A stretch of 64,000 nucleotides of DNA. It comes from a virus. Positions 1 to 64,000 of the stretch are shown piece after piece (the stretch's first letter is position 1; each line of letters begins with the position of its first letter). The stretch covers positions 37,798 to 101,797 of the IMG/VR virus record IMGVR_UViG_3300043788_000131; one strand, given 5' to 3'. Under the pieces are notes generated by a model, which worked only from the letters and a program-made list of their open reading frames with translations, ran no database searches and was not told where the DNA came from. Position numbers and translations under genes: made by a program.

Positions 1-188
1 AGGTTCGCCAGCACAAGGTTCGTGTTGGCGAGCGTCGGCGAGGCGACCTGGAGCGCCGTCGTCAGCACGGGCGTCGCGTCCATCGTGAACGCTTGGCCGA
101 TGTCGGTAACGTCGCCGTCCTGGCTCGCGCGGGCGAGTTCTTGCAATGCGGCCCGCGGGTTGTTTGGATTTATGGTGACGCGACGCAT
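1..188 (-). CDS. Tail-operon protein, 3'-truncated by window edge (MRRVTINPNNPRAALQELARASQDGD...)
   Basis: Read by hand: ATG at 188, frame open to position 1; same strand as the tail genes. Confidence 0.55.
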   Translation of the reverse strand, partial: MRRVTINPNNPRAALQELARASQDGDVTDIGQAFTMDATPVLTTALQVASPTLANTNLVLAN

Positions 189-297
189 TTGGACTTATCC
201 ACGGTAAGGTTTGGTTAGGGTTTTAGGGGTTGACTGCCCCCCTCGCCGTCGACAGACTGCGGCGGTATTCCGAGCATCGGAACACGGGGGAATTCAA

Positions 298-894
298 ATG
301 AGGATGAGGCTCTTGCGAGCAGCAATGCTCGCTGCTGGGACGCTTGCGCTTGCTCTATCAACAACCACTGCCGACGCGGCCCGCTATCATCACCGCGCAT
401 CACGGCACATCACCGCGCATCACTTCGGCAAATACCTTGCCTCGCGGCATTTACACTATCAGCACCGGCATTTCCGGCGGGTCATGATAGTGACGCACAG
501 ACAGCACCGCAGGGCTGAAACGGGCGCGAGGCCGAGTTGCTTCTATGTCGCCGCCTCGATGGGCGGGCCGTGTGGCTGCTGGGCCGCCTGGAATCTTCTC
601 GGGCGCGTCGAGCATGTTTGGCGCGGCGTCAACCTGTGGCTCGCGCAGGACTGGCTTAAATTCCCGCGCACCGAGCCGGCGCCGGGAACGGCCGCGGTGT
701 GGCCGCATCGGCATGTCGCGCCGGTCGTTGCCGTCCACAATGACAAGACGGGGCGGGCGGTGACAGTCACGGTGCGCGATAGTTGGGCCACACACGAGGT
801 GCGCACCGCGGGACTGATCTTCGTCCAACCGCCAACCGTTGGCGTTCCGCTCCACCGACCGCTTATCAGGTGGATGTCGGACGCGCCACTTTGA
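298..894 (+). CDS. Secreted protein: signal peptide, His/Arg-rich linker, CHAP/NlpC-P60-like Cys-His domain
   Basis: MRMRLLRAAMLAAGTLALALSTTTADA signal; GGPCGCWAAW...LWLAQDWLKF...PAPGTAAVWPHRHVAPV resembles a CHAP core; GGGGG RBS before ATG 298. Confidence 0.6.
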   Translation: MRMRLLRAAMLAAGTLALALSTTTADAARYHHRASRHITAHHFGKYLASRHLHYQHRHFRRVMIVTHRQHRRAETGARPSCFYVAASMGGPCGCWAAWNLLGRVEHVWRGVNLWLAQDWLKFPRTEPAPGTAAVWPHRHVAPVVAVHNDKTGRAVTVTVRDSWATHEVRTAGLIFVQPPTVGVPLHRPLIRWMSDAPL

Positions 895-904
895 GGAGGC
901 CCAC

Positions 905-1426
905 ATGCCGTTGCTGGACAATCCCGCCGCACTGCAGCTTATAAGTTATGGGGTCGGCTTTGTCGGTCTCATGCTGCTGGGTTTCGCCGGCTGGAGTTAC
1001 TCCTTCCGTCGAAAGAAGAAGGTGTTCGAGCCCAAGGTCGTTAGCGACTGGAAGCGGACCGAGCACATCGACTTCTCGGCGAGGGATGATGTCATGCTGT
1101 CGGAGCAGGAGGATGTTGAGGCTCAATTCGTCCTGCTCGTGCAGGAGAGGCGCCTCGTCGCCAATATCTCGGGCACACCGACGCCCGACATCCGGTGGCG
1201 ATACGCTACCAAGGCCGAGGCGAAAGAGATCGCGCACATGGTCGCGATGCACCGGCAGATCCAAGATGTCCGCGCCGATCAGTCGACCGAGATTAACTAC
1301 GTCGTTGGCGGAAGCGGCGCACTCTCGCCGCCGCATGTAATAGCCATCGACAAGTTTGCAGGCGCCGGAGGCGGCGATAGCGGCGCCCTCGACCGTAGTG
1401 GTGCGGGTGAAGATGCCCCGCTTTAG
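905..1426 (+). CDS. Single-pass membrane protein (moron-like)
   Basis: GAGGAGG RBS; N-terminal TM helix followed by RRKKK; convergent with the tail gene, stops overlapping. Confidence 0.65.
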   Translation: MPLLDNPAALQLISYGVGFVGLMLLGFAGWSYSFRRKKKVFEPKVVSDWKRTEHIDFSARDDVMLSEQEDVEAQFVLLVQERRLVANISGTPTPDIRWRYATKAEAKEIAHMVAMHRQIQDVRADQSTEINYVVGGSGALSPPHVIAIDKFAGAGGGDSGALDRSGAGEDAPL

Positions 1427-3516
1427 CGCCGCTTTGCGGTCGGCCGAATGAAGGCAACCGGCTTTCCGAGCCGCATGTAGTTGCCTGCTTCGGCGCACGA
1501 CATTTGAAGCTGCGAGTAGCGGCCTGAAATGCGGAAGTCGGTAAGCCCGGCTTGCGCTTCTTCCACGATCTCAACCTCGGTGTCCTCGGCCACAAGGTCG
1601 GTGAGGCGGTCAAAGGTGGTGACCGTGGCCGTGATGTCGCCCGATTGCTGAAAGAAGTCGAACAGAATGCCCTCGATGTCGTGGGCGACCACTCCCTCTT
1701 GCAGCGTGTAGGGCGACAGCGTGAGCGTCCAAGTCAGCGGACTACCGTTGTCGTCGAAGGTGTCGTTGATGAAGTCATGATTGTAGAGGTACCCGTCACT
1801 CCCTGCCATGATCGGCGAGGTGTCGCCGGATGTGAAATGCGAGCCTGACGCGCGGCCAGCGACCACGCCGACGCTTGAATAAAAGTTCGCGGTGCCCGTC
1901 ACCCAGCATTGATCGTCAATCGAATAGACAACGTATCTGGTCGGGTTCGAATCTCCGTTCGTGGGATAAAACCACCAAATCTCGTGGTACTTCGGCACGT
2001 AGATGGCATTGCACTGAAAGGCGAGTGTGTCCGGCACCGCATCAAACACGTACTTGCGGATGTCTTCCACGTTCATCATCGGCTGGACGGAGCCGTTGTA
2101 GGTATAGAAATTGTCCGGGCCCATCCAATAGGCGAGGCCATCGACGGTGACCGCCGCGTCGGGACCAATCAGGCCGCAGTCGCGGCCCGCGAGCGATGAG
2201 TTGTAAAGAAACTGCGAGCCGGTGTACTGGAACAGATAGGCCGCGTTATCCGACCACACCATCGAAATGAAGGGCTGCAGCGCGCGGCCAGCGACCAACT
2301 TTGAACCGACCTGGAGCGTGCGGGCGAAGGCGGTGTTGGTGGTTGCCGGCGTCCAGGTCGTGGGGTCGCCCTGCGAGCAGACGTTGACCACCATGGCGTC
2401 GGAGAGCGCGAAGATAAAGCGCTCCGGGGTGACGAAGACAAAGCGGATGTTCGTCGGGGCGCCCGTAACCGGATTGCCGCCAAAGGTCGCGACCGCGCGC
2501 GGCCACGGTTGGGCCTGCGTTGGGTCAAAGAACCAGAGCGAGCCGCCATTATAGCTCGCGACGAGGATTTGGCCGAAGTTGTCGAGCGACCACACTCGCG
2601 GCTCGAAGAAGATCGTGCTCGAAGCGCGTGGGGTGCCCCAGGTGCCCTGGCCGTAGGGCCCGGTGCCCCAGCCCTGGCCGTAGGCGCCGAGCTCGGTGCC
2701 GACCGAAATCTCGTATTGGAAGGTGACCGAGTTGCCGCCACCGGCGCCGGTCGCGTTCGCGGTTGTCGTGGCACTGATGGTGTAATGGTTGACGTCGACC
2801 AAGGTGACAACGATGAAAGTCCCGTTCATCGTCACGTTGTTGAAGGTGGACGCCCCCGCGAAGATCGCGGTGTCGCCCACGCCTCTGCCATGGTTGACGT
2901 GGGTGACCGTGACAACGGCGGAACCGTTTGAGGTCACGAACGGGCCGATGGTCGCGACCGGCGTCGAGAAGCCCGAGCCGGTGCCGCCGATATTCGCGGC
3001 CGCGGCAGAGAGCACGTCGGCGACCGTGTAGAGATCGCCCGCCGCAGTGATGGTGACGGTCGTCACTGCGCCGCCGCCGCCGACTACGATGGTGGCCTTG
3101 GCGCCGGAGCCGGTGCCGCCGGTCAGCGGCACGTTGGTATAGGTGCCTGGGGTGTAGAGCGTGCCGCCGGTGATCGCGCCGTGGGTGAGAACGCCGCCGC
3201 GCGTCAGTGACCCGGTCGAGGAAAACGGCGTGATGTCGTTGAGCGTGAAGCTCGAATCGAAGGCGTAGAGTTTGCGGTAGGTCCCGCAGGCCGTGTAGCC
3301 GTTCTGTAGGAAGTCTTGCCAGCACAGTGTCGCGCGCGGGGTGCCCGACATGGCGGTCGAGGTGACGCGCCGGTTGCCGCCGATCTTCTGCGGGCGAGCG
3401 TGGTGAAATCTGATCTTGTCGATCGGCAGGACCCAGCGGCCCTCGGCCGTGCGCAGCGACTCGGTGACCACGGCCCCCGGCGGTGGATTGATGGGGACCG
3501 GGACGAGATTGGACAT
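1423..3516 (-). CDS. Podovirus tail tubular B / DNA stabilisation (P22 gp10-like) protein with inserted beta-rich domains
   Basis: WSLDNFGQILVA, CGLIGPDAAV..DGLAYWMG..NFY.YNGSVQ, YHEIWWFYP and C-terminal RISGRY motifs; position after the fibre gene. Confidence 0.75.
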   Translation of the reverse strand: MSNLVPVPINPPPGAVVTESLRTAEGRWVLPIDKIRFHHARPQKIGGNRRVTSTAMSGTPRATLCWQDFLQNGYTACGTYRKLYAFDSSFTLNDITPFSSTGSLTRGGVLTHGAITGGTLYTPGTYTNVPLTGGTGSGAKATIVVGGGGAVTTVTITAAGDLYTVADVLSAAAANIGGTGSGFSTPVATIGPFVTSNGSAVVTVTHVNHGRGVGDTAIFAGASTFNNVTMNGTFIVVTLVDVNHYTISATTTANATGAGGGNSVTFQYEISVGTELGAYGQGWGTGPYGQGTWGTPRASSTIFFEPRVWSLDNFGQILVASYNGGSLWFFDPTQAQPWPRAVATFGGNPVTGAPTNIRFVFVTPERFIFALSDAMVVNVCSQGDPTTWTPATTNTAFARTLQVGSKLVAGRALQPFISMVWSDNAAYLFQYTGSQFLYNSSLAGRDCGLIGPDAAVTVDGLAYWMGPDNFYTYNGSVQPMMNVEDIRKYVFDAVPDTLAFQCNAIYVPKYHEIWWFYPTNGDSNPTRYVVYSIDDQCWVTGTANFYSSVGVVAGRASGSHFTSGDTSPIMAGSDGYLYNHDFINDTFDDNGSPLTWTLTLSPYTLQEGVVAHDIEGILFDFFQQSGDITATVTTFDRLTDLVAEDTEVEIVEEAQAGLTDFRISGRYSQLQMSCAEAGNYMRLGKPVAFIRPTAKRR

Positions 3517-3517
3517 T

Positions 3518-4507
3518 TTACCGCCGCCGCCGGGCCTGGATCTGCCCATAAGCCCCGGTGATGGTGTCGTCACACTGAGCTACGAGGAAATAGGTGGTCG
3601 GAGAAGTGACGCTGACCCGGAGACAAATTCCGTTTATAGACGGATCAAGTCCGCTGGCGTAGTGCTGGACTCCAACGATGATTGTACCCCGCGCCATCGG
3701 CAGCACCGTTGGAATGGTGGCGCTGACAGTGCTCAATGCGGCATAACAGCTAGCGGCGCTGTCGTTGAACGCGCTTTTGAAATAACAATCCGCCCAAACG
3801 TCCCAATCCCCGGCCGGAATTGACAGCGAAGTGACGTTTGCAGGCGTGGCGAACGTCAGCGGCACAGCCGAAGCGGTCTGTACCACCGCATTCAGATATT
3901 GCCCGGCAGAGCCAGCGGCTGCGCTGCTTCCATCAGTGACGCCGGTTGCCCTCCAGGTATCGACGCCCAGAGTGGAGAAGCGCCAATCGCCAGCGGCGGC
4001 TCTATACAGGCCTGACGTGGGCTCATTGATGTTTGAGTATGCTGGTGCCGCCCCCGAACCGTCCGGCATCTGCACTTGCTGCGAATTGAACGGCAGGACG
4101 ATGATGTCGTTGCTGCCGTCGCAGATGACGAGTTGCCAGCCGGAGTTTTGCGGGATCGCGGTGGAAAGAGAGCCGGACGGCGTCTTGATCTTGAGGAGGG
4201 GGGCGCCCGAGGTCTGGTTATTGACCCACCAGAATTTCGTCAGGTTGGGCACCTGGAGGGTCTGATCGGAGCCGAGTGCGCCGGTAAACACCAGCGCCGC
4301 GTAGCGGGCCTGGGAGGCGCCTGCCGGCGGCGGTGTGCCAGAGAGATCGAGCGTGCCGCCTGAAATCGCGGAAATCAGGAAGTTGGCGAGAGCGTCTTCG
4401 AAAATCTGAAAGACGTTTGCATTAGCGATGCTTCCCCAGGTGTTGTTATCGTTCCCGGTCCCCATGATGGTGAAACCGAGGGTATTTGAGAAGGTGTCAG
4501 CGGTCAT
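3518..4507 (-). CDS. Tail fibre / adaptor protein
   Basis: N-terminal LGFTIMGTGNDNNTWGSIAN anchor; C-terminal GVTDGS.AAAG..G.Y...NVTSLSIPAGDWDV module typical of phage fibres. Confidence 0.7.
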   Translation of the reverse strand: MTADTFSNTLGFTIMGTGNDNNTWGSIANANVFQIFEDALANFLISAISGGTLDLSGTPPPAGASQARYAALVFTGALGSDQTLQVPNLTKFWWVNNQTSGAPLLKIKTPSGSLSTAIPQNSGWQLVICDGSNDIIVLPFNSQQVQMPDGSGAAPAYSNINEPTSGLYRAAAGDWRFSTLGVDTWRATGVTDGSSAAAGSAGQYLNAVVQTASAVPLTFATPANVTSLSIPAGDWDVWADCYFKSAFNDSAASCYAALSTVSATIPTVLPMARGTIIVGVQHYASGLDPSINGICLRVSVTSPTTYFLVAQCDDTITGAYGQIQARRRR

Positions 4508-4515
4508 GGGCTAAC

Positions 4516-5421
4516 TCACGGGATGTAGGGGTCGAGCTCCATGCCGCGCTCGTGCATGTCGTTCTCCATCGAGATTGCTTCGATGGCTTGGACAAGCCGC
4601 GTCACGTATTTCTGGTATTCGGTATCGTCCTTCATGAACTCGGCCGCTGCCGCAAGGCAGGCGACCCGCATGAGCTTCGGATACCGATTGGTCAGGAAGT
4701 TCGTTTCGTTGGTGGTTTTCACCAGCAGCGGGAGGCTCTGGTAATAGTGGAGCCTGCAGAGCGTCGTCTGAAATGCCGGCTGGTCGAACTGAATGCGCTC
4801 GTCCCAGATGGCCCAGAAGAGCGGTGTACCAGGAACGATGGCGTCGCAAATATAGGTGACGGAAGCCCCGCCTCCCGCACCAGACCCGCTTGGTGTCGTG
4901 CCCAGGATCGAAATGTCGATCGTGAAATTGTTGGCGTCGGTGATCCCGTTTATCGGGAATGTGCCGGTGATTGTTGCCCCGTTGAAGGCCGCGGCACCAG
5001 TTGTGTAAAACACCGACGCCTGGGTGAAACCGTGGCCGGGGAGGTTGACCGACACTGTGTTCGAGGAGGCCGTGGTGGTGAACGGGTTTGTCCCCAGCGT
5101 CCCCGAAGTTTCTGTGTAATTCCGGTTGTTTTTGACGTAGGCGGCGTCTCTATGCTTTACCCGCGTATTGAAGGTCGCCATCTGCAGGTCGCCGATCGGA
5201 TCGAGAAACCCGGTCGGCAGCGGCAGATAGGCTTGGTTGACCGCGAGCGTGAAGTCGTAGCTCGTCTTCATTTCACGCGTGCGCAGGCGGCCTTCGCCGT
5301 ACAAAAGCGCCTGGGCCTCGTCGATCACCGTGGCGGTGTCAAGTTTTGTGTAATTGATCCAGGTAGCGATCGCGCCCGGCGTGCCCTTGGGCGCCGAAAG
5401 GCTGGTATAGGACATCGCCAT
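4516..5421 (-). CDS. Head-tail adaptor / tail tubular protein A with inserted E1-FCCH-like domain
   Basis: IDEAQALL...RLRTREM...LPLPTGFL...TNFLTNRYPKL...AAEFMKDD pattern. Confidence 0.7.
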   Translation of the reverse strand: MAMSYTSLSAPKGTPGAIATWINYTKLDTATVIDEAQALLYGEGRLRTREMKTSYDFTLAVNQAYLPLPTGFLDPIGDLQMATFNTRVKHRDAAYVKNNRNYTETSGTLGTNPFTTTASSNTVSVNLPGHGFTQASVFYTTGAAAFNGATITGTFPINGITDANNFTIDISILGTTPSGSGAGGGASVTYICDAIVPGTPLFWAIWDERIQFDQPAFQTTLCRLHYYQSLPLLVKTTNETNFLTNRYPKLMRVACLAAAAEFMKDDTEYQKYVTRLVQAIEAISMENDMHERGMELDPYIP

Positions 5422-5431
5422 GAGACTGCCC

Positions 5432-6169
5432 CTACTTCGTCAGCCACTTGCCCTGGACGGTGCAGAAGAACAGCGTGATGGTGCCGTTGGTGACCGTGGT
5501 CACACCGCTGCCATTCACTGTGTCGCCGCCGCCGACACCACCAAGCGCCGCGGTTGCGGCAAAGACTTGCATCGTGTGAGCGCCGTTGTTGATGACGCTG
5601 ATCTGCATTCCGGGCTGTGCAGGCGGCAAGGTGCCTCCATCGTTGTTGTTGGTGACCGTGTCGAACTCGGCCATCGACGAGGTGATCGGCGTGCCGCCGG
5701 CCGCGGTCTGCGTCGTGCCGGCAGTGAGGTTCGTCTGATAGGCGACTGTGGGATAGGCGCCGTTATTGCCGACGCCGACGTCCTGAGCGGTCCAGGTAGT
5801 GAGACCGGCCTTGATCGCGGCGGCATAGAAATTGACGCAACCGCCGGGCATAACCGGGATGCCGGTCGAGCCGGAGATACCGTTGAGGGTGTCACCACTT
5901 TGAGCGGCGTACACCTGCATGGTGTTGGCACCGGCGTTGATGACCGTGACCGCGAGGCCAGGGGCGCCGAACGGCAGCGTCCCCGCGTCGCCCGCGTTGG
6001 CGACCGTGGTAAAGCGGCAGACATTGCGGTCGATCGGCGTACCGCCAGCGATGCTGTGCGTCGTGGACGCCGTCATGCTGTCGCGGCCGCCGAACACTGG
6101 ATTGTTGCCGGCATATCCGATCCCGGCCTCGAACTGCTGCGGGCCGGACTCAGTTACAAAATCTACCAT
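5432..6169 (-). CDS. Virion structural protein with tandem-duplicated beta domain
   Basis: Two copies of TA.TT...AGGTPI...F.TV...D.GTLP...PG....VIN.GA.TMQV.A. Confidence 0.7.
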   Translation of the reverse strand: MVDFVTESGPQQFEAGIGYAGNNPVFGGRDSMTASTTHSIAGGTPIDRNVCRFTTVANAGDAGTLPFGAPGLAVTVINAGANTMQVYAAQSGDTLNGISGSTGIPVMPGGCVNFYAAAIKAGLTTWTAQDVGVGNNGAYPTVAYQTNLTAGTTQTAAGGTPITSSMAEFDTVTNNNDGGTLPPAQPGMQISVINNGAHTMQVFAATAALGGVGGGDTVNGSGVTTVTNGTITLFFCTVQGKWLTK

Positions 6170-6239
6170 GGGAGAACCTCAACAGATGGCGAGGGGCGAC
6201 GCGCACTCGCGCGTCACCAAAAAGCGTTGCGGAATAGGA

Positions 6240-6860
6240 TCAGACGCTGGCGCGGCTCTCGGCCGGCGGCAGCATCTTGAGGAACTGAGGCGCCAGAGCG
6301 CTCTCATCGACCACGTTCTCGTCGAGCACGAGGTCAACCACGATCTGCGGGATCGACTGTGCAGACACGTTCTTGTGGAATTTGTCGCGCACCGCGTTCC
6401 TGATCTGGTGCGGCTGGTAGCGTTGCTCGCCCTTGAGCCACGCTGCGAGGTCGACACCGCCGCCCGGCGTTGCCCCCAGGCTGTCGGAGAATTCGTCGGC
6501 CCCCTCTTCGTCTTCGAGTCCGAAATCCTCGGCGGAAGTTTTCGCGCGCTGTTCCTCCTGCGCCTTGACCCTTGCGGTCTTGGCGGCGAGGTAGCGGCGC
6601 ATTCCCGGCGAGTAGAGCGGGTGATACTTGACGGTGATCGGATTGCCATTCTTGTCGAGGCCGGCGCCTTCGAACGGCTCCGTCTTGCCGTCATCCTCGA
6701 TCAGATTGTCTTGGGCGTCGAAGGGCAGGAGAATGACGTGTCCCCCCATCTTGCCGCCCTGCCAATTCACCACGCGATAGTGAGGATCGTCAGGGGTACG
6801 CTCACCGTGGCATTCGGAGAACGTCTTGCCGCGGTCAAGCCGCAGCTTCGGCTCAGTCAT
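6240..6860 (-). CDS. Hypothetical protein downstream of capsid
   Basis: AAGGAG RBS before ATG 6860; phage-like codon usage. Confidence 0.65.
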   Translation of the reverse strand: MTEPKLRLDRGKTFSECHGERTPDDPHYRVVNWQGGKMGGHVILLPFDAQDNLIEDDGKTEPFEGAGLDKNGNPITVKYHPLYSPGMRRYLAAKTARVKAQEEQRAKTSAEDFGLEDEEGADEFSDSLGATPGGGVDLAAWLKGEQRYQPHQIRNAVRDKFHKNVSAQSIPQIVVDLVLDENVVDESALAPQFLKMLPPAESRASV

Positions 6861-6878
6861 CGTTTGCTCCTTGCTGGA

Positions 6879-6909
6879 ATGAAAAAGGCCCCGGACGAAC
6901 CGGGGCCTT
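6879..6909 (-). terminator. Intrinsic terminator-like hairpin
   Basis: GGCCCCGG-TTCGT-CCGGGGCC followed by TTTTTCATT on the minus strand. Confidence 0.75.
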
Positions 6910-6933
6910 CGTGACAAGCGGCTGCGAGACCGC

Positions 6934-7227
6934 CTAGTCGCCGGACTTGACGCTGCCAGCGGCGCCGACTGTCTCCTGCACGGCGCTGACTCCCGTCAGC
7001 GAGTGCTTGAGGTTGGTGTCGCTACCGCGCCAACTCATGTCCTCGATCGACGAGTCGATGGGCATCACGAGCTTCACGTTGTCCATCGGCAGCGCCGTAT
7101 TCAGCGTCTGCCCACGGCCGACCGAGCGCGTGTGAATGCCGTTCGACTTGCCAGAACCACCCGTGAGAGCGCCGCTGATGAAGCGCTCCGGGTTGTCCTT
7201 GCCGTAGGGGCGATTGGTCTGTGCCAT
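6934..7227 (-). CDS. Small hypothetical protein (MAQTNRPYGKD...)
   Basis: AGGAGG RBS before ATG 7227. Confidence 0.6.
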   Translation of the reverse strand: MAQTNRPYGKDNPERFISGALTGGSGKSNGIHTRSVGRGQTLNTALPMDNVKLVMPIDSSIEDMSWRGSDTNLKHSLTGVSAVQETVGAAGSVKSGD

Positions 7228-7255
7228 TCGCGTCCTCCTGTGTGGTTTGGGGGAA

Positions 7256-7486
7256 TTACTGCTCGAACGATTGGTCGGGACCCCGATAGGTCGGGCCGGC
7301 CACGCCCGAAACAGGCGGGGGCGCGCCTTGCGCGTCTGGTGATGCTCTGGAAAGCACGGTGTACCCGTCCTTGCCTGCGTCGCCGGTGTGAGTGGCGTCG
7401 TCGTGGACGGGCAGCGGGCGAGGATCGTGCATTCTGATCGGATCGTTCCGCTTCGTGTTTCCAAAAAACAAACCGAGGCCGCGCAT
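7256..7486 (-). CDS. Small hypothetical protein (MRGLGLFFG...)
   Basis: AGGAG RBS before ATG 7486. Confidence 0.5.
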   Translation of the reverse strand: MRGLGLFFGNTKRNDPIRMHDPRPLPVHDDATHTGDAGKDGYTVLSRASPDAQGAPPPVSGVAGPTYRGPDQSFEQ

Positions 7487-7554
7487 GGCGTTGCTCCTGG
7501 TGAAGGGATGAGAAAGGGAGCGGCGCCCCCTTCCTCGCTGTTGCGGTGGTTGGC

Positions 7555-8325
7555 TTACCAGACGTTGGAACCAAGCCACTGGATCTTGACGCGCGGGATA
7601 CCGCCGCCGTTTCCAGAGCCGGCGCCATTGGCCTGCAGGGTGATGACCACGTTGAGCCACACAACACCACCGGCGGTGTACGCAGTCGAGAAAGTCTGCG
7701 CGACCTCGAAGTATTGGAAGCTCGTGGAGTCGATCGCCGTCACGGCCTGTTTGTTGGCGTTGACGCTGGTCGAGCCAGTGACGCCCTGGACGCTGACGAG
7801 CATGCCGACAGTCAGATCCTTGAGCGGGGTCATGCCACCAGGGCTGCCCTGCACGTAGATGCGGCTGTGGGAAGAGTCGACGCCCTGGACGACGTTGGTG
7901 ATCGTCCATCCCGATGCCGGAATGCGGCCCTTGGGGACCACGGTCCCGTAGGAGCCGCCGGCAATACCCGACGACGTCAGCGGGCCGCCGTCAAGAACGA
8001 CGTGGCCGGTGTAGTCGGCGAGGGTGCGGGGCGGGTTGCCGGTGATGAGCTCGGCGGAGGCGCGATACGGGCCGGTGTTGTAGCCCGTAGCGGTAGCCGT
8101 GCCGAGGCGGTAGCGGCCGTAGGTCGTGTCGCCGGACGAGATACCGACCTGAAGCTCGGCAACCGAGGTGGTGCCGACCATCGAAGTGGTAATATCGACC
8201 ATGAGATCACGAACAAATCCCACTTTGCCGCGCGGCCCTACGATGTAGCGAACAACGCTCGTGGCTGCCCACGTCGTTGCTTCCGCGTACTCGTAGAGCT
8301 CGACGTCAGAGGTTTCGTAGCTCAT
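7555..8325 (-). CDS. Putative capsid decoration/minor capsid protein with E1-FCCH-like insert
   Basis: Immediately after MCP; ITNV...LTVGMLVSVQGVTGSTSVN...VTAID...FSTAYTAGG matches the FCCH-like beta module of phage virion proteins. Confidence 0.6.
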   Translation of the reverse strand: MSYETSDVELYEYAEATTWAATSVVRYIVGPRGKVGFVRDLMVDITTSMVGTTSVAELQVGISSGDTTYGRYRLGTATATGYNTGPYRASAELITGNPPRTLADYTGHVVLDGGPLTSSGIAGGSYGTVVPKGRIPASGWTITNVVQGVDSSHSRIYVQGSPGGMTPLKDLTVGMLVSVQGVTGSTSVNANKQAVTAIDSTSFQYFEVAQTFSTAYTAGGVVWLNVVITLQANGAGSGNGGGIPRVKIQWLGSNVW

Positions 8326-8355
8326 GTTTGTTTGTTCCTTTCCTCTCTGACGCCC

Positions 8356-9348
8356 TTACGCTGCCGAGTCCCAGAACACGACGCGCGCGTTCAGGGCATC
8401 GGTGTGCACAAGGCCAAAGCCTCCCAGGTAGTACCAAGCAATACCCCGCGAGCGACCGTAGTCGCCGGGGATCTTTGCTCGGATTTCCTCGGGGATGCAG
8501 ATCGCTTCAGTGACGGTGTCACCGCCCATGAAGATGGCCCAGGACGAGAGATTGTTGGTCCACGCCTGCGCGACGTTGCCCCACGGATCGTAGGACGTCG
8601 CGTTTGCTGCTCCACCTTTCGGAATGAACGTCTGTTCAACGTATCTGGTGGACTCGTAACGGCCGATTTCGCCGTTAAAGATGTGCGCGAGACCCGTCTC
8701 CGTGTACTGATGAATAGTTTCTAAGCTATTCTTGAAGTTACGGAAGGTTGACGGATTCGACACGCAGACGTAGTCGTCGGCCGTGTAGGGCGGAATGTTC
8801 CGCTCTTTCATGGCGTCGACGAGCGCCTTGACATGCCCCGTGCCGAGCGCGACGTTATTTGTCACCGAGGCTGTGCCGTTGGTGTCCAAATTGATCGCGG
8901 TCGTTGATGTGCCAGACGACGGCTCCGCACGAAGAACCGTATTCTTGAACTGCAGATACGATTCGATGTCGAAGTATTTTCTGGCATCATCTTTTAGGGT
9001 CTTGTCGATGATGCTCGCGACCTGATGCTTCGCGAGAGCAACAAGCTTGCCGGTGTACGGCACGCTGTTGCCTGCTTCAAACACCGTCAACTGGTGCTGA
9101 ATGATCGTGAAGCCGGTTTCAGGAAGCGGTGCGGACTCGTCGAGACGACGGCCTTGGGTGCCCACATTGCTGTAAACGTCCCAATTATACTTGTCGCCTC
9201 TGTTGAGACCTTTCTTGGTGCCATCCTCCGCGTCGCAAAGCTGACGCATCTTCGTGAGGGGCTGTACCTGCTGACGAAGCACATCGCTGAGCTCGTCAGA
9301 GTACATGTAGCCACCCTCGGTGGGGATAGCCCAGAGTTGTCCTGCCAT
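8356..9348 (-). CDS. Major capsid protein (N4-gp56-like, HK97 fold)
   Basis: 330 aa after scaffold; EAGNSVPYTGKL, NGEIGRYE, DYGRSRGIAWYYLGGFGL motifs. Confidence 0.9.
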   Translation of the reverse strand: MAGQLWAIPTEGGYMYSDELSDVLRQQVQPLTKMRQLCDAEDGTKKGLNRGDKYNWDVYSNVGTQGRRLDESAPLPETGFTIIQHQLTVFEAGNSVPYTGKLVALAKHQVASIIDKTLKDDARKYFDIESYLQFKNTVLRAEPSSGTSTTAINLDTNGTASVTNNVALGTGHVKALVDAMKERNIPPYTADDYVCVSNPSTFRNFKNSLETIHQYTETGLAHIFNGEIGRYESTRYVEQTFIPKGGAANATSYDPWGNVAQAWTNNLSSWAIFMGGDTVTEAICIPEEIRAKIPGDYGRSRGIAWYYLGGFGLVHTDALNARVVFWDSAA

Positions 9349-9387
9349 GGGGCAAGCTCCTTCTCTGCTTGTCCCGTTTGTTTGGTG

Positions 9388-10794
9388 TTAGATGCCGAGA
9401 ACCTGACCGCGCTTGCCGGCGCGATTCGCTTTCATCTGTTCGACGATTGCGGATCGGTCGCGCGGCGCGGCGGCCGCTTGCTGCGGCTGTCGTGGCACTG
9501 CTGAACGGGACGGCTGTGGCTGGATGGCCTCGCGTCTTGCATCGCGATTGACGACGATGCGCGGCGCGCCGCGTTGCGGGTCCGGGAGTGCCGGATCGGC
9601 CGGGGTTGCTGGTGCTTTGATCCCGCGCCATTCACCCACGGCGCGCGCAGCCTCGTTCAAGAGAACGTCAGGCGGACGCACGGCATGGCCGTTTGCACGG
9701 TAGTACTTGTGGGCCGAGGCGATGTCGGCTGGTGTTGTCGCTCGCCCTTCCACAAGGTTGGCGGGATCGAGCCCAAGCGCGACCAAGTCTTCCGCTTGCA
9801 AGTCGTACATTTGCCGCTCAAGAGCGGCCTGTGCGAGCTTGTCGGTCGCGAACTCGGGGTGGTCCTTCTTGAAGCTGTCGAGCACCTTCGCCGTGCGCGC
9901 ACCGTCATCACGCATGCGCTCATTGACGAGGGCGTTCTGAACCTCTTGGCGGACCTGATCCGGTTTTGCTCCCGCCATTCCTGCGATGGTGTTTCGCAAG
10001 AGGTCGCGGGCTTGTGCCGGATCGTCGCCGAACTGGATTGCCTCGATCAGCTTGGCGATCTGCTCGTCCTGGTTTTGGGCGGCAGGGTCAGGCTGTGGCT
10101 GTTCGGCTGGTTGCGTCTCTGGGGCGGCTTGGTGACCGTCCTGGGCCGGACGCGAAGCCCTAGTTCTGATCGAGGACTCAAGCTCGTTGATCTCCTTGAG
10201 CTTGGCCTTTGCAGCGTCGAGGATGTTGTCAGAAGCGAGCGCGATCTGCGCGTGCTTGACCAAATCCTCCTGCGATAATTCCATTTCCTTGCCGTTGACC
10301 TTGACCTTGAAGGTCGGCGGCGCGCGCTCTGGTTGATCAGGGTGCGCCAGATTTGGCGTACCCTCCGCACTTGCGACACTTGCGTCATCGGAAGTGTCTG
10401 GCGCGTCTGGGTTTTCCGGTGCCAACGGTTCGGCACCCGCTGCCTGTCGGAAGTCCTCCGGTAGGCCGCCGGAGCGCACGAAATCTTGGATGTCGTCGGT
10501 CTCGGGCTCATTCCTCTCGGCGCGGAATCGCGCGGTGATCGCGGCGCGCGTGTCGTCGTGCTTGCTGCGCACGGTCGGTGCCGGGCGTCCGGTGCTATCT
10601 GGCTGGGTTCCGGTGCTATTTGGCTGCGCGCCTGCGCCTGGATCTTGCGGCGAGCCGTCACCGGGCCCGAGTACAGCCTCAGTCTCGCCACCTGGAATCG
10701 GCCCCTGCGCCCCCTTTGCTCTTGTGTCCGCCTCTGCGGCCTGTGCCGCCTGCTGCGGCGTGTTCTGATGCGGCGTAACAACGGTGTCAGGCAT
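9388..10794 (-). CDS. Capsid scaffolding protein
   Basis: Acidic Pro/Gln-rich, FKVKVNGKEMELSQEDL motif, basic C-terminal helix, directly upstream of MCP. Confidence 0.8.
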   Translation of the reverse strand: MPDTVVTPHQNTPQQAAQAAEADTRAKGAQGPIPGGETEAVLGPGDGSPQDPGAGAQPNSTGTQPDSTGRPAPTVRSKHDDTRAAITARFRAERNEPETDDIQDFVRSGGLPEDFRQAAGAEPLAPENPDAPDTSDDASVASAEGTPNLAHPDQPERAPPTFKVKVNGKEMELSQEDLVKHAQIALASDNILDAAKAKLKEINELESSIRTRASRPAQDGHQAAPETQPAEQPQPDPAAQNQDEQIAKLIEAIQFGDDPAQARDLLRNTIAGMAGAKPDQVRQEVQNALVNERMRDDGARTAKVLDSFKKDHPEFATDKLAQAALERQMYDLQAEDLVALGLDPANLVEGRATTPADIASAHKYYRANGHAVRPPDVLLNEAARAVGEWRGIKAPATPADPALPDPQRGAPRIVVNRDARREAIQPQPSRSAVPRQPQQAAAAPRDRSAIVEQMKANRAGKRGQVLGI

Positions 10795-10807
10795 TGGGCT
10801 CCCCAAA

Positions 10808-10834
10808 TGAAAAAGGCCGCCGGAATGGCGGCCT
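10808..10834 (-). terminator. Intrinsic terminator-like hairpin
   Basis: AGGCCGCC-ATTCC-GGCGGCCT + TTTTCATTT. Confidence 0.75.
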
Positions 10835-10838
10835 CTGC

Positions 10839-10866
10839 GTTCTTGGTACAGGTTCTTGGTACAGGT
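10839..10866. repeat. 13-bp tandem direct repeat GTTCTTGGTACAG x2
   Basis: Seen directly at 10839-10851 and 10852-10864. Confidence 0.85.
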
Positions 10867-10891
10867 TTAGTCGGACCAGGACGGCGCGAGA

Positions 10892-13699
10892 TTAGGACGC
10901 TATGAAGTTGTGCGCGCCTGCAAGGTGTCCGTATTCAAACAGATCGTATTTGATCATGCCCGCATCGGTGATGATCTCGATGATGACAATCGGCATCTGA
11001 GCAAGGTTGTCGCCAGCCATGGTGTTGTCGTAGTACCATTCCAAATAACCGAAGATCCAATCGCCTACGGCCATGGCAGGAAGCGAATCGCCAGTTACTG
11101 AGCCCGACCAAGAGCCGGCCGACCAGGATCGCACCCCCGCCGTCTTCACGTTCACGCCGAGGGTGCGGGCATACCCCACGAACGCGGGGGTGTAGCCCTG
11201 AAGCGAGTCGCAAAACAGATTTTCGGAGCCGTTGGCGCCGGTGTAGGCCCGCAGGACGTTGATATTGATCGACGTAAGCGTCCCTCGGACCTGCATGTTG
11301 TTCGTCGCGCCGAGGAGCGGGGACACGTTCCCCGTCAATACAATGTGCCCGTAAGTGAAGCCAGGACCCCCGTCGCGGCTCGGGTTGCTGCCCATCTGCC
11401 AGTTCTGAAGGAGGTGGTGACCGCGGCAATTCTTGACTGTGATCTTCGGATAGGGATGGACCGCGATGATAGAGGGCAACGGGAAAGCGCTGGGCAAGCT
11501 GCCCTGCGTCCAACTCGGCAAGCTGGTCAGCGTGGTGTCGATCAAGATATTTCCGGTGCCAGCGACGCCCGGCGTATCGCTGCGCACGTTCAGGACCGTG
11601 AAGAACGGCGGACTTTGAAAGAACCCGCCCTCGGAAAACGCGCACCGCACCCCAGGAGCCGCCCACGGCACGAGGCTGGCGGGGCCGGTATTTGGTATCG
11701 AAAAAGTGCCGTTGGAAAACGTAAATGCAGAAATGTTGTTGGCATTTCCGAAGGAGTTTCCCCATCCCGTGAAGCTGATCACGTCGACGTAGCTGTTCTC
11801 GATATAAATGCTTTCAAAGGGACCGTTGCTGCGCGGCCCCGGCGTCAAATTGCCGATATAGGAGTCTCTGATGTAGGTGTCCTTCGGCGTGCCGTTGAGA
11901 TTGCCGATGTTGCAGCCGTCGATGATCAGTTGCTGCACTGACGAGCTCTGGAATAGAAGGGTGTTGTAGTAGCCGGTGATCTCGCAATTTCGGAACGTCA
12001 GCCGCTCGATGCACTTGTCGACCTCGATGTCGCCGCCCCCCTGGATGAGGCAGTTCTCGAAGGTGATGGACTTTGCCTGTGACGGTATCGGGAAGTTGCT
12101 CGATTGCAGCCCCGGCCATTTGCAGTCCCGATAGTATTTGTTCATGACGGGCGGCATGTCGCTACCGCCGAGGAAGGTCACGCCAAAGCAGGAAACGTCG
12201 CACTCCCACTGGCCGCCGAACATCTTAGTCATGTTCCAGACCGTGGCCGGACCGCCTTCATTCACGCCGAAAGAGTTGGCCGTGTATGCCGGATAGGTGG
12301 ACAAATACGGACCACCTCGCAGATAACTGTTTAAGAAAATCACGCCGCCGCTGACGGTGGTTACCTGTACGAACTCCATGAAGTACGGATTAGGAGGGAT
12401 GCCGCCGGCCTCGATGTCGAGTGCGCCTAGCAGCAGCCAATCACCCACGCTGAATTTTGAAGCGTCGCCGGAGTTGACTAGAGTCAGTTGAGTACTGTTC
12501 TGGCCGGCGCTCTGCACTAGAGCGGAGTTTGCTGCCCCATATTGATCATTGGTTCCGCCGAACTGGTTCAGGTTCCCGCTCAGCGACGCGCCGTAGCCAA
12601 AGATGGTGAGCTTCTTAATTCCGCGCCACAGGCCGTTCGAGTTTGAAACTGAGGTGTACGTGCCCGGCGGAATATAAAGAGCGACTTCTTTGCCCTGATA
12701 GGCTTCGGTAAAGGCCTGGAAAGCGGCGCCATCATCGCCACCATTGCCCAGCGCGCCGAAATCTTTGATGTTCACCAAGCCGCCCGAGATCGCACTGGGG
12801 TTGACGTAAGTGAGCGGCGTCCAAAGAACGATCTGCGAGATCGGCGTGAAGCCGGCTGGAAGCGTCAATCCGGTGGCCGTTGGGTCTACCGTGGCCCCGT
12901 CGCCGTTGCGGGCGAACTGCCCGATGATCCGCGATGTCGTTACGTTTATAGTAAAGGTTACGCCGCCGGTGCCGGCTCCCGGATCGTTGGCGGGATCACC
13001 ATTCCAGCTTCCGCCGGGGGGCTTGACCCAAATCAGCTTCGCGACCGGATCAACCGCGACGTAATAGGTCCCGTTCGGGGTTGACCCCGTGTTTCTGTGT
13101 CCGTTTGGCGCTGGTGGCTGGGCGTTGTTTTCAAAGTAGTAGTAGCCCGTGCCGTCAGCATAGAACCCAATCCCGAGTCCGAGGTAGTCGAGAAACATCG
13201 CATTGCCGGTGGGATTCCCGTCAATGCCGATGCCGAACCCGGAACTGCCGTCGAGCACGGTGAAATTCTGACCGATGGCGAATACATATTTCTGAGCGGT
13301 TGGAAGCGTGCTTGCGCTCCTAACTCCCGCTACGCCCACATCACCCGTGACGATATTGGGATACGCGGCGTCTGATCTCTGCGCCGTCAGATTGGAATTA
13401 GAAAAGATGACGGCCGGATTCGAGAGGTTGGGCGACCACGCAAAAGACGGTATCCGAGCTAGCGAGATCAGTTGCGTAGTCGGGTTCCACCAAAGCTGCC
13501 CGGCCTGCAGAAAAACTGGCGCTATGGTCGAGATCGTAATACCGCCGCTGCCTGCGCCCGCGCCCGCATAGAGCTCGGTGAGCATTGCGTTCAGTTTGTC
13601 GACGGCCTCATTCCACTTGTCGCCGAACTCTTGGCCGAGGCCAGTGTTGGGGCCGCTGAATGGCTCGACAAGGTTCTTGTTGATGGTCTGCCGGGCCAT
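10892..13699 (-). CDS. Fibre/spike: anchor + SPRY-like domain + pectate-lyase-like beta-helix (depolymerase-like)
   Basis: GDKWNEAVDKLNAMLTELY anchor; VAVD..AKLIWVK...WNG...P.G SPRY-like segment; VNIKDFGALGNG.DDGAAFQA beta-helix start. Confidence 0.75.
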   Translation of the reverse strand: MARQTINKNLVEPFSGPNTGLGQEFGDKWNEAVDKLNAMLTELYAGAGAGSGGITISTIAPVFLQAGQLWWNPTTQLISLARIPSFAWSPNLSNPAVIFSNSNLTAQRSDAAYPNIVTGDVGVAGVRSASTLPTAQKYVFAIGQNFTVLDGSSGFGIGIDGNPTGNAMFLDYLGLGIGFYADGTGYYYFENNAQPPAPNGHRNTGSTPNGTYYVAVDPVAKLIWVKPPGGSWNGDPANDPGAGTGGVTFTINVTTSRIIGQFARNGDGATVDPTATGLTLPAGFTPISQIVLWTPLTYVNPSAISGGLVNIKDFGALGNGGDDGAAFQAFTEAYQGKEVALYIPPGTYTSVSNSNGLWRGIKKLTIFGYGASLSGNLNQFGGTNDQYGAANSALVQSAGQNSTQLTLVNSGDASKFSVGDWLLLGALDIEAGGIPPNPYFMEFVQVTTVSGGVIFLNSYLRGGPYLSTYPAYTANSFGVNEGGPATVWNMTKMFGGQWECDVSCFGVTFLGGSDMPPVMNKYYRDCKWPGLQSSNFPIPSQAKSITFENCLIQGGGDIEVDKCIERLTFRNCEITGYYNTLLFQSSSVQQLIIDGCNIGNLNGTPKDTYIRDSYIGNLTPGPRSNGPFESIYIENSYVDVISFTGWGNSFGNANNISAFTFSNGTFSIPNTGPASLVPWAAPGVRCAFSEGGFFQSPPFFTVLNVRSDTPGVAGTGNILIDTTLTSLPSWTQGSLPSAFPLPSIIAVHPYPKITVKNCRGHHLLQNWQMGSNPSRDGGPGFTYGHIVLTGNVSPLLGATNNMQVRGTLTSININVLRAYTGANGSENLFCDSLQGYTPAFVGYARTLGVNVKTAGVRSWSAGSWSGSVTGDSLPAMAVGDWIFGYLEWYYDNTMAGDNLAQMPIVIIEIITDAGMIKYDLFEYGHLAGAHNFIAS

Positions 13700-13709
13700 G
13701 GCACGCGCC

Positions 13710-14606
13710 CTAATCAGACCAGGACGTCGGATAGCCCCAGAAGCGATACCAGTCCGCCTTGAGCGTCTCGTAGAAGATGCGGTTGAGTGCTGCCGCCCAT
13801 GGCGGCGTGCCGCCGCTCCCGGCGTTTCCGCTCACGAAGATCGGCTGCTCTTTGATGTCGAACTGATTGTCGGCCCCGAGTCTGATCCCCTTGAACGTGC
13901 CAACGCTGGAGCCAACGCCGATATGGGCTTTGGTAGCACCGATCGGGAACAGCGTGCCGCAGTTGACGAAGTCGCAGAAGTCAACCGCGACGTTGAGGAT
14001 GTTCTGCCCGGCCCACGCCGGCTCCAGGTCGAGGTTCGACTGCCCGGCGTTGGAGAACGTGCTGTTGGTGATCTTCACCCCATTGACGTCGATCAGCGAC
14101 GCGTTCTGTCGGTAGTTGCTGTCGAACACGACGTCGTTGATCGTGAGGTTGCTGGCGCCGATGGCTGTGAGGCCGTCACCGAAGCATTGGCTGACGGTCA
14201 ATCCGCCGTTGATCGTGACGTTCTTCGCCGCCGGGCCAAGGCCGATGCCGAAGCCCCACTGCCCTGCCGCGCCGCGAACGACGGGGTTTCCTGCGCCGCG
14301 GTCGCCGATGATCTTGCCCTTCCCGGTGATGACAAGGCCGTCCACGTTCTGCGCGAGCAGGATGACGTAGTGATCGGCCGCATTCGGGATGGCCTGGAGC
14401 GTGCCGTCGATCTGGAACGTGATCCCCGACTTCAGGGCGATGCCTGTGCGGCTGCTATAGTAGAGAGTTGGGCTGGCGATCGGGTTGATCCGGCATGTCG
14501 TGGCCTCCGGCACCCGCACGGTGTCGCCAGCTTTCGCGGCGTTGACCGCCGCCTGGACCGCCGCGGTGTCGTCCGTACCGGCGCCATAGACGTTTATTAC
14601 AGACAT
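13710..14606 (-). CDS. Right-handed beta-helix (pectate-lyase-like) protein
   Basis: GAGTDDTAAVQAAVN, GQWGFGI, CFGDGL, NYRQN, LDLEP motifs. Confidence 0.8.
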   Translation of the reverse strand: MSVINVYGAGTDDTAAVQAAVNAAKAGDTVRVPEATTCRINPIASPTLYYSSRTGIALKSGITFQIDGTLQAIPNAADHYVILLAQNVDGLVITGKGKIIGDRGAGNPVVRGAAGQWGFGIGLGPAAKNVTINGGLTVSQCFGDGLTAIGASNLTINDVVFDSNYRQNASLIDVNGVKITNSTFSNAGQSNLDLEPAWAGQNILNVAVDFCDFVNCGTLFPIGATKAHIGVGSSVGTFKGIRLGADNQFDIKEQPIFVSGNAGSGGTPPWAAALNRIFYETLKADWYRFWGYPTSWSD

Positions 14607-14619
14607 TCGCCCGCTCCTT

Positions 14620-15018
14620 TTATGCTCCGCCGGAGCCCGGTGGCTCGTCGATCAGCCCGAGATCGACCGCGACGCTCTGCCCGTCCGGCCCCTGCTCCAT
14701 GAGAATGTCGAGCACCTCCTGGCGCTCTTTCTCGGTCATGTGCTGGTCGACGTTGACGCCCTCGTTGATGAAGGAGCGGACCTCCCGCATGAAAATATCG
14801 TAGGCGCGCACGCGAGCCTGAAACTCGCGAAACTCCTTCGCCTCGTACTCCTGATCGACCAGGGCTAGTGCGGCGAGGGCTTCGGCGGCCTCGCCGCGCA
14901 GGCGCCGGTAGACGTGCACGAACCAGCCCGGCGCGAGACTGGAAATCTCCGCTTCGAGTTCGGCGCTGTCTTTGATCAGTTTGAGTTCAGCAAGCGACGC
15001 AATCGGGTCGTCCGCCAT
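14620..15018 (-). CDS. Small helical head-assembly protein of the kind usually found right after the portal
   Basis: EAAEALAAL..VD...REFQARV...F...V..FINEG pattern; AAAGGAG-linked operon. Confidence 0.5.
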   Translation of the reverse strand: MADDPIASLAELKLIKDSAELEAEISSLAPGWFVHVYRRLRGEAAEALAALALVDQEYEAKEFREFQARVRAYDIFMREVRSFINEGVNVDQHMTEKERQEVLDILMEQGPDGQSVAVDLGLIDEPPGSGGA

Positions 15019-15019
15019 C

Positions 15020-15271
15020 TTAGCGCCCAGGCTTCGGCGGTATGTGCTGGTAGCGTTTTGGGTCGTAATGCCTGCTCAGCATCCTCGCCAAACCTCGTTC
15101 CAGTTGACCGTCAGTCATCTGGTCGACGGCACTCCAAATCGTGTTGGCGCCTTCGGCGCGAGTCCCTTGGTCGAACCATCTGCGGATGTCGTGATGCTCG
15201 ATGTGACTGAGTATTTCTTCGTAGATACCCTTCTCGCTCATCATCCAAGCTTTGTTGGCCTTCTCGCTCAT
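15020..15271 (-). CDS. Hypothetical protein
   Basis: ATGA-coupled to the repeat protein; strong RBS. Confidence 0.55.
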   Translation of the reverse strand: MSEKANKAWMMSEKGIYEEILSHIEHHDIRRWFDQGTRAEGANTIWSAVDQMTDGQLERGLARMLSRHYDPKRYQHIPPKPGR

Positions 15272-17943
15272 CCTCCCCCTCCTTTGATCCCCAGGGCCGC
15301 GAGCGCGCGTAGCGCGTCGGCCATGTCGTCTTCGTCTGTGTTCTGCTGCTGCGCCTGGGCGGCCTGGAGCGCGCGCACCGCGGCGATTGCGTCGCCGAGC
15401 TCACGGGCGTCGGCCATCTGCCGTGCGAGGCCTGCCGCATCCGGCGGCGTGTATTCGCGGAACGATGGCAGGCCGGCCGAGGTGACGATGCGCGGCGGTC
15501 CGCGGAATATCTCTTGCGGCGGAGGCTCGACCGGCGCGCGTGTGCCGGGCACCTGCGCGTTGCGGCGCCGCTCCTCTTCCCACTTGACGCGGTCCCAGAT
15601 CGGCCAGACCGGCGGCTTACGCTCCTCGACGTCCCACGGCGGCTGCGGGAATTGCTTCGGCAGGACGCGCTTGCCGCCGCCAGGAACGAGTGCGGCCGGG
15701 AAGATGACTACCTGCGGCGGCCAGCTTGCCCACTGCTGCTCGATCGCCGGGAACGGCTTGGTGAACCGATCGACCTCGTAGCCGCGCCAGCCGTCAGGAG
15801 TGAAGAACTTGACGAATTCCGGCAGCCACGCTGCCCATTGCTGTTCGTGGGCCGGCGGATAGTGCTTGGTGAAGACGTCAACTTCGTAGCCGCGCCATCC
15901 ATCCGGGAGGAGGCTGACAATCTTGCCTTGCGGTGTGAACGAGGACCATTGCTGTTCGCTTGCTGGCGGATAGTGCTTCGTGAAAGCGTCGGTCTCAAAC
16001 CCGCGCCAGCCTTCCGGCAAGGTGCTGAAGATCTTGGTCTGTGGGAACCAACTTGCTTGGGAAATAATGAAGATGCTGTGGAACGCCACGTCGCCCGACA
16101 TGACCGGAACGGGCACGATACTGGACGACACAGTCGGCCAAGCGTCCCACTTCTGATGGGCGACCGGGAACGGCTTCGCGAATATGTCGGTCTCGAAGCC
16201 CCGCCAACCTTCCGGGAAGGCGGTCGCGACGATCACAATCTTCTGTGCCGGCCATGGCGCCCATTGCTGTAGCGCGACCGGGAACGGCGTGACGAAGCGG
16301 TCTACCTCAAAGCCGCGCCAGCCCTCCGGGAATACCGAAGTGATGGTGCCGCGCGGCTCGAAGGCCTGGATATTCTGCTGCAGCGCCGCCGGGAACGGCT
16401 TGGCAAATCGCGGCGGCGGCTCGTTCCACGCTGTCAGAACCGTGTTGTACGGCGGGATTGTCGGCCAGGAATCGAAGCGCTGTTGTGCGGCGGCGAGCGG
16501 CTTCGTGAACCTGGGCGTCACCTCCTGCCATGCAGTGAGCACGGTGTTGTAGGGAGGTGTCGCCGGCCAGGAATCCCATTTCTGTTCGCTGGCCGGCGGG
16601 AATGCCTTGGCAAACCGATACTCGTGGGAGCCGCGCCAGCCCTCGACGAAAACGACGGTGCCGATCGTGCCTTGGGGCTCGAAAGCATCCCATCGCTGCT
16701 GTGCCGCGGGCAGTGGTGCCTTGAGGGCGTAATCGAGCTCGAAGGAATAGAAGTCGTTGAAGACCGGCGGCGTGAATGGCACCAGCGAAGTCTGCTGGTA
16801 GATGACGTAGTAGTCTGAGAACACACCGTCATCGAGGCCGCGCCAGCCTTCGGGGAACGCGACGGTGGCCGAAACCTGCTCTGCCGGCCAGCAATCCCAT
16901 TGCTGCCGGGCCGCCGGAACCGGGCTCTTGAAAGCGTAGTCGAGTTCGAATGAGTAGTAGTCGTTGAACGTCGGGGGCGTAAACGGCACCAAGCTAGTTT
17001 GCTGGTAGATCACGCACAGGTCAGAGAAAACGACATCGTCGAGGCCGCGCCAGCCTTCAGGGAAGGCCACGGTGGTTGGGAACGGGACAAAACTATCCCA
17101 TCGCTGCTGCGATGCCGGGAAGGCGACCTTGAATAGATCGACCTCGTACCCGCGCCAGCCCTCGAATGGAACGGAAATTACCGCTCCCTGGGGCTCGTAT
17201 GCGTCGAATTTCTGTTCCGCGATCGGGAACGGCTTGGCGAACTTGTAGTCCTGCTCGACCCAGGCCGTGAGCGCAGTGTTGAATAGGCCGAACGGCCATG
17301 CGTCCCAGCGCTGCTCGGTCACCGGGAATCGCGGTGCGAACCGCGGTGTCAGTTCTTCCCAGGCCGTAAGCACGGTGTTGTACGGCGGCAGCGAGGGCCA
17401 GGAATCGAACCGCTGTTCCGAGGCGGCAAATGACTTGGCGAACCGCGGCGTGAACTCTGCCCAGGCGGTCAGGACCGTGTTGTAGGGTGGCTGTGCCGTC
17501 CAGGACGCCCATTGCTGCTGCGCCGGGTTGAGCGGCGGTATCTTGTTGGCGTCTAGTTGGATACCGCGCCAGCCTTCGGGGAAGATGCTGACGATGGTGC
17601 CCGCGGGCTCGAAGCTCTCCCACTTCTGTTGGGCTGCGGCGAGCGGCACCTTGAAGGCATCGGTCTCAAAGCCGCGCCAGCCTTCCGGATTGACGACGGG
17701 GGTCGACACCGCCGGCACCACCAAGGTCGAGGCTTGCGATATAACAAAAATGTTATGAAAGCAGACATCACCGCCCATCGAGGGTACGGGGACGGGCGTC
17801 GGCGGCAACGCGATGAAACTGGTTGTCTGAACGATCACCGGCAACGTAACGACAACGTCGCTGACAATCTCAGGCGCAAGGCCCCCAGGTGGCGTCGGTG
17901 GCGGTGGTAGTATGCTGCCGATCGGGTAAAGGACTATACGCAT
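15268..17943 (-). CDS. 891-aa Trp/Pro/Phe-rich modular repeat protein (putative virion scaffold)
   Basis: 11 x (E/D)GWRG, 5 x NT(V/A)LTAW, 2 x FND(Y/F)YSFELDY, many F.K.FP..QQ.W units. Confidence 0.8.
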   Translation of the reverse strand: MRIVLYPIGSILPPPPTPPGGLAPEIVSDVVVTLPVIVQTTSFIALPPTPVPVPSMGGDVCFHNIFVISQASTLVVPAVSTPVVNPEGWRGFETDAFKVPLAAAQQKWESFEPAGTIVSIFPEGWRGIQLDANKIPPLNPAQQQWASWTAQPPYNTVLTAWAEFTPRFAKSFAASEQRFDSWPSLPPYNTVLTAWEELTPRFAPRFPVTEQRWDAWPFGLFNTALTAWVEQDYKFAKPFPIAEQKFDAYEPQGAVISVPFEGWRGYEVDLFKVAFPASQQRWDSFVPFPTTVAFPEGWRGLDDVVFSDLCVIYQQTSLVPFTPPTFNDYYSFELDYAFKSPVPAARQQWDCWPAEQVSATVAFPEGWRGLDDGVFSDYYVIYQQTSLVPFTPPVFNDFYSFELDYALKAPLPAAQQRWDAFEPQGTIGTVVFVEGWRGSHEYRFAKAFPPASEQKWDSWPATPPYNTVLTAWQEVTPRFTKPLAAAQQRFDSWPTIPPYNTVLTAWNEPPPRFAKPFPAALQQNIQAFEPRGTITSVFPEGWRGFEVDRFVTPFPVALQQWAPWPAQKIVIVATAFPEGWRGFETDIFAKPFPVAHQKWDAWPTVSSSIVPVPVMSGDVAFHSIFIISQASWFPQTKIFSTLPEGWRGFETDAFTKHYPPASEQQWSSFTPQGKIVSLLPDGWRGYEVDVFTKHYPPAHEQQWAAWLPEFVKFFTPDGWRGYEVDRFTKPFPAIEQQWASWPPQVVIFPAALVPGGGKRVLPKQFPQPPWDVEERKPPVWPIWDRVKWEEERRRNAQVPGTRAPVEPPPQEIFRGPPRIVTSAGLPSFREYTPPDAAGLARQMADARELGDAIAAVRALQAAQAQQQNTDEDDMADALRALAALGIKGGGG

Positions 17944-17959
17944 TTTCCCGACGCCTTAA

Positions 17960-19000
17960 TTAGTAAGCGATGATCGGGGAGCGGCGGATCAAACCTCCCA
18001 TTTGGCTGCTGAAGCTCTGGAGTGGGGCTGGCACTATCGGCGAATAGGTGAGGACGAGGATGCCGGCGCCGGCATTGAAGGCGCCTGCTGCATTGGTTCC
18101 GAAGTTGCCGACACCACCTGAGCCACCGCCGTACAAACCGCCGTTACCGGGTTTGCCCGCATTGGTCGCGCCACCATTTCCACCCGATCCGCCGCCGCCG
18201 CCGCCTGGGCCGGCCGTTGCCGAGTTGGATGTCTGGGTCCAGAGATTGTTGGTCGCTCCGTCGCCGCCTGCGCCGTTTGTGGACGTGCCTGCATTGTTGA
18301 ATGGGCCACCACCACCGCCGCCAGATCCCGTTCCGGCCGTGCCAGCCGTACCAGCCCCGCCGGGGCCGCCGGCTGCGCCGCCAGGGCCGCCTCCTGATCC
18401 ACCTTGGCCGTTGCCTCCAGTTGTCCCGGATGAGTTGGTAGTGTTCCCTTGAGCGACACCGATTGATCCACCATTCGAGCCGCCACCGCCTGCGCCGCCG
18501 CTGGATGAGGAGGTAGTATCTCCGGTGGTCGATCCGCCGGCCGCGCCTACACCGCTAGGACCGCCCGCACCACCGCCGCCGGAGCCTGGTGAAGCATTGG
18601 CCGTTGTCGCAGCACCGCCAGCGCCGCCATTGTTGTTGGCTGTTGTGCCTGTGCCGCCTGAACCGCCAGCCGGTGCCGTGCCACTATTGAATGTCGCGCC
18701 ACCTCCACCAAAGGCTTTAGTGCCTACAGTTGCGTTGTCGTCTTTCAATATCTGAGTGAAGGTGCCAGCAGTTCCGTTAGTGCTGTATGATCCGGGCCCG
18801 CCAGCGCCGATTTGACAGGTGCGTGTAGCTCCCTGTGTGTAAGCTTGGTTCTGGTTTTTCCGATATTCGCCGCCGCCACCGCCGCAAGGAAACGAGCCGC
18901 CGCCGCCAGCGCCTACGCATTCAACGAAATTATTCGCCGAGTTCCAGTCACTCGGAATTACCGTAGTCAGGCCGCTGGTGATGAAAACAACGGTTGCCAT
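17960..19000 (-). CDS. Glycine-rich (polyglycine-II-like) virion protein
   Basis: VECVGAGGGG start, GGxGG runs, GAGILVLTY end; Thr/Ser/Asn-rich. Confidence 0.75.
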   Translation of the reverse strand: MATVVFITSGLTTVIPSDWNSANNFVECVGAGGGGSFPCGGGGGEYRKNQNQAYTQGATRTCQIGAGGPGSYSTNGTAGTFTQILKDDNATVGTKAFGGGGATFNSGTAPAGGSGGTGTTANNNGGAGGAATTANASPGSGGGGAGGPSGVGAAGGSTTGDTTSSSSGGAGGGGSNGGSIGVAQGNTTNSSGTTGGNGQGGSGGGPGGAAGGPGGAGTAGTAGTGSGGGGGGPFNNAGTSTNGAGGDGATNNLWTQTSNSATAGPGGGGGGSGGNGGATNAGKPGNGGLYGGGSGGVGNFGTNAAGAFNAGAGILVLTYSPIVPAPLQSFSSQMGGLIRRSPIIAY

Positions 19001-19015
19001 AGGTTAAAGCCCAAC

Positions 19016-19037
19016 AAAAAGCCGCCCGGAGGCGGCT
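19016..19037 (-). terminator. Intrinsic terminator-like hairpin
   Basis: AGCCGCC-TCCG-GGCGGCT + TTTTGTT. Confidence 0.7.
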
Positions 19038-19061
19038 CGAAATGGGAAGCGGGCGTTCTTT

Positions 19062-19589
19062 TTAGGGCTTTGGAATAACTGTTGCAGGAACAGTCTTTGG
19101 CAGTGCCGTGCCTTTGTCGCCCGGAGTGCCGGCGGGTATCGTAAATGCCGGAGCAGTGAACAATCCGGTAGCCGGGTTAAACGTGCAGCCAATGGTGATG
19201 AGCGGCGAGTAGCACAGCGCTATCGTGAAGCCGGCCGGCGCGGAATCAATGGCGGGGTCGGCGGCTACAAGCTGCTGCACCGTGTTCGTGCCGTCGATGA
19301 GGGCACAAGTCAGTTGCGGCGGCGCGACGCCGGTCGCGGTCTGAATTGCACTTATCCATTGCGGATACCCGTCGGCGCTTACCGCATTTGGCGGCACCGA
19401 CTGGATCAGCGCAGACTCGCCGGGGAGCAAAGGGTGCAAACTCGGTGGCGTGAGCGAGTGCCCGACAATGACTGCCGGGGTTGTGCCGTCCGGCATTGTT
19501 CCGAGAGAAATCTGGCCTTCGTCATCAGCAATGGTGCGCCGGTGCATCTTCGATGCCGTCGCGTAAACAATCGCATACGACGCAGCCAT
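19062..19589 (-). CDS. Partner/chaperone-like protein of the glycine-rich fibres
   Basis: ALIDGTNTVQQLVAAD...IGCTFNP.TG.FTAP module commonly adjacent to Gly-rich fibre genes. Confidence 0.5.
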   Translation of the reverse strand: MAASYAIVYATASKMHRRTIADDEGQISLGTMPDGTTPAVIVGHSLTPPSLHPLLPGESALIQSVPPNAVSADGYPQWISAIQTATGVAPPQLTCALIDGTNTVQQLVAADPAIDSAPAGFTIALCYSPLITIGCTFNPATGLFTAPAFTIPAGTPGDKGTALPKTVPATVIPKP

Positions 19590-19620
19590 GATTGTCCCTT
19601 TGCAGATCGCCGGCCTGGGA

Positions 19621-20700
19621 CTACCAGTACGGGACCATGATCGTCTGGTTCCTTAGGCGGACGAGTTGGTCTGCTCCGTCGTGAAACATTCCCGCCCAAA
19701 CAATGAGGGGGTTGAAGGTGATGCCGATCAGGCCGCCGGCACCCGTGCCACCCGCGGGAGCGGTTGTCATTGTCCCGTTGGCTGAGCCCGATCCGGCACC
19801 GCCGCCACCGTAATTTCCTCCATTCCCGCCCTTCAAAACGGAAGTGGTCGTCGACGATCCGGTGGCGCCAGAGCCGCCGCCGCCGCCGCCCGCGCCATGC
19901 GTGCCGTCATAGGTGGTGTCAGAGCCTCCATTGCCGCCTGTATTCGTGGTGGTTGCGCCGGAAGAACCGTTTGATCCTGATGCGCCGCCGCCTATGGTGC
20001 CGTTGGCCCCGGTCGTGCCGCCGCCAGTACCAGCGCCAGCGCCGCTTGTTCCTTGGCCGCCATTAGCGCCGGTCGTCGTCGTGGAGGTTGTGCCGGCGGT
20101 CGACGAGCCACCATTTGACCCGCCACCGCCACCGCCACCGGCGTTGTTCACGCTTGAAGTATTGCTGCCTCCGGCCTTGCCGCCGCCTACGGAGCCAGCC
20201 GCGCCACCGCCGCCGCCGCCGGGGGCATTTGTGCCCGTGCCGGTGGTGGACGTGCCACCTTGTCCGCCGGTTTGCGAAACGGCGGTATAAGTTACGGCAG
20301 GTGACCCGTTGGTAACCCCGGCGCCACCGGCACCGCCTGTCGCTGTCGTGCTGGCGGCCCCATCAGGTCCCGCGTTCCCGCACTGCGCTTCGTAGGTGTT
20401 TGTTGTTGTTGTGCCCTGCCAAAACGTAGCGAGGGTGTTTTGGTCGGCGGTGTTCGTATTTTGCGCGGCAATGGCGAACGCCGTGGTGGAGGAGAGAATG
20501 CCTGCGGACCATGTCAGCAGATAAGACCCACCTCCGCCGCCACCCGCCGCGCCACCTCCAGCCGTGGCGCCGTTGCCGTTGTGGCCGTTTCCACCCTTGC
20601 CACCAGAGCCCACTAACTGGACGGTATGCCCTTGCTCCTGGAAACTATTTACCTTGGCCCAGGGCGATGAACTTGCCGAGGTGAGAAAGACCTGCGCCAT
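19621..20700 (-). CDS. Glycine/threonine-rich virion protein (paralogue of 17960..19000)
   Basis: VQLVGSGGKGG start, YGGGG...GAGGLIGITF end. Confidence 0.75.
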   Translation of the reverse strand: MAQVFLTSASSSPWAKVNSFQEQGHTVQLVGSGGKGGNGHNGNGATAGGGAAGGGGGGSYLLTWSAGILSSTTAFAIAAQNTNTADQNTLATFWQGTTTTNTYEAQCGNAGPDGAASTTATGGAGGAGVTNGSPAVTYTAVSQTGGQGGTSTTGTGTNAPGGGGGGAAGSVGGGKAGGSNTSSVNNAGGGGGGGSNGGSSTAGTTSTTTTGANGGQGTSGAGAGTGGGTTGANGTIGGGASGSNGSSGATTTNTGGNGGSDTTYDGTHGAGGGGGGSGATGSSTTTSVLKGGNGGNYGGGGAGSGSANGTMTTAPAGGTGAGGLIGITFNPLIVWAGMFHDGADQLVRLRNQTIMVPYW

Positions 20701-20703
20701 TTC

Positions 20704-21024
20704 TCACCCCATTACGATCGCGTCCGTGTCCATGCTGCGCTTGAAGTGCGGGTTCTCGGTGCAGCGGATCAGGTACATCTTGATTGGTAGTTGTTCGAGG
20801 ACCGCGGGATCGTTGCGCGATCTGATCCATTCGCCGACGCACCGCTCGATGGTTGCTATCAGCCATGGAATTTTCTCCCACGGCACCGGCTCCTCGACCT
20901 GCAGGCCCTCGATAACAAAGCAGAGTTCGTCGATGCGGGTGTGGTGGCAGAAGGCCTCTTTCTGATCCACGACGAAGCGCAAGCCGCCGTAGGGATCGAG
21001 GATGCCGCAAACGTCGCTCTTCAT
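20704..21024 (-). CDS. Hypothetical protein
   Basis: Tightly packed in operon. Confidence 0.55.
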   Translation of the reverse strand: MKSDVCGILDPYGGLRFVVDQKEAFCHHTRIDELCFVIEGLQVEEPVPWEKIPWLIATIERCVGEWIRSRNDPAVLEQLPIKMYLIRCTENPHFKRSMDTDAIVMG

Positions 21025-21168
21025 TTACCCCGAGGCCAGACTGATGATGCGCTGGATGATCGAGGGAAAATTCACGCCAAACTGCGCCCAGATCGGCAGC
21101 ACATACGGCGTGAGGTTGATCGGGTTCGACTGGTCCGCGATCAACCCGTAGTAGATCGCTGGCATCAT
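21025..21168 (-). CDS. 47-aa hydrophobic peptide (MMPAIYYGLIADQSNP...)
   Basis: Exactly fills the gap between coupled genes. Confidence 0.5.
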   Translation of the reverse strand: MMPAIYYGLIADQSNPINLTPYVLPIWAQFGVNFPSIIQRIISLASG

Positions 21169-21170
21169 CG

Positions 21171-21500
21171 TCAGATCCTCAGAAGCTTCCAGGGGAAGGT
21201 GCGGCCGGTGCCGGCCTGCTGGTTCAGCGTGACCTTGAGCGATTGATCGCTCGCGATCGGCGGGCTGATCTTGTGATCGTTCAGTTGGTTGTGCTGGTAG
21301 GTGCCCTTCCAAGCCTGGGTGAGCGCGCCGCCGTTGAGCGTGACCGTGTAGATGCGCACTTCCAGGAGATCGCCGTTCACCAGATTGGTAACGTCCACCT
21401 CAAAGACGAAGGTGGCGTTGTTGCTGTCGGTGACCAGCGTCGTTTCCGAGCCAATCGAAAGCGCACCCGTGGTGCCGCTGGAGGACAGGGTCCACGCCAT
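21171..21500 (-). CDS. Small beta-sandwich structural protein
   Basis: Alternating beta pattern, Thr-rich. Confidence 0.6.
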   Translation of the reverse strand: MAWTLSSSGTTGALSIGSETTLVTDSNNATFVFEVDVTNLVNGDLLEVRIYTVTLNGGALTQAWKGTYQHNQLNDHKISPPIASDQSLKVTLNQQAGTGRTFPWKLLRI

Positions 21501-21529
21501 CGCTGCCAAACCTGAGTTTTAGGTGTTTG

Positions 21530-22345
21530 CTACTGATAGATGCCGTAGACAGAGACATCTATCGTGGAGGAGCCGGAGCCAGTTTGACACCGCGCCCACA
21601 AGTTGGTGCCGTTGGGGACTGAAATGAAGTACGGCCCCCAGGAGGCTGGCAACGGCGCCGCATAAGCCACGTTGTCCCAAAAACCGGCGACGTCAGGGAT
21701 GATGACTTGCTGTGAGCCGCCCGCACCGAGCGCAATATCCAAAAGGAAGTGGGTGTCCGTAGAGGGCGACACTTGGTTGTCCAGGCCAATCAGAAGGCCC
21801 ATGTAATCGCGTGCCGTCACGCCAAGACTGGTGTAGCTGCCTTTTGTGTTGGAGGCGCCAGCGGTGATCGTGGTGCCATGGCTGGAAGCGGTGAGGGCAC
21901 CGATCGAATCTACGCCCGCGGCGCCTTCCATCTGCGTGAAAGAGCCATCGAATAGCTGGACAGCCACGTTACAGCCGGCCGAGGCGGTGTTGGATTGGCC
22001 GCGGGCCGAAATCCTGGTGCCGGCTGGCACCGTGATCGGGAAGAAGTAGAACGAACAGATTTCGTTAACAAAGGCCGCGCAACCGGCCAGATTATTGACG
22101 ACGACTTTCTCGGATGCGGCGGCGCCTATGGCAATGTCCACTAGGAACGTGCCGGTGCCACTAGTGACGTCGATGGTGACGCCCATCCAGCAGGCGTCGA
22201 ATGCGGTTGAGGCTATTAGAGTAGTGTAGGCGCCTTTGGTGTTGGTCGAGCCAGATGCAGTGATAGCAATGCCAGAGCTTCCGGCGGCTAAAACCCCGGA
22301 TTTGCCATTGCAAATCTCAAGGCCGAGAGGAAAACCGCCCGCCAT
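21530..22345 (-). CDS. Structural protein with internal two-domain duplication
   Basis: NTKG(A/S)YT...FL(V/L)DIA(I/L)GA..S...VP.GT...AR.Q occurs twice. Confidence 0.7.
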   Translation of the reverse strand: MAGGFPLGLEICNGKSGVLAAGSSGIAITASGSTNTKGAYTTLIASTAFDACWMGVTIDVTSGTGTFLVDIAIGAAASEKVVVNNLAGCAAFVNEICSFYFFPITVPAGTRISARGQSNTASAGCNVAVQLFDGSFTQMEGAAGVDSIGALTASSHGTTITAGASNTKGSYTSLGVTARDYMGLLIGLDNQVSPSTDTHFLLDIALGAGGSQQVIIPDVAGFWDNVAYAAPLPASWGPYFISVPNGTNLWARCQTGSGSSTIDVSVYGIYQ

Positions 22346-22370
22346 AACAAGCCCCGCGATGTAAGAGAGA

Positions 22371-22673
22371 TCAGGTTTTGCCGATGTCAGTCCAAAGCAT
22401 CTGACCGGCTTCGATGCGCTTCAGCTTTTCCTCGAATGGGTCACATACGCCAGTAGCCGCGCACCGAGGGCAAATAAGCCCATCGAGGTAATTCGTCCCC
22501 CCGTGGATTCGGCAAAAACCGCCGACATCAGCGGGATCGGCGAAGGGCGGGACGAACACGGCTTTCTGGCAGTGCGCACAGACGAAGCCGTCCGATTCCT
22601 TGACCCGTTGCTGTCCTTTGGATCGCTGTGGGTCATCGTCGGTCTGTATGAAGTAGAAGCCGGTGCGTCTCAT
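22371..22673 (-). CDS. Cys-rich zinc-finger-like protein
   Basis: CAHC...CRIH...CPRC...C; ATGA-coupled to the FkbM gene. Confidence 0.6.
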   Translation of the reverse strand: MRRTGFYFIQTDDDPQRSKGQQRVKESDGFVCAHCQKAVFVPPFADPADVGGFCRIHGGTNYLDGLICPRCAATGVCDPFEEKLKRIEAGQMLWTDIGKT

Positions 22674-23455
22674 GGCCGTAGGATCTTCGAGGCCGGCGGT
22701 TGCTGCTGGAAGAACCTCAAGGTCGGATCGCCCTTGGGGACGCACACGACGTTGATGCCCGCCGGAATGAACTCGTAGTTCTGCCCGAGGTGAAACTTGA
22801 GCACATCCATGCCGCAGACGTGGTGCTCGATCTGTAGCACCGGCTTGAACCGCGCGATCGTCTCGCGCGCGCCGCGCAGCGCCTTCGGCTCCATGCCCTC
22901 GATGTCGAGCTTGAGGAAGTCGAGACGCGGCAGCTTCAGCGCGTCGATCGCCATCTTCCTGACCATCACCCTGCGCATCGGTTGGGCGCCTGGATCACAT
23001 TCGGCGTCCATGTGGCAGCCGCCGGAATTGTGGGGGGTTTCGCAGTCCCACTCCGGGATCTCCGCCTCGCCCGGCTCGGCGTCGAGGATTGCTCGGAAGG
23101 CGCGGGCGTTCGTACAGTTGTTGATCGCGATATTGCCGCACAGAGCGTAGAAGACGCGCTCCTGCGGCTCGATGGCGATGATGTCGCCCCAGCCGCGGAT
23201 GGCGTTGGCCCAGGCGACGGTGATGTAGCCGATGTTCGCCCCGCCATCGACTACCATCAGGTGTGTGTTTCGCGTCTGCTTGAGCGCCTGCAAAATCTGT
23301 ATGCCCGCCGCGATTTCGCGGATTTCGCAGTCGCCGTTCTCAAGGATACAGGCACCCCCGCCCAGGCCCTCGTGGTTGGTGTCGTAGTCGAGGCGATTAA
23401 CGATCAGCGTGCCGGTGTCGGCCGCCGCGAGCACAAACGAGAGCTTGCGGTTCAT
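22670..23455 (-). CDS. FkbM-family SAM methyltransferase
   Basis: VVDGGANIGY, AIEPQ, IDALKL.RLDFLKLDIEGME..ALRGA..TI...KPVL.IE. Confidence 0.9.
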   Translation of the reverse strand: MNRKLSFVLAAADTGTLIVNRLDYDTNHEGLGGGACILENGDCEIREIAAGIQILQALKQTRNTHLMVVDGGANIGYITVAWANAIRGWGDIIAIEPQERVFYALCGNIAINNCTNARAFRAILDAEPGEAEIPEWDCETPHNSGGCHMDAECDPGAQPMRRVMVRKMAIDALKLPRLDFLKLDIEGMEPKALRGARETIARFKPVLQIEHHVCGMDVLKFHLGQNYEFIPAGINVVCVPKGDPTLRFFQQQPPASKILRP

Positions 23456-23628
23456 GCCCGGCCCGCCATGACAGCGGTTGCATGGGCGTGGGCGACTAGA
23501 AACATCCCCGCAAAGGCGGCGCCTTGGCCGAATTCATCAACCTGGAGGAGTTTCGCCGCCGCCGAAAGAAGTCCAGCCGAAACAGTGGCCAGACAAAAAG
23601 GCAACGCGACGTCGATCAACTTCCTCAT
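23452..23628 (-). CDS. Small two-TM membrane protein
   Basis: 58 aa hydrophobic; overlaps both neighbours by 4 nt. Confidence 0.5.
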   Translation of the reverse strand: MRKLIDVALPFCLATVSAGLLSAAAKLLQVDEFGQGAAFAGMFLVAHAHATAVMAGRA

Positions 23629-24044
23629 AGCGCCTCGATCTCGATGACTTCCTCGCCCGCCTGCTGCGTGCCGTTGAGCATCGGGAAGAAGGTCTGATCG
23701 TCGGCGGCGACGGTAAGGACGAGCTCGTTCTTGCGGCGGGCTGCCTTGAACATGTCGCCGGCCCAAACGCGGGCGATGGCGTCTTTCAGTTTCTCGGCCA
23801 CGACTTCGGCGAGCTCATCCGGCGAGCACGGCACCTTAGTTATCGCCGGCTGGTTCGGATCGGGCTGAACAATCCACTTCGCGTCGAACGAAGTCTCGCC
23901 CTCGCGGATCGGCCGCCACAGGTCCTCTTTCTTGACCTTGTAGCCGGCCTCGGTGCAGCCGCCGCGCGAGGCGGTGTAGCAGATGCGGATTTCGTCGCCC
24001 TCAACCAGGGCCACGGGCTTCACGCGAGCAAAGATGGTTTTCAC
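23625..24044 (-). CDS. Hypothetical protein
   Basis: GTGA coupling to the upstream glycosyltransferase. Confidence 0.55.
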   Translation of the reverse strand: MKTIFARVKPVALVEGDEIRICYTASRGGCTEAGYKVKKEDLWRPIREGETSFDAKWIVQPDPNQPAITKVPCSPDELAEVVAEKLKDAIARVWAGDMFKAARRKNELVLTVAADDQTFFPMLNGTQQAGEEVIEIEAL

Positions 24045-25411
24045 AGGTTTTCCAGCGCGAGTTTCACGTTTGCGATGACGCTGTCCCAATCGCCGAGCGC
24101 GGGCTGACGGAAGACCTTCATCGAGGAGTACCAGATCGTTTCGTTGTCCTCGCGCATCCACGGCCAGTAGCCGTTGAAGCGCACGAGGTTCCAAACAGAC
24201 TTGCCGAGCGCGCCGGCGAGGTGCGCGACCGCGGTGTCGACCGTGATGACCAGATCGAGGTTCTTGATGAACTGCGCAGTGTCGTGCAGGTCGTCGATCA
24301 ACTCGACAAAGTTGGCGATCGGCATATCGCGCGGGATGTCCGCCTTCGGCACCTGCAGCGAGACGAAGGTGACGCCCTTGATGCCCATGAGTGGGCGGAG
24401 CATTTCCAGCGGAATCGACTTGGCGCTGGCAGAGGCCTCGGTCTCAGGCTGTAAAGGGCGGCGCCCACTCGACCAGCACAGGCCGACGCGCAAGCGCTCG
24501 GGCAGCGCCGCCAGCCGCTTAGCAAACTCGTCGGGCTGGTCGCCGTATCTCGGCTGCGTCGTAAGATAGGGGAAGGGCCGAATGTCGGCCGGCCCCATGC
24601 CAAGCAGTCGCGGCACGTCGAGCAGCGGGCACGAAAAGTCGATTGCCGCAGGGTCTTTGTACTGGTCGCCGCTGGCAAGGACATCGCTGCTGAATGACGC
24701 CTCGGCAAGCCGCTTTGCGGTTGGCCTCACTTCGAGGATAATGCGGGCGAAGGGGTAGCGCTTCTGGACATCGTCAACGAAACGCAGCGCCATGATCTCA
24801 TCGCCGTATCCCTGCTCGGAGAAGAGCAGGATCTGCCTGTCGTCGAGGTCTTGGCCCTCCCAAGGCTTGAAGGTTCGGAACGGGCGAGGCGGGAACGGCG
24901 TGTCGAACCAGCGCCAGTGGTAGTTTTCGAACCCCTCTCTCCAGCGGCCAAGCGCGAGGTAGATCACCCCCAGCTTGACGCGGGCATCCTGGTTATGAGG
25001 CTCGATCTCAAGCGCGGCCTCGAACTCCTTCGCTGCCGCATCAAGCTCCATGGTGTGGGCGAACATCCCCCCACAGAGAATGTGCGGCGTAGCGGTGTTC
25101 GCGAGTTCGAGCGCACGCTGGAACGACAGCCGCGCCGATTCCCACATGCCGTTTTCGGCGAAGGCATAGCCGCGATTCGACCAGACGTCTGGCTGGTCCT
25201 CGCGGATCGAAAGCGAGCGGTCGAAGTAAACCAGGGCGTCGAAGAACCGGCGCTCCTTGAGCAGGCAGATGCCGCGGACATGCCACGCCTCTGCGAGCTC
25301 GGGTTTCACCCGAAGCGCCTGGACGCATAGGTCGCCAGCCCGTTCGAAGGCACCCGCCTTCAACGCGCTGACCGCCAACTCCAGGATCTGGTCCCCCCGC
25401 CATGTGACCAT
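24041..25411 (-). CDS. TPR-repeat + GT-B (GT9-like) glycosyltransferase
   Basis: TPR helices; EQGYGDEIM..RF, VGLCW, FVSLQ, DTAQFIKNLDLVITVDTAVAHLAGALG, WY.S..VFRQ...GDW. Confidence 0.9.
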   Translation of the reverse strand: MVTWRGDQILELAVSALKAGAFERAGDLCVQALRVKPELAEAWHVRGICLLKERRFFDALVYFDRSLSIREDQPDVWSNRGYAFAENGMWESARLSFQRALELANTATPHILCGGMFAHTMELDAAAKEFEAALEIEPHNQDARVKLGVIYLALGRWREGFENYHWRWFDTPFPPRPFRTFKPWEGQDLDDRQILLFSEQGYGDEIMALRFVDDVQKRYPFARIILEVRPTAKRLAEASFSSDVLASGDQYKDPAAIDFSCPLLDVPRLLGMGPADIRPFPYLTTQPRYGDQPDEFAKRLAALPERLRVGLCWSSGRRPLQPETEASASAKSIPLEMLRPLMGIKGVTFVSLQVPKADIPRDMPIANFVELIDDLHDTAQFIKNLDLVITVDTAVAHLAGALGKSVWNLVRFNGYWPWMREDNETIWYSSMKVFRQPALGDWDSVIANVKLALENL

Positions 25412-25473
25412 GGCGGGAGGGTTACCAGTGGGCCACTTAGCAGCCGGTTAACGCTCCGGCGGCCTGTGAGCCC

Positions 25474-25941
25474 TTATTCCATGAAGGTGATCTGGGTCGC
25501 GATCGAGGTGTTGTAGTTCGCCGAAAGCTGACGGCAGTCGAAGCCCGCCTGGGCGGTCGCCGCGATGATCAGGAATTGCGATTCCTGGGCCGCGATCCAG
25601 CGGGTGGTGCCGCGCTGGTTGAGGCCGAAGTTCATCACCGAGGAGTTCGCGGTAACGACGGGGTCGGTCGTCAGGTTGATGGCGACTACCGCTTGGCAGG
25701 CCGCATCGGCCGGGTCGGTCGGGTTCGGGGTGAACGCGGTGCCGGCGAGGCCGGTCGTGGTCGTGAACCGCGACACGTCAAGCTGGATCTGGGTATCGGT
25801 CGCCACCGGGTTTTGCACGGCGCCGGCGATGACCTCGTACCATTTTGTACGACGCGGGGTGGCCGACTGCCATTGAGCAGCGGAGCCCTTGTAGGACGAC
25901 GACATGGTCGCCTGGAAGGCCGGAATTCCGTAGGTAGCCAT
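25474..25941 (-). CDS. Thr/Ala-rich beta-sandwich structural protein
   Basis: GGGAG RBS; highly biased codon usage suggests high expression. Confidence 0.65.
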   Translation of the reverse strand: MATYGIPAFQATMSSSYKGSAAQWQSATPRRTKWYEVIAGAVQNPVATDTQIQLDVSRFTTTTGLAGTAFTPNPTDPADAACQAVVAINLTTDPVVTANSSVMNFGLNQRGTTRWIAAQESQFLIIAATAQAGFDCRQLSANYNTSIATQITFME

Positions 25942-25960
25942 TGGGATACTCCCGAAAACG

Positions 25961-25982
25961 AAAAACCGCCCGGAGGGGCGGC
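25961..25982 (-). terminator. Intrinsic terminator-like hairpin
   Basis: GCCGCCC-CTCC-GGGCGGT + TTTTCGTTTT. Confidence 0.7.
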
Positions 25983-26079
25983 TTCTCAGGTCAAGGATGG
26001 CGGGCGACAGCGATTCGCCGCCGCTAGGAAAATCGCAGCGCGGCCATCCGATACGCGCTATGCGTTGAAGATCAGGTCG

Positions 26080-26733
26080 TCACCAATTCCCAAAGCCCGC
26101 AGGCGGCGTGAAGGCGTAAGCTGATTGTCCAAAGTTTGCGATCACGGCCGCACCAGCGCCTGCGATGTCGGAGCCGGCGGCAAGAGCGCCGCTTGGGCCT
26201 CCCAGAGACCCAAAGCTCAAACCACTTGTGTTTGTGGCCGGGTTGGCGGAAGGATTTGCGTTCCAATTTCCGTTATCGACGTTGAACCAAATATCGTTGT
26301 TGCCAAAGTCGACCGCCATCTGGAAAACGGAGGCAAGTGTGCGGCCGGGAAAGGCAAAATTGTTGGGGACACTATTGGCGAAAACGATGTTTCCCGACGA
26401 GGGATACCACCCAACGCTATTGCTATCTATCCCAAGGTAATTGCTGGCGCTGGGAGTGAATGAAGCATTGGCGACGCCGATACCACCAAATGCGCTGACA
26501 AACTTGAACTCCGCGTAGAACTTGCCAGTGGCGGTCTTAAAATTCTTCGCTACTATGGGCGTGTCGCCAGCACTTGAGGTGGTCCATGTGAGGCCACCAT
26601 TTGAGATCACTCCATCAGCGAAATCGCCGTTGAACCAGATGTTGGTGCCACCGGTGCCTGTAGGCGGCACAAATAGGCCCCCCGCATTCTCGAAGTTGCC
26701 GATGAGACGCGCCCGCCTGACAATGAATTGCAT
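26080..26733 (-). CDS. SPRY/concanavalin-like (lectin-fold) virion protein with GNFENAGG N-terminal tag
   Basis: GKFYAEF...GIGVAN...MAVDF....IWF...NFGQSAYAFTPPAGF. Confidence 0.75.
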   Translation of the reverse strand: MQFIVRRARLIGNFENAGGLFVPPTGTGGTNIWFNGDFADGVISNGGLTWTTSSAGDTPIVAKNFKTATGKFYAEFKFVSAFGGIGVANASFTPSASNYLGIDSNSVGWYPSSGNIVFANSVPNNFAFPGRTLASVFQMAVDFGNNDIWFNVDNGNWNANPSANPATNTSGLSFGSLGGPSGALAAGSDIAGAGAAVIANFGQSAYAFTPPAGFGNW

Positions 26734-26734
26734 G

Positions 26735-27415
26735 TCAGCCCGCCTTGAACGACGCAATGACGGCGCTGTAGTCTGTCGCAGTCGTCCATGACGGTGCCCA
26801 AGTAACCGGGGCCGTCGAGTTGACGATCTGATATGACGGCGGTCGGCCGCCTGAACCTGATCCAAGCGGAGTAAAGCCAGCGCCCTCGGTCCAGGTGCCT
26901 AGACCATTGGTGTCATTTATTCCGCAAAAAACAATCTCGTTATTCGATGACAATGCACCAGTAGAAAAGGATGTTGAGGTTACGGCACTTCCATTCCCCG
27001 TGTGATTGGTCTTGTCGAGTCCGCCGTTGGCGCCGGATACTGCTACTGCAGAGATCGACACGCTCTGAGAGCCAGAGAACGTGATAACCGTCCCGACCGG
27101 CATGTGATTGACGTTCAAGCAAGACCAAAGCGTGTCCGCGTAGCTGACGCTGTCTTCTACGGCAAAGACGAAAGTATTGCCCGCATTGTCTGTCACTGTA
27201 GCTGGTAGAAGCGAAACAGACGGCGTAGTAAATGCGCCTATTTCCAGGACCACCAAACTTCCCGCAGGCACATCTCTTGTTGTGGTAAGGGTCGTTACAT
27301 TGTTTGCGCGTGCGGCAAGTAGGAAAGGAGTACCGATAGGGGCTTGCTGAGCGGTCATCCCGCCTGCGTTCTCGAAATTCCCGATGGTGCGGATGCGGCG
27401 GACGACGGATTGCAT
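26735..27415 (-). CDS. Ser/Thr-rich beta protein with GNFENAGG N-terminal tag
   Basis: MQSVVRRIRTIGNFENAGG; VTDNAGNT motif; visibly lower GC body. Confidence 0.7.
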   Translation of the reverse strand: MQSVVRRIRTIGNFENAGGMTAQQAPIGTPFLLAARANNVTTLTTTRDVPAGSLVVLEIGAFTTPSVSLLPATVTDNAGNTFVFAVEDSVSYADTLWSCLNVNHMPVGTVITFSGSQSVSISAVAVSGANGGLDKTNHTGNGSAVTSTSFSTGALSSNNEIVFCGINDTNGLGTWTEGAGFTPLGSGSGGRPPSYQIVNSTAPVTWAPSWTTATDYSAVIASFKAG

Positions 27416-27430
27416 GCTATAGTCCGCTGA

Positions 27431-27619
27431 ATGGGTGAGCGAGAGAACAAGTGCCCCAAATGCGGCGTGTCATCCTTGGCCCAGGATTGGCAATACATTC
27501 GCATTGATTGCGACGTGTGCGGCGACCACCGAGGCGCCCGATGCCCAAAGTGCGCGGAGCCATTCGATTGGGTCTTTGATGATCACGAATTGAGATATTG
27601 GCCGCCGGAGGAGCCCTAG
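27431..27619 (+). CDS. Small antisense zinc-finger protein
   Basis: Three CxxC pairs in 62 aa; fills the intergenic gap exactly. Confidence 0.45.
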   Translation: MGERENKCPKCGVSSLAQDWQYIRIDCDVCGDHRGARCPKCAEPFDWVFDDHELRYWPPEEP

Positions 27620-29187
27620 TACCAGAGCGAGAGATCGTGCTTCGCGAGCGCGAGCGACGGCCGCCAATTCCCGATCTCGGATTGCCGGTAGAGGGTGACG
27701 CTCGGATACCAGGGCGAGTCGACGCGCCCGCCGAGTTGCCAGCGCCAGTCGGTCGAGAACTTCGGAATGAAAATCCAGGTCTGGATGCCGAGGCTCGCCG
27801 CCATGTGGGCGACCGAGGTGTCGGCGGTGATGACCAGATCGCAGTGCAGAAGCACGGCAGCGGTGTCAGCGAAGTCGGTCAAATCAAGGAATGTTATCGC
27901 CGGATGCGATAACTTCAGTAACTCCACGTCCTCGGCGTCCTCGGGGCGGACCTGCTGCACCGAGACAAAGTTGACGCCGGGCACATCGAACAGCGTCGCG
28001 AATTCCCGTAGCTTGAGCGACCGGTGGGCGTCGTTCTTGTGCTTGAAGAAGCCCGCCCAGCAAACCGCGACGTCGAGGTTGCCGTCACGGTACACGCGGC
28101 GGCCCCACTCGGCTGTCTTGTCCATCGGTATCTTCGGCACCCATGGCGGCACCGCGCGAATCTTCTCCTCAGTGTCAACGCCCAGGTAGCGCGCGAGCGA
28201 CATTTGCGCGACCCAGCAGTCGAAGGTCTCCTTGATGTCTAGCCCCACGGCTTCCTTGGCGCCGGTCCAGATGATCTTCTCCATCGGCTGCAGGACGCGC
28301 ACGCCCTCGATCTCGACGAGGTGGCGGACGGCGCGGTGGGCAACGAGGAAGATTTCGGCCGGATTTTTCCGCCGTAATTCAGGCAGGAAGCGCATGAACT
28401 GAATGCAATCGCCGACCCCCTGCTCGCAATGGACGACGATGCGCTTCCCTTCAATCGACTCGCCCGGCTTCCACTTGTTGTCGGTCGGCAGCCCGAAGTT
28501 GGCTTGCTGCATGTCCGAGGTGAGCAGCCGCGCTTCGTAGTGCTCCCAGCCCTCCTTGAATTCGCCTGTGAGCAGGTAATTGATGCCCAGATTGTAGTGG
28601 GCGTCGGCGTCATTCAAGCGGCTGACGGATTCGCTTAGCTCCTCGCGGAGCGAGAGCGAGCGCAAAAGCTCCTCGCGGCCCTCAAGATGGCGGCCGAGCC
28701 GCATGAGGACGATGCCGAGGTTATAGCGCGGGAACGGGTCATCCGGCTTGTAGGCGATGCCCTTGCGTAGCGCGTGCTCCGCATCCTTGTAGCGGCCGAG
28801 CCGTTCGAGCGTGTTACCGAGGTTGTTGAAGTGCAGCGCGCGCTCTTCGGTCGGCGCGCCCTGTTTCTCGCCGAGTGCGCACGCCCGTTCGAGGTCAGGG
28901 ACCGCCCTGGCCGGCTGCCCGAGTTGCGAGAGCGTCAGCGCGAAATTGGTCAGCGCCATTGCCTTCTTGGGGTTCGCCTCGCGCGCGCGCCAGAACCACC
29001 AGAATGCTTCGTGCAAGCGCCCGGCCTCGAAGAGCGAGGCGCCCAAGCGATTGACGATGTCCCAATTCTCCGGCTCGTGTTCGAGTATCCCCTTGAACAT
29101 CCCGGCGGCGCCGAGGTGGTTGCCTTGCGCTGCCATCCCGCGGCCGACTTCAAGCGCCTGCGGGATTGTCAGATCCATTTCCCCCAT
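27616..29187 (-). CDS. TPR-repeat + GT-B (GT9-like) glycosyltransferase, second paralogue
   Basis: NNLGNTL/YNLG TPRs; EQGVGDCIQFMRF, VCWAG...H.ND.HRS, DFADTAAVL..CDLVITADTSVAHMAASLG, DWRW...SPWYPS..LYRQ. Confidence 0.9.
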   Translation of the reverse strand: MGEMDLTIPQALEVGRGMAAQGNHLGAAGMFKGILEHEPENWDIVNRLGASLFEAGRLHEAFWWFWRAREANPKKAMALTNFALTLSQLGQPARAVPDLERACALGEKQGAPTEERALHFNNLGNTLERLGRYKDAEHALRKGIAYKPDDPFPRYNLGIVLMRLGRHLEGREELLRSLSLREELSESVSRLNDADAHYNLGINYLLTGEFKEGWEHYEARLLTSDMQQANFGLPTDNKWKPGESIEGKRIVVHCEQGVGDCIQFMRFLPELRRKNPAEIFLVAHRAVRHLVEIEGVRVLQPMEKIIWTGAKEAVGLDIKETFDCWVAQMSLARYLGVDTEEKIRAVPPWVPKIPMDKTAEWGRRVYRDGNLDVAVCWAGFFKHKNDAHRSLKLREFATLFDVPGVNFVSVQQVRPEDAEDVELLKLSHPAITFLDLTDFADTAAVLLHCDLVITADTSVAHMAASLGIQTWIFIPKFSTDWRWQLGGRVDSPWYPSVTLYRQSEIGNWRPSLALAKHDLSLWY

Positions 29188-29350
29188 CGTCTCCCCCGTC
29201 CTCCTCTGCAAGTTTCGCCATCAGCAAAGCGACGGCGGCTTCGTCATCAGCACGCCGTCGCCGTTCGCGAGCTCGTTCGAGCAGCGCGGCGTAATCGGTG
29301 GCGTTCGGAATTTCGTAGGTGTCGAAGGTCGGCAGGCTCAGCCCGGTCAT
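29150..29350 (-). CDS. Small protein with RRRRADDEAAVALLM motif
   Basis: ATGA-coupled to the portal stop. Confidence 0.55.
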   Translation of the reverse strand: MTGLSLPTFDTYEIPNATDYAALLERARERRRRADDEAAVALLMAKLAEEDGGDDGGNGSDNPAGA

Positions 29351-32091
29351 TCTTCCTGGAAACCGGCCACATCGCCGCGCTCGTTACGCAGCACGCGATG
29401 GGTACGCTTGCGCGCCAGATGCGCGATCATCGCCTCCATGCGGGCCATGCGGTCCTCGTTGCCGCCGCTCGGTTGATGGACCGGGGCGAGCGACATGCCG
29501 GGAGGCAGGACGGCGTGTGAAATCTTGCCGTCCGAACCGCGCACGAATTTGACTTGCGGCGAGGGCGCAGGGGGCGAACCCGATGGGCTCGCGCGGGCTG
29601 CACCACCACGGGGGGGCTGGGGGGAAGCGGCGCGGCCGGTCCCTGCACCCTCGCCTTGCTGTTGGGCCTGTTGCTCGTCGAACGTAGCCGATCTCTCCGC
29701 CATTTGCCGAGCGTGCGCGTCATTTTCTGCAGCGCGGCCAGCCTCGTTCTCCGCCATTTGCCGGCCGTGCACATCCTGCTCCACCTGATGGTGGTGTGCG
29801 CGCAGATCCAAGCCGTGGCGGAAGCCATGGTCGGCCGCTGAAAGCACCGTCTCGTGGTGCTTCATAGCGTGCTCGTGGCCCATCGCGCGGGCGTCCTGCT
29901 GGTGCCCGAGGATCATGTCGACCACGTCGGCTTCGAGCTCGCGCTTGCCGAGGGCAATCTTCGCCACGGCCGCGAGGCCTGTCAGCATCGAGGCTTGGCC
30001 CTGCTTTTTGTCCTTCTCGATCTTCGCCTGAATCGCCTGCATCTGCAGGTCGCCCATTGGATTGGGCTGGGCGTTGTCGTCTTTGATGAAGAAGCGATCG
30101 CCGCCGTCCTTGTAGCCGACAGCGCCGAACACCTCTTCGATGATGGCGTCGATGTTGAGCTTGCGCTTACCGCTCTGAAAATCCGGCGATTGCATCAGGA
30201 TCGGTGCGACGGTCTGCGCCGCGGTCGCGAATTTCGCCAGCCGCTGCTGCGGATCACCGGCACCAAGGCCGACGCTCACCCGCATCGTGATCTGCTGTTC
30301 GAGGAGATTGTCGTCGATCTGGTCGATGCCGAACTTCTCGAATAGCTGCGCGCGCTGCCCGCACAGCCCGAGCACCGTGGCGTCGTTCTCGTAATACTGC
30401 TCAAGGCGCATAAGCTGGGTCAGCGACGGCTCAGCCCATGTCATCAGCCATACACGGATGTCGAATTCTTGCACCGCATTGGCGGCGCCGGCAGCGAGCT
30501 TGAGGCCGCCGAGCGTCTTGCCGAGGGCCTGATTGTTCTCGACGTTGCCATAGTTCTGGACACCGGCGAGATCGTCCATTTCGATGTTGAGCTCACGGTT
30601 CATGACCGTGGAGTCCTGGGGCAACTGCGGCGCCTGCTCCCAGGTCACGTCGGCCGGGTCGTCGACCATGATGGAGGAGCCGAACGAACGGCGGCGGACC
30701 TGATCGAGGTCGATGCGCTTGCCGCGCTTGACCTTCGAGATCGGCATGACGTTCTGTTTGATGGCGTCAAGCTGCAGATTGCGCAGGTCGTTTACCTCGA
30801 CCTGCAACGGCTGCCAGGACTCGACCGGCGCCATCGGGAAGATGCGGTGCGATTCGAGTGCGCCGTACCCAAGAGCTAAGGGTCGTTCACCAAACTGTTC
30901 GGGATAGGCCTCGCTCGTGGGCTTGGGATCGGTCAAAAAGAACTGATCGCCGATCGTCCAAAACTGCCAATCCTCGCCCCCGATTCTCATAAACACTTCG
31001 TAGACCCAAATCACCTGGAACTCGGTCCCGGTCTGGGTCTCGTCGTAGCGGTCGAGGCCCACCTCACGCGCGCGGCGGATGGCCTCCATGTCCTGCTTGC
31101 CGAGCACGGAGGCGCCGCGAAGCTGCGCTTCGGTCAGATCGTGCCAGGGATTTACCGGCGAATCCTGCTTCTGGCGGATTTCGTCATACGTCATCGGGTA
31201 CTTGAGGATGATGAATGACGCCGTCTGCACCGGGTTGCGCCAGTCGGCGCCCGAGTGAATGACGAAGTTCTCCGGCGGGAAGTTCAGGATCTCGGGGCGG
31301 TCAACGGCGACCTCATAGACCGTGCGGACCTTGCGGACGTGCGCGCCGTCCTGGCCGGCTTCGAGGTAGTGCTCGTCTTTGATCTTGCGGTATTCGAGCT
31401 TCCAGAACTGCTTGGTGAGGCACAGTCCGGTGAGAAGCGCGTCCTGGCGCGCGCCCATCGCCACCAGGAACCAGGGGATGCCAGCCTTGCCCGAGGTCGT
31501 ATCGGTGCGGTAGTTGACCAATTCCTCCATGACAGAGGCAGCCGCGCGCTGCTTCGGGTCGCTTTCGTTGCCCGGCAGACAGGTGACGGCGTCGATCGAA
31601 TTAAAGAGCGAAGCAGAGACCGCGGCCATGTCCTTGCGGACCGCGGCGCGTGTCTTCGGGACAAACAAACGAGAGCGATTGCGCCACTCGGGCTTGGTGT
31701 ACTTACTTCCAACGAAATGCTCGTTGTGAAAGGCGCGAAGCGATTGCGACCATGCCCGCCGGTTGACCTGGGCGGTGTAAAGCTGGGCCTGCTGCTCGGC
31801 GATGCGCACGAGGCCGAGGAAATCCACATCCGGGATGTCTTGCTGCAATTCCGGGGGGTTTTCGGCGTCGTCCGCGGCTTGGTTTTCGAGCTCGTCCGGT
31901 TCCGGTTGCTGGTCGACGCCGGCCATGCCGCGCCATCTATTGTCGCGAACAAACCCGCCGTTGCCGGTTTTGCCGGCAAAGCGGCCGCGCGCGCCATCGT
32001 CTGGCGGAGTGCCGGGCGAGGAGAATGAGACCGGCAGCCCGCGCGTGCCGCGAAGCGGGTCCTCGCCGGGCGGCGTGGTGCGAAGCGCCAT
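29347..32091 (-). CDS. Portal protein (P22-like) with long His/Gln/Pro-rich C-terminal extension
   Basis: RSRLFVPKTR, LQ.EVNDLRNLQLD, KTLGG motifs; KFVRG.DG.I and VLRNERG.V tail motifs. Confidence 0.85.
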   Translation of the reverse strand: MALRTTPPGEDPLRGTRGLPVSFSSPGTPPDDGARGRFAGKTGNGGFVRDNRWRGMAGVDQQPEPDELENQAADDAENPPELQQDIPDVDFLGLVRIAEQQAQLYTAQVNRRAWSQSLRAFHNEHFVGSKYTKPEWRNRSRLFVPKTRAAVRKDMAAVSASLFNSIDAVTCLPGNESDPKQRAAASVMEELVNYRTDTTSGKAGIPWFLVAMGARQDALLTGLCLTKQFWKLEYRKIKDEHYLEAGQDGAHVRKVRTVYEVAVDRPEILNFPPENFVIHSGADWRNPVQTASFIILKYPMTYDEIRQKQDSPVNPWHDLTEAQLRGASVLGKQDMEAIRRAREVGLDRYDETQTGTEFQVIWVYEVFMRIGGEDWQFWTIGDQFFLTDPKPTSEAYPEQFGERPLALGYGALESHRIFPMAPVESWQPLQVEVNDLRNLQLDAIKQNVMPISKVKRGKRIDLDQVRRRSFGSSIMVDDPADVTWEQAPQLPQDSTVMNRELNIEMDDLAGVQNYGNVENNQALGKTLGGLKLAAGAANAVQEFDIRVWLMTWAEPSLTQLMRLEQYYENDATVLGLCGQRAQLFEKFGIDQIDDNLLEQQITMRVSVGLGAGDPQQRLAKFATAAQTVAPILMQSPDFQSGKRKLNIDAIIEEVFGAVGYKDGGDRFFIKDDNAQPNPMGDLQMQAIQAKIEKDKKQGQASMLTGLAAVAKIALGKRELEADVVDMILGHQQDARAMGHEHAMKHHETVLSAADHGFRHGLDLRAHHHQVEQDVHGRQMAENEAGRAAENDAHARQMAERSATFDEQQAQQQGEGAGTGRAASPQPPRGGAARASPSGSPPAPSPQVKFVRGSDGKISHAVLPPGMSLAPVHQPSGGNEDRMARMEAMIAHLARKRTHRVLRNERGDVAGFQEE

Positions 32092-32094
32092 CGG

Positions 32095-32403
32095 TTAGTC
32101 CGTGATGTTGTAGAAGCCCGTAATGACGCCGCTCGACCCCGTGCCCAGCGTGACCGCCGTCACCTGCAGATCAAATTGCCAGACGCCGATCGGGCATGAG
32201 CCCATGGTGACCGTGGTGCCATCGAGCATCGTGAAAGCAATGGTGGTCGCGACCGTGATGACGACGATGATCTTGGTCGGGATGGGCGTGTTGTATGTCG
32301 TTCCCGACGTCATCACGCCGATGGTGCCGTGCTTGGGCGAGACCGGGCGGCGGTCGGCCATCTGGCTTTGGACGAGAGGGGTCGTCACAGCAACAGTAGC
32401 CAT
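32095..32403 (-). CDS. Small Thr-rich beta structural protein
   Basis: AGGAG RBS; beta-strand pattern. Confidence 0.6.
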   Translation of the reverse strand: MATVAVTTPLVQSQMADRRPVSPKHGTIGVMTSGTTYNTPIPTKIIVVITVATTIAFTMLDGTTVTMGSCPIGVWQFDLQVTAVTLGTGSSGVITGFYNITD

Positions 32404-32412
32404 TGCGCGCTC

Positions 32413-32865
32413 CTATTCGGGGACTTTGAGCCAGGGCCTCACGAGGGCCGAATGTTTCTCGCGGGCGTCGAGGAATTCGCCGAGATTGAAGCGCTGGCGG
32501 CTCATGCCATAGCGTTCGAGCAACTCGCCGCCGGCACGCATCAGGAGGCCTTCGTCGAGCGGATCAGTCTTGAGGTTGATTGCCCACCAGCGATTGATCC
32601 CCATGAGGATCGGGATGTTGAAATAGGCCATGCCCTGCTGGCCGTCGTGCTTGGTGCGCCAAGTGACGCCGGGATAGTGCTTCTGCAGCACGCCCATCAT
32701 CCATTTGGCGCAGGCCATGTCCTGGGCGGCGTACTTGTCCTCGATGTGCTCGCCATCGGGACCGAATGGCGCCTCGTATTGGGTGCGCACGACGATGTCG
32801 TGGCCGGTTCCAAACACGCTTTTCGGCACCACCTGCTCATGCAAGGTGACAGCATCATCGGCCAT
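32413..32865 (-). CDS. Conserved-looking hypothetical protein upstream of portal
   Basis: L..HYPG..W...RAGGELLERY...R pattern. Confidence 0.6.
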   Translation of the reverse strand: MADDAVTLHEQVVPKSVFGTGHDIVVRTQYEAPFGPDGEHIEDKYAAQDMACAKWMMGVLQKHYPGVTWRTKHDGQQGMAYFNIPILMGINRWWAINLKTDPLDEGLLMRAGGELLERYGMSRQRFNLGEFLDAREKHSALVRPWLKVPE

Positions 32866-32882
32866 ACGCGGTACTCGAAATG

Positions 32883-32905
32883 AAAAGGCCGCCTTGCGGC
32901 GGCCT
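32883..32905 (-). terminator. Intrinsic terminator-like hairpin
   Basis: AGGCCGCC-GCAA-GGCGGCCT + TTTCATTT (GNRA loop). Confidence 0.75.
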
Positions 32906-32965
32906 CTCTGTTGGGCTTTGCGCCCGATCCGGGCTGTGGTGCCCGGTGTGTTCAGTCAGCGGCGA

Positions 32966-33349
32966 TCAGACAACGTCCGTCTCGTGATAGCGCCATGTGC
33001 CCGTCGCGCCGATGTAGTCGTAGCGGACGCTGGTGTGGGTCGCCATGGCGGCATTGGGTGGGAATACCGACAGCGATACCGTCCCATCGGTCTTATTGAC
33101 CGCTGTGATGATGGCCGCGATTGCCAAGCCCGTGCCGGCGTCCTGATAGAGGACCGGCTGGGTGACCTTGGGGCCAATCGTGCGCGCAACAACCATGTCG
33201 GCACTCGCAAATGATACGGGTTTGAGGCGATGTTTGTGTCGCGATTGCCGATCGGCCACTACCGCGGCCATCATGACCACCAGCAGGGTGAAAAGGATGA
33301 CGAGAGCTAGAGCCCAGATGAGGAGACTATTAGTCGGCTCTGGTCTCAC
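32966..33349 (-). CDS. Hypothetical protein, N-terminal TM plus small SH3-like domain
   Basis: AAIITAV...V.L.VFPP...GTWRY. Confidence 0.5.
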   Translation of the reverse strand: MRPEPTNSLLIWALALVILFTLLVVMMAAVVADRQSRHKHRLKPVSFASADMVVARTIGPKVTQPVLYQDAGTGLAIAAIITAVNKTDGTVSLSVFPPNAAMATHTSVRYDYIGATGTWRYHETDVV

Positions 33350-33506
33350 TTAGTCACCTCTAGCGGCTCCACGACCTCGAAGACGCTGTACGCATCGAGG
33401 GCAGTGTTGACGAGCCACCAAATATCCCCATTGACCATTGTCACACGGACCGTGCCGTCAACGACCTCGGTCGCACTAACGATGTGCTTGGGGTTGATGC
33501 GTGTCG

Positions 33507-33761
33507 TCATGTGATCTGGTACACTTTGCGACGCCGCCCGTACCAATAGACCGTGAATTTGCCGCTGTGGTCCGCACGTATCAGGTGGCCGTCGCGCCGG
33601 AGCTCGTAGATTCGAGCAGACAGCCGGTAGCAGCGGAACAACGCCAACGCCGTTGGCGCGTCAAGCGGATGACCGCCGTGCATGAGGTAAGCGAGGATTT
33701 TGAGTCTCTGGCTCATTTGCACTGCGGCGGCTTGCTCATATACCAAAGGAAGTCGGCCCAA
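33507..33761 (-). CDS. Winged-HTH DNA-binding protein
   Basis: ILAYL..G..L....AL..F.CYRLSARIYELRR.G..I. Confidence 0.75.
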   Translation of the reverse strand: MGRLPLVYEQAAAVQMSQRLKILAYLMHGGHPLDAPTALALFRCYRLSARIYELRRDGHLIRADHSGKFTVYWYGRRRKVYQIT

Positions 33762-33813
33762 CTGCCCTCACCATCCCACCAGAGCTCAAACATTCCCCAA
33801 TGTGAGATCGACC

Positions 33814-34791
33814 TCATTTGCGCTGCTCCGCGATCCAATCGAACGTCCGTTCCAGGCCCACACTGAAGGGCGTGCTGGCCCGCCATCCCAAGTGTTGCTC
33901 GGCCAGATCAGTGGCCACGAGAAGCTGCTGCTTCCCAATCGGGCCGGGCACGTGCTTGACCGTCAAGGTCTTGTTCGAGCGCGCGATCGCGAGTGCCGCG
34001 ATTTCGTCGCAAGTGGTCAATTCTTTGGTGGCTATGTTCACCGGACCGTCGAATGTAGTCGATCGCGCCAGTGCTGTAATCGCATCGAGTAGATCGTCAA
34101 TGAAAACAAGCGGCCGTATTTGTTTGCCGTCGCCCCAAACCTCGACCTCGCCGCCGTGAGGGGCGTCGAGGACCTTGCGGATGATTGCCGCAACGGCCTT
34201 CTCACGGCCATCATCGAAGCAGCCCCCAGGGCCGTAAATGGTTGAGAACCGCGTGATGCAGACATTCAGACCGTAATTGCGCTTGTGCGCGAGGTAGAGT
34301 TCCTCGCTAAAGAGTTTTTCCCAGCCGTAGGAGTTCGAGGGCGGCCCGATTCGTCCAGCATCCTCTTCTCTGAGACTAAGCGAGCAGTGCTGTGCCCACT
34401 GGTCTGCCATGAAATCGTTGTAGACGCAGGACGAGGACGTGTAGAGCAACCGCCCGCAGCCGACGCGACTGAAGGTGCGCGCGACATTAGTGTTTATGAG
34501 CACATTGTCGGCGATGACCTCGGCGTCGTGCTCGCCCGTGAAGATGTAGCCGGCGCCGCCCATGTTGGAGGCGCACTGGTACACCTCGTCGAACCCCCGG
34601 TCGTCGGCGGTGCTCGTCCAAGCCCGCATCGGATGCCGAAGGTCCACGCACTGGAAGTCGTCGCACTCGATCTCGCCGAATGGACTGTGGCGGATGTCCA
34701 CCGCGCGGACCCAATGGCCTTCGCTCTTGAGCTTGGCGCAGAGCGCCTTGCCGATGAAGCCGGCGGCGCCGAGAACGAGGGCGGTTTTCAT
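33814..34791 (-). CDS. NAD-dependent nucleotide-sugar epimerase (GDP-mannose 3,5-epimerase-like extended SDR)
   Basis: GAAGFIG, ASNMGGAGYI, SSSCVY, YGWEKLFSE (YxxxK), GREKA.AA..RK, VWGDG.Q.R. Confidence 0.9.
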   Translation of the reverse strand: MKTALVLGAAGFIGKALCAKLKSEGHWVRAVDIRHSPFGEIECDDFQCVDLRHPMRAWTSTADDRGFDEVYQCASNMGGAGYIFTGEHDAEVIADNVLINTNVARTFSRVGCGRLLYTSSSCVYNDFMADQWAQHCSLSLREEDAGRIGPPSNSYGWEKLFSEELYLAHKRNYGLNVCITRFSTIYGPGGCFDDGREKAVAAIIRKVLDAPHGGEVEVWGDGKQIRPLVFIDDLLDAITALARSTTFDGPVNIATKELTTCDEIAALAIARSNKTLTVKHVPGPIGKQQLLVATDLAEQHLGWRASTPFSVGLERTFDWIAEQRK

Positions 34792-35531
34792 GCTGCTTGC
34801 CCCAACGCGGCGAGGATCTCCCGCGGATCATTCTGGACGATGTTCAGGGCGCGCACTTGTTCGTCCCAGGTTGAAGGGAACGGCTTGGAATAGTCGATCT
34901 CGACGCCTTCGCAGTCGTTAAATCTGCCAACAATCCCCAGCCCCGTTGGCGGGCAAGCCACGGTGAACGCGATCAGATCCCAGCGTTGCTCAACGATCGC
35001 CGCCATCACACGCCACGCATCCCCCGTATGAAAGGACACACCCTCGGCTTTCGGCTGGGCGGTGCGTTCGTCCATGGGGATGATGTCGTGCAGGCAGATG
35101 ATCGACGATCCCTTGGCAAGCCTTTCAAGGGTCAGGAAGTCTTTCCTCACCTGGGCCGCCGCGTGATCACCGTCAATCAAGGCCAGATCGAAGCCGAAGC
35201 ATCGCATCCGGTTCTTCTCGATCGAGAAAAAGTCGTCCGAGGTTGTCACCCCCACAAGCGTGTTTGGCCGCGGCTCCATCTGAGGTGCGGGGTCGATACC
35301 GACTACACGGGTCTCCGGCAGCGCCAGCCTGACGGTGTCGCCTCGCCGGACGCCGATCTCGACGTAGAGTTCGGGGTGTAAAATGTTGTGAAACGTCGAA
35401 AGCAGCGCGCGATAGTCTGGGCCAGGGAGCTTGAGATAGGCCAGGGCCTCGTAGCCGAGGTGATCGTGGATCGGAGCCGAGGCCAGCGTGTGCGCAATGC
35501 GCTCGCAGAGTTCAGCCTGCCGCTTGTACAT
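34788..35531 (-). CDS. Class I SAM methyltransferase (Methyltransf_24-like)
   Basis: YVEIGV..G, GIDP, TSDDFF, DLALIDGDH, ICLHD, TGDAWR. Confidence 0.85.
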   Translation of the reverse strand: MYKRQAELCERIAHTLASAPIHDHLGYEALAYLKLPGPDYRALLSTFHNILHPELYVEIGVRRGDTVRLALPETRVVGIDPAPQMEPRPNTLVGVTTSDDFFSIEKNRMRCFGFDLALIDGDHAAAQVRKDFLTLERLAKGSSIICLHDIIPMDERTAQPKAEGVSFHTGDAWRVMAAIVEQRWDLIAFTVACPPTGLGIVGRFNDCEGVEIDYSKPFPSTWDEQVRALNIVQNDPREILAALGQAA

Positions 35532-36921
35532 TTGCTTCCTCGGTGACGGGAGTAAGCAAGTCGCCCGCCGCACCCTTATACTCCTTGCGGCCGGCGTGGA
35601 TTATTGATGCGTAGGGGTCCAGCCAGATTTCGCCGCCGATGGCCTGCCAGCGTTGACAGAACGAGAAGTCCTCGCTCAGGCGCTCGGGGAGTTCTTGGCC
35701 CGCGCGCTTCCACATCAGGTCGAAAAACAGCGCCCACTCGCGGCCGTGGCCGTCTGTGTTGTACTCAAGCTCCGGGTAGGCCTCGCACATCTTTTCGACG
35801 ACAGATCGCTTGAGCACGACGAAGGCGAAGCCCACATGCCGCACCTTCATGAACTTGGTATGAGGATGAAGGATTTGTGTGCCGGTGATTGCGTTGTAGC
35901 AGGGCGACACTTCGTCGGTTTTCTTGACCCCGGCGATCGCCGCAAAATCGTGATCGGAGCCGATCAGGCGAATGAGGAGATTGGGCTCCCAGCCCATGTC
36001 ATCGTCAATGAAGGCGATGTGGGTGGCGTCCGGCATGGCCTTGAGGCCATTCCAAAGCAAATGCTCCCTGCCCTTGCCGATATGAGAAGAGCCGCTTTGC
36101 TGCTGGACGCGATAGCTGATCCGCTTGGCGGCGAGGGCCGACAATGTGTGAGTGAAGCTATGGTGATAGACGATGTCGACCGTATGGTTCTGGATCGGCG
36201 TCAGCAGCAGCAGTCGCACCTTCGAGAAATCCGGGGTTGAGATCGTCACTCCCAACAGGGCGGCAACGCGCTCGACTTGCTGCCGGCGCTCGTCGCTATT
36301 GCGCCATTCGGCGTAAAGCTTGGTGTCCTCGTCGAAGTCGCGCGAGCCGCGTTGGTATGTGGCGTCCCTCCCGGCGAGGGGAGTGCCGCTGAAAATCGGG
36401 TGATGGTGCTCGACGATCACGTCCTCAAGCGGGACCAGCAGCTTGAAGTCTTGTGCGAACGAACCCCAGGTGTCGTCGGAGTAGTTGTGACGCATCTTGC
36501 CGGGGGCGATGGTGCCGATCGCGCGCGCCAGATCGCCGCCCATGACGCGGCATGTGTACGGGGACGGGAAGTTTTGGCGGTTGTTGGCGATGGCGATCTT
36601 GGTGGAGCCGGCCGCCTCGACCATCTTGTCGAACCAAGCGGGGGTGATCGGCCAATAATCGTCGTCGATGATGCCGTAATAAGGCTCATCCCCCATCCGG
36701 ATGAACGCAGTTCGCACTGCCTCGCAGAAGCGCGACCCAGCTAGCACGACGAGGAGCCGCCATGTGCTAGGCCAAAATCCGCGCGCTTGCCGCTCGACAT
36801 ACTGGTCGTATGCCGGATCGTCCTGATTAACGAGGATCGCCAGATCGGCCGGCATTCCCCCAGGCGCCCCGAGCATCTTGCCGGGGGCGTCTGGGCGACC
36901 GTAGGAAGGCATTAGCCACAT
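35512..36921 (-). CDS. Two-domain GT-A (GT2-like) glycosyltransferase
   Basis: Domain 1 PSYGRP...IIDDD...HNYSDD...EHHHP; domain 2 THIAFIDDDMGW...VGFAF...LSEDFSFC.RW..IGG.IW.D...H.G. Confidence 0.85.
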   Translation of the reverse strand: MWLMPSYGRPDAPGKMLGAPGGMPADLAILVNQDDPAYDQYVERQARGFWPSTWRLLVVLAGSRFCEAVRTAFIRMGDEPYYGIIDDDYWPITPAWFDKMVEAAGSTKIAIANNRQNFPSPYTCRVMGGDLARAIGTIAPGKMRHNYSDDTWGSFAQDFKLLVPLEDVIVEHHHPIFSGTPLAGRDATYQRGSRDFDEDTKLYAEWRNSDERRQQVERVAALLGVTISTPDFSKVRLLLLTPIQNHTVDIVYHHSFTHTLSALAAKRISYRVQQQSGSSHIGKGREHLLWNGLKAMPDATHIAFIDDDMGWEPNLLIRLIGSDHDFAAIAGVKKTDEVSPCYNAITGTQILHPHTKFMKVRHVGFAFVVLKRSVVEKMCEAYPELEYNTDGHGREWALFFDLMWKRAGQELPERLSEDFSFCQRWQAIGGEIWLDPYASIIHAGRKEYKGAAGDLLTPVTEEANVQAAG

Positions 36922-36957
36922 GAGGGGCGAGGTACTCCGATGCCGGTTAAGGGCCGG

Positions 36958-37578
36958 TTACGGGTAGAATTCCACCGTGAACCCGAGCAGTGAGACGTTA
37001 TTCGTCGCCGCCGAGGCATCCGCGCACGTCACGGTGATATTGAAGGTGCCGGTGATGGCGACCGAGTCCGTCCCGGCCTTGTTCGCGAGCGGGGACGTGC
37101 CCGAGCCGAAGCCCGAGAGCCAGTAGTTCTCGGCGGTGGCGCTCGTGCAAAGGTAATTGCCGTCGAGTTGCCAAGCGAAGGCCGCGCCGGTCACGGTGCC
37201 GGTAGTGATCTGGGCCGCACCCATCGCCAGGGCGATGGTCTTGGGCGCCGCGTTGTTGGCGACGGTGCCCCAGGCCATGACGCCAAGCTCCTGGCCGGGC
37301 GTCGTGAAAGTGTTGGCCGGGACAGTGTAGGACTGGAGGGTCTGCGTGGTGTTCGTGCCGACCGAATTCACGGTCGCCGTCAACTTGGCAATGTTGCCCG
37401 CCGCGCCGAAGGTCGCCGTACCAGCGCCTGCGACCAGACCACCGCCGTACAGGTCGGTGAACATCGCATTGAGCTTGCTGACGGCGACGTTCCAGGTATC
37501 GCCTTGCTCGACCGAGGTGCCGAGGTTCGGCGGGCCGATCGGCTCGACGGAGTTGCTGTTGATTACTTGCTTTGCCAT
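36958..37578 (-). CDS. Virion protein with the same N-terminal anchor as the 935-aa spike
   Basis: MAKQVINSN.VEP...GDTWN.AV.KLNAMFTDLY; SYTVPANT beta-sandwich. Confidence 0.7.
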   Translation of the reverse strand: MAKQVINSNSVEPIGPPNLGTSVEQGDTWNVAVSKLNAMFTDLYGGGLVAGAGTATFGAAGNIAKLTATVNSVGTNTTQTLQSYTVPANTFTTPGQELGVMAWGTVANNAAPKTIALAMGAAQITTGTVTGAAFAWQLDGNYLCTSATAENYWLSGFGSGTSPLANKAGTDSVAITGTFNITVTCADASAATNNVSLLGFTVEFYP

Positions 37579-37597
37579 TGGGGGCTTTCCTTTCAAC

Positions 37598-37620
37598 AAA
37601 AAAGCCGCCCAAGGGGCGGC
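37598..37620 (-). terminator. Intrinsic terminator-like hairpin
   Basis: GCCGCCC-CTT-GGGCGGC + TTTTTTG. Confidence 0.7.
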
Positions 37621-37896
37621 GCGGGGGCAGCGTGAGGAGGGGTTCAAACCGGCTTTAAAGGCCGTAGATACGATCGTAGGCGTGGCCGATGGCCTCGCGG
37701 AGTTCAAAGGCGTCCTGGGCGTTCAGGACCATTGTGTAGCTCGCCTCGCGTTTCTTCGGACCGACGCGCATGTCGACGGTGATGCTGATGCCCTCTTCGG
37801 GCACTGGCTGGACGTCCCAGGCAACGATCCCGTTGCGGGTGCGGCCGCTGAAGCGCCGGGCGCGATCTCGGGGCATGGCGCTCATGGGTTTTCTGG

Positions 37897-38202
37897 TCAT
37901 GCCCAGCCCTTGCCGTCTGGGACGCCCTGGTAGAGTCCAGGCACCGGATTCCCGACTGTCGGAGCGAGTGCGGCCGCAACGAGCGGATCGGGTCCGCCGT
38001 ACTGCGCGCCCACCGGGTAGACGTTTGTTTGCCTGTTGTAGGCGCCGCGCTGGTATGGATTGGAGAAGAAGGCGCGCTTGGACGTCAGATAGTCGACGTC
38101 CCAGAACTTGCCCTTGGCCCAGCCGGGGTCTACTTCGGTCACCAGTGCCAGGAGTGGCGATTGTTTGGTTGTGACATTAGTCGGTGGTTGGTACCTTGGC
38201 AT
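37897..38202 (-). CDS. Hypothetical protein (MPRYQPPTNV...)
   Basis: Coupled to the downstream 37655..37900 ORF. Confidence 0.5.
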   Translation of the reverse strand: MPRYQPPTNVTTKQSPLLALVTEVDPGWAKGKFWDVDYLTSKRAFFSNPYQRGAYNRQTNVYPVGAQYGGPDPLVAAALAPTVGNPVPGLYQGVPDGKGWA

Positions 38203-38740
38203 GGGACTTATCCAAGACTCGCAACATGCGCAGGCGCTGAAATAAATCGCCTTGCGGCAGTTTGCCGTTGTGCTGTTCGATGTAATCGGCAAGCGCGCGT
38301 AACGCCGCGGGGTCTTCGCGCATTCGCCCGATGGTGAGGTTACAACTCGTGCAGAGCCAACCCCGGAATGCGCCCGTCAGGTGGCAGTGGTCGAAAGCAA
38401 TCCTCAAATCAGTTCTGTTGCAGACCTCGCACGCCTCGGGCTTTGGCCTTCCTGCAGCGGCCTCGCGACGCCTAACTCGGTAATTTATCCGCTCTGCCCG
38501 CCCTTTTGGTGTCTTTTGGCGGGCGGAGTAGTAAGCGCTTCTGTCTGCTTTGCGCTGGGGATCAGCTAGGTACTGCCGCTGATACCTCGTGTGCTTTGTG
38601 CGGCGGCAAATGATGCACTTGCCATCGCCCGTATATCTCGGAGCCACATGCCCTTTGGGGCACGGATTGCCATTAAAATACTGAGTAGCCCCTAGCGCCT
38701 TGGCTTCTTTCCGCGATTTGGGCAAACTGCGAACAGCCAT
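38177..38740 (-). CDS. Endonuclease VII-family (HNH-like) homing endonuclease
   Basis: R.EAK..G...YF.G.PC..GH N-terminus; CEVC...DHCH.TG..RGWLC..CN. Confidence 0.9.
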   Translation of the reverse strand: MAVRSLPKSRKEAKALGATQYFNGNPCPKGHVAPRYTGDGKCIICRRTKHTRYQRQYLADPQRKADRSAYYSARQKTPKGRAERINYRVRRREAAAGRPKPEACEVCNRTDLRIAFDHCHLTGAFRGWLCTSCNLTIGRMREDPAALRALADYIEQHNGKLPQGDLFQRLRMLRVLDKSHAKVPTTD

Positions 38741-38813
38741 GTGACCGCCTCCAACGGTTGAATGGTCAGGGGCGCTTTCGTGTTACAAGCACGACGGCGT
38801 CCCGTTCCTTTAT

Positions 38814-39344
38814 ATGGAGGATCAGATGGAATTGAAAGACTTGCCTGGGATCACTGAGCTTGCAGAGCGCCTTAACCGACTTGACCGGCTTTGCGAGCAG
38901 GATTGGCGAACCGTGGCTCTGAGATTTCCCGGCAGCGAGAACCACTACACTCTCAAATCGCTCTTTTGGCAGCCGGACGAGGCGCTCCGCGCGGCCATCA
39001 AAGAGGAGCGCACAGCGCTGCTGCGCCGGATGAAGGCGCTTGGCGTAACGGGCAAGGAGATTGATGAGTTGCCGCCGATCAATGAGCCAGCCCCGCAACT
39101 GCGGTGGGACACGGGAGCCCTGCGCCAACACTTTCGAGTCGATGGCGTGCTGACGCGAAACGACGTGCTTTGGTGGACGGAGGCCGAGCATGCCATCACC
39201 GACGCGATAAAGGCGGTCGAGAGCATGGGAGCGAGCCCGGCTTTAACTGCTGCCGTGATGTCTCTCACTAGAGCGCGGGAGCGCGTCGCTGATCACGTTG
39301 AGGGGCAAACGCCGCCGCCGAAGGATAGCGGCGCCGACCTATGA
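38814..39344 (+). CDS. Antisense hypothetical protein
   Basis: GGAGG RBS near the start; C-terminal AE.AI.DA..AVE..GA.P.LT.AV..L..AR..VAD.VE helical motif. Confidence 0.55.
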   Translation: MEDQMELKDLPGITELAERLNRLDRLCEQDWRTVALRFPGSENHYTLKSLFWQPDEALRAAIKEERTALLRRMKALGVTGKEIDELPPINEPAPQLRWDTGALRQHFRVDGVLTRNDVLWWTEAEHAITDAIKAVESMGASPALTAAVMSLTRARERVADHVEGQTPPPKDSGADL

Positions 39345-40007
39345 CCCAGCCGAGAGTTCTGCAAAAGCGTCGAGCATTCGCTCGCCTTCCACGAACTCCT
39401 GATAGCGGTCGAATGCTCTAAACAGTCGGCGCATCGTTTCTGCGCGCACGAAGCCGTTCGCGGAGCGTTCCGCCTTTGCCTGCTCCATCCACCTTGTCCA
39501 GCGGTCGAGCCGACTTTGTAGTGGGCTTTTTCTTGATCGCGCGCGCTTCAAAGCGGTTCTCCCGCATCTGGCGGAGCCAGTCGATTTTGGTCATGGCGGT
39601 CCGCTCTTACAACGGCGATGGCAAGGCCGAGGCACAGCGCCAAGAAGGTGGCGAGTTTGATCAAAAACTCACCGCCACACCACCATGCCGGCGCCGGGGT
39701 GCACCGTGATCGGTCGCTCCCCCGCGTTGATAATCTGAACGAACTGGCCGACGTCGCCCGGTTGAAGCACAATATCCACCCTGGGCTCCGGCGGTTTGAC
39801 AACGGCGGCCAACGGCGCCACCGCGAGAAACGAAAACAGTTGCCGTCGCGCAATCATGGCAGGCACCGCTCAAGCAGGTCGGCGGCGTCCTTGCACAAAG
39901 CCGAAAGGTGTTTGGCCCATTCGTTGGTGCCGCCCATCCAGGCGGGCGTATTGTCAGTGATCTTGAGGTTCGCGACCTCGCGCAGCTTGCGGAGGGTTTC
40001 CTGCGGG

Positions 40008-41990
40008 TCAGGCATCGCCGCTGTCGTCGTCGTCGGACGAATCGTCGACTCCACCTGTCGGATCATCTTCCGGTAGCCCCGCGACCGCCCTGGCTTCGAT
40101 CTGCTCTGCGGCCGATGGCTCAATATCGTAGATGCGCGAGCACACGTCAATCAGGTCGTCGTGCGGCGCGAATGGATGCAAAATCGTTTCTTCCATGAAC
40201 ACGCGGGTAAGGTCATACGGTTGTTTGTTCTCGTCCCACCTTTTCAATGGCGCGACGATCCTGTAGCGGGCCTGGAGCTCGAACTCGCGCTGGGCCTTGG
40301 TGAGGCCGCGCACCGGGCGATAGACGATCTGGCCGGGCCGAAAGGGTGAAGACTTCTTGCCCTGGCGGTCTTCGTTTTTCGCATCCTCGGCCGACCACAC
40401 CATCCAATAGCATTGGCTGGCGAACTCACCGATCGGCACGTTGAGGCCGTGCTGGGGCGGGTTCATTTCCGGGTGATAGACGACGTTCGGGATCAGGAAG
40501 CGGCTCCCGCGCATGTCGGGTTCAAGCCGCTCGATGCGGTCCGGCTTGGAATGGCCACCCTGCTTGGGAGTATTGAGCTCCTTGATGGTGAACATGCCCT
40601 CGCGCGGCATGAGCATGTCGTTGATTACTTCGAGATCGACCTGCATGCCGTAACGCTCGTAGCCGACATCGACGTACTGAACGCCGGGGTGACGCTCCCA
40701 CTTGGTCTTGAACGCCATCATGAACTCGAACCTTTCGGTGAGCTTCATGCGATGGCAGACGCCGTCGAGGAGGTATTTTACTCCGCCGGGGTCGATGCCG
40801 ATGACGGCGATCGCGGTGCGGTCCGAGCGCTCGCCGGTGCCTTTCGAGGGGTCCACCATAATGTAGACGTTGAGCACCCTGGGGATGATCTCATATGGCC
40901 GCAGCCAGTGCGGGGAGAATGAGGCCTCGTTGCCGTGGACCGGGTCCAGCAGCATTTGGGCATTCACCGTCTTTCGCCCCTGGTCGCGCTTGATCTTCTC
41001 CCAATGCGCGGCCCCGAGGAGGACAAGGTTGGAGACAGTGCGCCCCTTCTTGTCGATGCGGGTGGCGTGCAGCGACCCGTCGAAGGTCGCCGGATAGATG
41101 CGCGGCTTGGCGCTGCCGCGCTCGATGATGACCCCATAAGTGTCCGCGAAATGGTAGCGTGTTCCCGCTATCCACTTACGGACACCGTGCCGTGTGCCGA
41201 GGTTATCGGCCAATTCAAATCGCTGCGTCGTCTTCTTTAGCTGGAGCTCGGAGAGGTAATCCTGGGTCACCACGTCATCGTAGACGTGCAGGCCAAAGTG
41301 CCTGCCGGTGGGCTGGCCGTCGATCAGTCCGTGGGCCTCGACGGTCGCTTCCTTCGGGCGCCCTTGGCGCTTGACCGTAATGCCGCGCGCGAGACCCCAT
41401 TTCGAGGGTCGGCCGTCTTCGGCGTTACGCGACCGCGGGTTCTCGTAACAGACGTCGGGGTGCGCGGTCTTCAAGAACTCGTTATTTTCAAACTCTTCTT
41501 TGATCTGCCCCAGGAATTCCGTCGCCACGGACTTGTTGACCGAGAAGATCGCGATTGTGAGTTCCGGGTCGCGCAGGATCTCCTGGATTATGCCGCCGGT
41601 GGTGATGATCGAGGATTTGCCGTGAAACCGGGCCCAGAGGTCGATGTGGCCATCCGGTTCGGCCTCTACCTCCCGGCAGCGGTCGAAGATCCAGGGGTGT
41701 AGCAAGTCACCGCGGCCGAGGACGTGGGTAAGCAAGAAGTAGCGGTCATTGCAGTCCATGATCGCTTGGCACCAGCGGTCAAATGTGTGCTCCAACTCCT
41801 TGCCATCGGCGCCATAGACCCCGCTCGGGATCGAACCGTGCTTGACCTCGTCGTACCACTCCAGCGTCTCCTCGAAGTCGAGGTAGGGGAGTTCGTCGAT
41901 CACGCGCTCGGCAACGAGGTGCTGGTATGGGTGGGCGTGAGCGCCCGTGACCTCCTTGGTGAGATAGCGGGCGCCGTAGAGTTGCCCCAT
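40008..41990 (-). CDS. terL: Terminase large subunit
   Basis: Walker A ARFHGKSS, Walker B HVYDDVV, GTRYH coupling motif, RNase H VDPS...D.TAI and HDDLID. Confidence 0.9.
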   Translation of the reverse strand: MGQLYGARYLTKEVTGAHAHPYQHLVAERVIDELPYLDFEETLEWYDEVKHGSIPSGVYGADGKELEHTFDRWCQAIMDCNDRYFLLTHVLGRGDLLHPWIFDRCREVEAEPDGHIDLWARFHGKSSIITTGGIIQEILRDPELTIAIFSVNKSVATEFLGQIKEEFENNEFLKTAHPDVCYENPRSRNAEDGRPSKWGLARGITVKRQGRPKEATVEAHGLIDGQPTGRHFGLHVYDDVVTQDYLSELQLKKTTQRFELADNLGTRHGVRKWIAGTRYHFADTYGVIIERGSAKPRIYPATFDGSLHATRIDKKGRTVSNLVLLGAAHWEKIKRDQGRKTVNAQMLLDPVHGNEASFSPHWLRPYEIIPRVLNVYIMVDPSKGTGERSDRTAIAVIGIDPGGVKYLLDGVCHRMKLTERFEFMMAFKTKWERHPGVQYVDVGYERYGMQVDLEVINDMLMPREGMFTIKELNTPKQGGHSKPDRIERLEPDMRGSRFLIPNVVYHPEMNPPQHGLNVPIGEFASQCYWMVWSAEDAKNEDRQGKKSSPFRPGQIVYRPVRGLTKAQREFELQARYRIVAPLKRWDENKQPYDLTRVFMEETILHPFAPHDDLIDVCSRIYDIEPSAAEQIEARAVAGLPEDDPTGGVDDSSDDDDSGDA

Positions 41991-42008
41991 CGCGCCCTTC
42001 CAAAAAGC

Positions 42009-42033
42009 AAAAGGGCCGCTCGGAGCGACCCTT
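42009..42033 (-). terminator. Intrinsic terminator-like hairpin upstream of terL
   Basis: AAGGGTCGC-TCCGA-GCGGCCCTT + TTGCTTTTT. Confidence 0.7.
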
Positions 42034-42269
42034 CTTTCCCGCAAAATAGAAGGTGCATTAAAAACCTTGTATTTTGCCTAGTTTATTGTCGGAACATGCA
42101 CGGCGGGGTCCCTGTTTTCAGACGGTCGCCGCAGCGAACCGCACTCCCGCATCCCTTCGCTTGCGCTACTTTACCGACTTGCGTCGGTGCGTGAGGAGGG
42201 CGTTCTCACCTCGTTATCATGTTCCGAAGGGCCGCTCGGAAGCGGCCCTTCTTTCCCGTGGTCTGCGGC

Positions 42270-42365
42270 TTACTTCTTGCGGCGCGCCTTGGTGCCGATC
42301 TTGCCGCGCTTGGTCGGCGTCTTCTTGGTCGCCGCGCGAATGCCGCGCTTCTTCGCAATGGGCAT
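42270..42365 (-). CDS. 31-aa Lys/Arg-rich basic peptide MPIAKKRGIRAATKKTPTKRGKIGTKARRKK
   Basis: Read by hand (below ORF-track cut-off); AGGAG RBS; hairpin at 42227-42250 follows the stop. Confidence 0.7.
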   Translation of the reverse strand: MPIAKKRGIRAATKKTPTKRGKIGTKARRKK

Positions 42366-42430
42366 GAAATGCTCCTGTTGCCTCTCCCTTAAATGGGCGA
42401 GTCAGGAAGCCATACCTCACAGTTTTGCGA

Positions 42431-42876
42431 TTACCAAGCCGTATCTGTGGATAGCAGGCCCAGAGCCCCGGTCTCGATGCGCGCGCGCGCCTCCCGGTAC
42501 TCGATCACGCCGCCGTAGAGCGGTCCTGAAATCCGCATTGCGATGCGGTGCAACATCCGCTGCTGTGCTCGGTGTTCGCTGAAATGGCGGCACACGGCGG
42601 CATACTCGGCGATGTGCGCCGGCATTTCCTCACAGAGGCGGAACTGCGGGTCCTCGATGTAGCTTGACCACCAGCCGTCGACGTCCTCGCCCTGGCGCCT
42701 GGAGTGCACTGTCTCGTGCACCATGAGTTCTTGCGGGATCGTGATGCGGCCGGGGTTGTGGATGGTGTTCCCGAAGGTGAAGATGACCGGCCGGCCGCGG
42801 ACCTTGAACTTGGCATCAAGCTCTTTGTAGCGCGGCGGGAACGTGAAAACGACCCGCAAGGGGCTATCTAGCGTCA
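42431..42876 (-). CDS. HExxH metallopeptidase-like protein
   Basis: L.VHETVH.RRQ...W...Y..D..FR...E..A. Confidence 0.6.
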
Positions 42877-42961
42877 TTTGACCCTTGTTTTGTGTGCGTT
42901 TGGGGGCGATAAAGCTGGGGTTGAGCAGCAAATGCTCGCAATTTGGAGGAGATTGAACCTT

Positions 42962-43225
42962 ATGACCACCGCCACAAACAAGACGTTCAAGCGTCGAGAA
43001 TGGTCACCTCAAGAGATCACCCAACTCAAGCAGGCGTCCAAGAAGAAAATCCCGGTCAAGAAAATCGCCAGGACACTGCGGCGGACCGAGGGGGCAACCC
43101 GTCAGAAGGCATTCTCGATGGGGTTGTCGATGAACTCGACGTATGGGAACAGCGGTCGGAAGACCGGCACGACGGGGCGTAACATGCGCACCGCGAACCA
43201 GCGTCGGACCGGCACGCACGGTTAA
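42962..43225 (+). CDS. Small basic HTH/Myb-like DNA-binding protein, antisense
   Basis: GGAGGAG RBS; RREWS.....QLK......P..KIAR.L.RTEGATRQKA..MG.S. Confidence 0.7.
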   Translation: MTTATNKTFKRREWSPQEITQLKQASKKKIPVKKIARTLRRTEGATRQKAFSMGLSMNSTYGNSGRKTGTTGRNMRTANQRRTGTHG

Positions 43226-43764
43226 CGTCGTTCCGCGAGTGCCCGTTCGTAAGCCGAGTAGGACGGGCGCAGTTGGTGTCCCTCCAAGACCCGCTGGTCG
43301 AGGAGGAGTGCGCCGTCCACCCCAGGGGCCGCGGACGACGAGGTCTGCGGTCCCTGGGCCGGCGCCTTGGGCGCCAAGTTCTTCGCCAGCGTCAGCCGCC
43401 AATCGAGCCGCTGCTTCGTGCGGATCAGGTGTTCCTTGTCCTCGACGATGGCTATGGCGCCGTCCTCATTGGTCTTCGGCGTCCAGTCTCGGTCGCCGTT
43501 GTCGGCGATCTCCAGGCCCTCCATGAGCAGGTCCGCACACCGCGCTTCCATCACGTCGCGCATGAGCGCGTCAAAGTCGGGGTGCGTCTTGCGCCAGCGC
43601 ACCAAGGTCGTGGGTTTGGGCATGCCCGGCAGCGCGCAAATGATCCGAAGCGATTCGTTGGTCTCGGCCACGCGATCAAGGACGCGCTCGGCCGCTTCTT
43701 CGCTATAGGTCGAGGGGCGACCCACGCGCGGTGCCTCGTGCACCGGCGGGATGTGATTGATCAT
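43222..43764 (-). CDS. terS: Terminase small subunit (Sf6/P22-like)
   Basis: GRPSTYS...ESLR.IC....MP...T..RW...LEIAD...LAPK. Confidence 0.85.
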   Translation of the reverse strand: MINHIPPVHEAPRVGRPSTYSEEAAERVLDRVAETNESLRIICALPGMPKPTTLVRWRKTHPDFDALMRDVMEARCADLLMEGLEIADNGDRDWTPKTNEDGAIAIVEDKEHLIRTKQRLDWRLTLAKNLAPKAPAQGPQTSSSAAPGVDGALLLDQRVLEGHQLRPSYSAYERALAERR

Positions 43765-43958
43765 TACGCACCGTGGGGCTTGGCAAGGCGGACTGAAGGA
43801 TGTTTGGATACCGCCGCGTTGGCGATGCGAACCGCCTTGCCTTCGTCGCCGCTATCGGCGAGAACCTTGTTGGCGACATCGCTCCACTGTTTCTTTGTCG
43901 CGGGGGTGTTGGCCTTCTTTGTGTGACGAGAAGGCCCGTCATTTGGGGACCAGGGCAT
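43764..43958 (-). CDS. Small ChaB-like helical protein
   Basis: MPWS...KKQW..VAN..L....DEGKA.RIANA. Confidence 0.5.
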   Translation of the reverse strand: MPWSPNDGPSRHTKKANTPATKKQWSDVANKVLADSGDEGKAVRIANAAVSKHPSVRLAKPHGA

Positions 43959-44453
43959 GGGAAACACCGCCATATACGAGATCGGGAAGTATCTTTTGGC
44001 CGTGCCACTCGAAGCTCAGCCGGACCGCATCACCAAGGTGTGGGACATCGTCACCATTGCTGACGGCTATAGTCTCGGCGTAGTGAAGTGGTATGGCTCA
44101 TGGCGCCGGTACTGCTTTTTCCCGACCCAAAGCACCGTGTTTGAGGAGCGATGCCTCAACGACATCGCCCGCTTCATCACAGATCAAACGCGCGAACACC
44201 GCGCGTCGAACCGACGATGAGCGGCATGGAAGAATTCGAGGCCAAGAAATACATCGCGACCGCACGCGCTACAGTCGTGGTCGAGGTGATCATCGGCGCC
44301 TCGTGGGGCGGACAATGTTCGGTGGCTCAGATCGCCAAACAGGCCGCCGATGAGGCCCGCGGCAAGATCCTTAACCTCTTCGCCACGAAGGGCATCCACA
44401 TGATCGGCGAGCCAGTCGTCACTGCCGTTTTCACGAAGGTAGCCGCCTCGTGA
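43957..44453 (+). CDS. Two coupled antisense hypothetical genes (43957..44220 and 44217..44453)
   Basis: LG.VKWYG.WR.YCFFP motif in the first; ATGA coupling. Confidence 0.5.
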
Positions 44454-45144
44454 TCGGCCCGCGCGTCACGGGCGGCACAGCACCGGGGCCGGTATTGCCG
44501 AACGACAAACAGGTCAGAAAGGCCACGGCGTCAGGCAGCCTAGCGCGAAGAAGATGCCCCAGAAAGCGGCGATTAACAGCATCATTTGAAGCCCATTCCT
44601 TGTAGCGCCTCGGGGACGCGACCGAAGATGGCGTTATTGAGAAGCTCGGTCGCGCACATCGCGGCCGTCTTGAGCTTCAACCCCTTCGGGATCAGGATGT
44701 CTTGCTTGGTGATAAGTTTGCCCTCGGCGTAGAGTTCCAGGCGCAAGGAGCTTGTCCCCGCCAGCGGAAGGTCGGTCATGCAGTCCCCCAAAGAATTTAT
44801 TGACGGCGTTGGCGCCGGCATAGCGCTGTGCGGGCTTGCCTACTGCCTGTGGCAGCTATGGCATTAGGTCTTCTTCTCGACCTCGGGCGGTGCCTCGCCT
44901 TTGAGACCGGCGCCGCATCTGGTGCGGACCCGCAGCGGCGAATTTAGGCGCTGCTCGAAGCTCAGCCGCGTATCGTCGAGGGCCAGGAAGAACGTATCGG
45001 AGTGGCGGGCCTTCTCGCATTCCTCGCTCGTGGCAAAGGTGACCCCCGTGCCCTTTGAGCCAAACTCAAACGTCACGATCGGCTGCCCTGATACGGCGTG
45101 AAGCAACGTGACCAGGATGAGAACTGGAGCGGTTGGTTCGGCCA

Positions 45145-45348
45145 TCAGATACCTCCCATGCCCCCCATGCCGCCCATGTCATCGCCCGCGCCGGGCGGTG
45201 TGGCAAGGCCGAAGCCTTCTGGGGCTGCTGGTGTCTGTGGAGGCTTTTTGGCGGCGGCCTTCATCCGGCGCTCGCCTGCGGCGTCCTCGCGGAGGTCTTC
45301 TGGGCTGCCTTCGTAGCCCTTGTGCTTCTTGCTCTTGTGCTTCGCCAT
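45145..45348 (-). CDS. Small basic protein ending in GroEL-like GGMGGMGG tail
   Basis: GGAGG RBS; ...GDDMGGMGGMGGI*. Confidence 0.6.
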   Translation of the reverse strand: MAKHKSKKHKGYEGSPEDLREDAAGERRMKAAAKKPPQTPAAPEGFGLATPPGAGDDMGGMGGMGGI

Positions 45349-45854
45349 TGGCTCAGCCTCCGTGTTCGAGAATGCGCTTCATTTCGAGCGGGTGCTCTGT
45401 GAAGTTGATCGTCACCCCGTAGATCAACAGTTGGCTCATGGCCGCGCGCGGACCGGAGTCGGGCGTCCGAATGAGCAGCCCGTCGTCCGGCCTGATGTAG
45501 ACCTCGCGGCCGAGGCAATCGTGGAGCGTCACGAATTTGTCCGTCATCGAGTGAGCACCGCGATGGCTTTGCTGTAGGCCGCTTGGCGCGCCTCGCGCGT
45601 GCCGGCGTTGCCGTTCTTGGCGTCGATCTCGGCAAAACTCGGCAGCGTCTCACGCTCGGTAGCCATTGCGGCTTCAGGATCGGGCGCGGGTATTTGTGCG
45701 GCCGACCATTCCACGATCTCGGAGTGCCGCACGAAGATGGTCGTGCCCACGGCACAGCGATTGGTCTGGTGATGCGAGCGCATCATCCAGCCATCCGGCA
45801 TTTCGTAGAGGGGGTCGGCATCAAATTCAGTGCCGAAGAGGCGGACGCGAGCCA

Positions 45855-47027
45855 TCAGATGCCTCCGGGCGTGAGACCGTATTGCGAGAGATCGACCTCG
45901 GTGCCTGGGCGCGACATGGGGTCGGCCGGGGCCAAACTCGGCGAAGTGCTGCCCATGTTCGGTGGGTTGGGAGAAACTTGGCCGGCCTCCCCTTGGTTGA
46001 CTTTTAAGCCAACCGGCGTGCCGAACTGAGCAAAATCAATGGCTTGCGGGGCGGTCCCGGTGCCGGTTTCTGCCAGGGGTTTTGCGGTATTTTGGGTAAA
46101 ACTCGGCTGCCCGAATTCCGCGAAGTCAGGCGGCTCGTGGCCGGTGGCGCCGCCGTAGCGCGCCTCCCGCGCTGCAATATCGCCGGTGATACTACTCGTC
46201 AGGTTGCCGACCGTGCCGGCGCGGCCGAAGTGCGGATTGATCGACATTTCGTAGGGCGAGAAGACGTCCGAAGTCGACATCGAGCCGGGAATTCGGCCGT
46301 TGAGCATGGCCGCGGCGCGATCGGGCCCAAAGTGGTGGCCCAGGTAGAGTTCCTCGTTGGTGGGTTCGCGTCCGAGACGTTTCGCCATGTCCTGGCGGGT
46401 GTCGCCGATAAAGCGCGTCCACCCTTGGGCTTGAGTGTAAGGATCGCTCGAATCGCCCACGCCATACTGATGGCGGAGGTTTCCGGTCATCTGAAAGATG
46501 CCGTAGATTGACTTCGATGAGTGTGCGTTCGGATTGCCGTTGCTCTCACGTTCGGCGACGGCGAGCGCAAATGCAGGATCTTCGCCGGCCTCGTTTGCGG
46601 CCCGCGTGATCGCGTCCTGGACCTCGGGGCGCATACCGCCGCCCTTCGGTGTGGCGGTGGGTGCGGAAGTCGGTGCTGAGGTCGGTGCGGCCGCGCCGGC
46701 AAAGAATTGCTGCGGGACACGGTCCTCACGGTTGCCTTTCGCACCGCGACCTTCGTCCGGGCGCCATGCAGGATCAGGGAGCGCGTTGATCCCGGCTTGG
46801 CCCTCAAGTGACCCCTGCGGCGCCGGGAGAATGGGCGACGGCGCCGCCTGCTCTTGCTTTTGCTTTTGCTCTTTCAGCTTTTTGATTGGCGTAAGCGGGT
46901 GCTCCAGGCCGAGCTTTAGTTCGTCCCACGACAGGGTGTCAGGACGAAGCTCGTTCCACATCGCCGCAAGGCCGGAGGCCCTGTTGTCCTCCACATTGGT
47001 CGAGCGGCGGAACTGAGAATAATCCAT
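45855..47027 (-). CDS. Lytic transglycosylase (SLT/lysozyme-like) domain protein, probably an internal virion/ejection protein
   Basis: A...G.DP....AVA.RES..NP.A...YGIFQ...LGREPT..ELYL.H.FG. Confidence 0.8.
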   Translation of the reverse strand: MDYSQFRRSTNVEDNRASGLAAMWNELRPDTLSWDELKLGLEHPLTPIKKLKEQKQKQEQAAPSPILPAPQGSLEGQAGINALPDPAWRPDEGRGAKGNREDRVPQQFFAGAAAPTSAPTSAPTATPKGGGMRPEVQDAITRAANEAGEDPAFALAVAERESNGNPNAHSSKSIYGIFQMTGNLRHQYGVGDSSDPYTQAQGWTRFIGDTRQDMAKRLGREPTNEELYLGHHFGPDRAAAMLNGRIPGSMSTSDVFSPYEMSINPHFGRAGTVGNLTSSITGDIAAREARYGGATGHEPPDFAEFGQPSFTQNTAKPLAETGTGTAPQAIDFAQFGTPVGLKVNQGEAGQVSPNPPNMGSTSPSLAPADPMSRPGTEVDLSQYGLTPGGI

Positions 47028-47037
47028 GGGGGACCAC

Positions 47038-47637
47038 TTACGAGACTCGTAGGACCATGCCCCCCGGCGGCAGTGGATCGGACCGGAACTTGTGGCTCGC
47101 GGCGAGCTCGCGCGCGGCCCGATGCGTCTCGATAAGCCGCTCCGCGTTCTCCATGGCCTGTGTCAGGCCACGGACTTTGTACGCGATCATCTTGCTGATG
47201 ATGTTGTCGTCGGCCTCGAAGCGGTCGGCGAGATCGGAAAGGCGGACGGTGTCGGCTTTCAGCGTCTCCATCTGCCGCCCGATCGCAGCAATTTTCTCAT
47301 CGAAAGCGTCGGTCATTATCTTGACGACGTCGACGTGGACGATGGCGCCCTTGTCGCTGCCGAGAAAGGCAGCAATCAGTCCCTCGACTTCGATCTTGAC
47401 GAGATCAATCGCGGGATCGGGGCGCATCGCGCCGTCGTTCGCACCACCTCCGCGGTCGTAGTGGGCGCGCTTGTCAGGATCGCGCAGCACGCGGATGGCC
47501 TGCCCGAGCTCTTTGAACACCTCTTCGTCGCCGCCATTGTCGGGGTGTAACTCTTTCGCTTTTTTGCGAAAGGCCTTGTTCAGTTCGGCGGGCGAGGCGT
47601 CGCGCTTCACGCCCAGGAGCGCGTACAGATCAATCAT
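47038..47637 (-). CDS. DnaJ (J-domain) protein
   Basis: DLY.LLGV...AS..E..KAFRKKAK.LHPD.GG...F..L..A..VL.DP.KR..YD. Confidence 0.9.
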   Translation of the reverse strand: MIDLYALLGVKRDASPAELNKAFRKKAKELHPDNGGDEEVFKELGQAIRVLRDPDKRAHYDRGGGANDGAMRPDPAIDLVKIEVEGLIAAFLGSDKGAIVHVDVVKIMTDAFDEKIAAIGRQMETLKADTVRLSDLADRFEADDNIISKMIAYKVRGLTQAMENAERLIETHRAARELAASHKFRSDPLPPGGMVLRVS

Positions 47638-48565
47638 TGCGATCCATCGAGTGGGTCACAGCCATATCCCTTTGGTTCAGCGCGTCCGGCACGAATGTCG
47701 CCCGCCCTCTGGGAGCGCGCGGCTTCTGGGTCGATTACCGGCAGCACCACCTTCTTCGGCGCCACGGTGAGCGCCACGACGTCGCCGGACGGCTCCGCAG
47801 GCACTGTGCCCTCAAGCACGAAGCTCTCGAACGTGCCGGCGAAGCGGGTGATCTCGTCGGGGTGCGTGTCAGGTCCGCAGACCTGGGCGGAAAAGCTCAA
47901 CAGCGTCATGCGACGGTTCCAAGCTATCGTCGCTTTATTGAGTGCAGCCGTTTCCTCATGCAACAACTGCTCCGGGCTCAACGCCCGCGGGTTGCGTAGT
48001 TTCGCCCCTACCTTGCGCCCCATATCCACTCCTTGATCCTTGTCCAAAGGCCGCGACGCCGCAGGGCGTCTTGACGGTCCTGCTCGGCCCATTTTGCGTT
48101 GTTGGCCGCGATTGCTTCCTGGGTGACAAGATCGCGCCGACCGGCGAGGCGAGGCGAATAGCGCTCCGCCTTCATGGCGGCGATGATGTCAGGATACCGC
48201 TCGCGATGACGCCGCTCGGCCATCAGTCGTCGTCGTGACCGATGAAGCCGCGGAACCTCAATTCCTGCACGACAGCGCGCGCGGTCTCGATGGTGACCGT
48301 GAGGCTTCCGTGCTTCACTACGCGAGGCGTGTTCTCGACGTCGGCAACGAATTGTTTGACGCGATCGCGCTGCACGTACCCGCGCATGGTGCGGTGGGCG
48401 GCCTCAGCGCCGTCCTGGCGCGCACGCGCGGTAAGCTGGTCGACCTCGGCCATGGTGTAGATCGGCAGCGCGCTCGCGGCTTGGTTGGACTCGGCCTTAA
48501 TCTCATCTGGCAGCCAACCGGCTGGCAATGAGGCCTTAGTCTCGGCTTCGCGGGCCTTGGCGTAC

Positions 48566-49390
48566 TCAGTGAAGGACGGTTTCGGCCCCGGCTTCTTGAC
48601 CTTGCGGCTGTGGCTCTTGACCTTGCGGCCCTTGGCTTTGTGCTTCATTTCCCCCTCGTGGTTCGAAGCGATCACAAACTCGGTCATTCCGGACTAAGCC
48701 GTTGACCAATGAGCATCGGGATAGAGCCCCTCCCCTGGGGTCCATCCACATCGAGCAGTCTGCACACTGGTCGGCAGACCTTGATTTTCCGTAATCGACC
48801 GCCTCCTTGTCGATCTTGAAGGCGTCCTCGACGCCCAGGCGGCGCAGATCCCGGATGATTCGCCGGTCGTTAGCGTCCGGCTGGTCGAGTGCCGGCGCGC
48901 AGGCATAGTCCTTGTCGACCACTTTCAGCGGCTTGCGCTGGCAGAAGGCGATGGCGCGCTCCAGCCCCCGCTCGTAGCGGTGCGGCGTCGAGCCCTTATG
49001 GAGGACGAACTCGTGCTCGCCGGCAGTCGCAAATTCGTGGGCGTCGACGTACTCCTCGATCGGATTGTCGGCGTCGAGGAGGACCTTCTCGATGGCCTCA
49101 TGGGTGAGCAGGCATTGGAGTGTGTCTTGGGGCGAAAGGCCGGTGTCGATCGCCTCGCCGAGCAACTGTTCGGCAAAGGCCGGATCGTGCAGTGCGCGGG
49201 CGAATTCTCGATCGACAAATCGAGTCGTGCCAGCGACGTTGTAGCCGCACAGGTACGGGCAGTCGACGTTGGCCTCGATCTTTACCCATCGCTTCATCAG
49301 CGAGGGTGCGCCGCCGATCTGCAGGAGCTTGTGGAGCTCGCGCGTGTGCGACAGCGGGTTGGGCCGCCGGTGCCGGTGTCCTGCTGACAT
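48566..49390 (-). CDS. Protein with HExxE/His metal-binding core and C-terminal HiPIP-like 4-Cys domain
   Basis: THEAIE, AHEFA...EH; K.AVDY......QCADC......C.LV.G.V....VC..F. Confidence 0.55.
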   Translation of the reverse strand: MSAGHRHRRPNPLSHTRELHKLLQIGGAPSLMKRWVKIEANVDCPYLCGYNVAGTTRFVDREFARALHDPAFAEQLLGEAIDTGLSPQDTLQCLLTHEAIEKVLLDADNPIEEYVDAHEFATAGEHEFVLHKGSTPHRYERGLERAIAFCQRKPLKVVDKDYACAPALDQPDANDRRIIRDLRRLGVEDAFKIDKEAVDYGKSRSADQCADCSMWMDPRGGALSRCSLVNGLVRNDRVCDRFEPRGGNEAQSQGPQGQEPQPQGQEAGAETVLH

Positions 49391-49839
49391 TTCATCCCCA
49401 CCACCCGCCGAAGAGCCGGGCGACGTTGCGGGCGAGACGGCCGCCCTTGCGCCAATCCCAGCCGCTGCGCGAGCGGGTAGGCCGATAGATGACCTGCGGA
49501 TCATCGACCTTGAAAAAGTGCCAGGGCCGCCACTCTGACCGTGCGCGCCAGCTATTGCGACGTGCCGCGCGGTAGGTGTTGGCCGGCCGCGCTCCGCCAT
49601 GCACCTGCCGGCGCAGAATGTTCCCCCACATATTTTCCCCCTAAAACTCACTCGTTTGGATCAATCAACGCGGCATCGCGCTCCTGCGCGTAGCGCCCGA
49701 CAGCCGCATGCACGAGCTCGTGGTCCGAGCGGTACTGATCCTCGGCCCGCACATGCCGGCGCAGGATTCCGTTCAGGCGCTCGGCCTGGGCGCGCGTGAG
49801 GGCGCGCTCTGCGCCCTCTATGCTGGGTGCCCAGCACAT

Positions 49840-50367
49840 TTACGCAGCGGCGGAAGTCTGGGCATGTGCGAGAGCAACACCGTTGCCCGTGGCGACCGGC
49901 TGAGTGGTCGCGCCCTTGATGACCCCGTTGACCGCGGTTTGCGCATCTTTGACCGCGTGATAGGCGGTGACGGCGGTCGAGAGCGGCGTCGAGCCGTTGA
50001 GGACCGCCTTGCCCAGCACGTTGACTGCGGCAGTGGCCGCATTGATCGCGGTGATCGCACCGGCGACTCCGGCACCCACAGCCCCGCCGCCAGGGACGAC
50101 CGCGCTGAGAATGCCGATCGCCTGCAGTGCTTCCTGGAAGATGGCGAGCAAGGAGGCCTGATGCGCCTGAATCCAGGCGAAGATGCCCTGGATGTCGACT
50201 TCGAGCGTGTGGCCTACGGTCTGCAACAACTGCCAGCCTTTGGTCACCTCCGCGACGACCCACGCCTCGTCTTTCGCGAAGCCTGCTTCGAGTTTGGCGA
50301 AGAAGCCGCTGATGCCAGTCGGGGCGACGGCTACAGGTGCGGGCGTCGGTGTGACTACGGTCGTCAT
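49840..50367 (-). CDS. Ala/Val-rich amphipathic protein in lysis-like cluster
   Basis: GGAG RBS; coupled to 50364..50615. Confidence 0.55.
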   Translation of the reverse strand: MTTVVTPTPAPVAVAPTGISGFFAKLEAGFAKDEAWVVAEVTKGWQLLQTVGHTLEVDIQGIFAWIQAHQASLLAIFQEALQAIGILSAVVPGGGAVGAGVAGAITAINAATAAVNVLGKAVLNGSTPLSTAVTAYHAVKDAQTAVNGVIKGATTQPVATGNGVALAHAQTSAAA

Positions 50368-50621
50368 CGGTTGAATCTCCGTTGGTTGGCCTCGTAGGCC
50401 GCGAGTTGTGATTGGATGTCCGCGATCGTCTGTTTGACGCGCGGCAGTTCAGACTGGACGACGGCCGAGAGTGCGTTAGCCTTGATCAGAAGCTCTTTGA
50501 CGCTCTCGACCTGGGCCTCGACGACGCCCGCGAGGTGGGCGAGGTTGTTCACGACGGCGTTGATGCGCGCGGGATCGAGCCCCTCGAAGCGAAGGGCAAA
50601 GTCTTCGATGGACATGGGGTT

Positions 50622-51149
50622 CTATTTCTTCTCAGTTCCGAGCAATCGGTCCCAGACCGATGTGCTGACGCCGAAGTTTATGTCGTCGAATGCGTGATGC
50701 AGGGCGTGCCGCCGCTTCAGCTTGAATAGCGGGCCGCTGACGATGCGGGTGTGGTGAAAAGCGGTGTGCAGGAAGGCATAGGCGACGTAGCCGACAGAGA
50801 ACCCAACCGCCAACGCGCTATAGCTGACCCCCCACACCCACCAGAAGCCGGCGTACAGGGCGAGCGTCACGGCAGGGTGGACGGCGATGTAGTCTTTCTG
50901 GTCGGCGTGATGCAGGTCATGCAAATCACGGAACGGCCAGACCTGATGCAACAGCCAGCGGTGAGTGGCGTATTCGTAGAAGGTCCAGGCGATCAGGCCG
51001 ACGATGAATTCAACCAGCCAAAGAGGCGAGAAGCCGTGCAGCGCAGACAAGCCGAGAAGGGCAGCCGTGAGCGGCGGCGTGATCAGAAAATCAGCGTAGT
51101 ATTCCCGCTTGTTCAGCTTGAACAGTGAGAGCAGCTTGTCGAGGCCCAT
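50622..51149 (-). CDS. Fatty-acid hydroxylase / sterol-desaturase superfamily membrane di-iron enzyme
   Basis: His boxes EY.THRW.LH, HDLHH, H..FHH, RHALHH; NFGVST..WD...GT; about 4 TM helices. Confidence 0.9.
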   Translation of the reverse strand: MGLDKLLSLFKLNKREYYADFLITPPLTAALLGLSALHGFSPLWLVEFIVGLIAWTFYEYATHRWLLHQVWPFRDLHDLHHADQKDYIAVHPAVTLALYAGFWWVWGVSYSALAVGFSVGYVAYAFLHTAFHHTRIVSGPLFKLKRRHALHHAFDDINFGVSTSVWDRLLGTEKK

Positions 51150-51152
51150 GGG

Positions 51153-51437
51153 TCATACGACTTTTGCCGCCCCCACCAGGGCCCCGGTCCCCAGCCCGAA
51201 CAGAGTGTTGATCAGATCGTTATCGGCCATTTTGACGGTCCAGCCCTTGGCCGCGCACAACTGGTCGACGACAGACACGGCCAGCCACTGGCCCGGCTTC
51301 AAGATCGTCGTATTCATGATGTTCAAGACTTTGTAGTCGTTGACGTACCACGCCAGTTGGATCTCGACGGGCTTGTTTGCCGCCGCAGCTTCGAGAGCCG
51401 CGGGGACAAGGTGATTGATCGTGGAGTGGCTTTCCAT
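51153..51437 (-). CDS. Hypothetical protein
   Basis: Tightly packed in cluster. Confidence 0.5.
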   Translation of the reverse strand: MESHSTINHLVPAALEAAAANKPVEIQLAWYVNDYKVLNIMNTTILKPGQWLAVSVVDQLCAAKGWTVKMADNDLINTLFGLGTGALVGAAKVV

Positions 51438-51440
51438 ATG

Positions 51441-51986
51441 TCACACGCCCAGGATGATGTGGTGAATTCGCGAGAAGATGACGTCTTGCGACCAGCCCCA
51501 ATCGTCAGGGTGGGGCGCGACGTGCGGAATGTTGCGCAGCTTGGTGTGAGTATTGCCCGGCGCGAGGTGCCACTGGCGCGAGCCGAGGCCCGCGAAGGTC
51601 ATCAGGAAGCCCAGGAGGCCGGGGTTGTAGATGTTGTCGGCGAAGTCGCAGTTCGGGGGCACGCCCACGTCCACACCGTAGATCGAAGACTGAAAGCCGC
51701 CGATGTACTCGACCTTTCGGTGACAGCGCGACGCAACGTCTGGCGCTTCGTCGGCGCCGAGGCTATCGCCAATCACTGCGACGGGGATCGCTGGCGCCGT
51801 CGCGTTGATCTCGGCCGCGATCTCGTTGACGTCACTCCACTGATACGGTGATCGCGAGGTGTCGAGCCCAATCGCTTGGCACCGTTTGATGAGGAGGCGT
51901 TGGCCGCTGCCCCACGTCTCGATGGCGGCGCCGCCCATGCCGTACGAAATGAACACGCGGCCCTTTACGGGCACAGCTACGGTCAT
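51441..51986 (-). CDS. Alpha/beta-hydrolase (cutinase/lipase-like, LysB-like)
   Basis: V.FISYGMGG strand-turn; VIGDSLGA nucleophile elbow; late HPD. Confidence 0.6.
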   Translation of the reverse strand: MTVAVPVKGRVFISYGMGGAAIETWGSGQRLLIKRCQAIGLDTSRSPYQWSDVNEIAAEINATAPAIPVAVIGDSLGADEAPDVASRCHRKVEYIGGFQSSIYGVDVGVPPNCDFADNIYNPGLLGFLMTFAGLGSRQWHLAPGNTHTKLRNIPHVAPHPDDWGWSQDVIFSRIHHIILGV

Positions 51987-52159
51987 GTCGGCTTCCGATC
52001 GCTGGCGAAGATGAGACCGACGCCGCCGAGCAGCGCCGTGAGTGCGCCGGTGACCATTTCCTGGGTGACGGTGCCCTTGCTGACGGCAAACAGGAGCGTG
52101 CCGAGGGCTGTCAGGATCATGCCGAGGCCGCCAGCAGTTGTTTTCCAGTCTTTCATCAT
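51983..52159 (-). CDS. Putative holin (58 aa, 2 TM)
   Basis: Read by hand: MMKDWKTTAGGLGMILTALGTLLFAV...ALTALLGGVGLIFASDRKPT; GGAG RBS; ATGA-coupled to the hydrolase. Confidence 0.65.
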   Translation of the reverse strand: MMKDWKTTAGGLGMILTALGTLLFAVSKGTVTQEMVTGALTALLGGVGLIFASDRKPT

Positions 52160-52379
52160 TGGGGGTGCTCCGAGGCGTGACTTCGCAGGCAGGGAAACAC
52201 CTGTGTTTTCAAAGGTGCCCTGTGAGAAGCGTGACTTTTTGAGGGGGCAGTAGCCGGCATGCAGGCGGCGCGTTGCCCACCGGCCACCAAGACCGCGCCT
52301 TCGCGGGGTGTCGCAACCAGCCGGGGATAGTCCGCCCGGCGCGGTAGAAAGACGGAAGCGAATCTGGTTCGCTCCACAA

Positions 52380-52847
52380 ATGGTCTACAAGGCAAGCGAA
52401 GAGCGACTACGTTTCATTGCGATCTCAAGACATCGCCGCACCCAAAGGCAGCGCGCCGAGATCATTTCCGCGCTTGGCGGAAAATGCGTTCATTGTGGCT
52501 TCGATGATCCTCGCGCCCTCAACATCGACCACGTTAATGGTGGCGGGACGGCCGAGCGACGCCGCATTGGCGGCGGTACTTTCTACAAGCACGTCCTGGC
52601 TCGTTTAGACACGCAGAGTTACCAACTGCTTTGCGCAAACTGCAACCAGATCAAGCGCATAGAGAATAAAGAACTAACCTCCCGGAGACACAACTTTGCC
52701 AACTGGCTCCCGTCCGATGACCTCGAACAGTCACGAAATTGCCGGAACTGCGAGCGCCCCTTCAAACCGGAGCGAAGCCGCCACTTCTTTTGCTCGCCAG
52801 CCTGTCGCTACCGATACTGGAACACGCCGTTCTCGGCGAGCGATTAA
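52380..52847 (+). CDS. HNH endonuclease (antisense)
   Basis: LGGKC.HCG..D.RAL.IDHV.GGG...YQLLCANCN; C-terminal CxxC..FCS..C. Confidence 0.85.
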   Translation: MVYKASEERLRFIAISRHRRTQRQRAEIISALGGKCVHCGFDDPRALNIDHVNGGGTAERRRIGGGTFYKHVLARLDTQSYQLLCANCNQIKRIENKELTSRRHNFANWLPSDDLEQSRNCRNCERPFKPERSRHFFCSPACRYRYWNTPFSASD

Positions 52848-53088
52848 CGGAATTGCAAATCCGTTAAACTGAACCGGATGCTTGCTTCGCCGCCCCTCGC
52901 GGACAGGCTGGATTGTTGCAGGTCAGGTTGGCGCCAGCCGGGCAGATGCAGCCCTGCAGCAGCGGCGATCGAGGCAACTGCGGCGCGCACCACGCGCAAA
53001 GATTGGGATCAAGGCCGTGCACGCATCGCCACGTCAGCAGAGTCGGGGTGGAGACGCAGTAATACGCCATCGGACGAGTCCAAAAAGC

Positions 53089-53117
53089 AAAAGGGCCGGC
53101 TCTTCCGAACCGGCCCC
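53089..53117 (-). terminator. Intrinsic terminator-like hairpin
   Basis: GGGCCGG...CCGGCCC + TTTTGCTTTTT. Confidence 0.7.
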
Positions 53118-53145
53118 TGCCGAGCCTTTGCACGGTGGAGAAGAC

Positions 53146-53478
53146 TTAGACGCCGGTCTGCGTCTTGGCGGCAGTGACACCGGCGTTCATGGCGTCGGCC
53201 TGGGCCTGGATGTCCTTCGCAGCGGCTTCGACCGCGGCCGGGTCAATCCCGGCGGGCGCGCCGATGAGGGCGAGGACCTTGGTGACCAAGGCAGTGATTT
53301 CAGCAGTACCGGCGGTGACCGCCGCCGCAAGATTGGCTTGTGCAGCTTTCAGATCGTCGAGTTCAGCCATGATTTTCCCCTGATTTGCGATGACCGTGTT
53401 TAGCTTGTCCGCGATCAAATTGACACCACGAATGATGCCTGCGCACGCGGTCAGGATTGCCGTCAGTTTGGCGAGCAT
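53146..53478 (-). CDS. Ala-rich coiled-coil protein
   Basis: Heptad pattern LDDLKAAQANL...; alternative start at 53370. Confidence 0.55.
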   Translation of the reverse strand: MLAKLTAILTACAGIIRGVNLIADKLNTVIANQGKIMAELDDLKAAQANLAAAVTAGTAEITALVTKVLALIGAPAGIDPAAVEAAAKDIQAQADAMNAGVTAAKTQTGV

Positions 53479-53500
53479 TTGGGCGAAAACCTGGGGGGGA

Positions 53501-53576
53501 TGGTTGCAGGGGTGGGACTCGAACCCACGACCTTCAGCTTATGAGGCTGACGAGCTAGCCGCTGCTCCACCCTACA
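53501..53576 (-). tRNA. tRNA-Met (anticodon CAT) with encoded CCA
   Basis: TGTAGGG/CCCTGCA acceptor, GAGC/GCTC D stem, TCAGC-CTCATAA-GCTGA anticodon arm, GTGGG-TTCGAGT-CCCAC T arm, ACCA end; 76 nt. Confidence 0.95.
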
Positions 53577-53922
53577 GGGATGATCCGTTTCGTTCGTTCC
53601 AGTGCAATTTAGCATGGCAGTTGGCGCACAGTACATCGCATTTGGCTACTTCTTCTAAAATGCGCTGGCGGGACCAGTTGCGCGACAAAAGCGTCGCCAT
53701 ATCGCCGGTCTTTTCCGACCTTCTCCGATGGTGAAACTGCAAGCAGGCTGGGTGGTTTTCTCCACAATCCTTGCAATGCAGCGTGGCCTTTAATTCCCTG
53801 AACCACTTACGGATTGCACTATTTCGCACCTTGACCGCACGCGCAGTCCGCTTCGGGTCTCGGTATTTCTTCCAATTTGCCCGCTGATAGGCGCGACGAC
53901 GGTCAGCATCTTTGTATGGCAT
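53572..53922 (-). CDS. HNH endonuclease; stop codon lies inside the tRNA 5' end
   Basis: C.DCG..HPACL.FHH....K...EE..KCDVLCANCH..LH. Confidence 0.9.
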   Translation of the reverse strand: MPYKDADRRRAYQRANWKKYRDPKRTARAVKVRNSAIRKWFRELKATLHCKDCGENHPACLQFHHRRRSEKTGDMATLLSRNWSRQRILEEVAKCDVLCANCHAKLHWNERNGSSL

Positions 53923-53968
53923 GGGTTAGAAGATAACAGGAAAAGCGTTCTAACCCAAGCACCAAAGG

Positions 53969-54006
53969 AAAAGGGGCCGACAACTTCTTGGGAGCAGCCG
54001 ACCCCC
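53969..54006 (-). terminator. Terminator-like hairpin
   Basis: GGGGGTCGGC...GTCGGCCCC + TTTTCCTTT. Confidence 0.55.
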
Positions 54007-54068
54007 TCTATCGCCAACCTTAACCAAAAGGACCCCCACGGCGCGGCGAGCGTCGAGGAGGCTGCGCC

Positions 54069-54446
54069 TTATCGCATATTCGCGATGTCGTGGGCAACAG
54101 CCACCCTGGCAGCGATCCGTGCCGCGCGCTCCCGATCGGGCCGCGCAGCTTCCTCCGCCTTCACCCGGTCATGCTCAGCCATCGCCGCGGCCCAGGCGAG
54201 CTTGTGGGCCTTGACGTACGGCAGGGTCAGATCCCGGTCGTGGAAGTTACGCGAGGTGCCATCCTTGAGCGTCACCCGCCCGAATTCAATCCCGGCATTG
54301 CTTATGAGCCCCCACTGGACCATGGCCGTGGTCGGCCCGTCCCAGAGCTCCCCAATACCGGTTAGATCGACGTGGATGCCCTGCCGATTGACAATAACGA
54401 AAGGAAGATCGGGCACATGGTCACCCGCGCGAATCTCGAATTGCAT
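54069..54446 (-). CDS. Hypothetical protein
   Basis: ORF with plausible composition. Confidence 0.5.
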   Translation of the reverse strand: MQFEIRAGDHVPDLPFVIVNRQGIHVDLTGIGELWDGPTTAMVQWGLISNAGIEFGRVTLKDGTSRNFHDRDLTLPYVKAHKLAWAAAMAEHDRVKAEEAARPDRERAARIAARVAVAHDIANMR

Positions 54447-55340
54447 GGGGGGATACCGTGGCGAGTGGGGCGGAACGAATGCGGGCGCTGCGCGAGCGGC
54501 GCCGCAAAAAGCTCAAAACCTTCACCGTGACGATCAGCCAGGATGAGGTCGATGAGGTCGGCAGGATCGAAGGCGGAATATACGAAAACATATTTTCAGC
54601 CGACCCGCGCGCCGCCGGCGAGGGCCTCGCCCTCTTCATCAGCGACACCATTGCCTGCCTCGACCACCTGCGGTGACATCGGGAAACTCCGGGCCATCCG
54701 CCTCTGAGTTTCCCGGTGACACCGTCACGCAACGCCGTTGCAGTGCAGCGTGACACGTCACTTTACCCCGAGCTTGACAGTGACGCCGTCACTCACACAG
54801 TCGGAAAGTAGTGCTCGGGCGGCGCCTGCGTCGGCCGCGGCCCGGCCGGTCGATGCGTCAGGACCCAGCGGCCCCCACGTACTGCAACTTCAAGAACATC
54901 GCCTTCGAGGAAAACTCGGTTCTCGTCCCAAGCGCCTGATTTAGCAGCGAATTTTCCCTTAAGGCCTAGCTCAAGGTAAACCGCGCGCCGGTCCGTCTTG
55001 AGGATGACTTCCGGCTTGCGCTTGTCGTCCATGACCCCCCCGAGGGTGCTACCGAAATTACCGAACGGCTCAAATCGAGAAATCGGCCCGCTTATGTTGC
55101 ACCGTCACAAGTCGACCGCCGACGACGATCTGACGCTTCATCACCACCCTGCCGCTTGGTCTGGGCTCACTGCGCGGCGGTCCGTACCTGCCGGCGAGGA
55201 TTAGAAGCTCGTGGGCAATGGCGTCCTTCTCGATGTGGAAGGCTTCCGGATCGTGATTGAGCGGCAGTAGCCTCCGCACGCGCCGCGCCAGCCCGCGGAT
55301 ATGCTCTGCGAGCTCGGCTGACACTGGCGATGACCCAAAG

Positions 55341-55364
55341 AAAAAGGCGGGGTGGTGCCCCGCC
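55341..55364 (-). terminator. Intrinsic terminator-like hairpin
   Basis: GGCGGGG-CACCA-CCCCGCC + TTTTTCTTT. Confidence 0.7.
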
Positions 55365-55486
55365 AAGGTTGGATTGCCTCAGTGACGAGGGGGATGTCTT
55401 TTGCGGTCGTGCCGCACGACCCCCATCATCATTTTCTTCCGTACACGAGTGCCCCGCCTCGTGACAAGCGGGACCTGCAGGCGTGG

Positions 55487-56275
55487 TTAACGAGCCGCTT
55501 TCTTCAGGCGTATCTCTTCGAGATCGCGGAGCGCGAGAGCGATCTTCATGACGCGCTGGATCTCGGCCTCGTCCTTCGGCATCAGCTTGCGCACGACCTT
55601 CTCAAGGGTGTTGCGCCAGGACAGGTGGACACGGCGCATCTTGGTGTCGACGGGCGCCGCCGCCTCAGTCGGTCGCTCTTGAGCAAAGCCGCCGAGTGCG
55701 GCCGCAATTTCTTTCTTGCCCTTCCTGGGCTTCCCGCCGCGAACAAAAAAATGCGCCATCCTGGTGAGGAAGCGGCGCAGATCCTCGTACATCGCCGGGT
55801 TGGTGGCTGTGTCGTAGACGCAAACATCGAGCACGGCTGAACGCAAGTTGCGCGGGCACGCCATGATCTCATCGCGAACAGCGTTGAAATTGGCCTCGAT
55901 CCGCGCTGTCTCATCTTCGAGGAGCTCAACCTGATCGTGGCTCAGGCGCTCCTCGGCGACGTCAGCACCACCCGAATATCCACTTTCGAGATTTGCGCTT
56001 TTTGCGGACGGCCGCATGCGCTGGCTTCGATGCCACCGCTGATACGTCTCCCTTATGCGAAATCCCACCTCCGCTTGGCTTCGGGTCACCTCCCCCGCGA
56101 ATACGAGGCGTCCGACCTCGCTTGCGTACAGTGGGTCCTCGGCCGTCGACAGCATCGCCTTCAGCCGGCCCCAGAGCGCGGGAGCCATCGTCTGTTCGCT
56201 GGGCTTTCCGCTTTTCGCCTTCCCCGCCGGCGTTCTCTCGGCCAGCGCATGACGCGGCCTCCCCTTTTTCCCCAC
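55487..56275 (-). CDS. Putative late-gene regulator / Q-like antiterminator
   Basis: GRPR...ER.P.GK N-terminus; S.VGRL...G.VT..Q...G; last gene of the replication block. Confidence 0.5.
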   Translation of the reverse strand: MGKKGRPRHALAERTPAGKAKSGKPSEQTMAPALWGRLKAMLSTAEDPLYASEVGRLVFAGEVTRSQAEVGFRIRETYQRWHRSQRMRPSAKSANLESGYSGGADVAEERLSHDQVELLEDETARIEANFNAVRDEIMACPRNLRSAVLDVCVYDTATNPAMYEDLRRFLTRMAHFFVRGGKPRKGKKEIAAALGGFAQERPTEAAAPVDTKMRRVHLSWRNTLEKVVRKLMPKDEAEIQRVMKIALALRDLEEIRLKKAAR

Positions 56276-57593
56276 GCAACAACTCCCGCTGGAAACGCAC
56301 TTCGTAGGGCACCCAGGCCAGGGCGCCAGCTACCTGATCCCGCACACGCGCCGGCGACGGGTCCCCCATGAGCCCGGCCGTCACATCCACAAAATCGGTT
56401 ACTGGCGCCCTTTTGCGAGCCACATGCCCCGCCCCCGGGTTCTTTTTCGCTGGTGGTGGTGAATTTTCCGTCAGCGAGAGAGCGACGCCGCCGCGCCCCC
56501 TTCCTTCGTGCGTTCTTGCGCCCCCGCGCTGCGGACTGGTGATAATCGGACGCACATCCTCGGGGGGCGTTTCGTTTTTCACCACGTCATCGTAAATGCG
56601 GATCGTTTCGCGAGTGGTGAGCGGCGCGTCATACGTCGGGCGCGTGAAGTCCCAAGTGCTCCACGGCGGGAGGCCGCGATGCCGGCCAGGGCGGCACATC
56701 CAACGGTAATTGGCGAGCAGAACCGCTGGGTCCTCGCCCGTGTATCTGCAGGCGTCAGCGATCGCCCGCTTCACCTCGTCCAGGTCGTCAATCATTCGAC
56801 CGTTCTACCGTTCCAAGTGATCGGGTCGTAGATCGAATACCTCAACACCCCAGATTTTCCGGGGCGGTCGGCCTCTCCGATGACGGCAATAGCGTTGAAG
56901 CTCGGCGCCTCGATCTTGTCGAGGAAGATTCGCAGTTGCTTGAACATCCAGTCCCGGTAAGCGCCGACAACCTCGATCATCGGGCCTGGGTCTTTGACGC
57001 TCACACCAAACACACCAGTCGGCGCAGGCGCCAGCAACAATCGCGCGGGAGCCTGAAACGCAATGCGCAGCATGGGCCGCACGCGGGGCTCGCTGCGGTG
57101 CTCGATCGTGCGCTCAGTCTTGCGATATCCGGTGACCCGGCGCCCCGAGGGGAGTGTGATCTTAACTCTGCCGCTCATGGTGGATCACCCCACCACAGCG
57201 GCCTAAAGGCCTCGTTAAACGGCGACCTATCATCGTGATAGCTTCCGCATCCCAGGCTGGATGCCGCAAAGCTCCCTGATCTGCATTTCGAACGGCGTGA
57301 AATCCTTGAACAACAGCCGCGCCTCGGCCATGAGGATCATTCGCCGCTGTAGCATCAGGTGGGCGTGGCGAATTCCGGCCGACATCGGCGGCAAGTCGCG
57401 CATAAAAGGCTCGGCAACCGCCTGACACGTCGCGTCGTGCCGGACCTGCTCAAGAAGAGCCCTGTCAATCTCGCCAAAACAGACCGGTTCAAGCCGGTGC
57501 AGCATTTCCCGCGAATCCCCCACGGCACGCAACCTTACGGGGGATAGCGCGGAAAAGCTACAAGATTGTAAAGGCTTACGAAAACCCCTTAAT

Positions 57594-58373
57594 TCATCTG
57601 GGTAAGATGAATTCCCGACCCCGGCGCGGCTCACGGACCCCCAGGGCTCGGCGGACATGGCTTGCACAGTACGGCAGCCCATTGACCGTTTGTGCACCGC
57701 AAAAAAGGTAAGCAGGCCTGTCCTGGATCGGCCAGCGGCACTTCTCCTGGCTCAGCCCGAAGAGATCGACCGCGTCGGGCGTCGGCTTCTCGCGCGGGAG
57801 GTCCTTCTTGGCGAAAGCGCCAGCCAAGGCTGGCGGCCGGACCGGGTTGTTGTTGTGGCCGCGCAGATCCGGCCGCGCCACAGAGTAGATCGACACCAAC
57901 TCGGGGCTCGGCACAAACCCCACGATTGCCGCGAAATCTTCTTCGTCTGACTCGGGTTCTGGCTCGGGCGGTGGCGGAGGTGGAGCGGGAGGCGGAGGAG
58001 GCGGCACCCAAGGCGGCTCGGGCATTGTCGCCGGCTCGGGCATTGCCGCGATTACCTCGATCTGCTCAATTCGGTGCGCGAGGCGACGGTTGTGCGCGAG
58101 GCGGCGGCTGGGGGACCAGGGGGTTGATTTCGGGCGAATCATCTTCCGCCCATTCTGAGGGGCCTGCAGCTTGAGGCCATACTTGTGTACCTGCCCGGCG
58201 ACCGCATTGCGGGTCACCGACAGGCCAAGCATCATGATCGTCGTCCTAAACTCCTTGACGATGACCTCGGCAATCTCGCCGCCGGATAGCTCCCTGGTGT
58301 CGACGAGCTCCCGCAGACGCCCGACCATTTCAGGCGTCCATTTCTTTCTCTGATTCGACCCTCTGGGCATCAT
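57594..58373 (-). CDS. gcrA: GcrA cell-cycle regulator homologue
   Basis: WT...V..L..L....LS..EIA...TRNAV.G..H..GL; L..L....CRWP......FCG......PYC..H...A; poly-Pro linker. Confidence 0.9.
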   Translation of the reverse strand: MMPRGSNQRKKWTPEMVGRLRELVDTRELSGGEIAEVIVKEFRTTIMMLGLSVTRNAVAGQVHKYGLKLQAPQNGRKMIRPKSTPWSPSRRLAHNRRLAHRIEQIEVIAAMPEPATMPEPPWVPPPPPPAPPPPPPEPEPESDEEDFAAIVGFVPSPELVSIYSVARPDLRGHNNNPVRPPALAGAFAKKDLPREKPTPDAVDLFGLSQEKCRWPIQDRPAYLFCGAQTVNGLPYCASHVRRALGVREPRRGREFILPR

Positions 58374-59037
58374 GGTTCTCTTGTTGTTGGCTCTTCCGCG
58401 CTTCCAAGTCTGCCAGCACCCGCTGGGTATGCTTCCCATCGCCGATTCGATCAACCACTTTCCGGGGAGTTTGCTGAAGGGGGCGATCGGCCTCTACCGG
58501 CGCTTCCAAGATTCCGCGGCACTCTCGCAAAGCCCGCTCGTACTCCCAGGTAAGTCCGCGAACCACCCGATTGACCATATTTTCGAGGGTCTCGCCCTCC
58601 CGCCGATGCTCAAGGGTCTGTCTGATGCGCAGACAAGCTTCACGCACAGCCCAAGGCGGCTGCGCTCCCAGACTTTCCGTAATCTGCGCCACCATGCCGG
58701 TAGCGGTCTCATCATCCATTCCGGCCGGCAGCACGCTGAGAAGCATATCCGGATCAGCCGCCGGCACCGTCGCAACGGCCTGTTCCAGCGCTGCAATCCT
58801 GGTCTTCAACAGCGAGCACTCTTCCTCGGTCAACGAACGCCGAATCGCCTTTACGCTCGTATCGAAATTGCGAAAAGAGACGACGCAAGCGATTTCACGT
58901 TCAGTCGCGCGATTGAAGCGGGGCGGCAAATCCTCCCTCTTCCTGATCGGTATGACTGCTTGCTGCAGCGCGCTTCCGGGCAAGGGCGATACGCATCCTA
59001 ACTGCCCCACCTGCTCCCCGATTTGTTTGAAATCCAT
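58330..59037 (-). CDS. Replication accessory protein (helicase-loader-like by position)
   Basis: Follows the initiator; L...P.WAVREAC motif. Confidence 0.45.
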   Translation of the reverse strand: MDFKQIGEQVGQLGCVSPLPGSALQQAVIPIRKREDLPPRFNRATEREIACVVSFRNFDTSVKAIRRSLTEEECSLLKTRIAALEQAVATVPAADPDMLLSVLPAGMDDETATGMVAQITESLGAQPPWAVREACLRIRQTLEHRREGETLENMVNRVVRGLTWEYERALRECRGILEAPVEADRPLQQTPRKVVDRIGDGKHTQRVLADLEARKSQQQENHDAQRVESEKEMDA

Positions 59038-59713
59038 TATTGCCTCCTGTTTGGTGATTGCCGTTCACTGCTGCCGGCTGATCGTCCCAACGTCCACCGT
59101 TGAGCCACGTCGCTGGATTACACCAAGGCCGATCGTCCGTCTTCGCTGCATAGCGAGCGAGACCCGCCATCAGGTCGTCTATCCCCACAATCCCCATTTT
59201 GAGAATGCGCTGGAAGCTGGTGGCAGCGTCACGCTTGCCAACCTTGTGCGGATAGGCCTGCCAGAATTTTGCGAAAAGCGCCGCCCCTCGCGCGCGCGTA
59301 TCCACTTCTTTCTTCTCTTGAGAATTCGACAAATCATCAAACAAGGGAAGAGAAGGAAACAGAAACGATTCTTTGGAAGGGGTATTAGGGGGAACCTTTC
59401 TTTGATTGGTCAACCCTTCTTCCGAGGGTCCCATCACTTTATCCACTGACTCAATCCCTAGGGGTTCGGCTGATGGGGGCCCCGCCGTTGGTGGGGGGTC
59501 CGCCGTTGCTTCCGCGGAATTCCGCGGAATTCCGGGATTTTCCGCGGAATTCCGGGATTTTCCGCGAATTTTGGCGAGGCGCTTGCGCTCGCGGTCCTTC
59601 GCTCGGCGGGCCTCGCCGATCTTCTGAAGCTCCTCGAAGAGCGCCATGAGGACGTCCGCCGACGCTCCGGCGGTGTGGGCTGCGCGCATAGCCGCTGCAA
59701 TGGATTGGTCCAT
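58901..59713 (-). CDS. Phage replication initiator (lambda O-like organisation)
   Basis: R..DRERKR; FAKFW.AYP.KVGK..A...F; CNPATWLN..RWDD; internal iterons. Confidence 0.8.
   Translation of the reverse strand: MDQSIAAAMRAAHTAGASADVLMALFEELQKIGEARRAKDRERKRLAKIRGKSRNSAENPGIPRNSAEATADPPPTAGPPSAEPLGIESVDKVMGPSEEGLTNQRKVPPNTPSKESFLFPSLPLFDDLSNSQEKKEVDTRARGAALFAKFWQAYPHKVGKRDAATSFQRILKMGIVGIDDLMAGLARYAAKTDDRPWCNPATWLNGGRWDDQPAAVNGNHQTGGNNGFQTNRGAGGAVRMRIALARKRAAASSHTDQEEGGFAAPLQSRD
59510..59571. repeat. Origin iterons: six tandem 10-bp units (TTCCGCGGAA / TTCCGGGATT)
   Basis: Seen directly inside the initiator gene, near an A/T-rich tract at about 59300-59410. Confidence 0.8.
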
Positions 59714-59761
59714 CTGGTCCTCCTGGCAAAGGACCGAGGCTCTACCGATTCGCGCCCGCTG

Positions 59762-60451
59762 TCAGCGAGAACGGGCTGGCAACGCCGGTGTTTTGCGGGG
59801 AGAAGGCTCGGGATCTCGATAGAGCCAGTCGATCACAGGACGGCTCCGGCGCTTGCGGCCGGTGTCCCAGATGTACCAAGCGTAGTCCGTCGTCCCGTTG
59901 CCGGTGGGCTTTTGGACGTGGCCCGGCGGCATCGCCGGCCGGGGGCAGATGAAATAGACCCGCACGAGTGGGGTGCTGGCGAGCCAGCGCGATCGCCGGG
60001 TGCCCTGTATCCAATTTGAGGGCAGCAGCAGGGCGACCTTGCCACCCTTCGGGGTGACGAGATCCAAGGCCCGCTCTGCGAAGGCTCTCGCAAGTGCGAA
60101 CGGCGGGTTCGAGACAATGTCCATATCGTGGATCAGGATGCCCCAGGCGAGGAAATCCCTGGTTTTTCCGCAATACTTGCTGCGTTTGACGATGTCGGTG
60201 CCGATGGCATGCAAGCCGTGGAGCCGGGCTGATTGTACGATGCGGCCCGATCCGCAGGCCGGGTCCCAGACCGCGAAGAACCTTTCAGCCTCGAAGAGCC
60301 GGCGGCTCACCCAATCGGGCTCGGTGTACCAGTCGTTCTTCTGCCTGACCCAGAGGTGGCTCTTGCGCTTGCGCAGTGGCCCGCGGTGGCGCTTCACCCT
60401 GTTGCGAGCCCCCGCGGCTTTGGCGGTGGCGCCTCGCGCTCGCCCTGCCAA
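59762..60451 (-). CDS. DNA (N6-adenine-type) methyltransferase
   Basis: DWYTEP, WDPACGSG (motif I), DFL, IVSNPPF (motif IV), YAWYIW. Confidence 0.85.
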   Translation of the reverse strand: MAGRARGATAKAAGARNRVKRHRGPLRKRKSHLWVRQKNDWYTEPDWVSRRLFEAERFFAVWDPACGSGRIVQSARLHGLHAIGTDIVKRSKYCGKTRDFLAWGILIHDMDIVSNPPFALARAFAERALDLVTPKGGKVALLLPSNWIQGTRRSRWLASTPLVRVYFICPRPAMPPGHVQKPTGNGTTDYAWYIWDTGRKRRSRPVIDWLYRDPEPSPRKTPALPARSR

Positions 60452-60590
60452 TAGGCGCTGACCTCCCGTTTGTAGGAGGAGAGGCTTTTCTTGAGCTTCG
60501 CCTGCTTGTGCTTAGTGACGCGCTCGTGCCTCCGCGCAAGGTAGCTGCGCACCCTGTTGACCCCGTGGCTCCTGGCCATGGGCCCCCTCC

Positions 60591-60935
60591 TCATGAAGTG
60601 AAGTTCCGTTCGCTCTTTAGTGAAACATTTTCGGATTGTTGTTTGTGTAGAAGTAGATGGCAGCCACGGCAGAGCCATTCGACCAAAAGCGGTTGTGAAT
60701 AGTCAGGATGGTGCATCTGGGTGGCGTCGCTCCCGCATGCCCTGCATGGCTGCTGGATCAACCACCCGCGCCGCTTGTAGGTGAGGGCATACGAGCGGCA
60801 ATTATCCTTCTGCCGCTGCTCAGCGTTCAGCCGATGCGTCTTCCGCCACTCCCGCATGTAGGCGGCAAAGCATCCAGCACAGTACCGATGTGCCGGCCTG
60901 GACGGATTTACCCCGCACACCGAGCAGAGACCCAT
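60591..60935 (-). CDS. HNH-like zinc-binding protein
   Basis: PC..CG.....HH.DYS.PL.VEWLC..CH. Confidence 0.75.
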   Translation of the reverse strand: MGLCSVCGVNPSRPAHRYCAGCFAAYMREWRKTHRLNAEQRQKDNCRSYALTYKRRGWLIQQPCRACGSDATQMHHPDYSQPLLVEWLCRGCHLLLHKQQSENVSLKSERNFTS

Positions 60936-61344
60936 AATCCCCCCCCTATAGGTGCTGCGGCCGCGAATAGAGGATCACCAGCACGACCGCCAGTATTCCG
61001 ACGACCATCACCAAATGCGAGGCAAACATCAGTCGTGATCCTTTACTCTTGAGCGCTCATTCGCCCATCGTTTGACCGCCTCCGGTGTCACGCTACCGCC
61101 GCGCGTGGTCTCCCAATGCGTCGGCAGCCAAATGGAGAAGGCGACGAGGCCGACGATGATGCAGACCAGCAACAGTCGGTCGAGCCATAGCCTCATAGCC
61201 ACTTCCACGGCCCCATCATGATACTCCACTGGTGCCGCCAGCAGCGGTCGCATTGCCGGTAGCGGACGTGGTCGCCGACGAAGGTATCGCCCCAGCGATG
61301 GCCGAACACCGCGCAGAGGTGCCGTTTTATAGACCCTGCGCCTT

Positions 61345-61548
61345 TCATGCCGCCGGCCGCTGTTTGGGTTTGTAGCGCTCCATGAACCGCATCACGACGG
61401 CGACAGTGTCGAGTCCTGGCGACCGCCCGCCGCGGCACTCGTAGACAAAGCTGGGGTCGCCCATCGCCCGGCGTCCGAACTCGCGCGCCGACATGCTGTG
61501 GTGCAGCAAGAAGGCTTCGATCTCCGACATGAATTCGGCTCTATTCAT
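61345..61548 (-). CDS. Cro-like HTH regulator
   Basis: IEAFL..H.MSA..FGR.A.GDP.FV...R.GRSP.L.T...V..FM. Confidence 0.8.
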   Translation of the reverse strand: MNRAEFMSEIEAFLLHHSMSAREFGRRAMGDPSFVYECRGGRSPGLDTVAVVMRFMERYKPKQRPAA

Positions 61549-61561
61549 GTTGCCGAAAATG

Positions 61562-61685
61562 GCAGGGTTTTCCCTACGGCGCAAGCCTGCCTGTTGAAAG
61601 GTAAGGACGACTGACGTTAATAAAGTGGATTTGTAGGGAAAACCCTACTTGACGGCTGTAGGCAATTCCCTATTGTTCAATAGGG
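61562..61685. promoter_or_regulatory. Divergent promoter region with three 16-bp palindromic operators
   Basis: GCAGGGTTTTCCCTAC (61562-77), GTAGGGAAAACCCTAC (61633-48), GTAGGCAATTCCCTAT (61658-73); rightward TTGACG-16nt-TATTGT. Confidence 0.75.
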
Positions 61686-61750
61686 ACGCCAGAACAAGAA
61701 CCGAAAGCGCAGACCAGCGAAGCGGCCACAGCCCGGAAACGAGAGGAATC

Positions 61751-63193
61751 ATGAATGGAGCAGGCAAAGGCAAGAGGTTCACGGTGGTCGAAAACTCGGG
61801 CTTCGAGGATGAGCGCGACATCCGCACCTTCAAGACTTACGACGCGGCGGTGCGCTGGGCCACGAGATACTACGACGTTGGCGAATCGGAGCGCCTGAAC
61901 GTCCACATCGCCCGCGACACCGCGAGCGGACGGACCTACGACTTCTAGGAGGGGCAAGATGACCGAGTACACCGTCCACTTCCAGAAGGGGCGCGTCGTT
62001 GGGGCACGCTCCCTGCACATGGTTCACGTCGATGCCGTGACCGTCGCTGCAGCCATCAAAGCAGCCAAGGCGGAGCACGCCACATGGGGGGACAGCGTGG
62101 GCTATCGACTGACCCGCGTCGACCACTTCGACGACGAGACCGGCCGCTTGGTGATCGACCAATGAGCAGGAAACAACACTTTCAGCGAAACGGCGGCGGC
62201 GTGTTCAGGTGCGAGGTCTGTGATCGCAGCACGCGCCGCGTTGATCAGGGTCACGACAGCAGGCTATGCCCGCAGTGCTGGGACCTCGCTGGGCTCGACA
62301 ACACCGTGAACGACAACGGGCCCACAGAGCCGAGCCTGGGCGACTGGACCACCTACCGCGACGCCTTGCTCGCAGACGCCGTCGCGAAGGGCGGCAATGC
62401 CGAGCAGATCAAGAAGGAGTTCACTTATCTCTGGGGAGGTGGAGCATGAGCAACCGCGAGCGCCTACTTAAAATCGCTGAGTGGCATCAGCAGGAAGCGT
62501 CCAAGCACCTCAAACAGTCGCGCCTCCTGAAACACCGGAAGAAAGCCTGTTTCGCCGCCCTCGCACTGGCAGATCAGCACGGCGAGGCCGCCTCCGTGCT
62601 ACGCCGTGTCGCGGAGCAAATGCCCGCGATCCTGTCATTCCGGGAACTGATCCGCGAGGATCGCGTGCTGTGCGGCCACCCGGTTGTCGGGCCTTACTTT
62701 TCTCTGTCTTGCAATCGAATTCGCGGCCATGCCGGTGCGCATCGGTCAGCGACGCTCAAGAGCGACTCGGTCGAATGCCCCCACTGTCATTGGGGTTTCG
62801 CCCCAGGGGTAATCGACCAGCACATCCGGGAGAAACACACATGAACGATGATTTTGAAGACGGCTACGACGATAAGTGCACCGACCCCGGCGGCCATAGC
62901 TGGGTCTACACCGGGACTGCATACGGTGGCGATGACGACAGTTATCACGGTGAAGGTCGCTCTTACTGCGAATTTTGCGGCGCGGATGGGGATGCGTGAT
63001 GAGCAAATGGCTTATGTTGGTGGTGACGCTCGCGCTGCTGTCGGGTTGTGCGACGACCGCGCCGGTGCGGCAGATGCACGCCGTTCCCCGGCACCCGCAC
63101 CACCCTCACCAACTCCAGCGTCATCAGCCTCATCACCAGAGGCCACGCATGATGACCCCTTGGGGGGCAACACTGGCTGAGCAGGCAATATGA
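61751..63193 (+). CDS. Early operon of small hypothetical genes (61751..61948, 61959..62165, 62162..62449, 62446..62844, 62841..62999, 62999..63193), several with Cys/His fingers
   Basis: Strong RBSs and ATGA couplings; CxxC motifs; the last has a lipoprotein-like LLSGC signal. Confidence 0.55.
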
Positions 63194-63195
63194 AC

Positions 63196-63460
63196 CTGGG
63201 AGCGGTTCCACCGAGTCGGCCAGCGCAGGGGTCGGCTATCAGAAAGGCGGCCTGCCGGCCGCTCTCAGTTAGTAGGCATTGTGCGGTTCAAAGGCCGTCA
63301 GCCTGCGCACTTATTCAGCGATCCCGGCGGTGAACGTCGGGTTAGCGCGCCCCGGTCCCGGTCACGGTGCGCGGCTTTCCAGAGGACCGGCTAGAGCAGG
63401 GCAAGCGACGGTCGAGCGCAAGCTCGATGTGATGGCGGCCCCAACAACCGGGCACGCACT
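63196..63460 (+). ncRNA. Putative structured RNA
   Basis: Several helices with G-U pairs and a GCAA tetraloop hairpin in a gap between genes. Confidence 0.35.
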
Positions 63461-64000
63461 CACCAACGAACGGGACCGCGTCGTCGGACGGAAACTGTGA
63501 ATGACCTTCGCGGCGCGGTCCTTTTATAACCCGAATTCGAGGAGAAATTGGATGTTTAGACCTTTCACACGGCATCACGATCCGAGCGTGAGAAGCCCGC
63601 AGGCAGACGTGAACTCATGGAATGCCAACGTGGCCGTTGGCGAGAAGGTCACATACCGCAACGACCTCGGCGAGGAGATCCTGACGCGCACCCGCTCGCG
63701 CGCCCAGGTGCTCAGCAATCACACCGCAGTCGTGTGGTTGGATGGCATTACAGGATGCGTTGCGCTCGGTCGCGTCATGTCGGTGGTATCATAGGAGAGG
63801 CGACGATGCACACCTACAGGAAAGACAAAGTTGTTGGGCACAAAGAAGCCATCTGGACCGTGGGATATTGGGGCATGGTCGGGGATCGCGTAATGTGGGA
63901 GCCGCCGCGGCGATTGCCAAGGGTCACTACACGAAATGTGCCGAGGCCATTCGCGCGTTCAAGATGCCCGTGGAGAACGCGAAATGACCGGCTGGAACCT

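Follow-up and report, generated by a model that had tools for sequence, protein, structure and literature searches.

Sugar-modifying enzymes in the head operon of a soil phage: a candidate FlmG-like system for glycosylating protein

Why would a phage keep a set of sugar-modifying enzymes among the genes that build its head, and what do those enzymes modify? We addressed this question in a 64,000-nucleotide stretch (the window) of an uncultured, podophage-like soil phage of ~102 kb, whose genome is 96% complete. The portal, terL and major capsid protein genes frame the enzyme block:

29347-32091, minus strand: portal, SU10 type (SU10_portal PF23899, 6.5e-33; phrog_1216)
40008-42044: terL (phrog_38)
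8356-9348, minus strand: major capsid protein, MCP (phrog_1357 major head protein, 1.4e-9; weak Phage_capsid matches)
9388-10806, minus strand: putative scaffold, by position and Ala-rich composition only

An initial annotation had placed six enzymes amid these head genes. All six are confirmed, each on the minus strand:

33814-34791, minus strand: SDR, a GDP-mannose 3,5-epimerase homologue (Pfam Epimerase PF01370, 1.9e-41)
34788-35573, minus strand: class I SAM methyltransferase, Methyltransf_24 (PF13578, 2.1e-7, over the curated cut-off); likely start 35531
35512-36921, minus strand: double GT-A glycosyltransferase, 469 aa (phrog_14945 and phrog_1574; GT2/Anp1-like halves)
27616-29211, minus strand: TPR-GT1, N-terminal TPR and C-terminal GT-B (GT9-like) domains (Pfam TPR families; GT9 21.7 bits); likely start 29178, giving 520 aa
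24041-25411, minus strand: TPR-GT2, TPR and GT-B (GT9-like) domains (Pfam TPR families; GT9 21.1 bits)
22670-23455, minus strand: FkbM-family methyltransferase (PF05050 5.8e-14; TIGR01444 1.1e-20)

The identities first proposed for the epimerase-like SDR, the Methyltransf_24 enzyme, the two TPR+GT9-like enzymes and FkbM were borne out by Pfam, PDB and TIGR matches and by an AF2 model. The top solved relatives of the epimerase are the plant GDP-mannose 3,5-epimerases (PDB 2c59/8sg0; 1e-53, with the next family at 8e-19), and its catalytic columns SSxC, YxxxK and GREK align. The TPR matches of the two TPR-GTs are strong; their GT9 scores fall just below the Pfam cut-off of 22 bits, and a profile search of the GT domain against PDB gave an E of only ~0.2. 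Foldseek of the AF2 model of this domain (m570fc0f139f1; pLDDT 88) found GT9 heptosyltransferases as the best matches: WaaF (8.9e-9), then 3tov and WaaC. TPR-GT2 is ~24-29% identical to TPR-GT1-type proteins and ranks second when the genome is searched with the GT-domain profile (5.1e-84). Phage and bacterial TPR-GTs share the invariant columns EQGxGD, D..H and W..W, which we regard as putative donor-binding or catalytic-type positions.

The double GT-A has no Pfam match. Its reading as a two-domain enzyme nevertheless holds: the N half (residues 3-192) matches phrog_14945 'glycosyltransferase' (2.7e-11), the C half (231-448) matches phrog_1574 (2e-23), a DxD-like motif is invariant in either half (DDD and DxD columns), and the structure-atlas neighbours are viral GT2/Anp1 clusters (TM 0.86 for the C half). 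Its ~60 homologues (42-74% identity) are all metagenomic, on contigs of up to ~100 kb, and distant matches bear PF03452 or PF00535.

No membrane segment is predicted in any of the six enzymes, and a membrane-bound transferase, flippase or ligase is likewise absent. The six are soluble, which fits direct glycosylation in the cytoplasm. Embedded in the head operon is thus the coherent set that had been claimed, with enzymes to make, attach, extend and methylate a sugar.

The enzyme core is kept, together with portal and terminase, in at least six related phage contigs. Identities in these relatives are 48-58% for GT-A, 47-49% for TPR-GT1, 67-75% for the epimerase (L001, L100, L103) and 57-67% for the portal; the scaffold is 39-42% identical and the MCP 80-98% over the covered parts. 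Homologues of the Methyltransf_24 enzyme (54-60%) hold the same position in L001 and L103, and TPR-GT2 has orthologues (43-64%) in L001, L003 and L103. In all related contigs that span this part of the operon, TPR-GT1 is found downstream of the portal, with ~5 kb of other ORFs between the two in L100. The variable ORFs between the core enzymes are replaced. Such a GT domain occurs in only 7 of 50,697 GenBank phage records. MW202512 has the order capsid, two small ORFs, TPR-GT, endonuclease gene, FkbM, and in Synechococcus phage BUCT-ZZ01 the TPR-GT comes after tail-fibre and BNR genes, so independent GenBank phages also carry a TPR-GT amid structural genes.

What do enzymes of this class modify? 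Among the best 79 of at least 560 bacterial TPR-GT matches, the TPR-GTs form multi-copy arrays. Flagellin, FliS or FliD is encoded within 8 kb in 12 of these 79 loci, spread over many phyla, and in eight loci flagellin is at most 702 bp away. No flagellar gene is nearby in the other 67, so acceptors are not uniform across the family. FkbM points to similar company: along its entire length, the phage enzyme shares 40-42% identity with FkbM proteins beside TPR-GTs in the Comamonadaceae loci L039, L041 and L081. L039 and L041 contain flagellin or FliD/FliS, L039 additionally has type-I-secretion-like ORFs, and in L081 the FkbM/TPR-GT locus includes a 2069-aa repeat protein. In L049 the TPR-GT match falls within an 826-aa ORF that also has a match to FkbM. 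The published enzyme FlmG binds flagellin through its TPR domain and transfers the sugar with its GT-B domain (PMC7591256; bioRxiv 10.1101/2022.03.25.485807). The phage TPR-GTs share this TPR and GT-B layout, and we liken them to FlmG by design and by the flagellin linkage of their bacterial relatives. Because bacterial members of the class adjoin flagellin genes, protein glycosylation is the best reading, and the evidence points to FlmG-like protein O-glycosylation over modification of DNA or of a lipid-linked glycan.

If protein is modified, which protein? Gene position suggests candidates around TPR-GT2 and FkbM:

25474-25941, minus strand: conserved head-module protein, 155 aa (in L001, L003 and L103; family of 790 clusters)
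22371-22673, minus strand: Zn-ribbon-like multi-Cys protein, 100 aa, constant partner of the 155-aa family (consensus CxxC pairs)
23625-24194, minus strand: conserved small cassette protein, ~145-190 aa, start uncertain (homologue in L103)

The 155-aa gene, FkbM and TPR-GT2 occur together in four genomes (the window phage, L001, L003 and L103), and searches of L002, L100 and L101 revealed none of them. Over 66 IMG/VR loci holding a member of the 155-aa family, the gene sits between the capsid gene (~-4.2 kb) and an SU10-type adaptor (~+3.5 kb), and 61 have a Zn-ribbon homologue on the same strand (median offset +554 nt). A same-strand TPR-GT is present in 17 of the 66, at most ~3.3 kb downstream in all cases but L155 (~6 kb upstream). 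In the 155-aa tree two deep clades are wholly GT-linked (8/8 and 10/10). Just 3-4 changes explain the linkage on this tree, which means that common descent accounts for much of the co-occurrence; moreover, three quarters of the loci have no TPR-GT, so the 155-aa protein does not need glycosylation. It has no relative in PHROG or PDB, and its AF2 model reaches a pLDDT of only 45. Going by gene position, we infer that the strongest candidate for an acceptor, or a partner, of the TPR-GT2/FkbM cassette is the 155-aa protein. The small cassette protein matches no family; its L103 homologue (50% identical) also lies between TPR-GT2 and FkbM. ORFs in the same position in L001 and L003 resemble it in size and position only.

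Could the target of glycosylation instead belong to the infected host, be it flagellin, pilin, an adhesin or a surface polysaccharide? No flagellin homologue is encoded in the 96%-complete phage genome, the bacterial relatives adjoin flagellin and type-I-secreted repeat proteins, and phage glycosyltransferase clusters are usually read as modifying host outer polysaccharides (PMC7824862). However, the phage enzymes are encoded within the head operon and kept along with portal and terminase, and phages with unrelated backbones repeatedly have a TPR-GT next to a head-module protein. The lack of a membrane-bound transferase, flippase or ligase also argues against a host target, and flagellin modification late in the lytic cycle would have little time. 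We therefore consider a host target unlikely, though worth weighing.

The initial annotation had proposed other acceptors: Gly/Ser/Thr-rich proteins, with the methylated glycans forming a coat on capsid appendages. The chief acceptors would then be two proteins with 30% Gly. The ORFs concerned are interleaved with the enzymes:

10892-17943, minus strand: fibre/spike-like block (weak PF12708, PF13229 and phrog_2234 tailspike matches), comprising the next four proteins and small ORFs
10892-13699, minus strand: 935-aa protein, weak pectate-lyase-like (beta-helix) match
13710-14606, minus strand: beta-helix protein, 298 aa (weak match)
14620-15018, minus strand: protein conserved in L001, L003, L100 and L101
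15268-17943, minus strand: Trp/Pro repeat protein, 891 aa, conserved in L001 and L003
17960-20700, minus strand: two extreme Gly-rich, paralogue-like proteins and a 175-aa ORF between them
26735-27415 and 26080-26733, minus strand: two adjacent variable fibre-like cargo genes with a shared leader
36958-37578, minus strand: Thr/Ala-rich, fibre-like protein of 206 aa; its gene always immediately precedes that of the double GT-A

Twelve interleaved ORFs do reach a G+S+T content of at least 26% (11-21% in the enzymes, portal and terL), which upholds the count of more than ten, but only two, 17960-19000 and 19621-20700, are extreme (G+S+T 53-55%, Gly 30-32%). This pair has no Pfam, PHROG or NCBIfam match, and tblastn found no homologue in any relative. 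Compositionally similar large ORFs occupy the same region in every relative; one, the 495-aa, 36%-Gly ORF L003:16191-17678, resembles the pair in composition and N-terminal motif. Yet fibres and spikes in general are rich in G/S/T and poor in Arg, and no lectin or acceptor motif emerged from Pfam and PHROG searches; the 'lectin-fold' label gave way to the weak matches at 10892-13699 and 13710-14606. Most other interleaved ORFs also have no homologue in the enzyme-keeping relatives L001, L103, L100 and L101. The region is hypervariable even against L099, whose TPR-GT1 is 94% identical. The genes at 26080-27415, which match no family, share the leader MQ..VRR.R.IGNFENAGG ahead of unrelated bodies; L099 retains the leader, followed there by an ORF with only a weak match to the bodies. 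Judged by sequence, the interleaved stretch is a hypervariable fibre/spike region. The enzymes are conserved with head genes, but the Gly-rich genes do not follow, and it is the 155-aa gene, which had not been singled out initially, that co-varies with TPR-GT2 and FkbM. Since the Gly-rich pair is not conserved where the enzymes are, its members are strain-specific cargo and not required acceptors, and their role as the system's own substrates is distinctly doubtful.

The 206-aa protein is better conserved, with homologues adjoining GT-A in L001/L083, L002/L084, L003/L086 and L103. Its N-terminal ~45 residues are shared with the start of the 935-aa protein. The start codon is the ATG at 37578, preceded by an RBS-like GAAAGGAAAG; a terminator-like hairpin lies nearby (37620-37604).

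TPR proteins are often chaperones, and TPR-GT1 has no obvious conserved small partner among the relatives. It is nonetheless very unlikely that the TPR-GTs serve as chaperones or adaptors in assembly, or that their substrate is a small molecule or a non-structural phage protein, given their invariant donor-binding and catalytic-type columns and the co-conserved sugar-nucleotide and methylation genes. TPR arms are protein-binding modules, the TPR-GT relatives are linked to flagellin and not to DNA metabolism, and the genes, as argued initially, sit in the head operon, all of which speaks against glycosylation or methylation of phage DNA or nucleotides as a shield from restriction. Despite weak PHROG 'DNA methyltransferase' matches (Methyltransf_24 4.7e-4; GT-A N half 2.5e-4) and known DNA-hypermodifying phage glycosyltransferases (Pyle et al. 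2024, as cited in PMC12619734), this is extremely improbable because the 96%-complete genome has no thymidylate-synthase-type hydroxymethylase homologue. It likewise has no NeuB, which speaks against nonulosonic-acid chemistry.

We propose, with a probability of roughly 55%, that the locus encodes cytoplasmic FlmG-like protein O-glycosylation, most likely of the phage's own virion protein or proteins. The TPR arm of each TPR+GT-B enzyme would hold a folded or nascent phage protein while the GT9-like domain attaches the initial sugar to Ser or Thr, and the double GT-A may then extend the glycan. The epimerase homologue would supply an unusual GDP-L-hexose from host GDP-mannose, and FkbM and the Methyltransf_24 enzyme would yield O-methylated sugars. 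Gene position would make the adjacent 155-aa protein the leading acceptor for the TPR-GT2/FkbM cassette and the 206-aa protein next to GT-A a second candidate. Should the target be a host protein instead, as it could be, the modification may mask a receptor and so exclude superinfection, or keep progeny off debris.

The window makes up the right-hand 64 kb of one 101,797-bp IMG/VR virus record, which CheckV places at 96% completeness. Its G+C content is ~62%, and nearly every gene between 1 and 52 kb lies on the minus strand. Read from high to low coordinates, the late operon comprises the large terminase, an endonuclease VII-like gene, a hairpin, a block of predicted glycosylation genes, a putative scaffold and the major capsid protein:

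40008-42044, minus strand: large terminase (phrog_38, 1.4e-35)
38177-38740: endonuclease VII-like gene, between the terminase and the glycosylation block (phrog_2633, 2.1e-18)
37620-37604: strong terminator-like hairpin, just upstream of the 206-aa gene
36958-37578, minus strand: 206-aa protein
35512-36921, minus strand: double GT-A glycosyltransferase
34788-35573, minus strand: Methyltransf_24 enzyme
33814-34791, minus strand: epimerase homologue
29347-32091, minus strand: portal, SU10 type
27616-29211, minus strand: TPR-GT1
25474-25941, minus strand: 155-aa protein
24041-25411, minus strand: TPR-GT2
22670-23455, minus strand: FkbM methyltransferase
22371-22673, minus strand: ~100-aa multi-Cys (Zn-ribbon) protein
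9388-10806: putative scaffold
8356-9348: major capsid protein

The nearest GenBank relatives of the portal, from Vibrio podophages, are only 31% identical, and the phage therefore belongs to a new, uncultured lineage. Words of its genome are found in small shares in four soil metagenome DNA runs; no RNA run was among the runs listed in this search. Sigma-70-like promoter matches number 0 at window positions 20000-39999, against 4.6 ± 2.1 in shuffles.

Each of the six enzymes named in the initial annotation was recovered at the coordinates listed here, and none contains a hydrophobic segment. Two of them, TPR-GT1 and TPR-GT2, match TPR_1, TPR_2, TPR_12 and related families over residues ~10-230 (1e-13 to 1e-17). 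Their GT9 matches (Pfam PF01075) reach 21.7 and 21.1 bits over ~30-45 residues, below the 22-bit gathering cut-off, and a profile of the GT domain finds GT9 among PDB sequences only at E ~0.2. Because these matches are sub-threshold, we modelled the catalytic domain with AF2 from a 24-row alignment (pLDDT 88) and searched the model with Foldseek. The top matches are all GT-B enzymes. The best are GT9 heptosyltransferases: WaaF (1psw, 8.9e-9), then 3tov and WaaC, with TM 0.54-0.63 by query length; the protein heptosyltransferase TibC ranks 13th (TM 0.45). The N-terminal GD and C-terminal D(T/S)xxxH motifs align with 3tov, and their columns are invariant. Waa enzymes, whose catalytic fold and GD and D(T/S)..H motifs resemble those of the phage proteins in spite of marginal sequence similarity (Pfam 21-22 bits), modify lipid A-core and lack the TPR arm.

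In the GT41 enzymes OGT and SPINDLY a TPR arm likewise precedes a GT-B catalytic domain, which acts on proteins, and the TPR part of the phage enzymes is most similar, among natural solved proteins, to the OGT and SPINDLY TPRs. However, the resemblance to OGT is confined to that part. Pfam finds no Glyco_transf_41 (GT41) match in either TPR-GT, and the listed Foldseek matches of the catalytic domain do not include OGT. Membership of GT41 was rejected.

The sole sugar-nucleotide gene of the phage encodes an extended SDR. Its best solved relatives, over residues 6-323, are plant GDP-mannose 3,5-epimerases (2c59 and 8sg0, 1e-53), with GDP-fucose synthase, the next solved family, far behind at 8e-19. 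The SSxC, YGxEK and GREKA stretches align with the solved epimerases and keep Ser, Cys, Tyr, Lys and Lys columns that we take to be catalytic. The label 'two-domain GT-A' given earlier to 35512-36921 is fair: a DxD-type motif is invariant in each half across 21 homologues, the N-terminal half matches a PHROG glycosyltransferase family, and the Atlas neighbours are viral GT2/Anp1 clusters. Pfam gives this protein no match, and its profile retrieves only GlfT2 from PDB sequences (E 0.08). The Methyltransf_24 assignment comes from Pfam, a sequence search with that protein alone having returned nothing useful, and the second methyltransferase is a clear FkbM (PF05050, 53 bits against a cut-off of 22.7; TIGR01444, 74.5 against 37.7).

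Where do such enzymes occur in bacteria? The GT domain has ~40 phage-like homologues (45-82% identity, contigs up to ~100 kb) and hundreds of bacterial ones (30-40% identity) annotated merely as 'tetratricopeptide repeat protein'. We extracted and clustered all ORFs in the 8-kb flanks of 79 bacterial loci, the best 79 of at least 560 matches. TPR-GTs form arrays there (194 ORFs in the 79 loci), and the recurrent neighbours, confirmed by Pfam, are flagellin (11), FliS (7), FliD (4) and FkbM (3). A flagellar-filament gene is present in 12 of the 79, across at least eight phyla, and in 8 of those 12 the distance from flagellin to a TPR-GT is at most 702 bp. Aligned along its whole length, the phage FkbM shares 40-42% identity with FkbM genes adjoining TPR-GTs in three Comamonadaceae loci (L039, L041 and L081). 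L039 and L041 hold flagellar-filament genes, L039 also has ORFs resembling a type I secretion system, and L081 carries a 2069-aa repeat protein. An 826-aa ORF of a planctomycete (L049:7893-10370) matches FkbM and spans the TPR-GT match. This linkage of the relatives to flagellin, FliS, FliD and FkbM points to the TPR-GT and FkbM pair being a bacterial protein-glycosylation module acquired by the phage lineage.

Two TPR-GTs and two FkbM genes lie with type-I-secretion-like ORFs, a repeat protein or flagellin/FliD/FliS at L081:12-17239 and L039:122-13337. Besides flagellin, the substrates of the bacterial family may include secreted repeat adhesins.

By domain design and the gene context of their relatives, the phage TPR-GTs can be likened to the FlmG class of Caulobacter crescentus and Brevundimonas subvibrioides, whose TPR domain is the flagellin-binding part and whose GT-B domain both transfers the sugar and determines which donor is used (PMC7591256; bioRxiv 10.1101/2022.03.25.485807). 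Both have N-terminal TPRs and a C-terminal soluble GT-B domain. FlmG acts in the cytoplasm and its gene lies beside that of its acceptor, just as genes for flagellin, FliS or FliD adjoin some bacterial relatives of the phage enzymes. The differences are equally clear. The phage TPR arm is ~170-230 aa long, against 313 in FlmG. Flagellin was not found in the phage genome, so that the linkage seen in the FlmG class and in 12 of 79 bacterial loci is missing from the phage. The sugar gene is a GDP-mannose epimerase homologue, and a nonulosonic-acid pathway of the FlmG kind was rejected on finding no NeuB-family synthase in the genome; the donors of FlmG-type enzymes, CMP-pseudaminic or CMP-legionaminic acid, could be supplied by the host.

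Single-sequence IMG/VR scans with TPR-GT1 and with the portal gave no match, and the relatives of the phage were recovered by alignment-based scans: three IMG/VR contigs (81, 87 and 97 kb), plus four metagenome contigs that proved informative. Gene order is conserved from terminase, 206-aa gene and GT-A through portal and TPR-GT1 to scaffold and capsid, the whole stretch being found in no single locus. The enzymes are about as conserved as the portal and terminase (GT-A 48-58% identity, TPR-GT1 47-49%, epimerase 67-75%). L001 and L103 have the Methyltransf_24 gene; L001, L100 and L103 have the epimerase; L002 and L003 have neither. In two relatives (L100:20210-21468 and L101:9751-11586) the capsid gene aligns to that of the window piecewise, at 85-98% identity with gaps of ~230-940 nt; an intron, an intein or a homing-endonuclease insert may split it.

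The stretch from the TPR-GTs to the scaffold gene is hypervariable. No homologue of the Gly-rich proteins (17960-19000 and 19621-20700), of a pair of leader-sharing proteins or of most other interleaved ORFs occurs in the relatives, which carry different large G/S/T-rich, Arg-poor ORFs in their place; one, in L003, is 36% Gly and has the N-terminal motif of the window's Gly-rich proteins. The leader-sharing pair (within 26080-27415) are neighbouring genes with a common MQ..VRR.R.IGNFENAGG leader and unrelated bodies. In L099, a contig whose TPR-GT1 is 94% identical, the next gene is matched mainly in this 22-residue leader (L099:2693-2818), and the bodies are matched weakly. A common leader with exchanged bodies suggests plug-in exchange of receptor-binding cargo.

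The initial annotation had taken the interleaved proteins, described as Gly/Ser/Thr-rich or lectin-fold, for the substrates of the enzymes. The composition is real in part: G+S+T reaches at least 26% in twelve interleaved ORFs, but only two are extreme (30-32% Gly). No lectin or SPRY family was detected among them, and two proteins weakly match beta-helix/pectate-lyase families. The evidence does not support the Gly-rich proteins as substrates. The enzymes persist in relatives that lack these variable-region proteins, which therefore cannot be the required substrate set. The expected synteny survives for TPR-GT1 and GT-A, kept with the portal and terminase, and fails for the Gly-rich proteins, which are replaced. 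The variable region is, to judge from its sequence, probably the fibre or spike cargo of the phage, with a composition generic for such proteins.

Among the few conserved genes of this region is that of an 891-aa Trp/Pro repeat protein (15268-17943; also in L001 and L003). The 206-aa protein and a 935-aa beta-helix protein (10892-13699) have a common ~45-residue N-terminus, MA(K/R)Q.IN.N.VEP...LNAM.T(D/E)LY, that is found in all relatives and looks like a docking domain for two different appendages.

A more constant partner is the 155-aa protein. Its gene, FkbM, TPR-GT2 and the ~100-aa multi-Cys protein co-occur in the window, L001, L003 and L103, the last of which also has a clear homologue of a ~150-aa protein of the window; none of the four was found in L002, L100 or L101. 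In L002 the second TPR-GT is a different one, and the ORF before it resembles the 155-aa protein marginally (E 0.019). The 155-aa profile retrieves 790 clusters (50% identity) from 1.84 billion representatives, all ~150-165 aa long. No PHROG match was found for any of 47 members, the profile matches nothing among PDB sequences, and a single GenBank phage record matches it. The AF2 model of the protein, built from four sequences, has a pLDDT of 45 and no usable fold, and the complex prediction with TPR-GT2 scored 0.00, which counts neither for nor against binding.

An IMG/VR scan with a narrow alignment of the 155-aa family gave 66 loci, whose neighbouring ORFs we clustered. Of these diverse loci, 61 encode a multi-Cys protein that contains several CxxC pairs, usually directly downstream, and the two proteins are a tightly linked head-module pair without a PHROG family. 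A capsid protein lies ~4 kb upstream in 18 of the 66 and an SU10-type adaptor ~3.5 kb downstream in 14. A TPR-GT is found on the same strand in 17, at most ~3.3 kb downstream except in L155 (~6 kb upstream), and FkbM in 8. In other phages, a 292-aa Trp/Pro-rich protein lies ~2.3 kb downstream of the 155-aa gene (23 of the 66 loci).

On the 155-aa tree, GT linkage fills two deep clades (8 of 8 and 10 of 10 members) with different gene orders, requiring 3-4 changes in total. The association is therefore old and stable and did not arise independently many times. Ser/Thr enrichment at positions 62 (19 of 20 GT-linked members against 11 of 47) and 48 (16 of 20 against 7 of 47) was discounted as evidence of acceptor sites, because the GT-linked members form these two clades and the test ignores relatedness.

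Among GenBank phages the enzyme is rare, with a GT-domain homologue in just 7 of 50,697 records, and two of the seven have it among structural genes. The capsid gene of MW202512 is followed by two small ORFs, then by TPR-GT, an endonuclease gene and FkbM, the small ORFs not being detectable as members of the 155-aa or Zn-ribbon families; in Synechococcus phage BUCT-ZZ01 the TPR-GT follows tail-fibre and BNR genes. The cultured Synechococcus phage S-SRM01 is a further carrier with a TPR-GT amid structural genes.

We consider protein glycosylation the likely role of these enzymes, and a virion protein a plausible target. The earlier proposal of virion glycosylation is partly supported, without its Gly-rich substrates. 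What the analysis shows directly is the class, solubility and conservation of the enzymes, their synteny, and the linkage of their relatives to flagellin; the mechanism that follows is proposed. In the cytoplasm, the TPR arms would hold a phage protein, on whose Ser or Thr residues the GT9-like domains would begin O-glycans. The epimerase homologue would provide a GDP-L-hexose, with GDP-L-galactose or GDP-L-gulose expected, from host GDP-mannose, the double GT-A would extend the glycans, and the two methyltransferases would cap the sugars. The first candidate acceptor is the 155-aa head-module protein. The second is the 206-aa protein, which always precedes GT-A and may be anchored through the N-terminus that it has in common with the spike-like 935-aa protein.

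The same enzymes could possibly be aimed at the host, at flagellin, pili, adhesins or LPS, and phage glycosyltransferase clusters are by default read as host-directed (PMC7824862). Modification of DNA is unlikely, because the 96%-complete genome has no match to the thymidylate-synthase family (PF00303) that includes hydroxymethylases, a search whose control hit 10 of 14 genomes.

As a candidate for virion glycosylation, the system is a variant not described before. Experimental proof of glycosylated particles is, to our knowledge, confined to a few mycobacteriophages and to giant algal viruses. The chlorovirus PBCV-1 encodes, independently of its host, a cytoplasmic pathway made up of sugar-nucleotide enzymes, GT-A transferases and a methyltransferase domain, and its capsid protein bears methylated sugars. 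This giant virus of eukaryotes carries N-linked glycans on its major capsid protein and has no TPR-GT-B enzyme. The phage kit thus resembles that of PBCV-1 in its sugar-nucleotide enzyme, GT-A and predicted sugar methylation, and differs in its TPR-GT-B proteins. For the mycobacteriophages Che8, Corndog and Myrna, virion glycosylation has been proven by mass spectrometry, with capsid and tail-tube C-termini modified in actinobacteriophages, according to Freeman et al. 2023 as cited in PMC12619734. Like the phages of that account, ours encodes soluble glycosyltransferases expected to glycosylate its own capsid-associated proteins. Unlike them, it has TPR-fused GT9-like enzymes and a separate candidate acceptor of 155 aa.

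The 155-aa/Zn-ribbon pair is widespread (790 clusters) yet essentially absent from cultured phages. One idea, which we hold only tentatively and think rather doubtful, is that the pair would be a dedicated capsid-surface 'glycan carrier' of environmental phages to which FlmG-like TPR-GTs have been recruited repeatedly, much as flagellin is served by FlmG. Virion glycosylation would then be common and unrecognised in soil phages of Gram-negative-type hosts, with an acceptor family of its own.

If the proposed mechanism is true, a clade of ~100-kb soil phages has appropriated a cytoplasmic O-glycosylation system of the flagellin type, as have, via the 155-aa/Zn-ribbon module, other uncultured phage lineages. 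Sugar-coated virions would then be much commoner than thought, which matters for the stability and adsorption of phages, their aggregation in soil matrices and immune recognition in therapy. The analysis names a concrete family of candidate acceptors and a cassette of three genes (155-aa protein, TPR-GT and FkbM), and it suggests that members of the large, uncharacterised TPR+GT9-like family of bacteria are protein glycosyltransferases.

Follow-up and report, generated by a model that had tools for sequence, protein, structure and literature searches.

Gene X encodes a real protein of an uncultured soil phage, in which a short N-terminal tag is followed by a long array of Trp/Pro/Gln repeats and a conserved C-terminal module. 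Tentatively, with a probability that we put at about 0.45, we read this protein as stalk and anchor in one, the subunit of a modular virion appendage that is exchangeable and serves adhesion. The C-terminal module (C-module, ~120-150 aa) would fix X to the particle, at the capsid lattice or the portal vertex; it comprises an extended Pro/Trp motif, in which K-P-x-x-P-x-W-D is invariant, and after it an amphipathic helix ending in ALG(L/I). The array of 36-aa units would form an extended stalk that tandem duplication and loss rapidly lengthen or shorten, and the N-terminal end would carry a distal binding domain. This putative domain (Gly-rich, beta-sandwich, SPRY/lectin-like, or beta-helix-like) lies on the same polypeptide in some relatives; in this phage the binding domains would be separate genes of the same island, with the Gly-rich one directly upstream of X. 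Such separate proteins would join X noncovalently, probably at the conserved N-terminal tag.

All coordinates refer to the window, that is, the whole stretch of 64,000 nucleotides that was analyzed. The gene, its start, and its junction with the next gene are as follows.

15268..17943, minus strand: whole gene X, 891 aa (P0001), with the ATG at 17943 and the stop TGA at 15268-15270
17920..17943, minus strand: N-terminal tag MRIVLYPI, residues 1-8, a recurring family pattern
15020..15271, minus strand: 83-aa gene, translationally coupled to X by an ATGA overlap

The open reading frame is present as the initial annotation had described it, and it stays open in orthologues of 63-87% identity. Its stop TGA shares bases with the ATG of the following 83-aa gene, whose Shine-Dalgarno sequence coincides with the codons for KGGGG at the X terminus; the 83-aa gene is also found in loci L001 and L003. 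At the other end, the pattern M-x-R-x-[IV]-L-Y-[PQ] opens at least 36 proteins of the family, and this recurring tag favors the ATG at 17943 over a database call of 858 aa.

The C-module is the defining signature of the family and the most informative part of X, which the initial annotation had passed over. Three features belong to it, and a fourth, located near the portal gene, resembles part of it.

15271..15717, minus strand: C-terminal module, residues 743-891, conserved across the family; pLDDT 72-97
15589..15618, minus strand: core motif KPPVWPIWDR, residues 776-785
15295..15438, minus strand: long predicted helix, residues 836-883, pLDDT >90
29150..29350, minus strand: 66-aa ORF, coupled to the stop of the portal gene and resembling the last third of the C-module (E 5e-4)

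Across the family, the signature reads PGxGKR...KPxRPIWDR...PPLPP...LPxFxxY...helix ending ALGLI, and in X the corresponding order is PGGGKR, Pro/Trp motif, Pro-rich stretch, LPSFREY, and helices. In an alignment of 20 module sequences K-P-x-x-P-x-W-D is invariant, and the helix of residues 836-883 contains the motif D-x-x-D-A-x-A-x-L-x-A-L-G twice. Among the 147 proteins that we collected, the module occurs in 95 metagenomic proteins of 113-1000 aa, always (95/95) at the extreme C-terminus. GW/QQW units precede it in 44 of them, and other arrays or almost nothing in the remaining 51; a further 44 of the 147 have the units without the C-module. The three modules are independent of each other. 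Proteins of 113-190 aa, barely more than the C-module itself, also exist, which suggests that the module also does something other than anchoring. Its terminal motif, LPTF followed by an acidic helix, is shared with the 66-aa ORF by the portal gene.

The array makes up most of the remaining protein, together with the segments that punctuate it.

15718..17715, minus strand: array, 18 units of ~36 aa, residues 77-742
17728..17772, minus strand: first punctuating segment, GDVCFHNIFVISQAS, residues 58-72
16678..17085, minus strand: two super-units of 67-69 aa, residues 287-422, found by Tandem Repeats Finder and motif count
16045..16134, minus strand: second punctuating segment, with GDVAFHSIFIISQAS, residues 604-633

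The unit profile matched 135 full-length units in 76 proteins, and the unit consensus reads P-x-G-T-I-x-S-x-F-P-E-G-W-R-G-x-x-x-D-x-F-A-K-P-F-P-A-A-x-Q-Q-F/W-x-x-F/W. In it, Q30 is conserved at 99%, G12 and F21 at 85%, and W13 at 81%, and roughly 10 positions per 36-aa unit are strongly conserved. The most common 4-mer of X occurs 11 times, against a mean of 2.1 and a maximum of 5 in 2000 residue shuffles. A motif count returned GWRG 11 times, YNTVLTAW four times with one FNTALTAW, FND[YF]YSFELDY twice, and two copies each of the punctuating segments GDVxFHxIFxISQAS and VFSDxxVIYQQTS. The initial observation thus holds, X having 11 GWRG, 5 NT[VA]LTAW, 2 FND[YF]YSFELDY, and both segment types. 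The units are ordered G G N N N G [G-V-F][G-V-F] G N N G G V G G G. Each super-unit of 67-69 aa combines GWRG, VFSDxxVIYQQTS, FND[YF]YSFELDY, and the constant half, and its second half is the FND type.

The initial annotation had taken the GWRG, NTVLTAW, and FND segments for three interchangeable halves placed before a constant one. The unit alignment does not bear this out, as TVLTAW-E aligns with TIVSIFPEGWRG over a 5-residue gap and the NTVLTAW type amounts to the GWRG type with a gap of 5 residues. Being mutually alignable, these halves are diverged subtypes of one unit. Turnover of the units is visible in the DNA, where Tandem Repeats Finder detects the two youngest duplications at periods of 207 and 111 bp; the super-unit pair is the youngest (207-bp period, 78% matches). 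The unit profile counts 18 units in X and 22 and 20 in its orthologues, and close orthologues keep a fixed frame in which middle units are gained or lost in tandem. In gaining or losing entire units within one frame, the orthologues resemble other repeat-built shafts.

Structure prediction separates the two parts. With a 9-sequence alignment, AlphaFold2 gave the whole of X a pLDDT of 28.8, and with 121 natural homologues for residues 530-891 the repeats were still without a fold (pLDDT 25-50 with either alignment). These were monomer predictions, which may miss a fibrous fold formed only in an oligomer. Only the C-terminal ~120 residues were predicted confidently, in agreement with the earlier description of a protein without globular character except at its C-terminus. 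VIA-align of the X model, in which the repeats lacked a confident structure, returned only unspecific long-helix or coiled-coil matches (Z <=5). Since the array has no predicted fold, a stalk would require an oligomeric or partner-bound state, and we infer that the repeats are fibrous as oligomers. A passive disordered spacer is argued against by the 18.4% of aromatic residues in the array and by the ~10 conserved positions per unit. A mucin-like glycoprotein was also rejected, because Ser+Thr make up just 12.4% of this aromatic-rich array.

A profile search of 1.84 billion representatives found 134 relatives of X, and all members of the family are metagenomic. Among described families, neither the 36-residue Trp/Pro/Gln unit nor the C-module has a detectable relative, and both are new. 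The best Pfam match of X fell below the cut-off (E 0.068), the best PHROGs v4 match was a nonsignificant 25 residues of an unknown-function family (E 0.0021), and NCBIfam gave no match. Likewise, 0/20 members of the C-module alignment matched PHROGs, X matched none of 50,697 phage records in tblastn, and the ESM Atlas gave no usable match for the whole protein or the C-module. PDB profile searches returned no match for A2 and nothing significant for A3 (best E 0.089). These searches also bear on the known types of phage fiber. An N-terminally anchored tail fiber or tailspike (T7 gp17-like, T4 gp10-like) does not fit, as the polarity is reversed and no anchor-domain profile of Pfam or PHROGs matches X. 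A fiber with a C-terminal Peptidase_S74 chaperone does not fit either, as Pfam gave no match and the module consists of a Pro-rich part and one helix.

X is a gene of the late structural operon, located between the portal (PHROG 1216) and the scaffold plus major capsid genes (PHROG 1357), and translationally coupled to its neighbors. The following neighbors are of importance here.

14620..15018, minus strand: 132-aa helical acidic protein, found after X in 7/7 relatives examined
17960..19000, minus strand: Gly-rich 346-aa gene directly upstream of X, with a 16-nt gap
26735..27415, minus strand: 226-aa beta protein, whose domain occurs twice at the P0065 N-terminus
26080..26733, minus strand: 217-aa SPRY-like protein, whose domain is found in P0065 as well

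The gene order, with X first and the 132-aa, scaffold, and capsid genes after it, is conserved in L001, L002, L003, L005, L006, L007, and L010. Among relatives, X itself measures 346, 354, 428, 714, 740, 891, 937, or 1000 aa, and near-identical capsid proteins accompany X-type proteins of anywhere between 113 and 1000 aa. The Gly-rich gene and X are adjacent in L006 too; in L002, a LamG-like gene lies directly upstream of X. A correspondence of the 132-aa or 66-aa protein to the small gene that follows the portal in Vibrio phage D279 was dropped, as there was no alignment. Genes 26735 and 26080 have a 19-aa leader in common, and its origin as a copy of a P0065 repeat unit was dropped as well, the likeness being no better than that of shuffles (250 and 48 of 1000).

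Two domain fusions connect these neighbors to X-type proteins, each fusion type having been checked on one protein. P0065 joins two copies of the 26735-27415 domain (E 3e-30 and 8e-25) to Pro/Trp repeats and a C-module and also contains an SPRY domain like that of gene 26080-26733 (E 1e-9). P0026 combines the Gly-rich domain of the 17960-19000 protein with FAKPFP..QQF units and a C-module. The match to the N-terminal domain of the Gly-rich product came from profile comparison (hhalign probability 96.5%, E 1e-9), plain BLASTP having missed it because of composition. Other N-terminal domains are found on P0137, P0109, P0117, P0035, P0042, and P0046. All fusions found have their payload N-terminally and never along the array, and the payloads are of the binding type (SPRY, LamG-like, and Gly-rich domains) and not enzymes. 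The P0065 and P0026 fusions are thus indirect support for a link between X and its neighbors, one that involves the N-terminal end rather than the single units.

Phage fibers are usually anchored by their N-terminus, whereas the conserved end of X is C-terminal, which counts against the appendage reading. Head decoration fibers of the T4 Hoc type have a C-terminal capsid-binding part, projecting repeated modules, a dispensable adhesive role, and fast evolution. The model of X shares these traits, and its conserved C-module is consistent with a Hoc-like head decoration protein. Hoc differs in having folded Ig-like domains in fixed number, whereas X-type proteins have 4 to >20 Trp/Pro units without a predicted fold and a putative capsid binding; no Ig-like profile of Pfam matches X. 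Triple beta-spiral shafts (adenovirus fiber, reovirus sigma1) are likewise built from short repeats with conserved hydrophobic and Pro/Gly positions. Their repeat number sets the shaft length, and they fold only as oligomers, so that monomer predictions fail. The X unit is longer (36 aa versus ~15 aa) and its motif is different, and neither PDB profile searches nor VIA-align found a structural or sequence match.

In podophages of Klebsiella (KP32, K11, and KP34), a primary receptor-binding protein (RBP) has an anchor and a branching domain, and a secondary RBP has a conserved docking peptide (PMC13352976). As in the model of X, a particle-anchored structural protein carries exchangeable binding proteins, the partner genes are adjacent, and fused as well as split versions are conceivable. 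The Klebsiella anchors are N-terminal, tail-bound, and of known folds, whereas X has a conserved C-terminal anchor and is encoded in the head module; unlike these RBPs, its stalk would consist of a new 36-aa repeat without a predicted fold, and its docking is putative. No sequence relation between X and these RBPs was found in Pfam, PHROGs, or tblastn of the 50,697 phage records.

The place of X beside the scaffold gene suits an internal head protein equally well. In this case, the C-module would target a pilot or ejection protein to the procapsid via scaffold or portal, and the unfolded Pro/aromatic array would be stored with the DNA and exit by the portal at infection. We regard this as unlikely, even though X directly precedes the 132-aa, scaffold, and capsid genes, the absence of a predicted fold would suit passage through the portal channel, and both the motif of the portal-coupled 66-aa ORF and the minimal C-module-only proteins speak in its favor. 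The fused domains are lectin- or adhesin-like (SPRY, Gly-rich, beta-sandwich) rather than enzymes typical of injected proteins, and the 113-1000 aa length range beside near-identical capsid proteins fits poorly. A relation of the C-module to the scaffold or the 132-aa protein was also dropped, with hhalign probabilities of <1% for both (0.3%, no similarity, for the scaffold). The same comparison disposes of X as the scaffolding protein itself, as the scaffold-like gene is a separate one at 9388-10806. It also weakens the idea of an assembly factor outside the virion, which as a template or chaperone would organize the Gly-rich or lectin-like proteins or the glycosylation enzymes during morphogenesis and then be discarded. 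The adjoining scaffold gene, the lack of a predicted stable fold, and a C-terminal helix that could pair with scaffold helices would suit such a factor. Covalent payload fusions are nevertheless improbable in a chaperone that is later thrown away, unless the conserved GxGKR serves as a cleavage site; the gene module showed no protease, and we give this explanation a small chance.

The initial annotation had favored the docking of small neighboring proteins along X, with motif order setting partner and number. A physical link with these neighbors is supported in part by the P0065 and P0026 fusions; the address code is not supported. Under such a code, GWRG, NTVLTAW, and FND would each bind another neighbor. 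Strong unit conservation is what one expects of binding motifs, the island is rich in small beta, lectin-like, and Gly-rich proteins (two with the common leader), and the Klebsiella docking peptides provide a parallel (PMC13352976). Still, we hold the code to be quite improbable: the subtypes are variants of one unit, payloads are N-terminal, and 18, 20, and 22 units occur among near-identical phages with the same downstream genes, gained or lost in tandem. Furthermore, relatives with G-type units alone retain the same synteny (the N and F types with known upstream context come from one lineage only), and the leader is shared just twice and shows no significant likeness to the repeat units. 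Slightly more room, though not much, is left for single 36-aa units as specific docking or glycosylation sites of a programmable display rail, possibly read by the TPR domains of the island glycosyltransferases or, with similarly low odds, by leaders or tails of the small beta proteins; unit gain, loss, and subtype would then re-tune the number and kind of exposed ligands or glycans within few generations.

Glycosylation of X would be compatible with the stalk-and-anchor reading. The operon encodes two TPR + GT9-like proteins, an FkbM-type methyltransferase, a sugar epimerase, and a GT-A, and the two TPR-glycosyltransferases might dock on the Pro/Trp motifs and glycosylate the conserved Thr/Ser of each unit, found at positions 4 and 7 in 44-68% of them, yielding a glycosylated coat or fiber. 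TPR-guided protein O-glycosylation is established for FlmG of Caulobacter and its flagellins (PMC7591256). Like FlmG, the island enzymes fuse a TPR to a glycosyltransferase domain and would act on a repetitive structural protein encoded nearby; unlike it, their GT9-like profile matches are weak (E ~1e-4), and X is a putative substrate. Their genes accompany X in each of the six loci that extend upstream (the window, L002, L005, L006, L007, and L010), a co-occurrence that is not independent evidence, since all contexts come from a single phage clade. As the Ser+Thr content of the array is far below mucin-like values and the Gly-rich, Thr/Ser-loaded neighbors are at least equal candidates, X as mainly a glycan acceptor seems rather doubtful. 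A multi-core precursor cut into ~18 peptides, the alternative offered at first, is scarcely credible. Only tandem units and nearby modifying enzymes would suggest it, and nothing else was found in its favor: the units diverge widely and lack conserved flanking cleavage sites, no leader, protease, cyclase, exporter, or maturase was found nearby in the operon, and what is conserved, the C-terminal module, also occurs in proteins that have no units.

If the stalk-and-anchor reading is true, the adhesion appendages of this clade of soil phages, possibly of Xanthobacteraceae, consist of three parts that recombine freely: a distal binding domain, a stalk of repeats that unequal recombination lengthens or shortens, and a C-terminal anchor that the head module encodes. 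This would be a new building plan for phage host-recognition hardware and would supply two new profile models to annotate viruses from metagenomes. Split and fused forms would be a natural experiment on noncovalent docking evolving from or into a single polypeptide, and the adjoining TPR-glycosyltransferases would be a candidate system of virion glycosylation beyond actinophages. The Gly-rich neighbor and fusion partner, finally, recalls gp38, the polyglycine-rich adhesin tip found in T-even phages (PMC12032242, PMC6851490), with Gly-rich runs, variable Thr/Ser/Asn loops, and a distal place on the fiber, a likeness of composition only.

The most economical reading of X, the 891-aa repeat protein (P0001), is that of a putative three-part appendage protein, to which we assign a probability of roughly 0.45. 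A binding domain, either fused or separate, would form the distal end of the appendage, the repeats would provide a stalk in the middle, and the C-terminal part would serve as an anchor to the particle. The reading frame spans 891 open codons (15268-17943, minus strand) and starts 16 nt past the stop of the upstream gene, with a plausible ribosome-binding site. The public gene call (P0002, 858 aa) places the start 33 codons after this ATG (window 17843-17943, minus strand); we prefer the longer form because its N-terminal tag, MRIVLYP, is conserved, which favours the earlier start.

A unit profile made from 14 clear units detects 18 units in X and 135 full-length units among 76 proteins, with the consensus P-x-G-T-I-x-S-x-F-P-E-G-W-R-G-x-x-x-D-x-F-A-K-P-F-P-A-A-x-Q-Q-F/W-x-x-F/W and one Gln conserved at 99%. 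The motif counts of the initial annotation proved correct bar one detail: GWRG occurs 11 times (versus a maximum of 5 for any 4-mer in 2000 shuffles of X), and YNTVLTAW has four exact copies, the fifth reading FNTALTAW. Its three interchangeable halves did not hold up, as the heads can be aligned with one another. The NTVLTAW type corresponds to the GWRG type apart from a 5-residue gap, and the FND type makes up the latter half of a 67-69-aa super-unit that is also the youngest DNA duplication (period 207 bp). Among close orthologues, the frame V G G N N N G ... G N N G G V G G G followed by the C-terminal module (G, GWRG; N, NTVLTAW; V, punctuating segment) is constant, and the differences consist of entire units in the central part of the array, which is the pattern left by unequal recombination.

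AlphaFold2 yields a mean pLDDT of 28.8 for whole X (9 sequences), 35-50 for the repeats (121 sequences), and 72-97 for the C-terminal module (residues 743-891; 121-sequence alignment), which is modeled with a 48-residue helix (residues 836-883). A structure search with the X model returned unspecific long-helix matches and nothing else. Judging from these models, the repeats may be a disordered chain, a chain that a partner brings into order, or a fibrous fold formed only by oligomers. By residue, the array is 18% aromatic, 12% Pro, and 12% Ser+Thr (pI 4.9); so many aromatics, together with about 10 strongly conserved positions in each unit, argue against its being just a spacer.

What the family conserves is the last 120-150 residues rather than the repeat; these run from PGxGKR over (Y)LPEPPW(D/E)xKxxKPxRP(I/V)WD(R/K), a PPPLPP stretch, and LPxFxxY/LVPxD to the helix, which ends in D-x-S-D-A-x-A-x-L-R-A-L-G-L-I. 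K-P-x-x-P-x-W-D is invariant in 20 of 20 diverse sequences. This module is found in 95 of the 147 collected proteins (113-1000 aa), always at the extreme end. GW/QQW units accompany it in 44 of these 95; the other 51 carry other Pro/Trp repeats (e.g., QPDPWVY...QPYAPR in the related contig L007), other domains, or a 15-40-residue N-terminal tag alone. Conversely, 44 of the 147 have units with a different C-terminus or are fragments, and units and module are therefore separable. Recurrent N-terminal tags are M-x-R-x-[IV]-L-Y-[PQ] (at least 36 proteins, X among them), MLGFxxLGxLALGQ (12 proteins), and AFQxNAFQ (8 proteins).

Domain fusions link this module to possible binding domains. The metagenomic protein P0065 (974 aa) combines two domains of the type encoded at 26735-27415 (one at 44% identity, E 3e-30, the other at 38%, E 8e-25), a SPRY domain (weak Pfam match, E 8.7e-5) resembling the one in gene 26080-26733 (E 1e-9), Pro/Trp repeats, and the C-terminal module. 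P0026 (552 aa) joins a Gly-rich domain, similar to the N-terminus of the 17960-19000 family (hhalign probability 96.5%, E 1e-9), to FAKPFP..QQF units and the module; P0137, P0109, P0117, P0035, P0042, and P0046 have other N-terminal domains ahead of repeats or module. In the window, the Gly-rich gene 17960-19000 lies directly upstream of X, and a one-base overlap joins the pair in L006, a distant relative. Other relatives have payload-like genes of differing kinds at this position (LamG-like in L002). Stand-alone Gly-rich proteins have a C-terminal tail some 25 residues long (ending ...IIAY, ...MVAY, or ...MVPYW), and X has about 76 N-terminal residues ahead of its first unit. Both stretches are missing at the P0026 junction, and this one fusion makes them candidate docking elements.

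A word-indexed search with X found only 9 proteins, and searching 1.84 billion representatives exhaustively with a profile yielded 134 relatives (74 with E < 1e-10), all metagenomic. X is followed by a 132-aa gene in all seven related contigs read (L001, L002, L003, L005, L006, L007, and L010), and scaffold and capsid genes come next in six, L002 ending before that point. Capsid proteins are 84-99% identical across relatives; X is only about 30% identical beyond the closest ones, with lengths of 346, 354, 428, 714, 740, 891, 937, and 1000 aa. L002 also encodes a 249-aa paralogue.

The virus record that contains the window is 101.8 kb long (rated 96% complete), and all large genes of the window lie on the minus strand, in the following order.

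Portal and head genes of the window
29347-32091, minus: portal (PHROG 1216)
about 18 kb between portal and scaffold-like gene, minus: island
13710-14606, minus, within the island: beta-helix gene, 298 aa
10892-13699, minus, within the island: pectate-lyase-like gene, 935 aa
9388-10806, minus: scaffold-like protein
8356-9348, minus: major capsid protein (PHROG 1357)
4516-5421, minus, further downstream: SU10-type adaptor (PF24175)

Besides X, the island encodes two TPR + GT9-like proteins, an FkbM-like methyltransferase, several small beta proteins, two Gly-rich proteins, the 83-aa and 132-aa genes, and the beta-helix and pectate-lyase-like proteins. In the nearest isolates by portal, Vibrio phages (31% identity), the gene order is portal, small gene, scaffold, and capsid, and the island is absent.

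Three known concepts come nearest: branched receptor-binding-protein systems that use docking peptides (PMC13352976), Hoc-type decoration fibres, and fibre shafts built from repeats. X does not appear to belong to any of them: its polarity is reversed, its repeat and anchor appear new, without detectable relatives at the sequence level, and its gene lies in the head module. Among the other readings, an internal or ejected head protein is unlikely. We give little credence to the address-coded rail of the initial annotation, and a glycan acceptor seems just as doubtful, as does an assembly factor that is discarded later. A peptide precursor is highly improbable.

Several smaller observations concern the neighbouring genes. 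The ATG of the 83-aa gene overlaps the X stop codon, and the final codons of X (KGGGG, GGAGGGGGAGG; window 15268-15282, minus strand) double as its Shine-Dalgarno; the coupling may account for the odd Gly tail of X. One further weak match to the C-terminal module profile in the same genome (E 5e-4) is an unannotated 66-aa ORF (29150-29350, minus strand), which begins on the stop codon of the portal gene (ATGA overlap) and whose end (LPTFDTYEIP...acidic helix) resembles the final third of the module; both could bind the same partner. The adjacent genes 26735-27415 and 26080-26733 (minus strand) start with a shared 19-residue leader, MQxxVRRxRxIGNFENAGG, ahead of unrelated bodies (beta-sandwich versus SPRY-like); the IGNFE core does not recur in the window, fetched loci, or family proteins. 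The pectate-lyase-like gene is absent in the close relatives L001 and L003, and no homologue of the beta-helix gene was detected in the examined sequence of the more distant L002, L005, L006, L007, and L010; the two look like recently gained depolymerase/tailspike cassettes between the 132-aa and scaffold genes.

L010 (JBKQHQ010000208.1, 32.8 kb) shares the gene order of the window and a 90% identical capsid protein. It is binned into a Xanthobacteraceae metagenome-assembled genome, a weak hint at the host group of the clade. The major capsid gene, uninterrupted in the window (8356-9348), is split in relatives into two or three pieces with gaps of about 0.2-1.4 kb.

Split capsid genes
L005:10436-11516 + L005:12643-12979
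L006:11571-13559
L007:10172-13588

In L005, a pair of group I introns is located at these breaks (RF00028; 51 and 68 bits).
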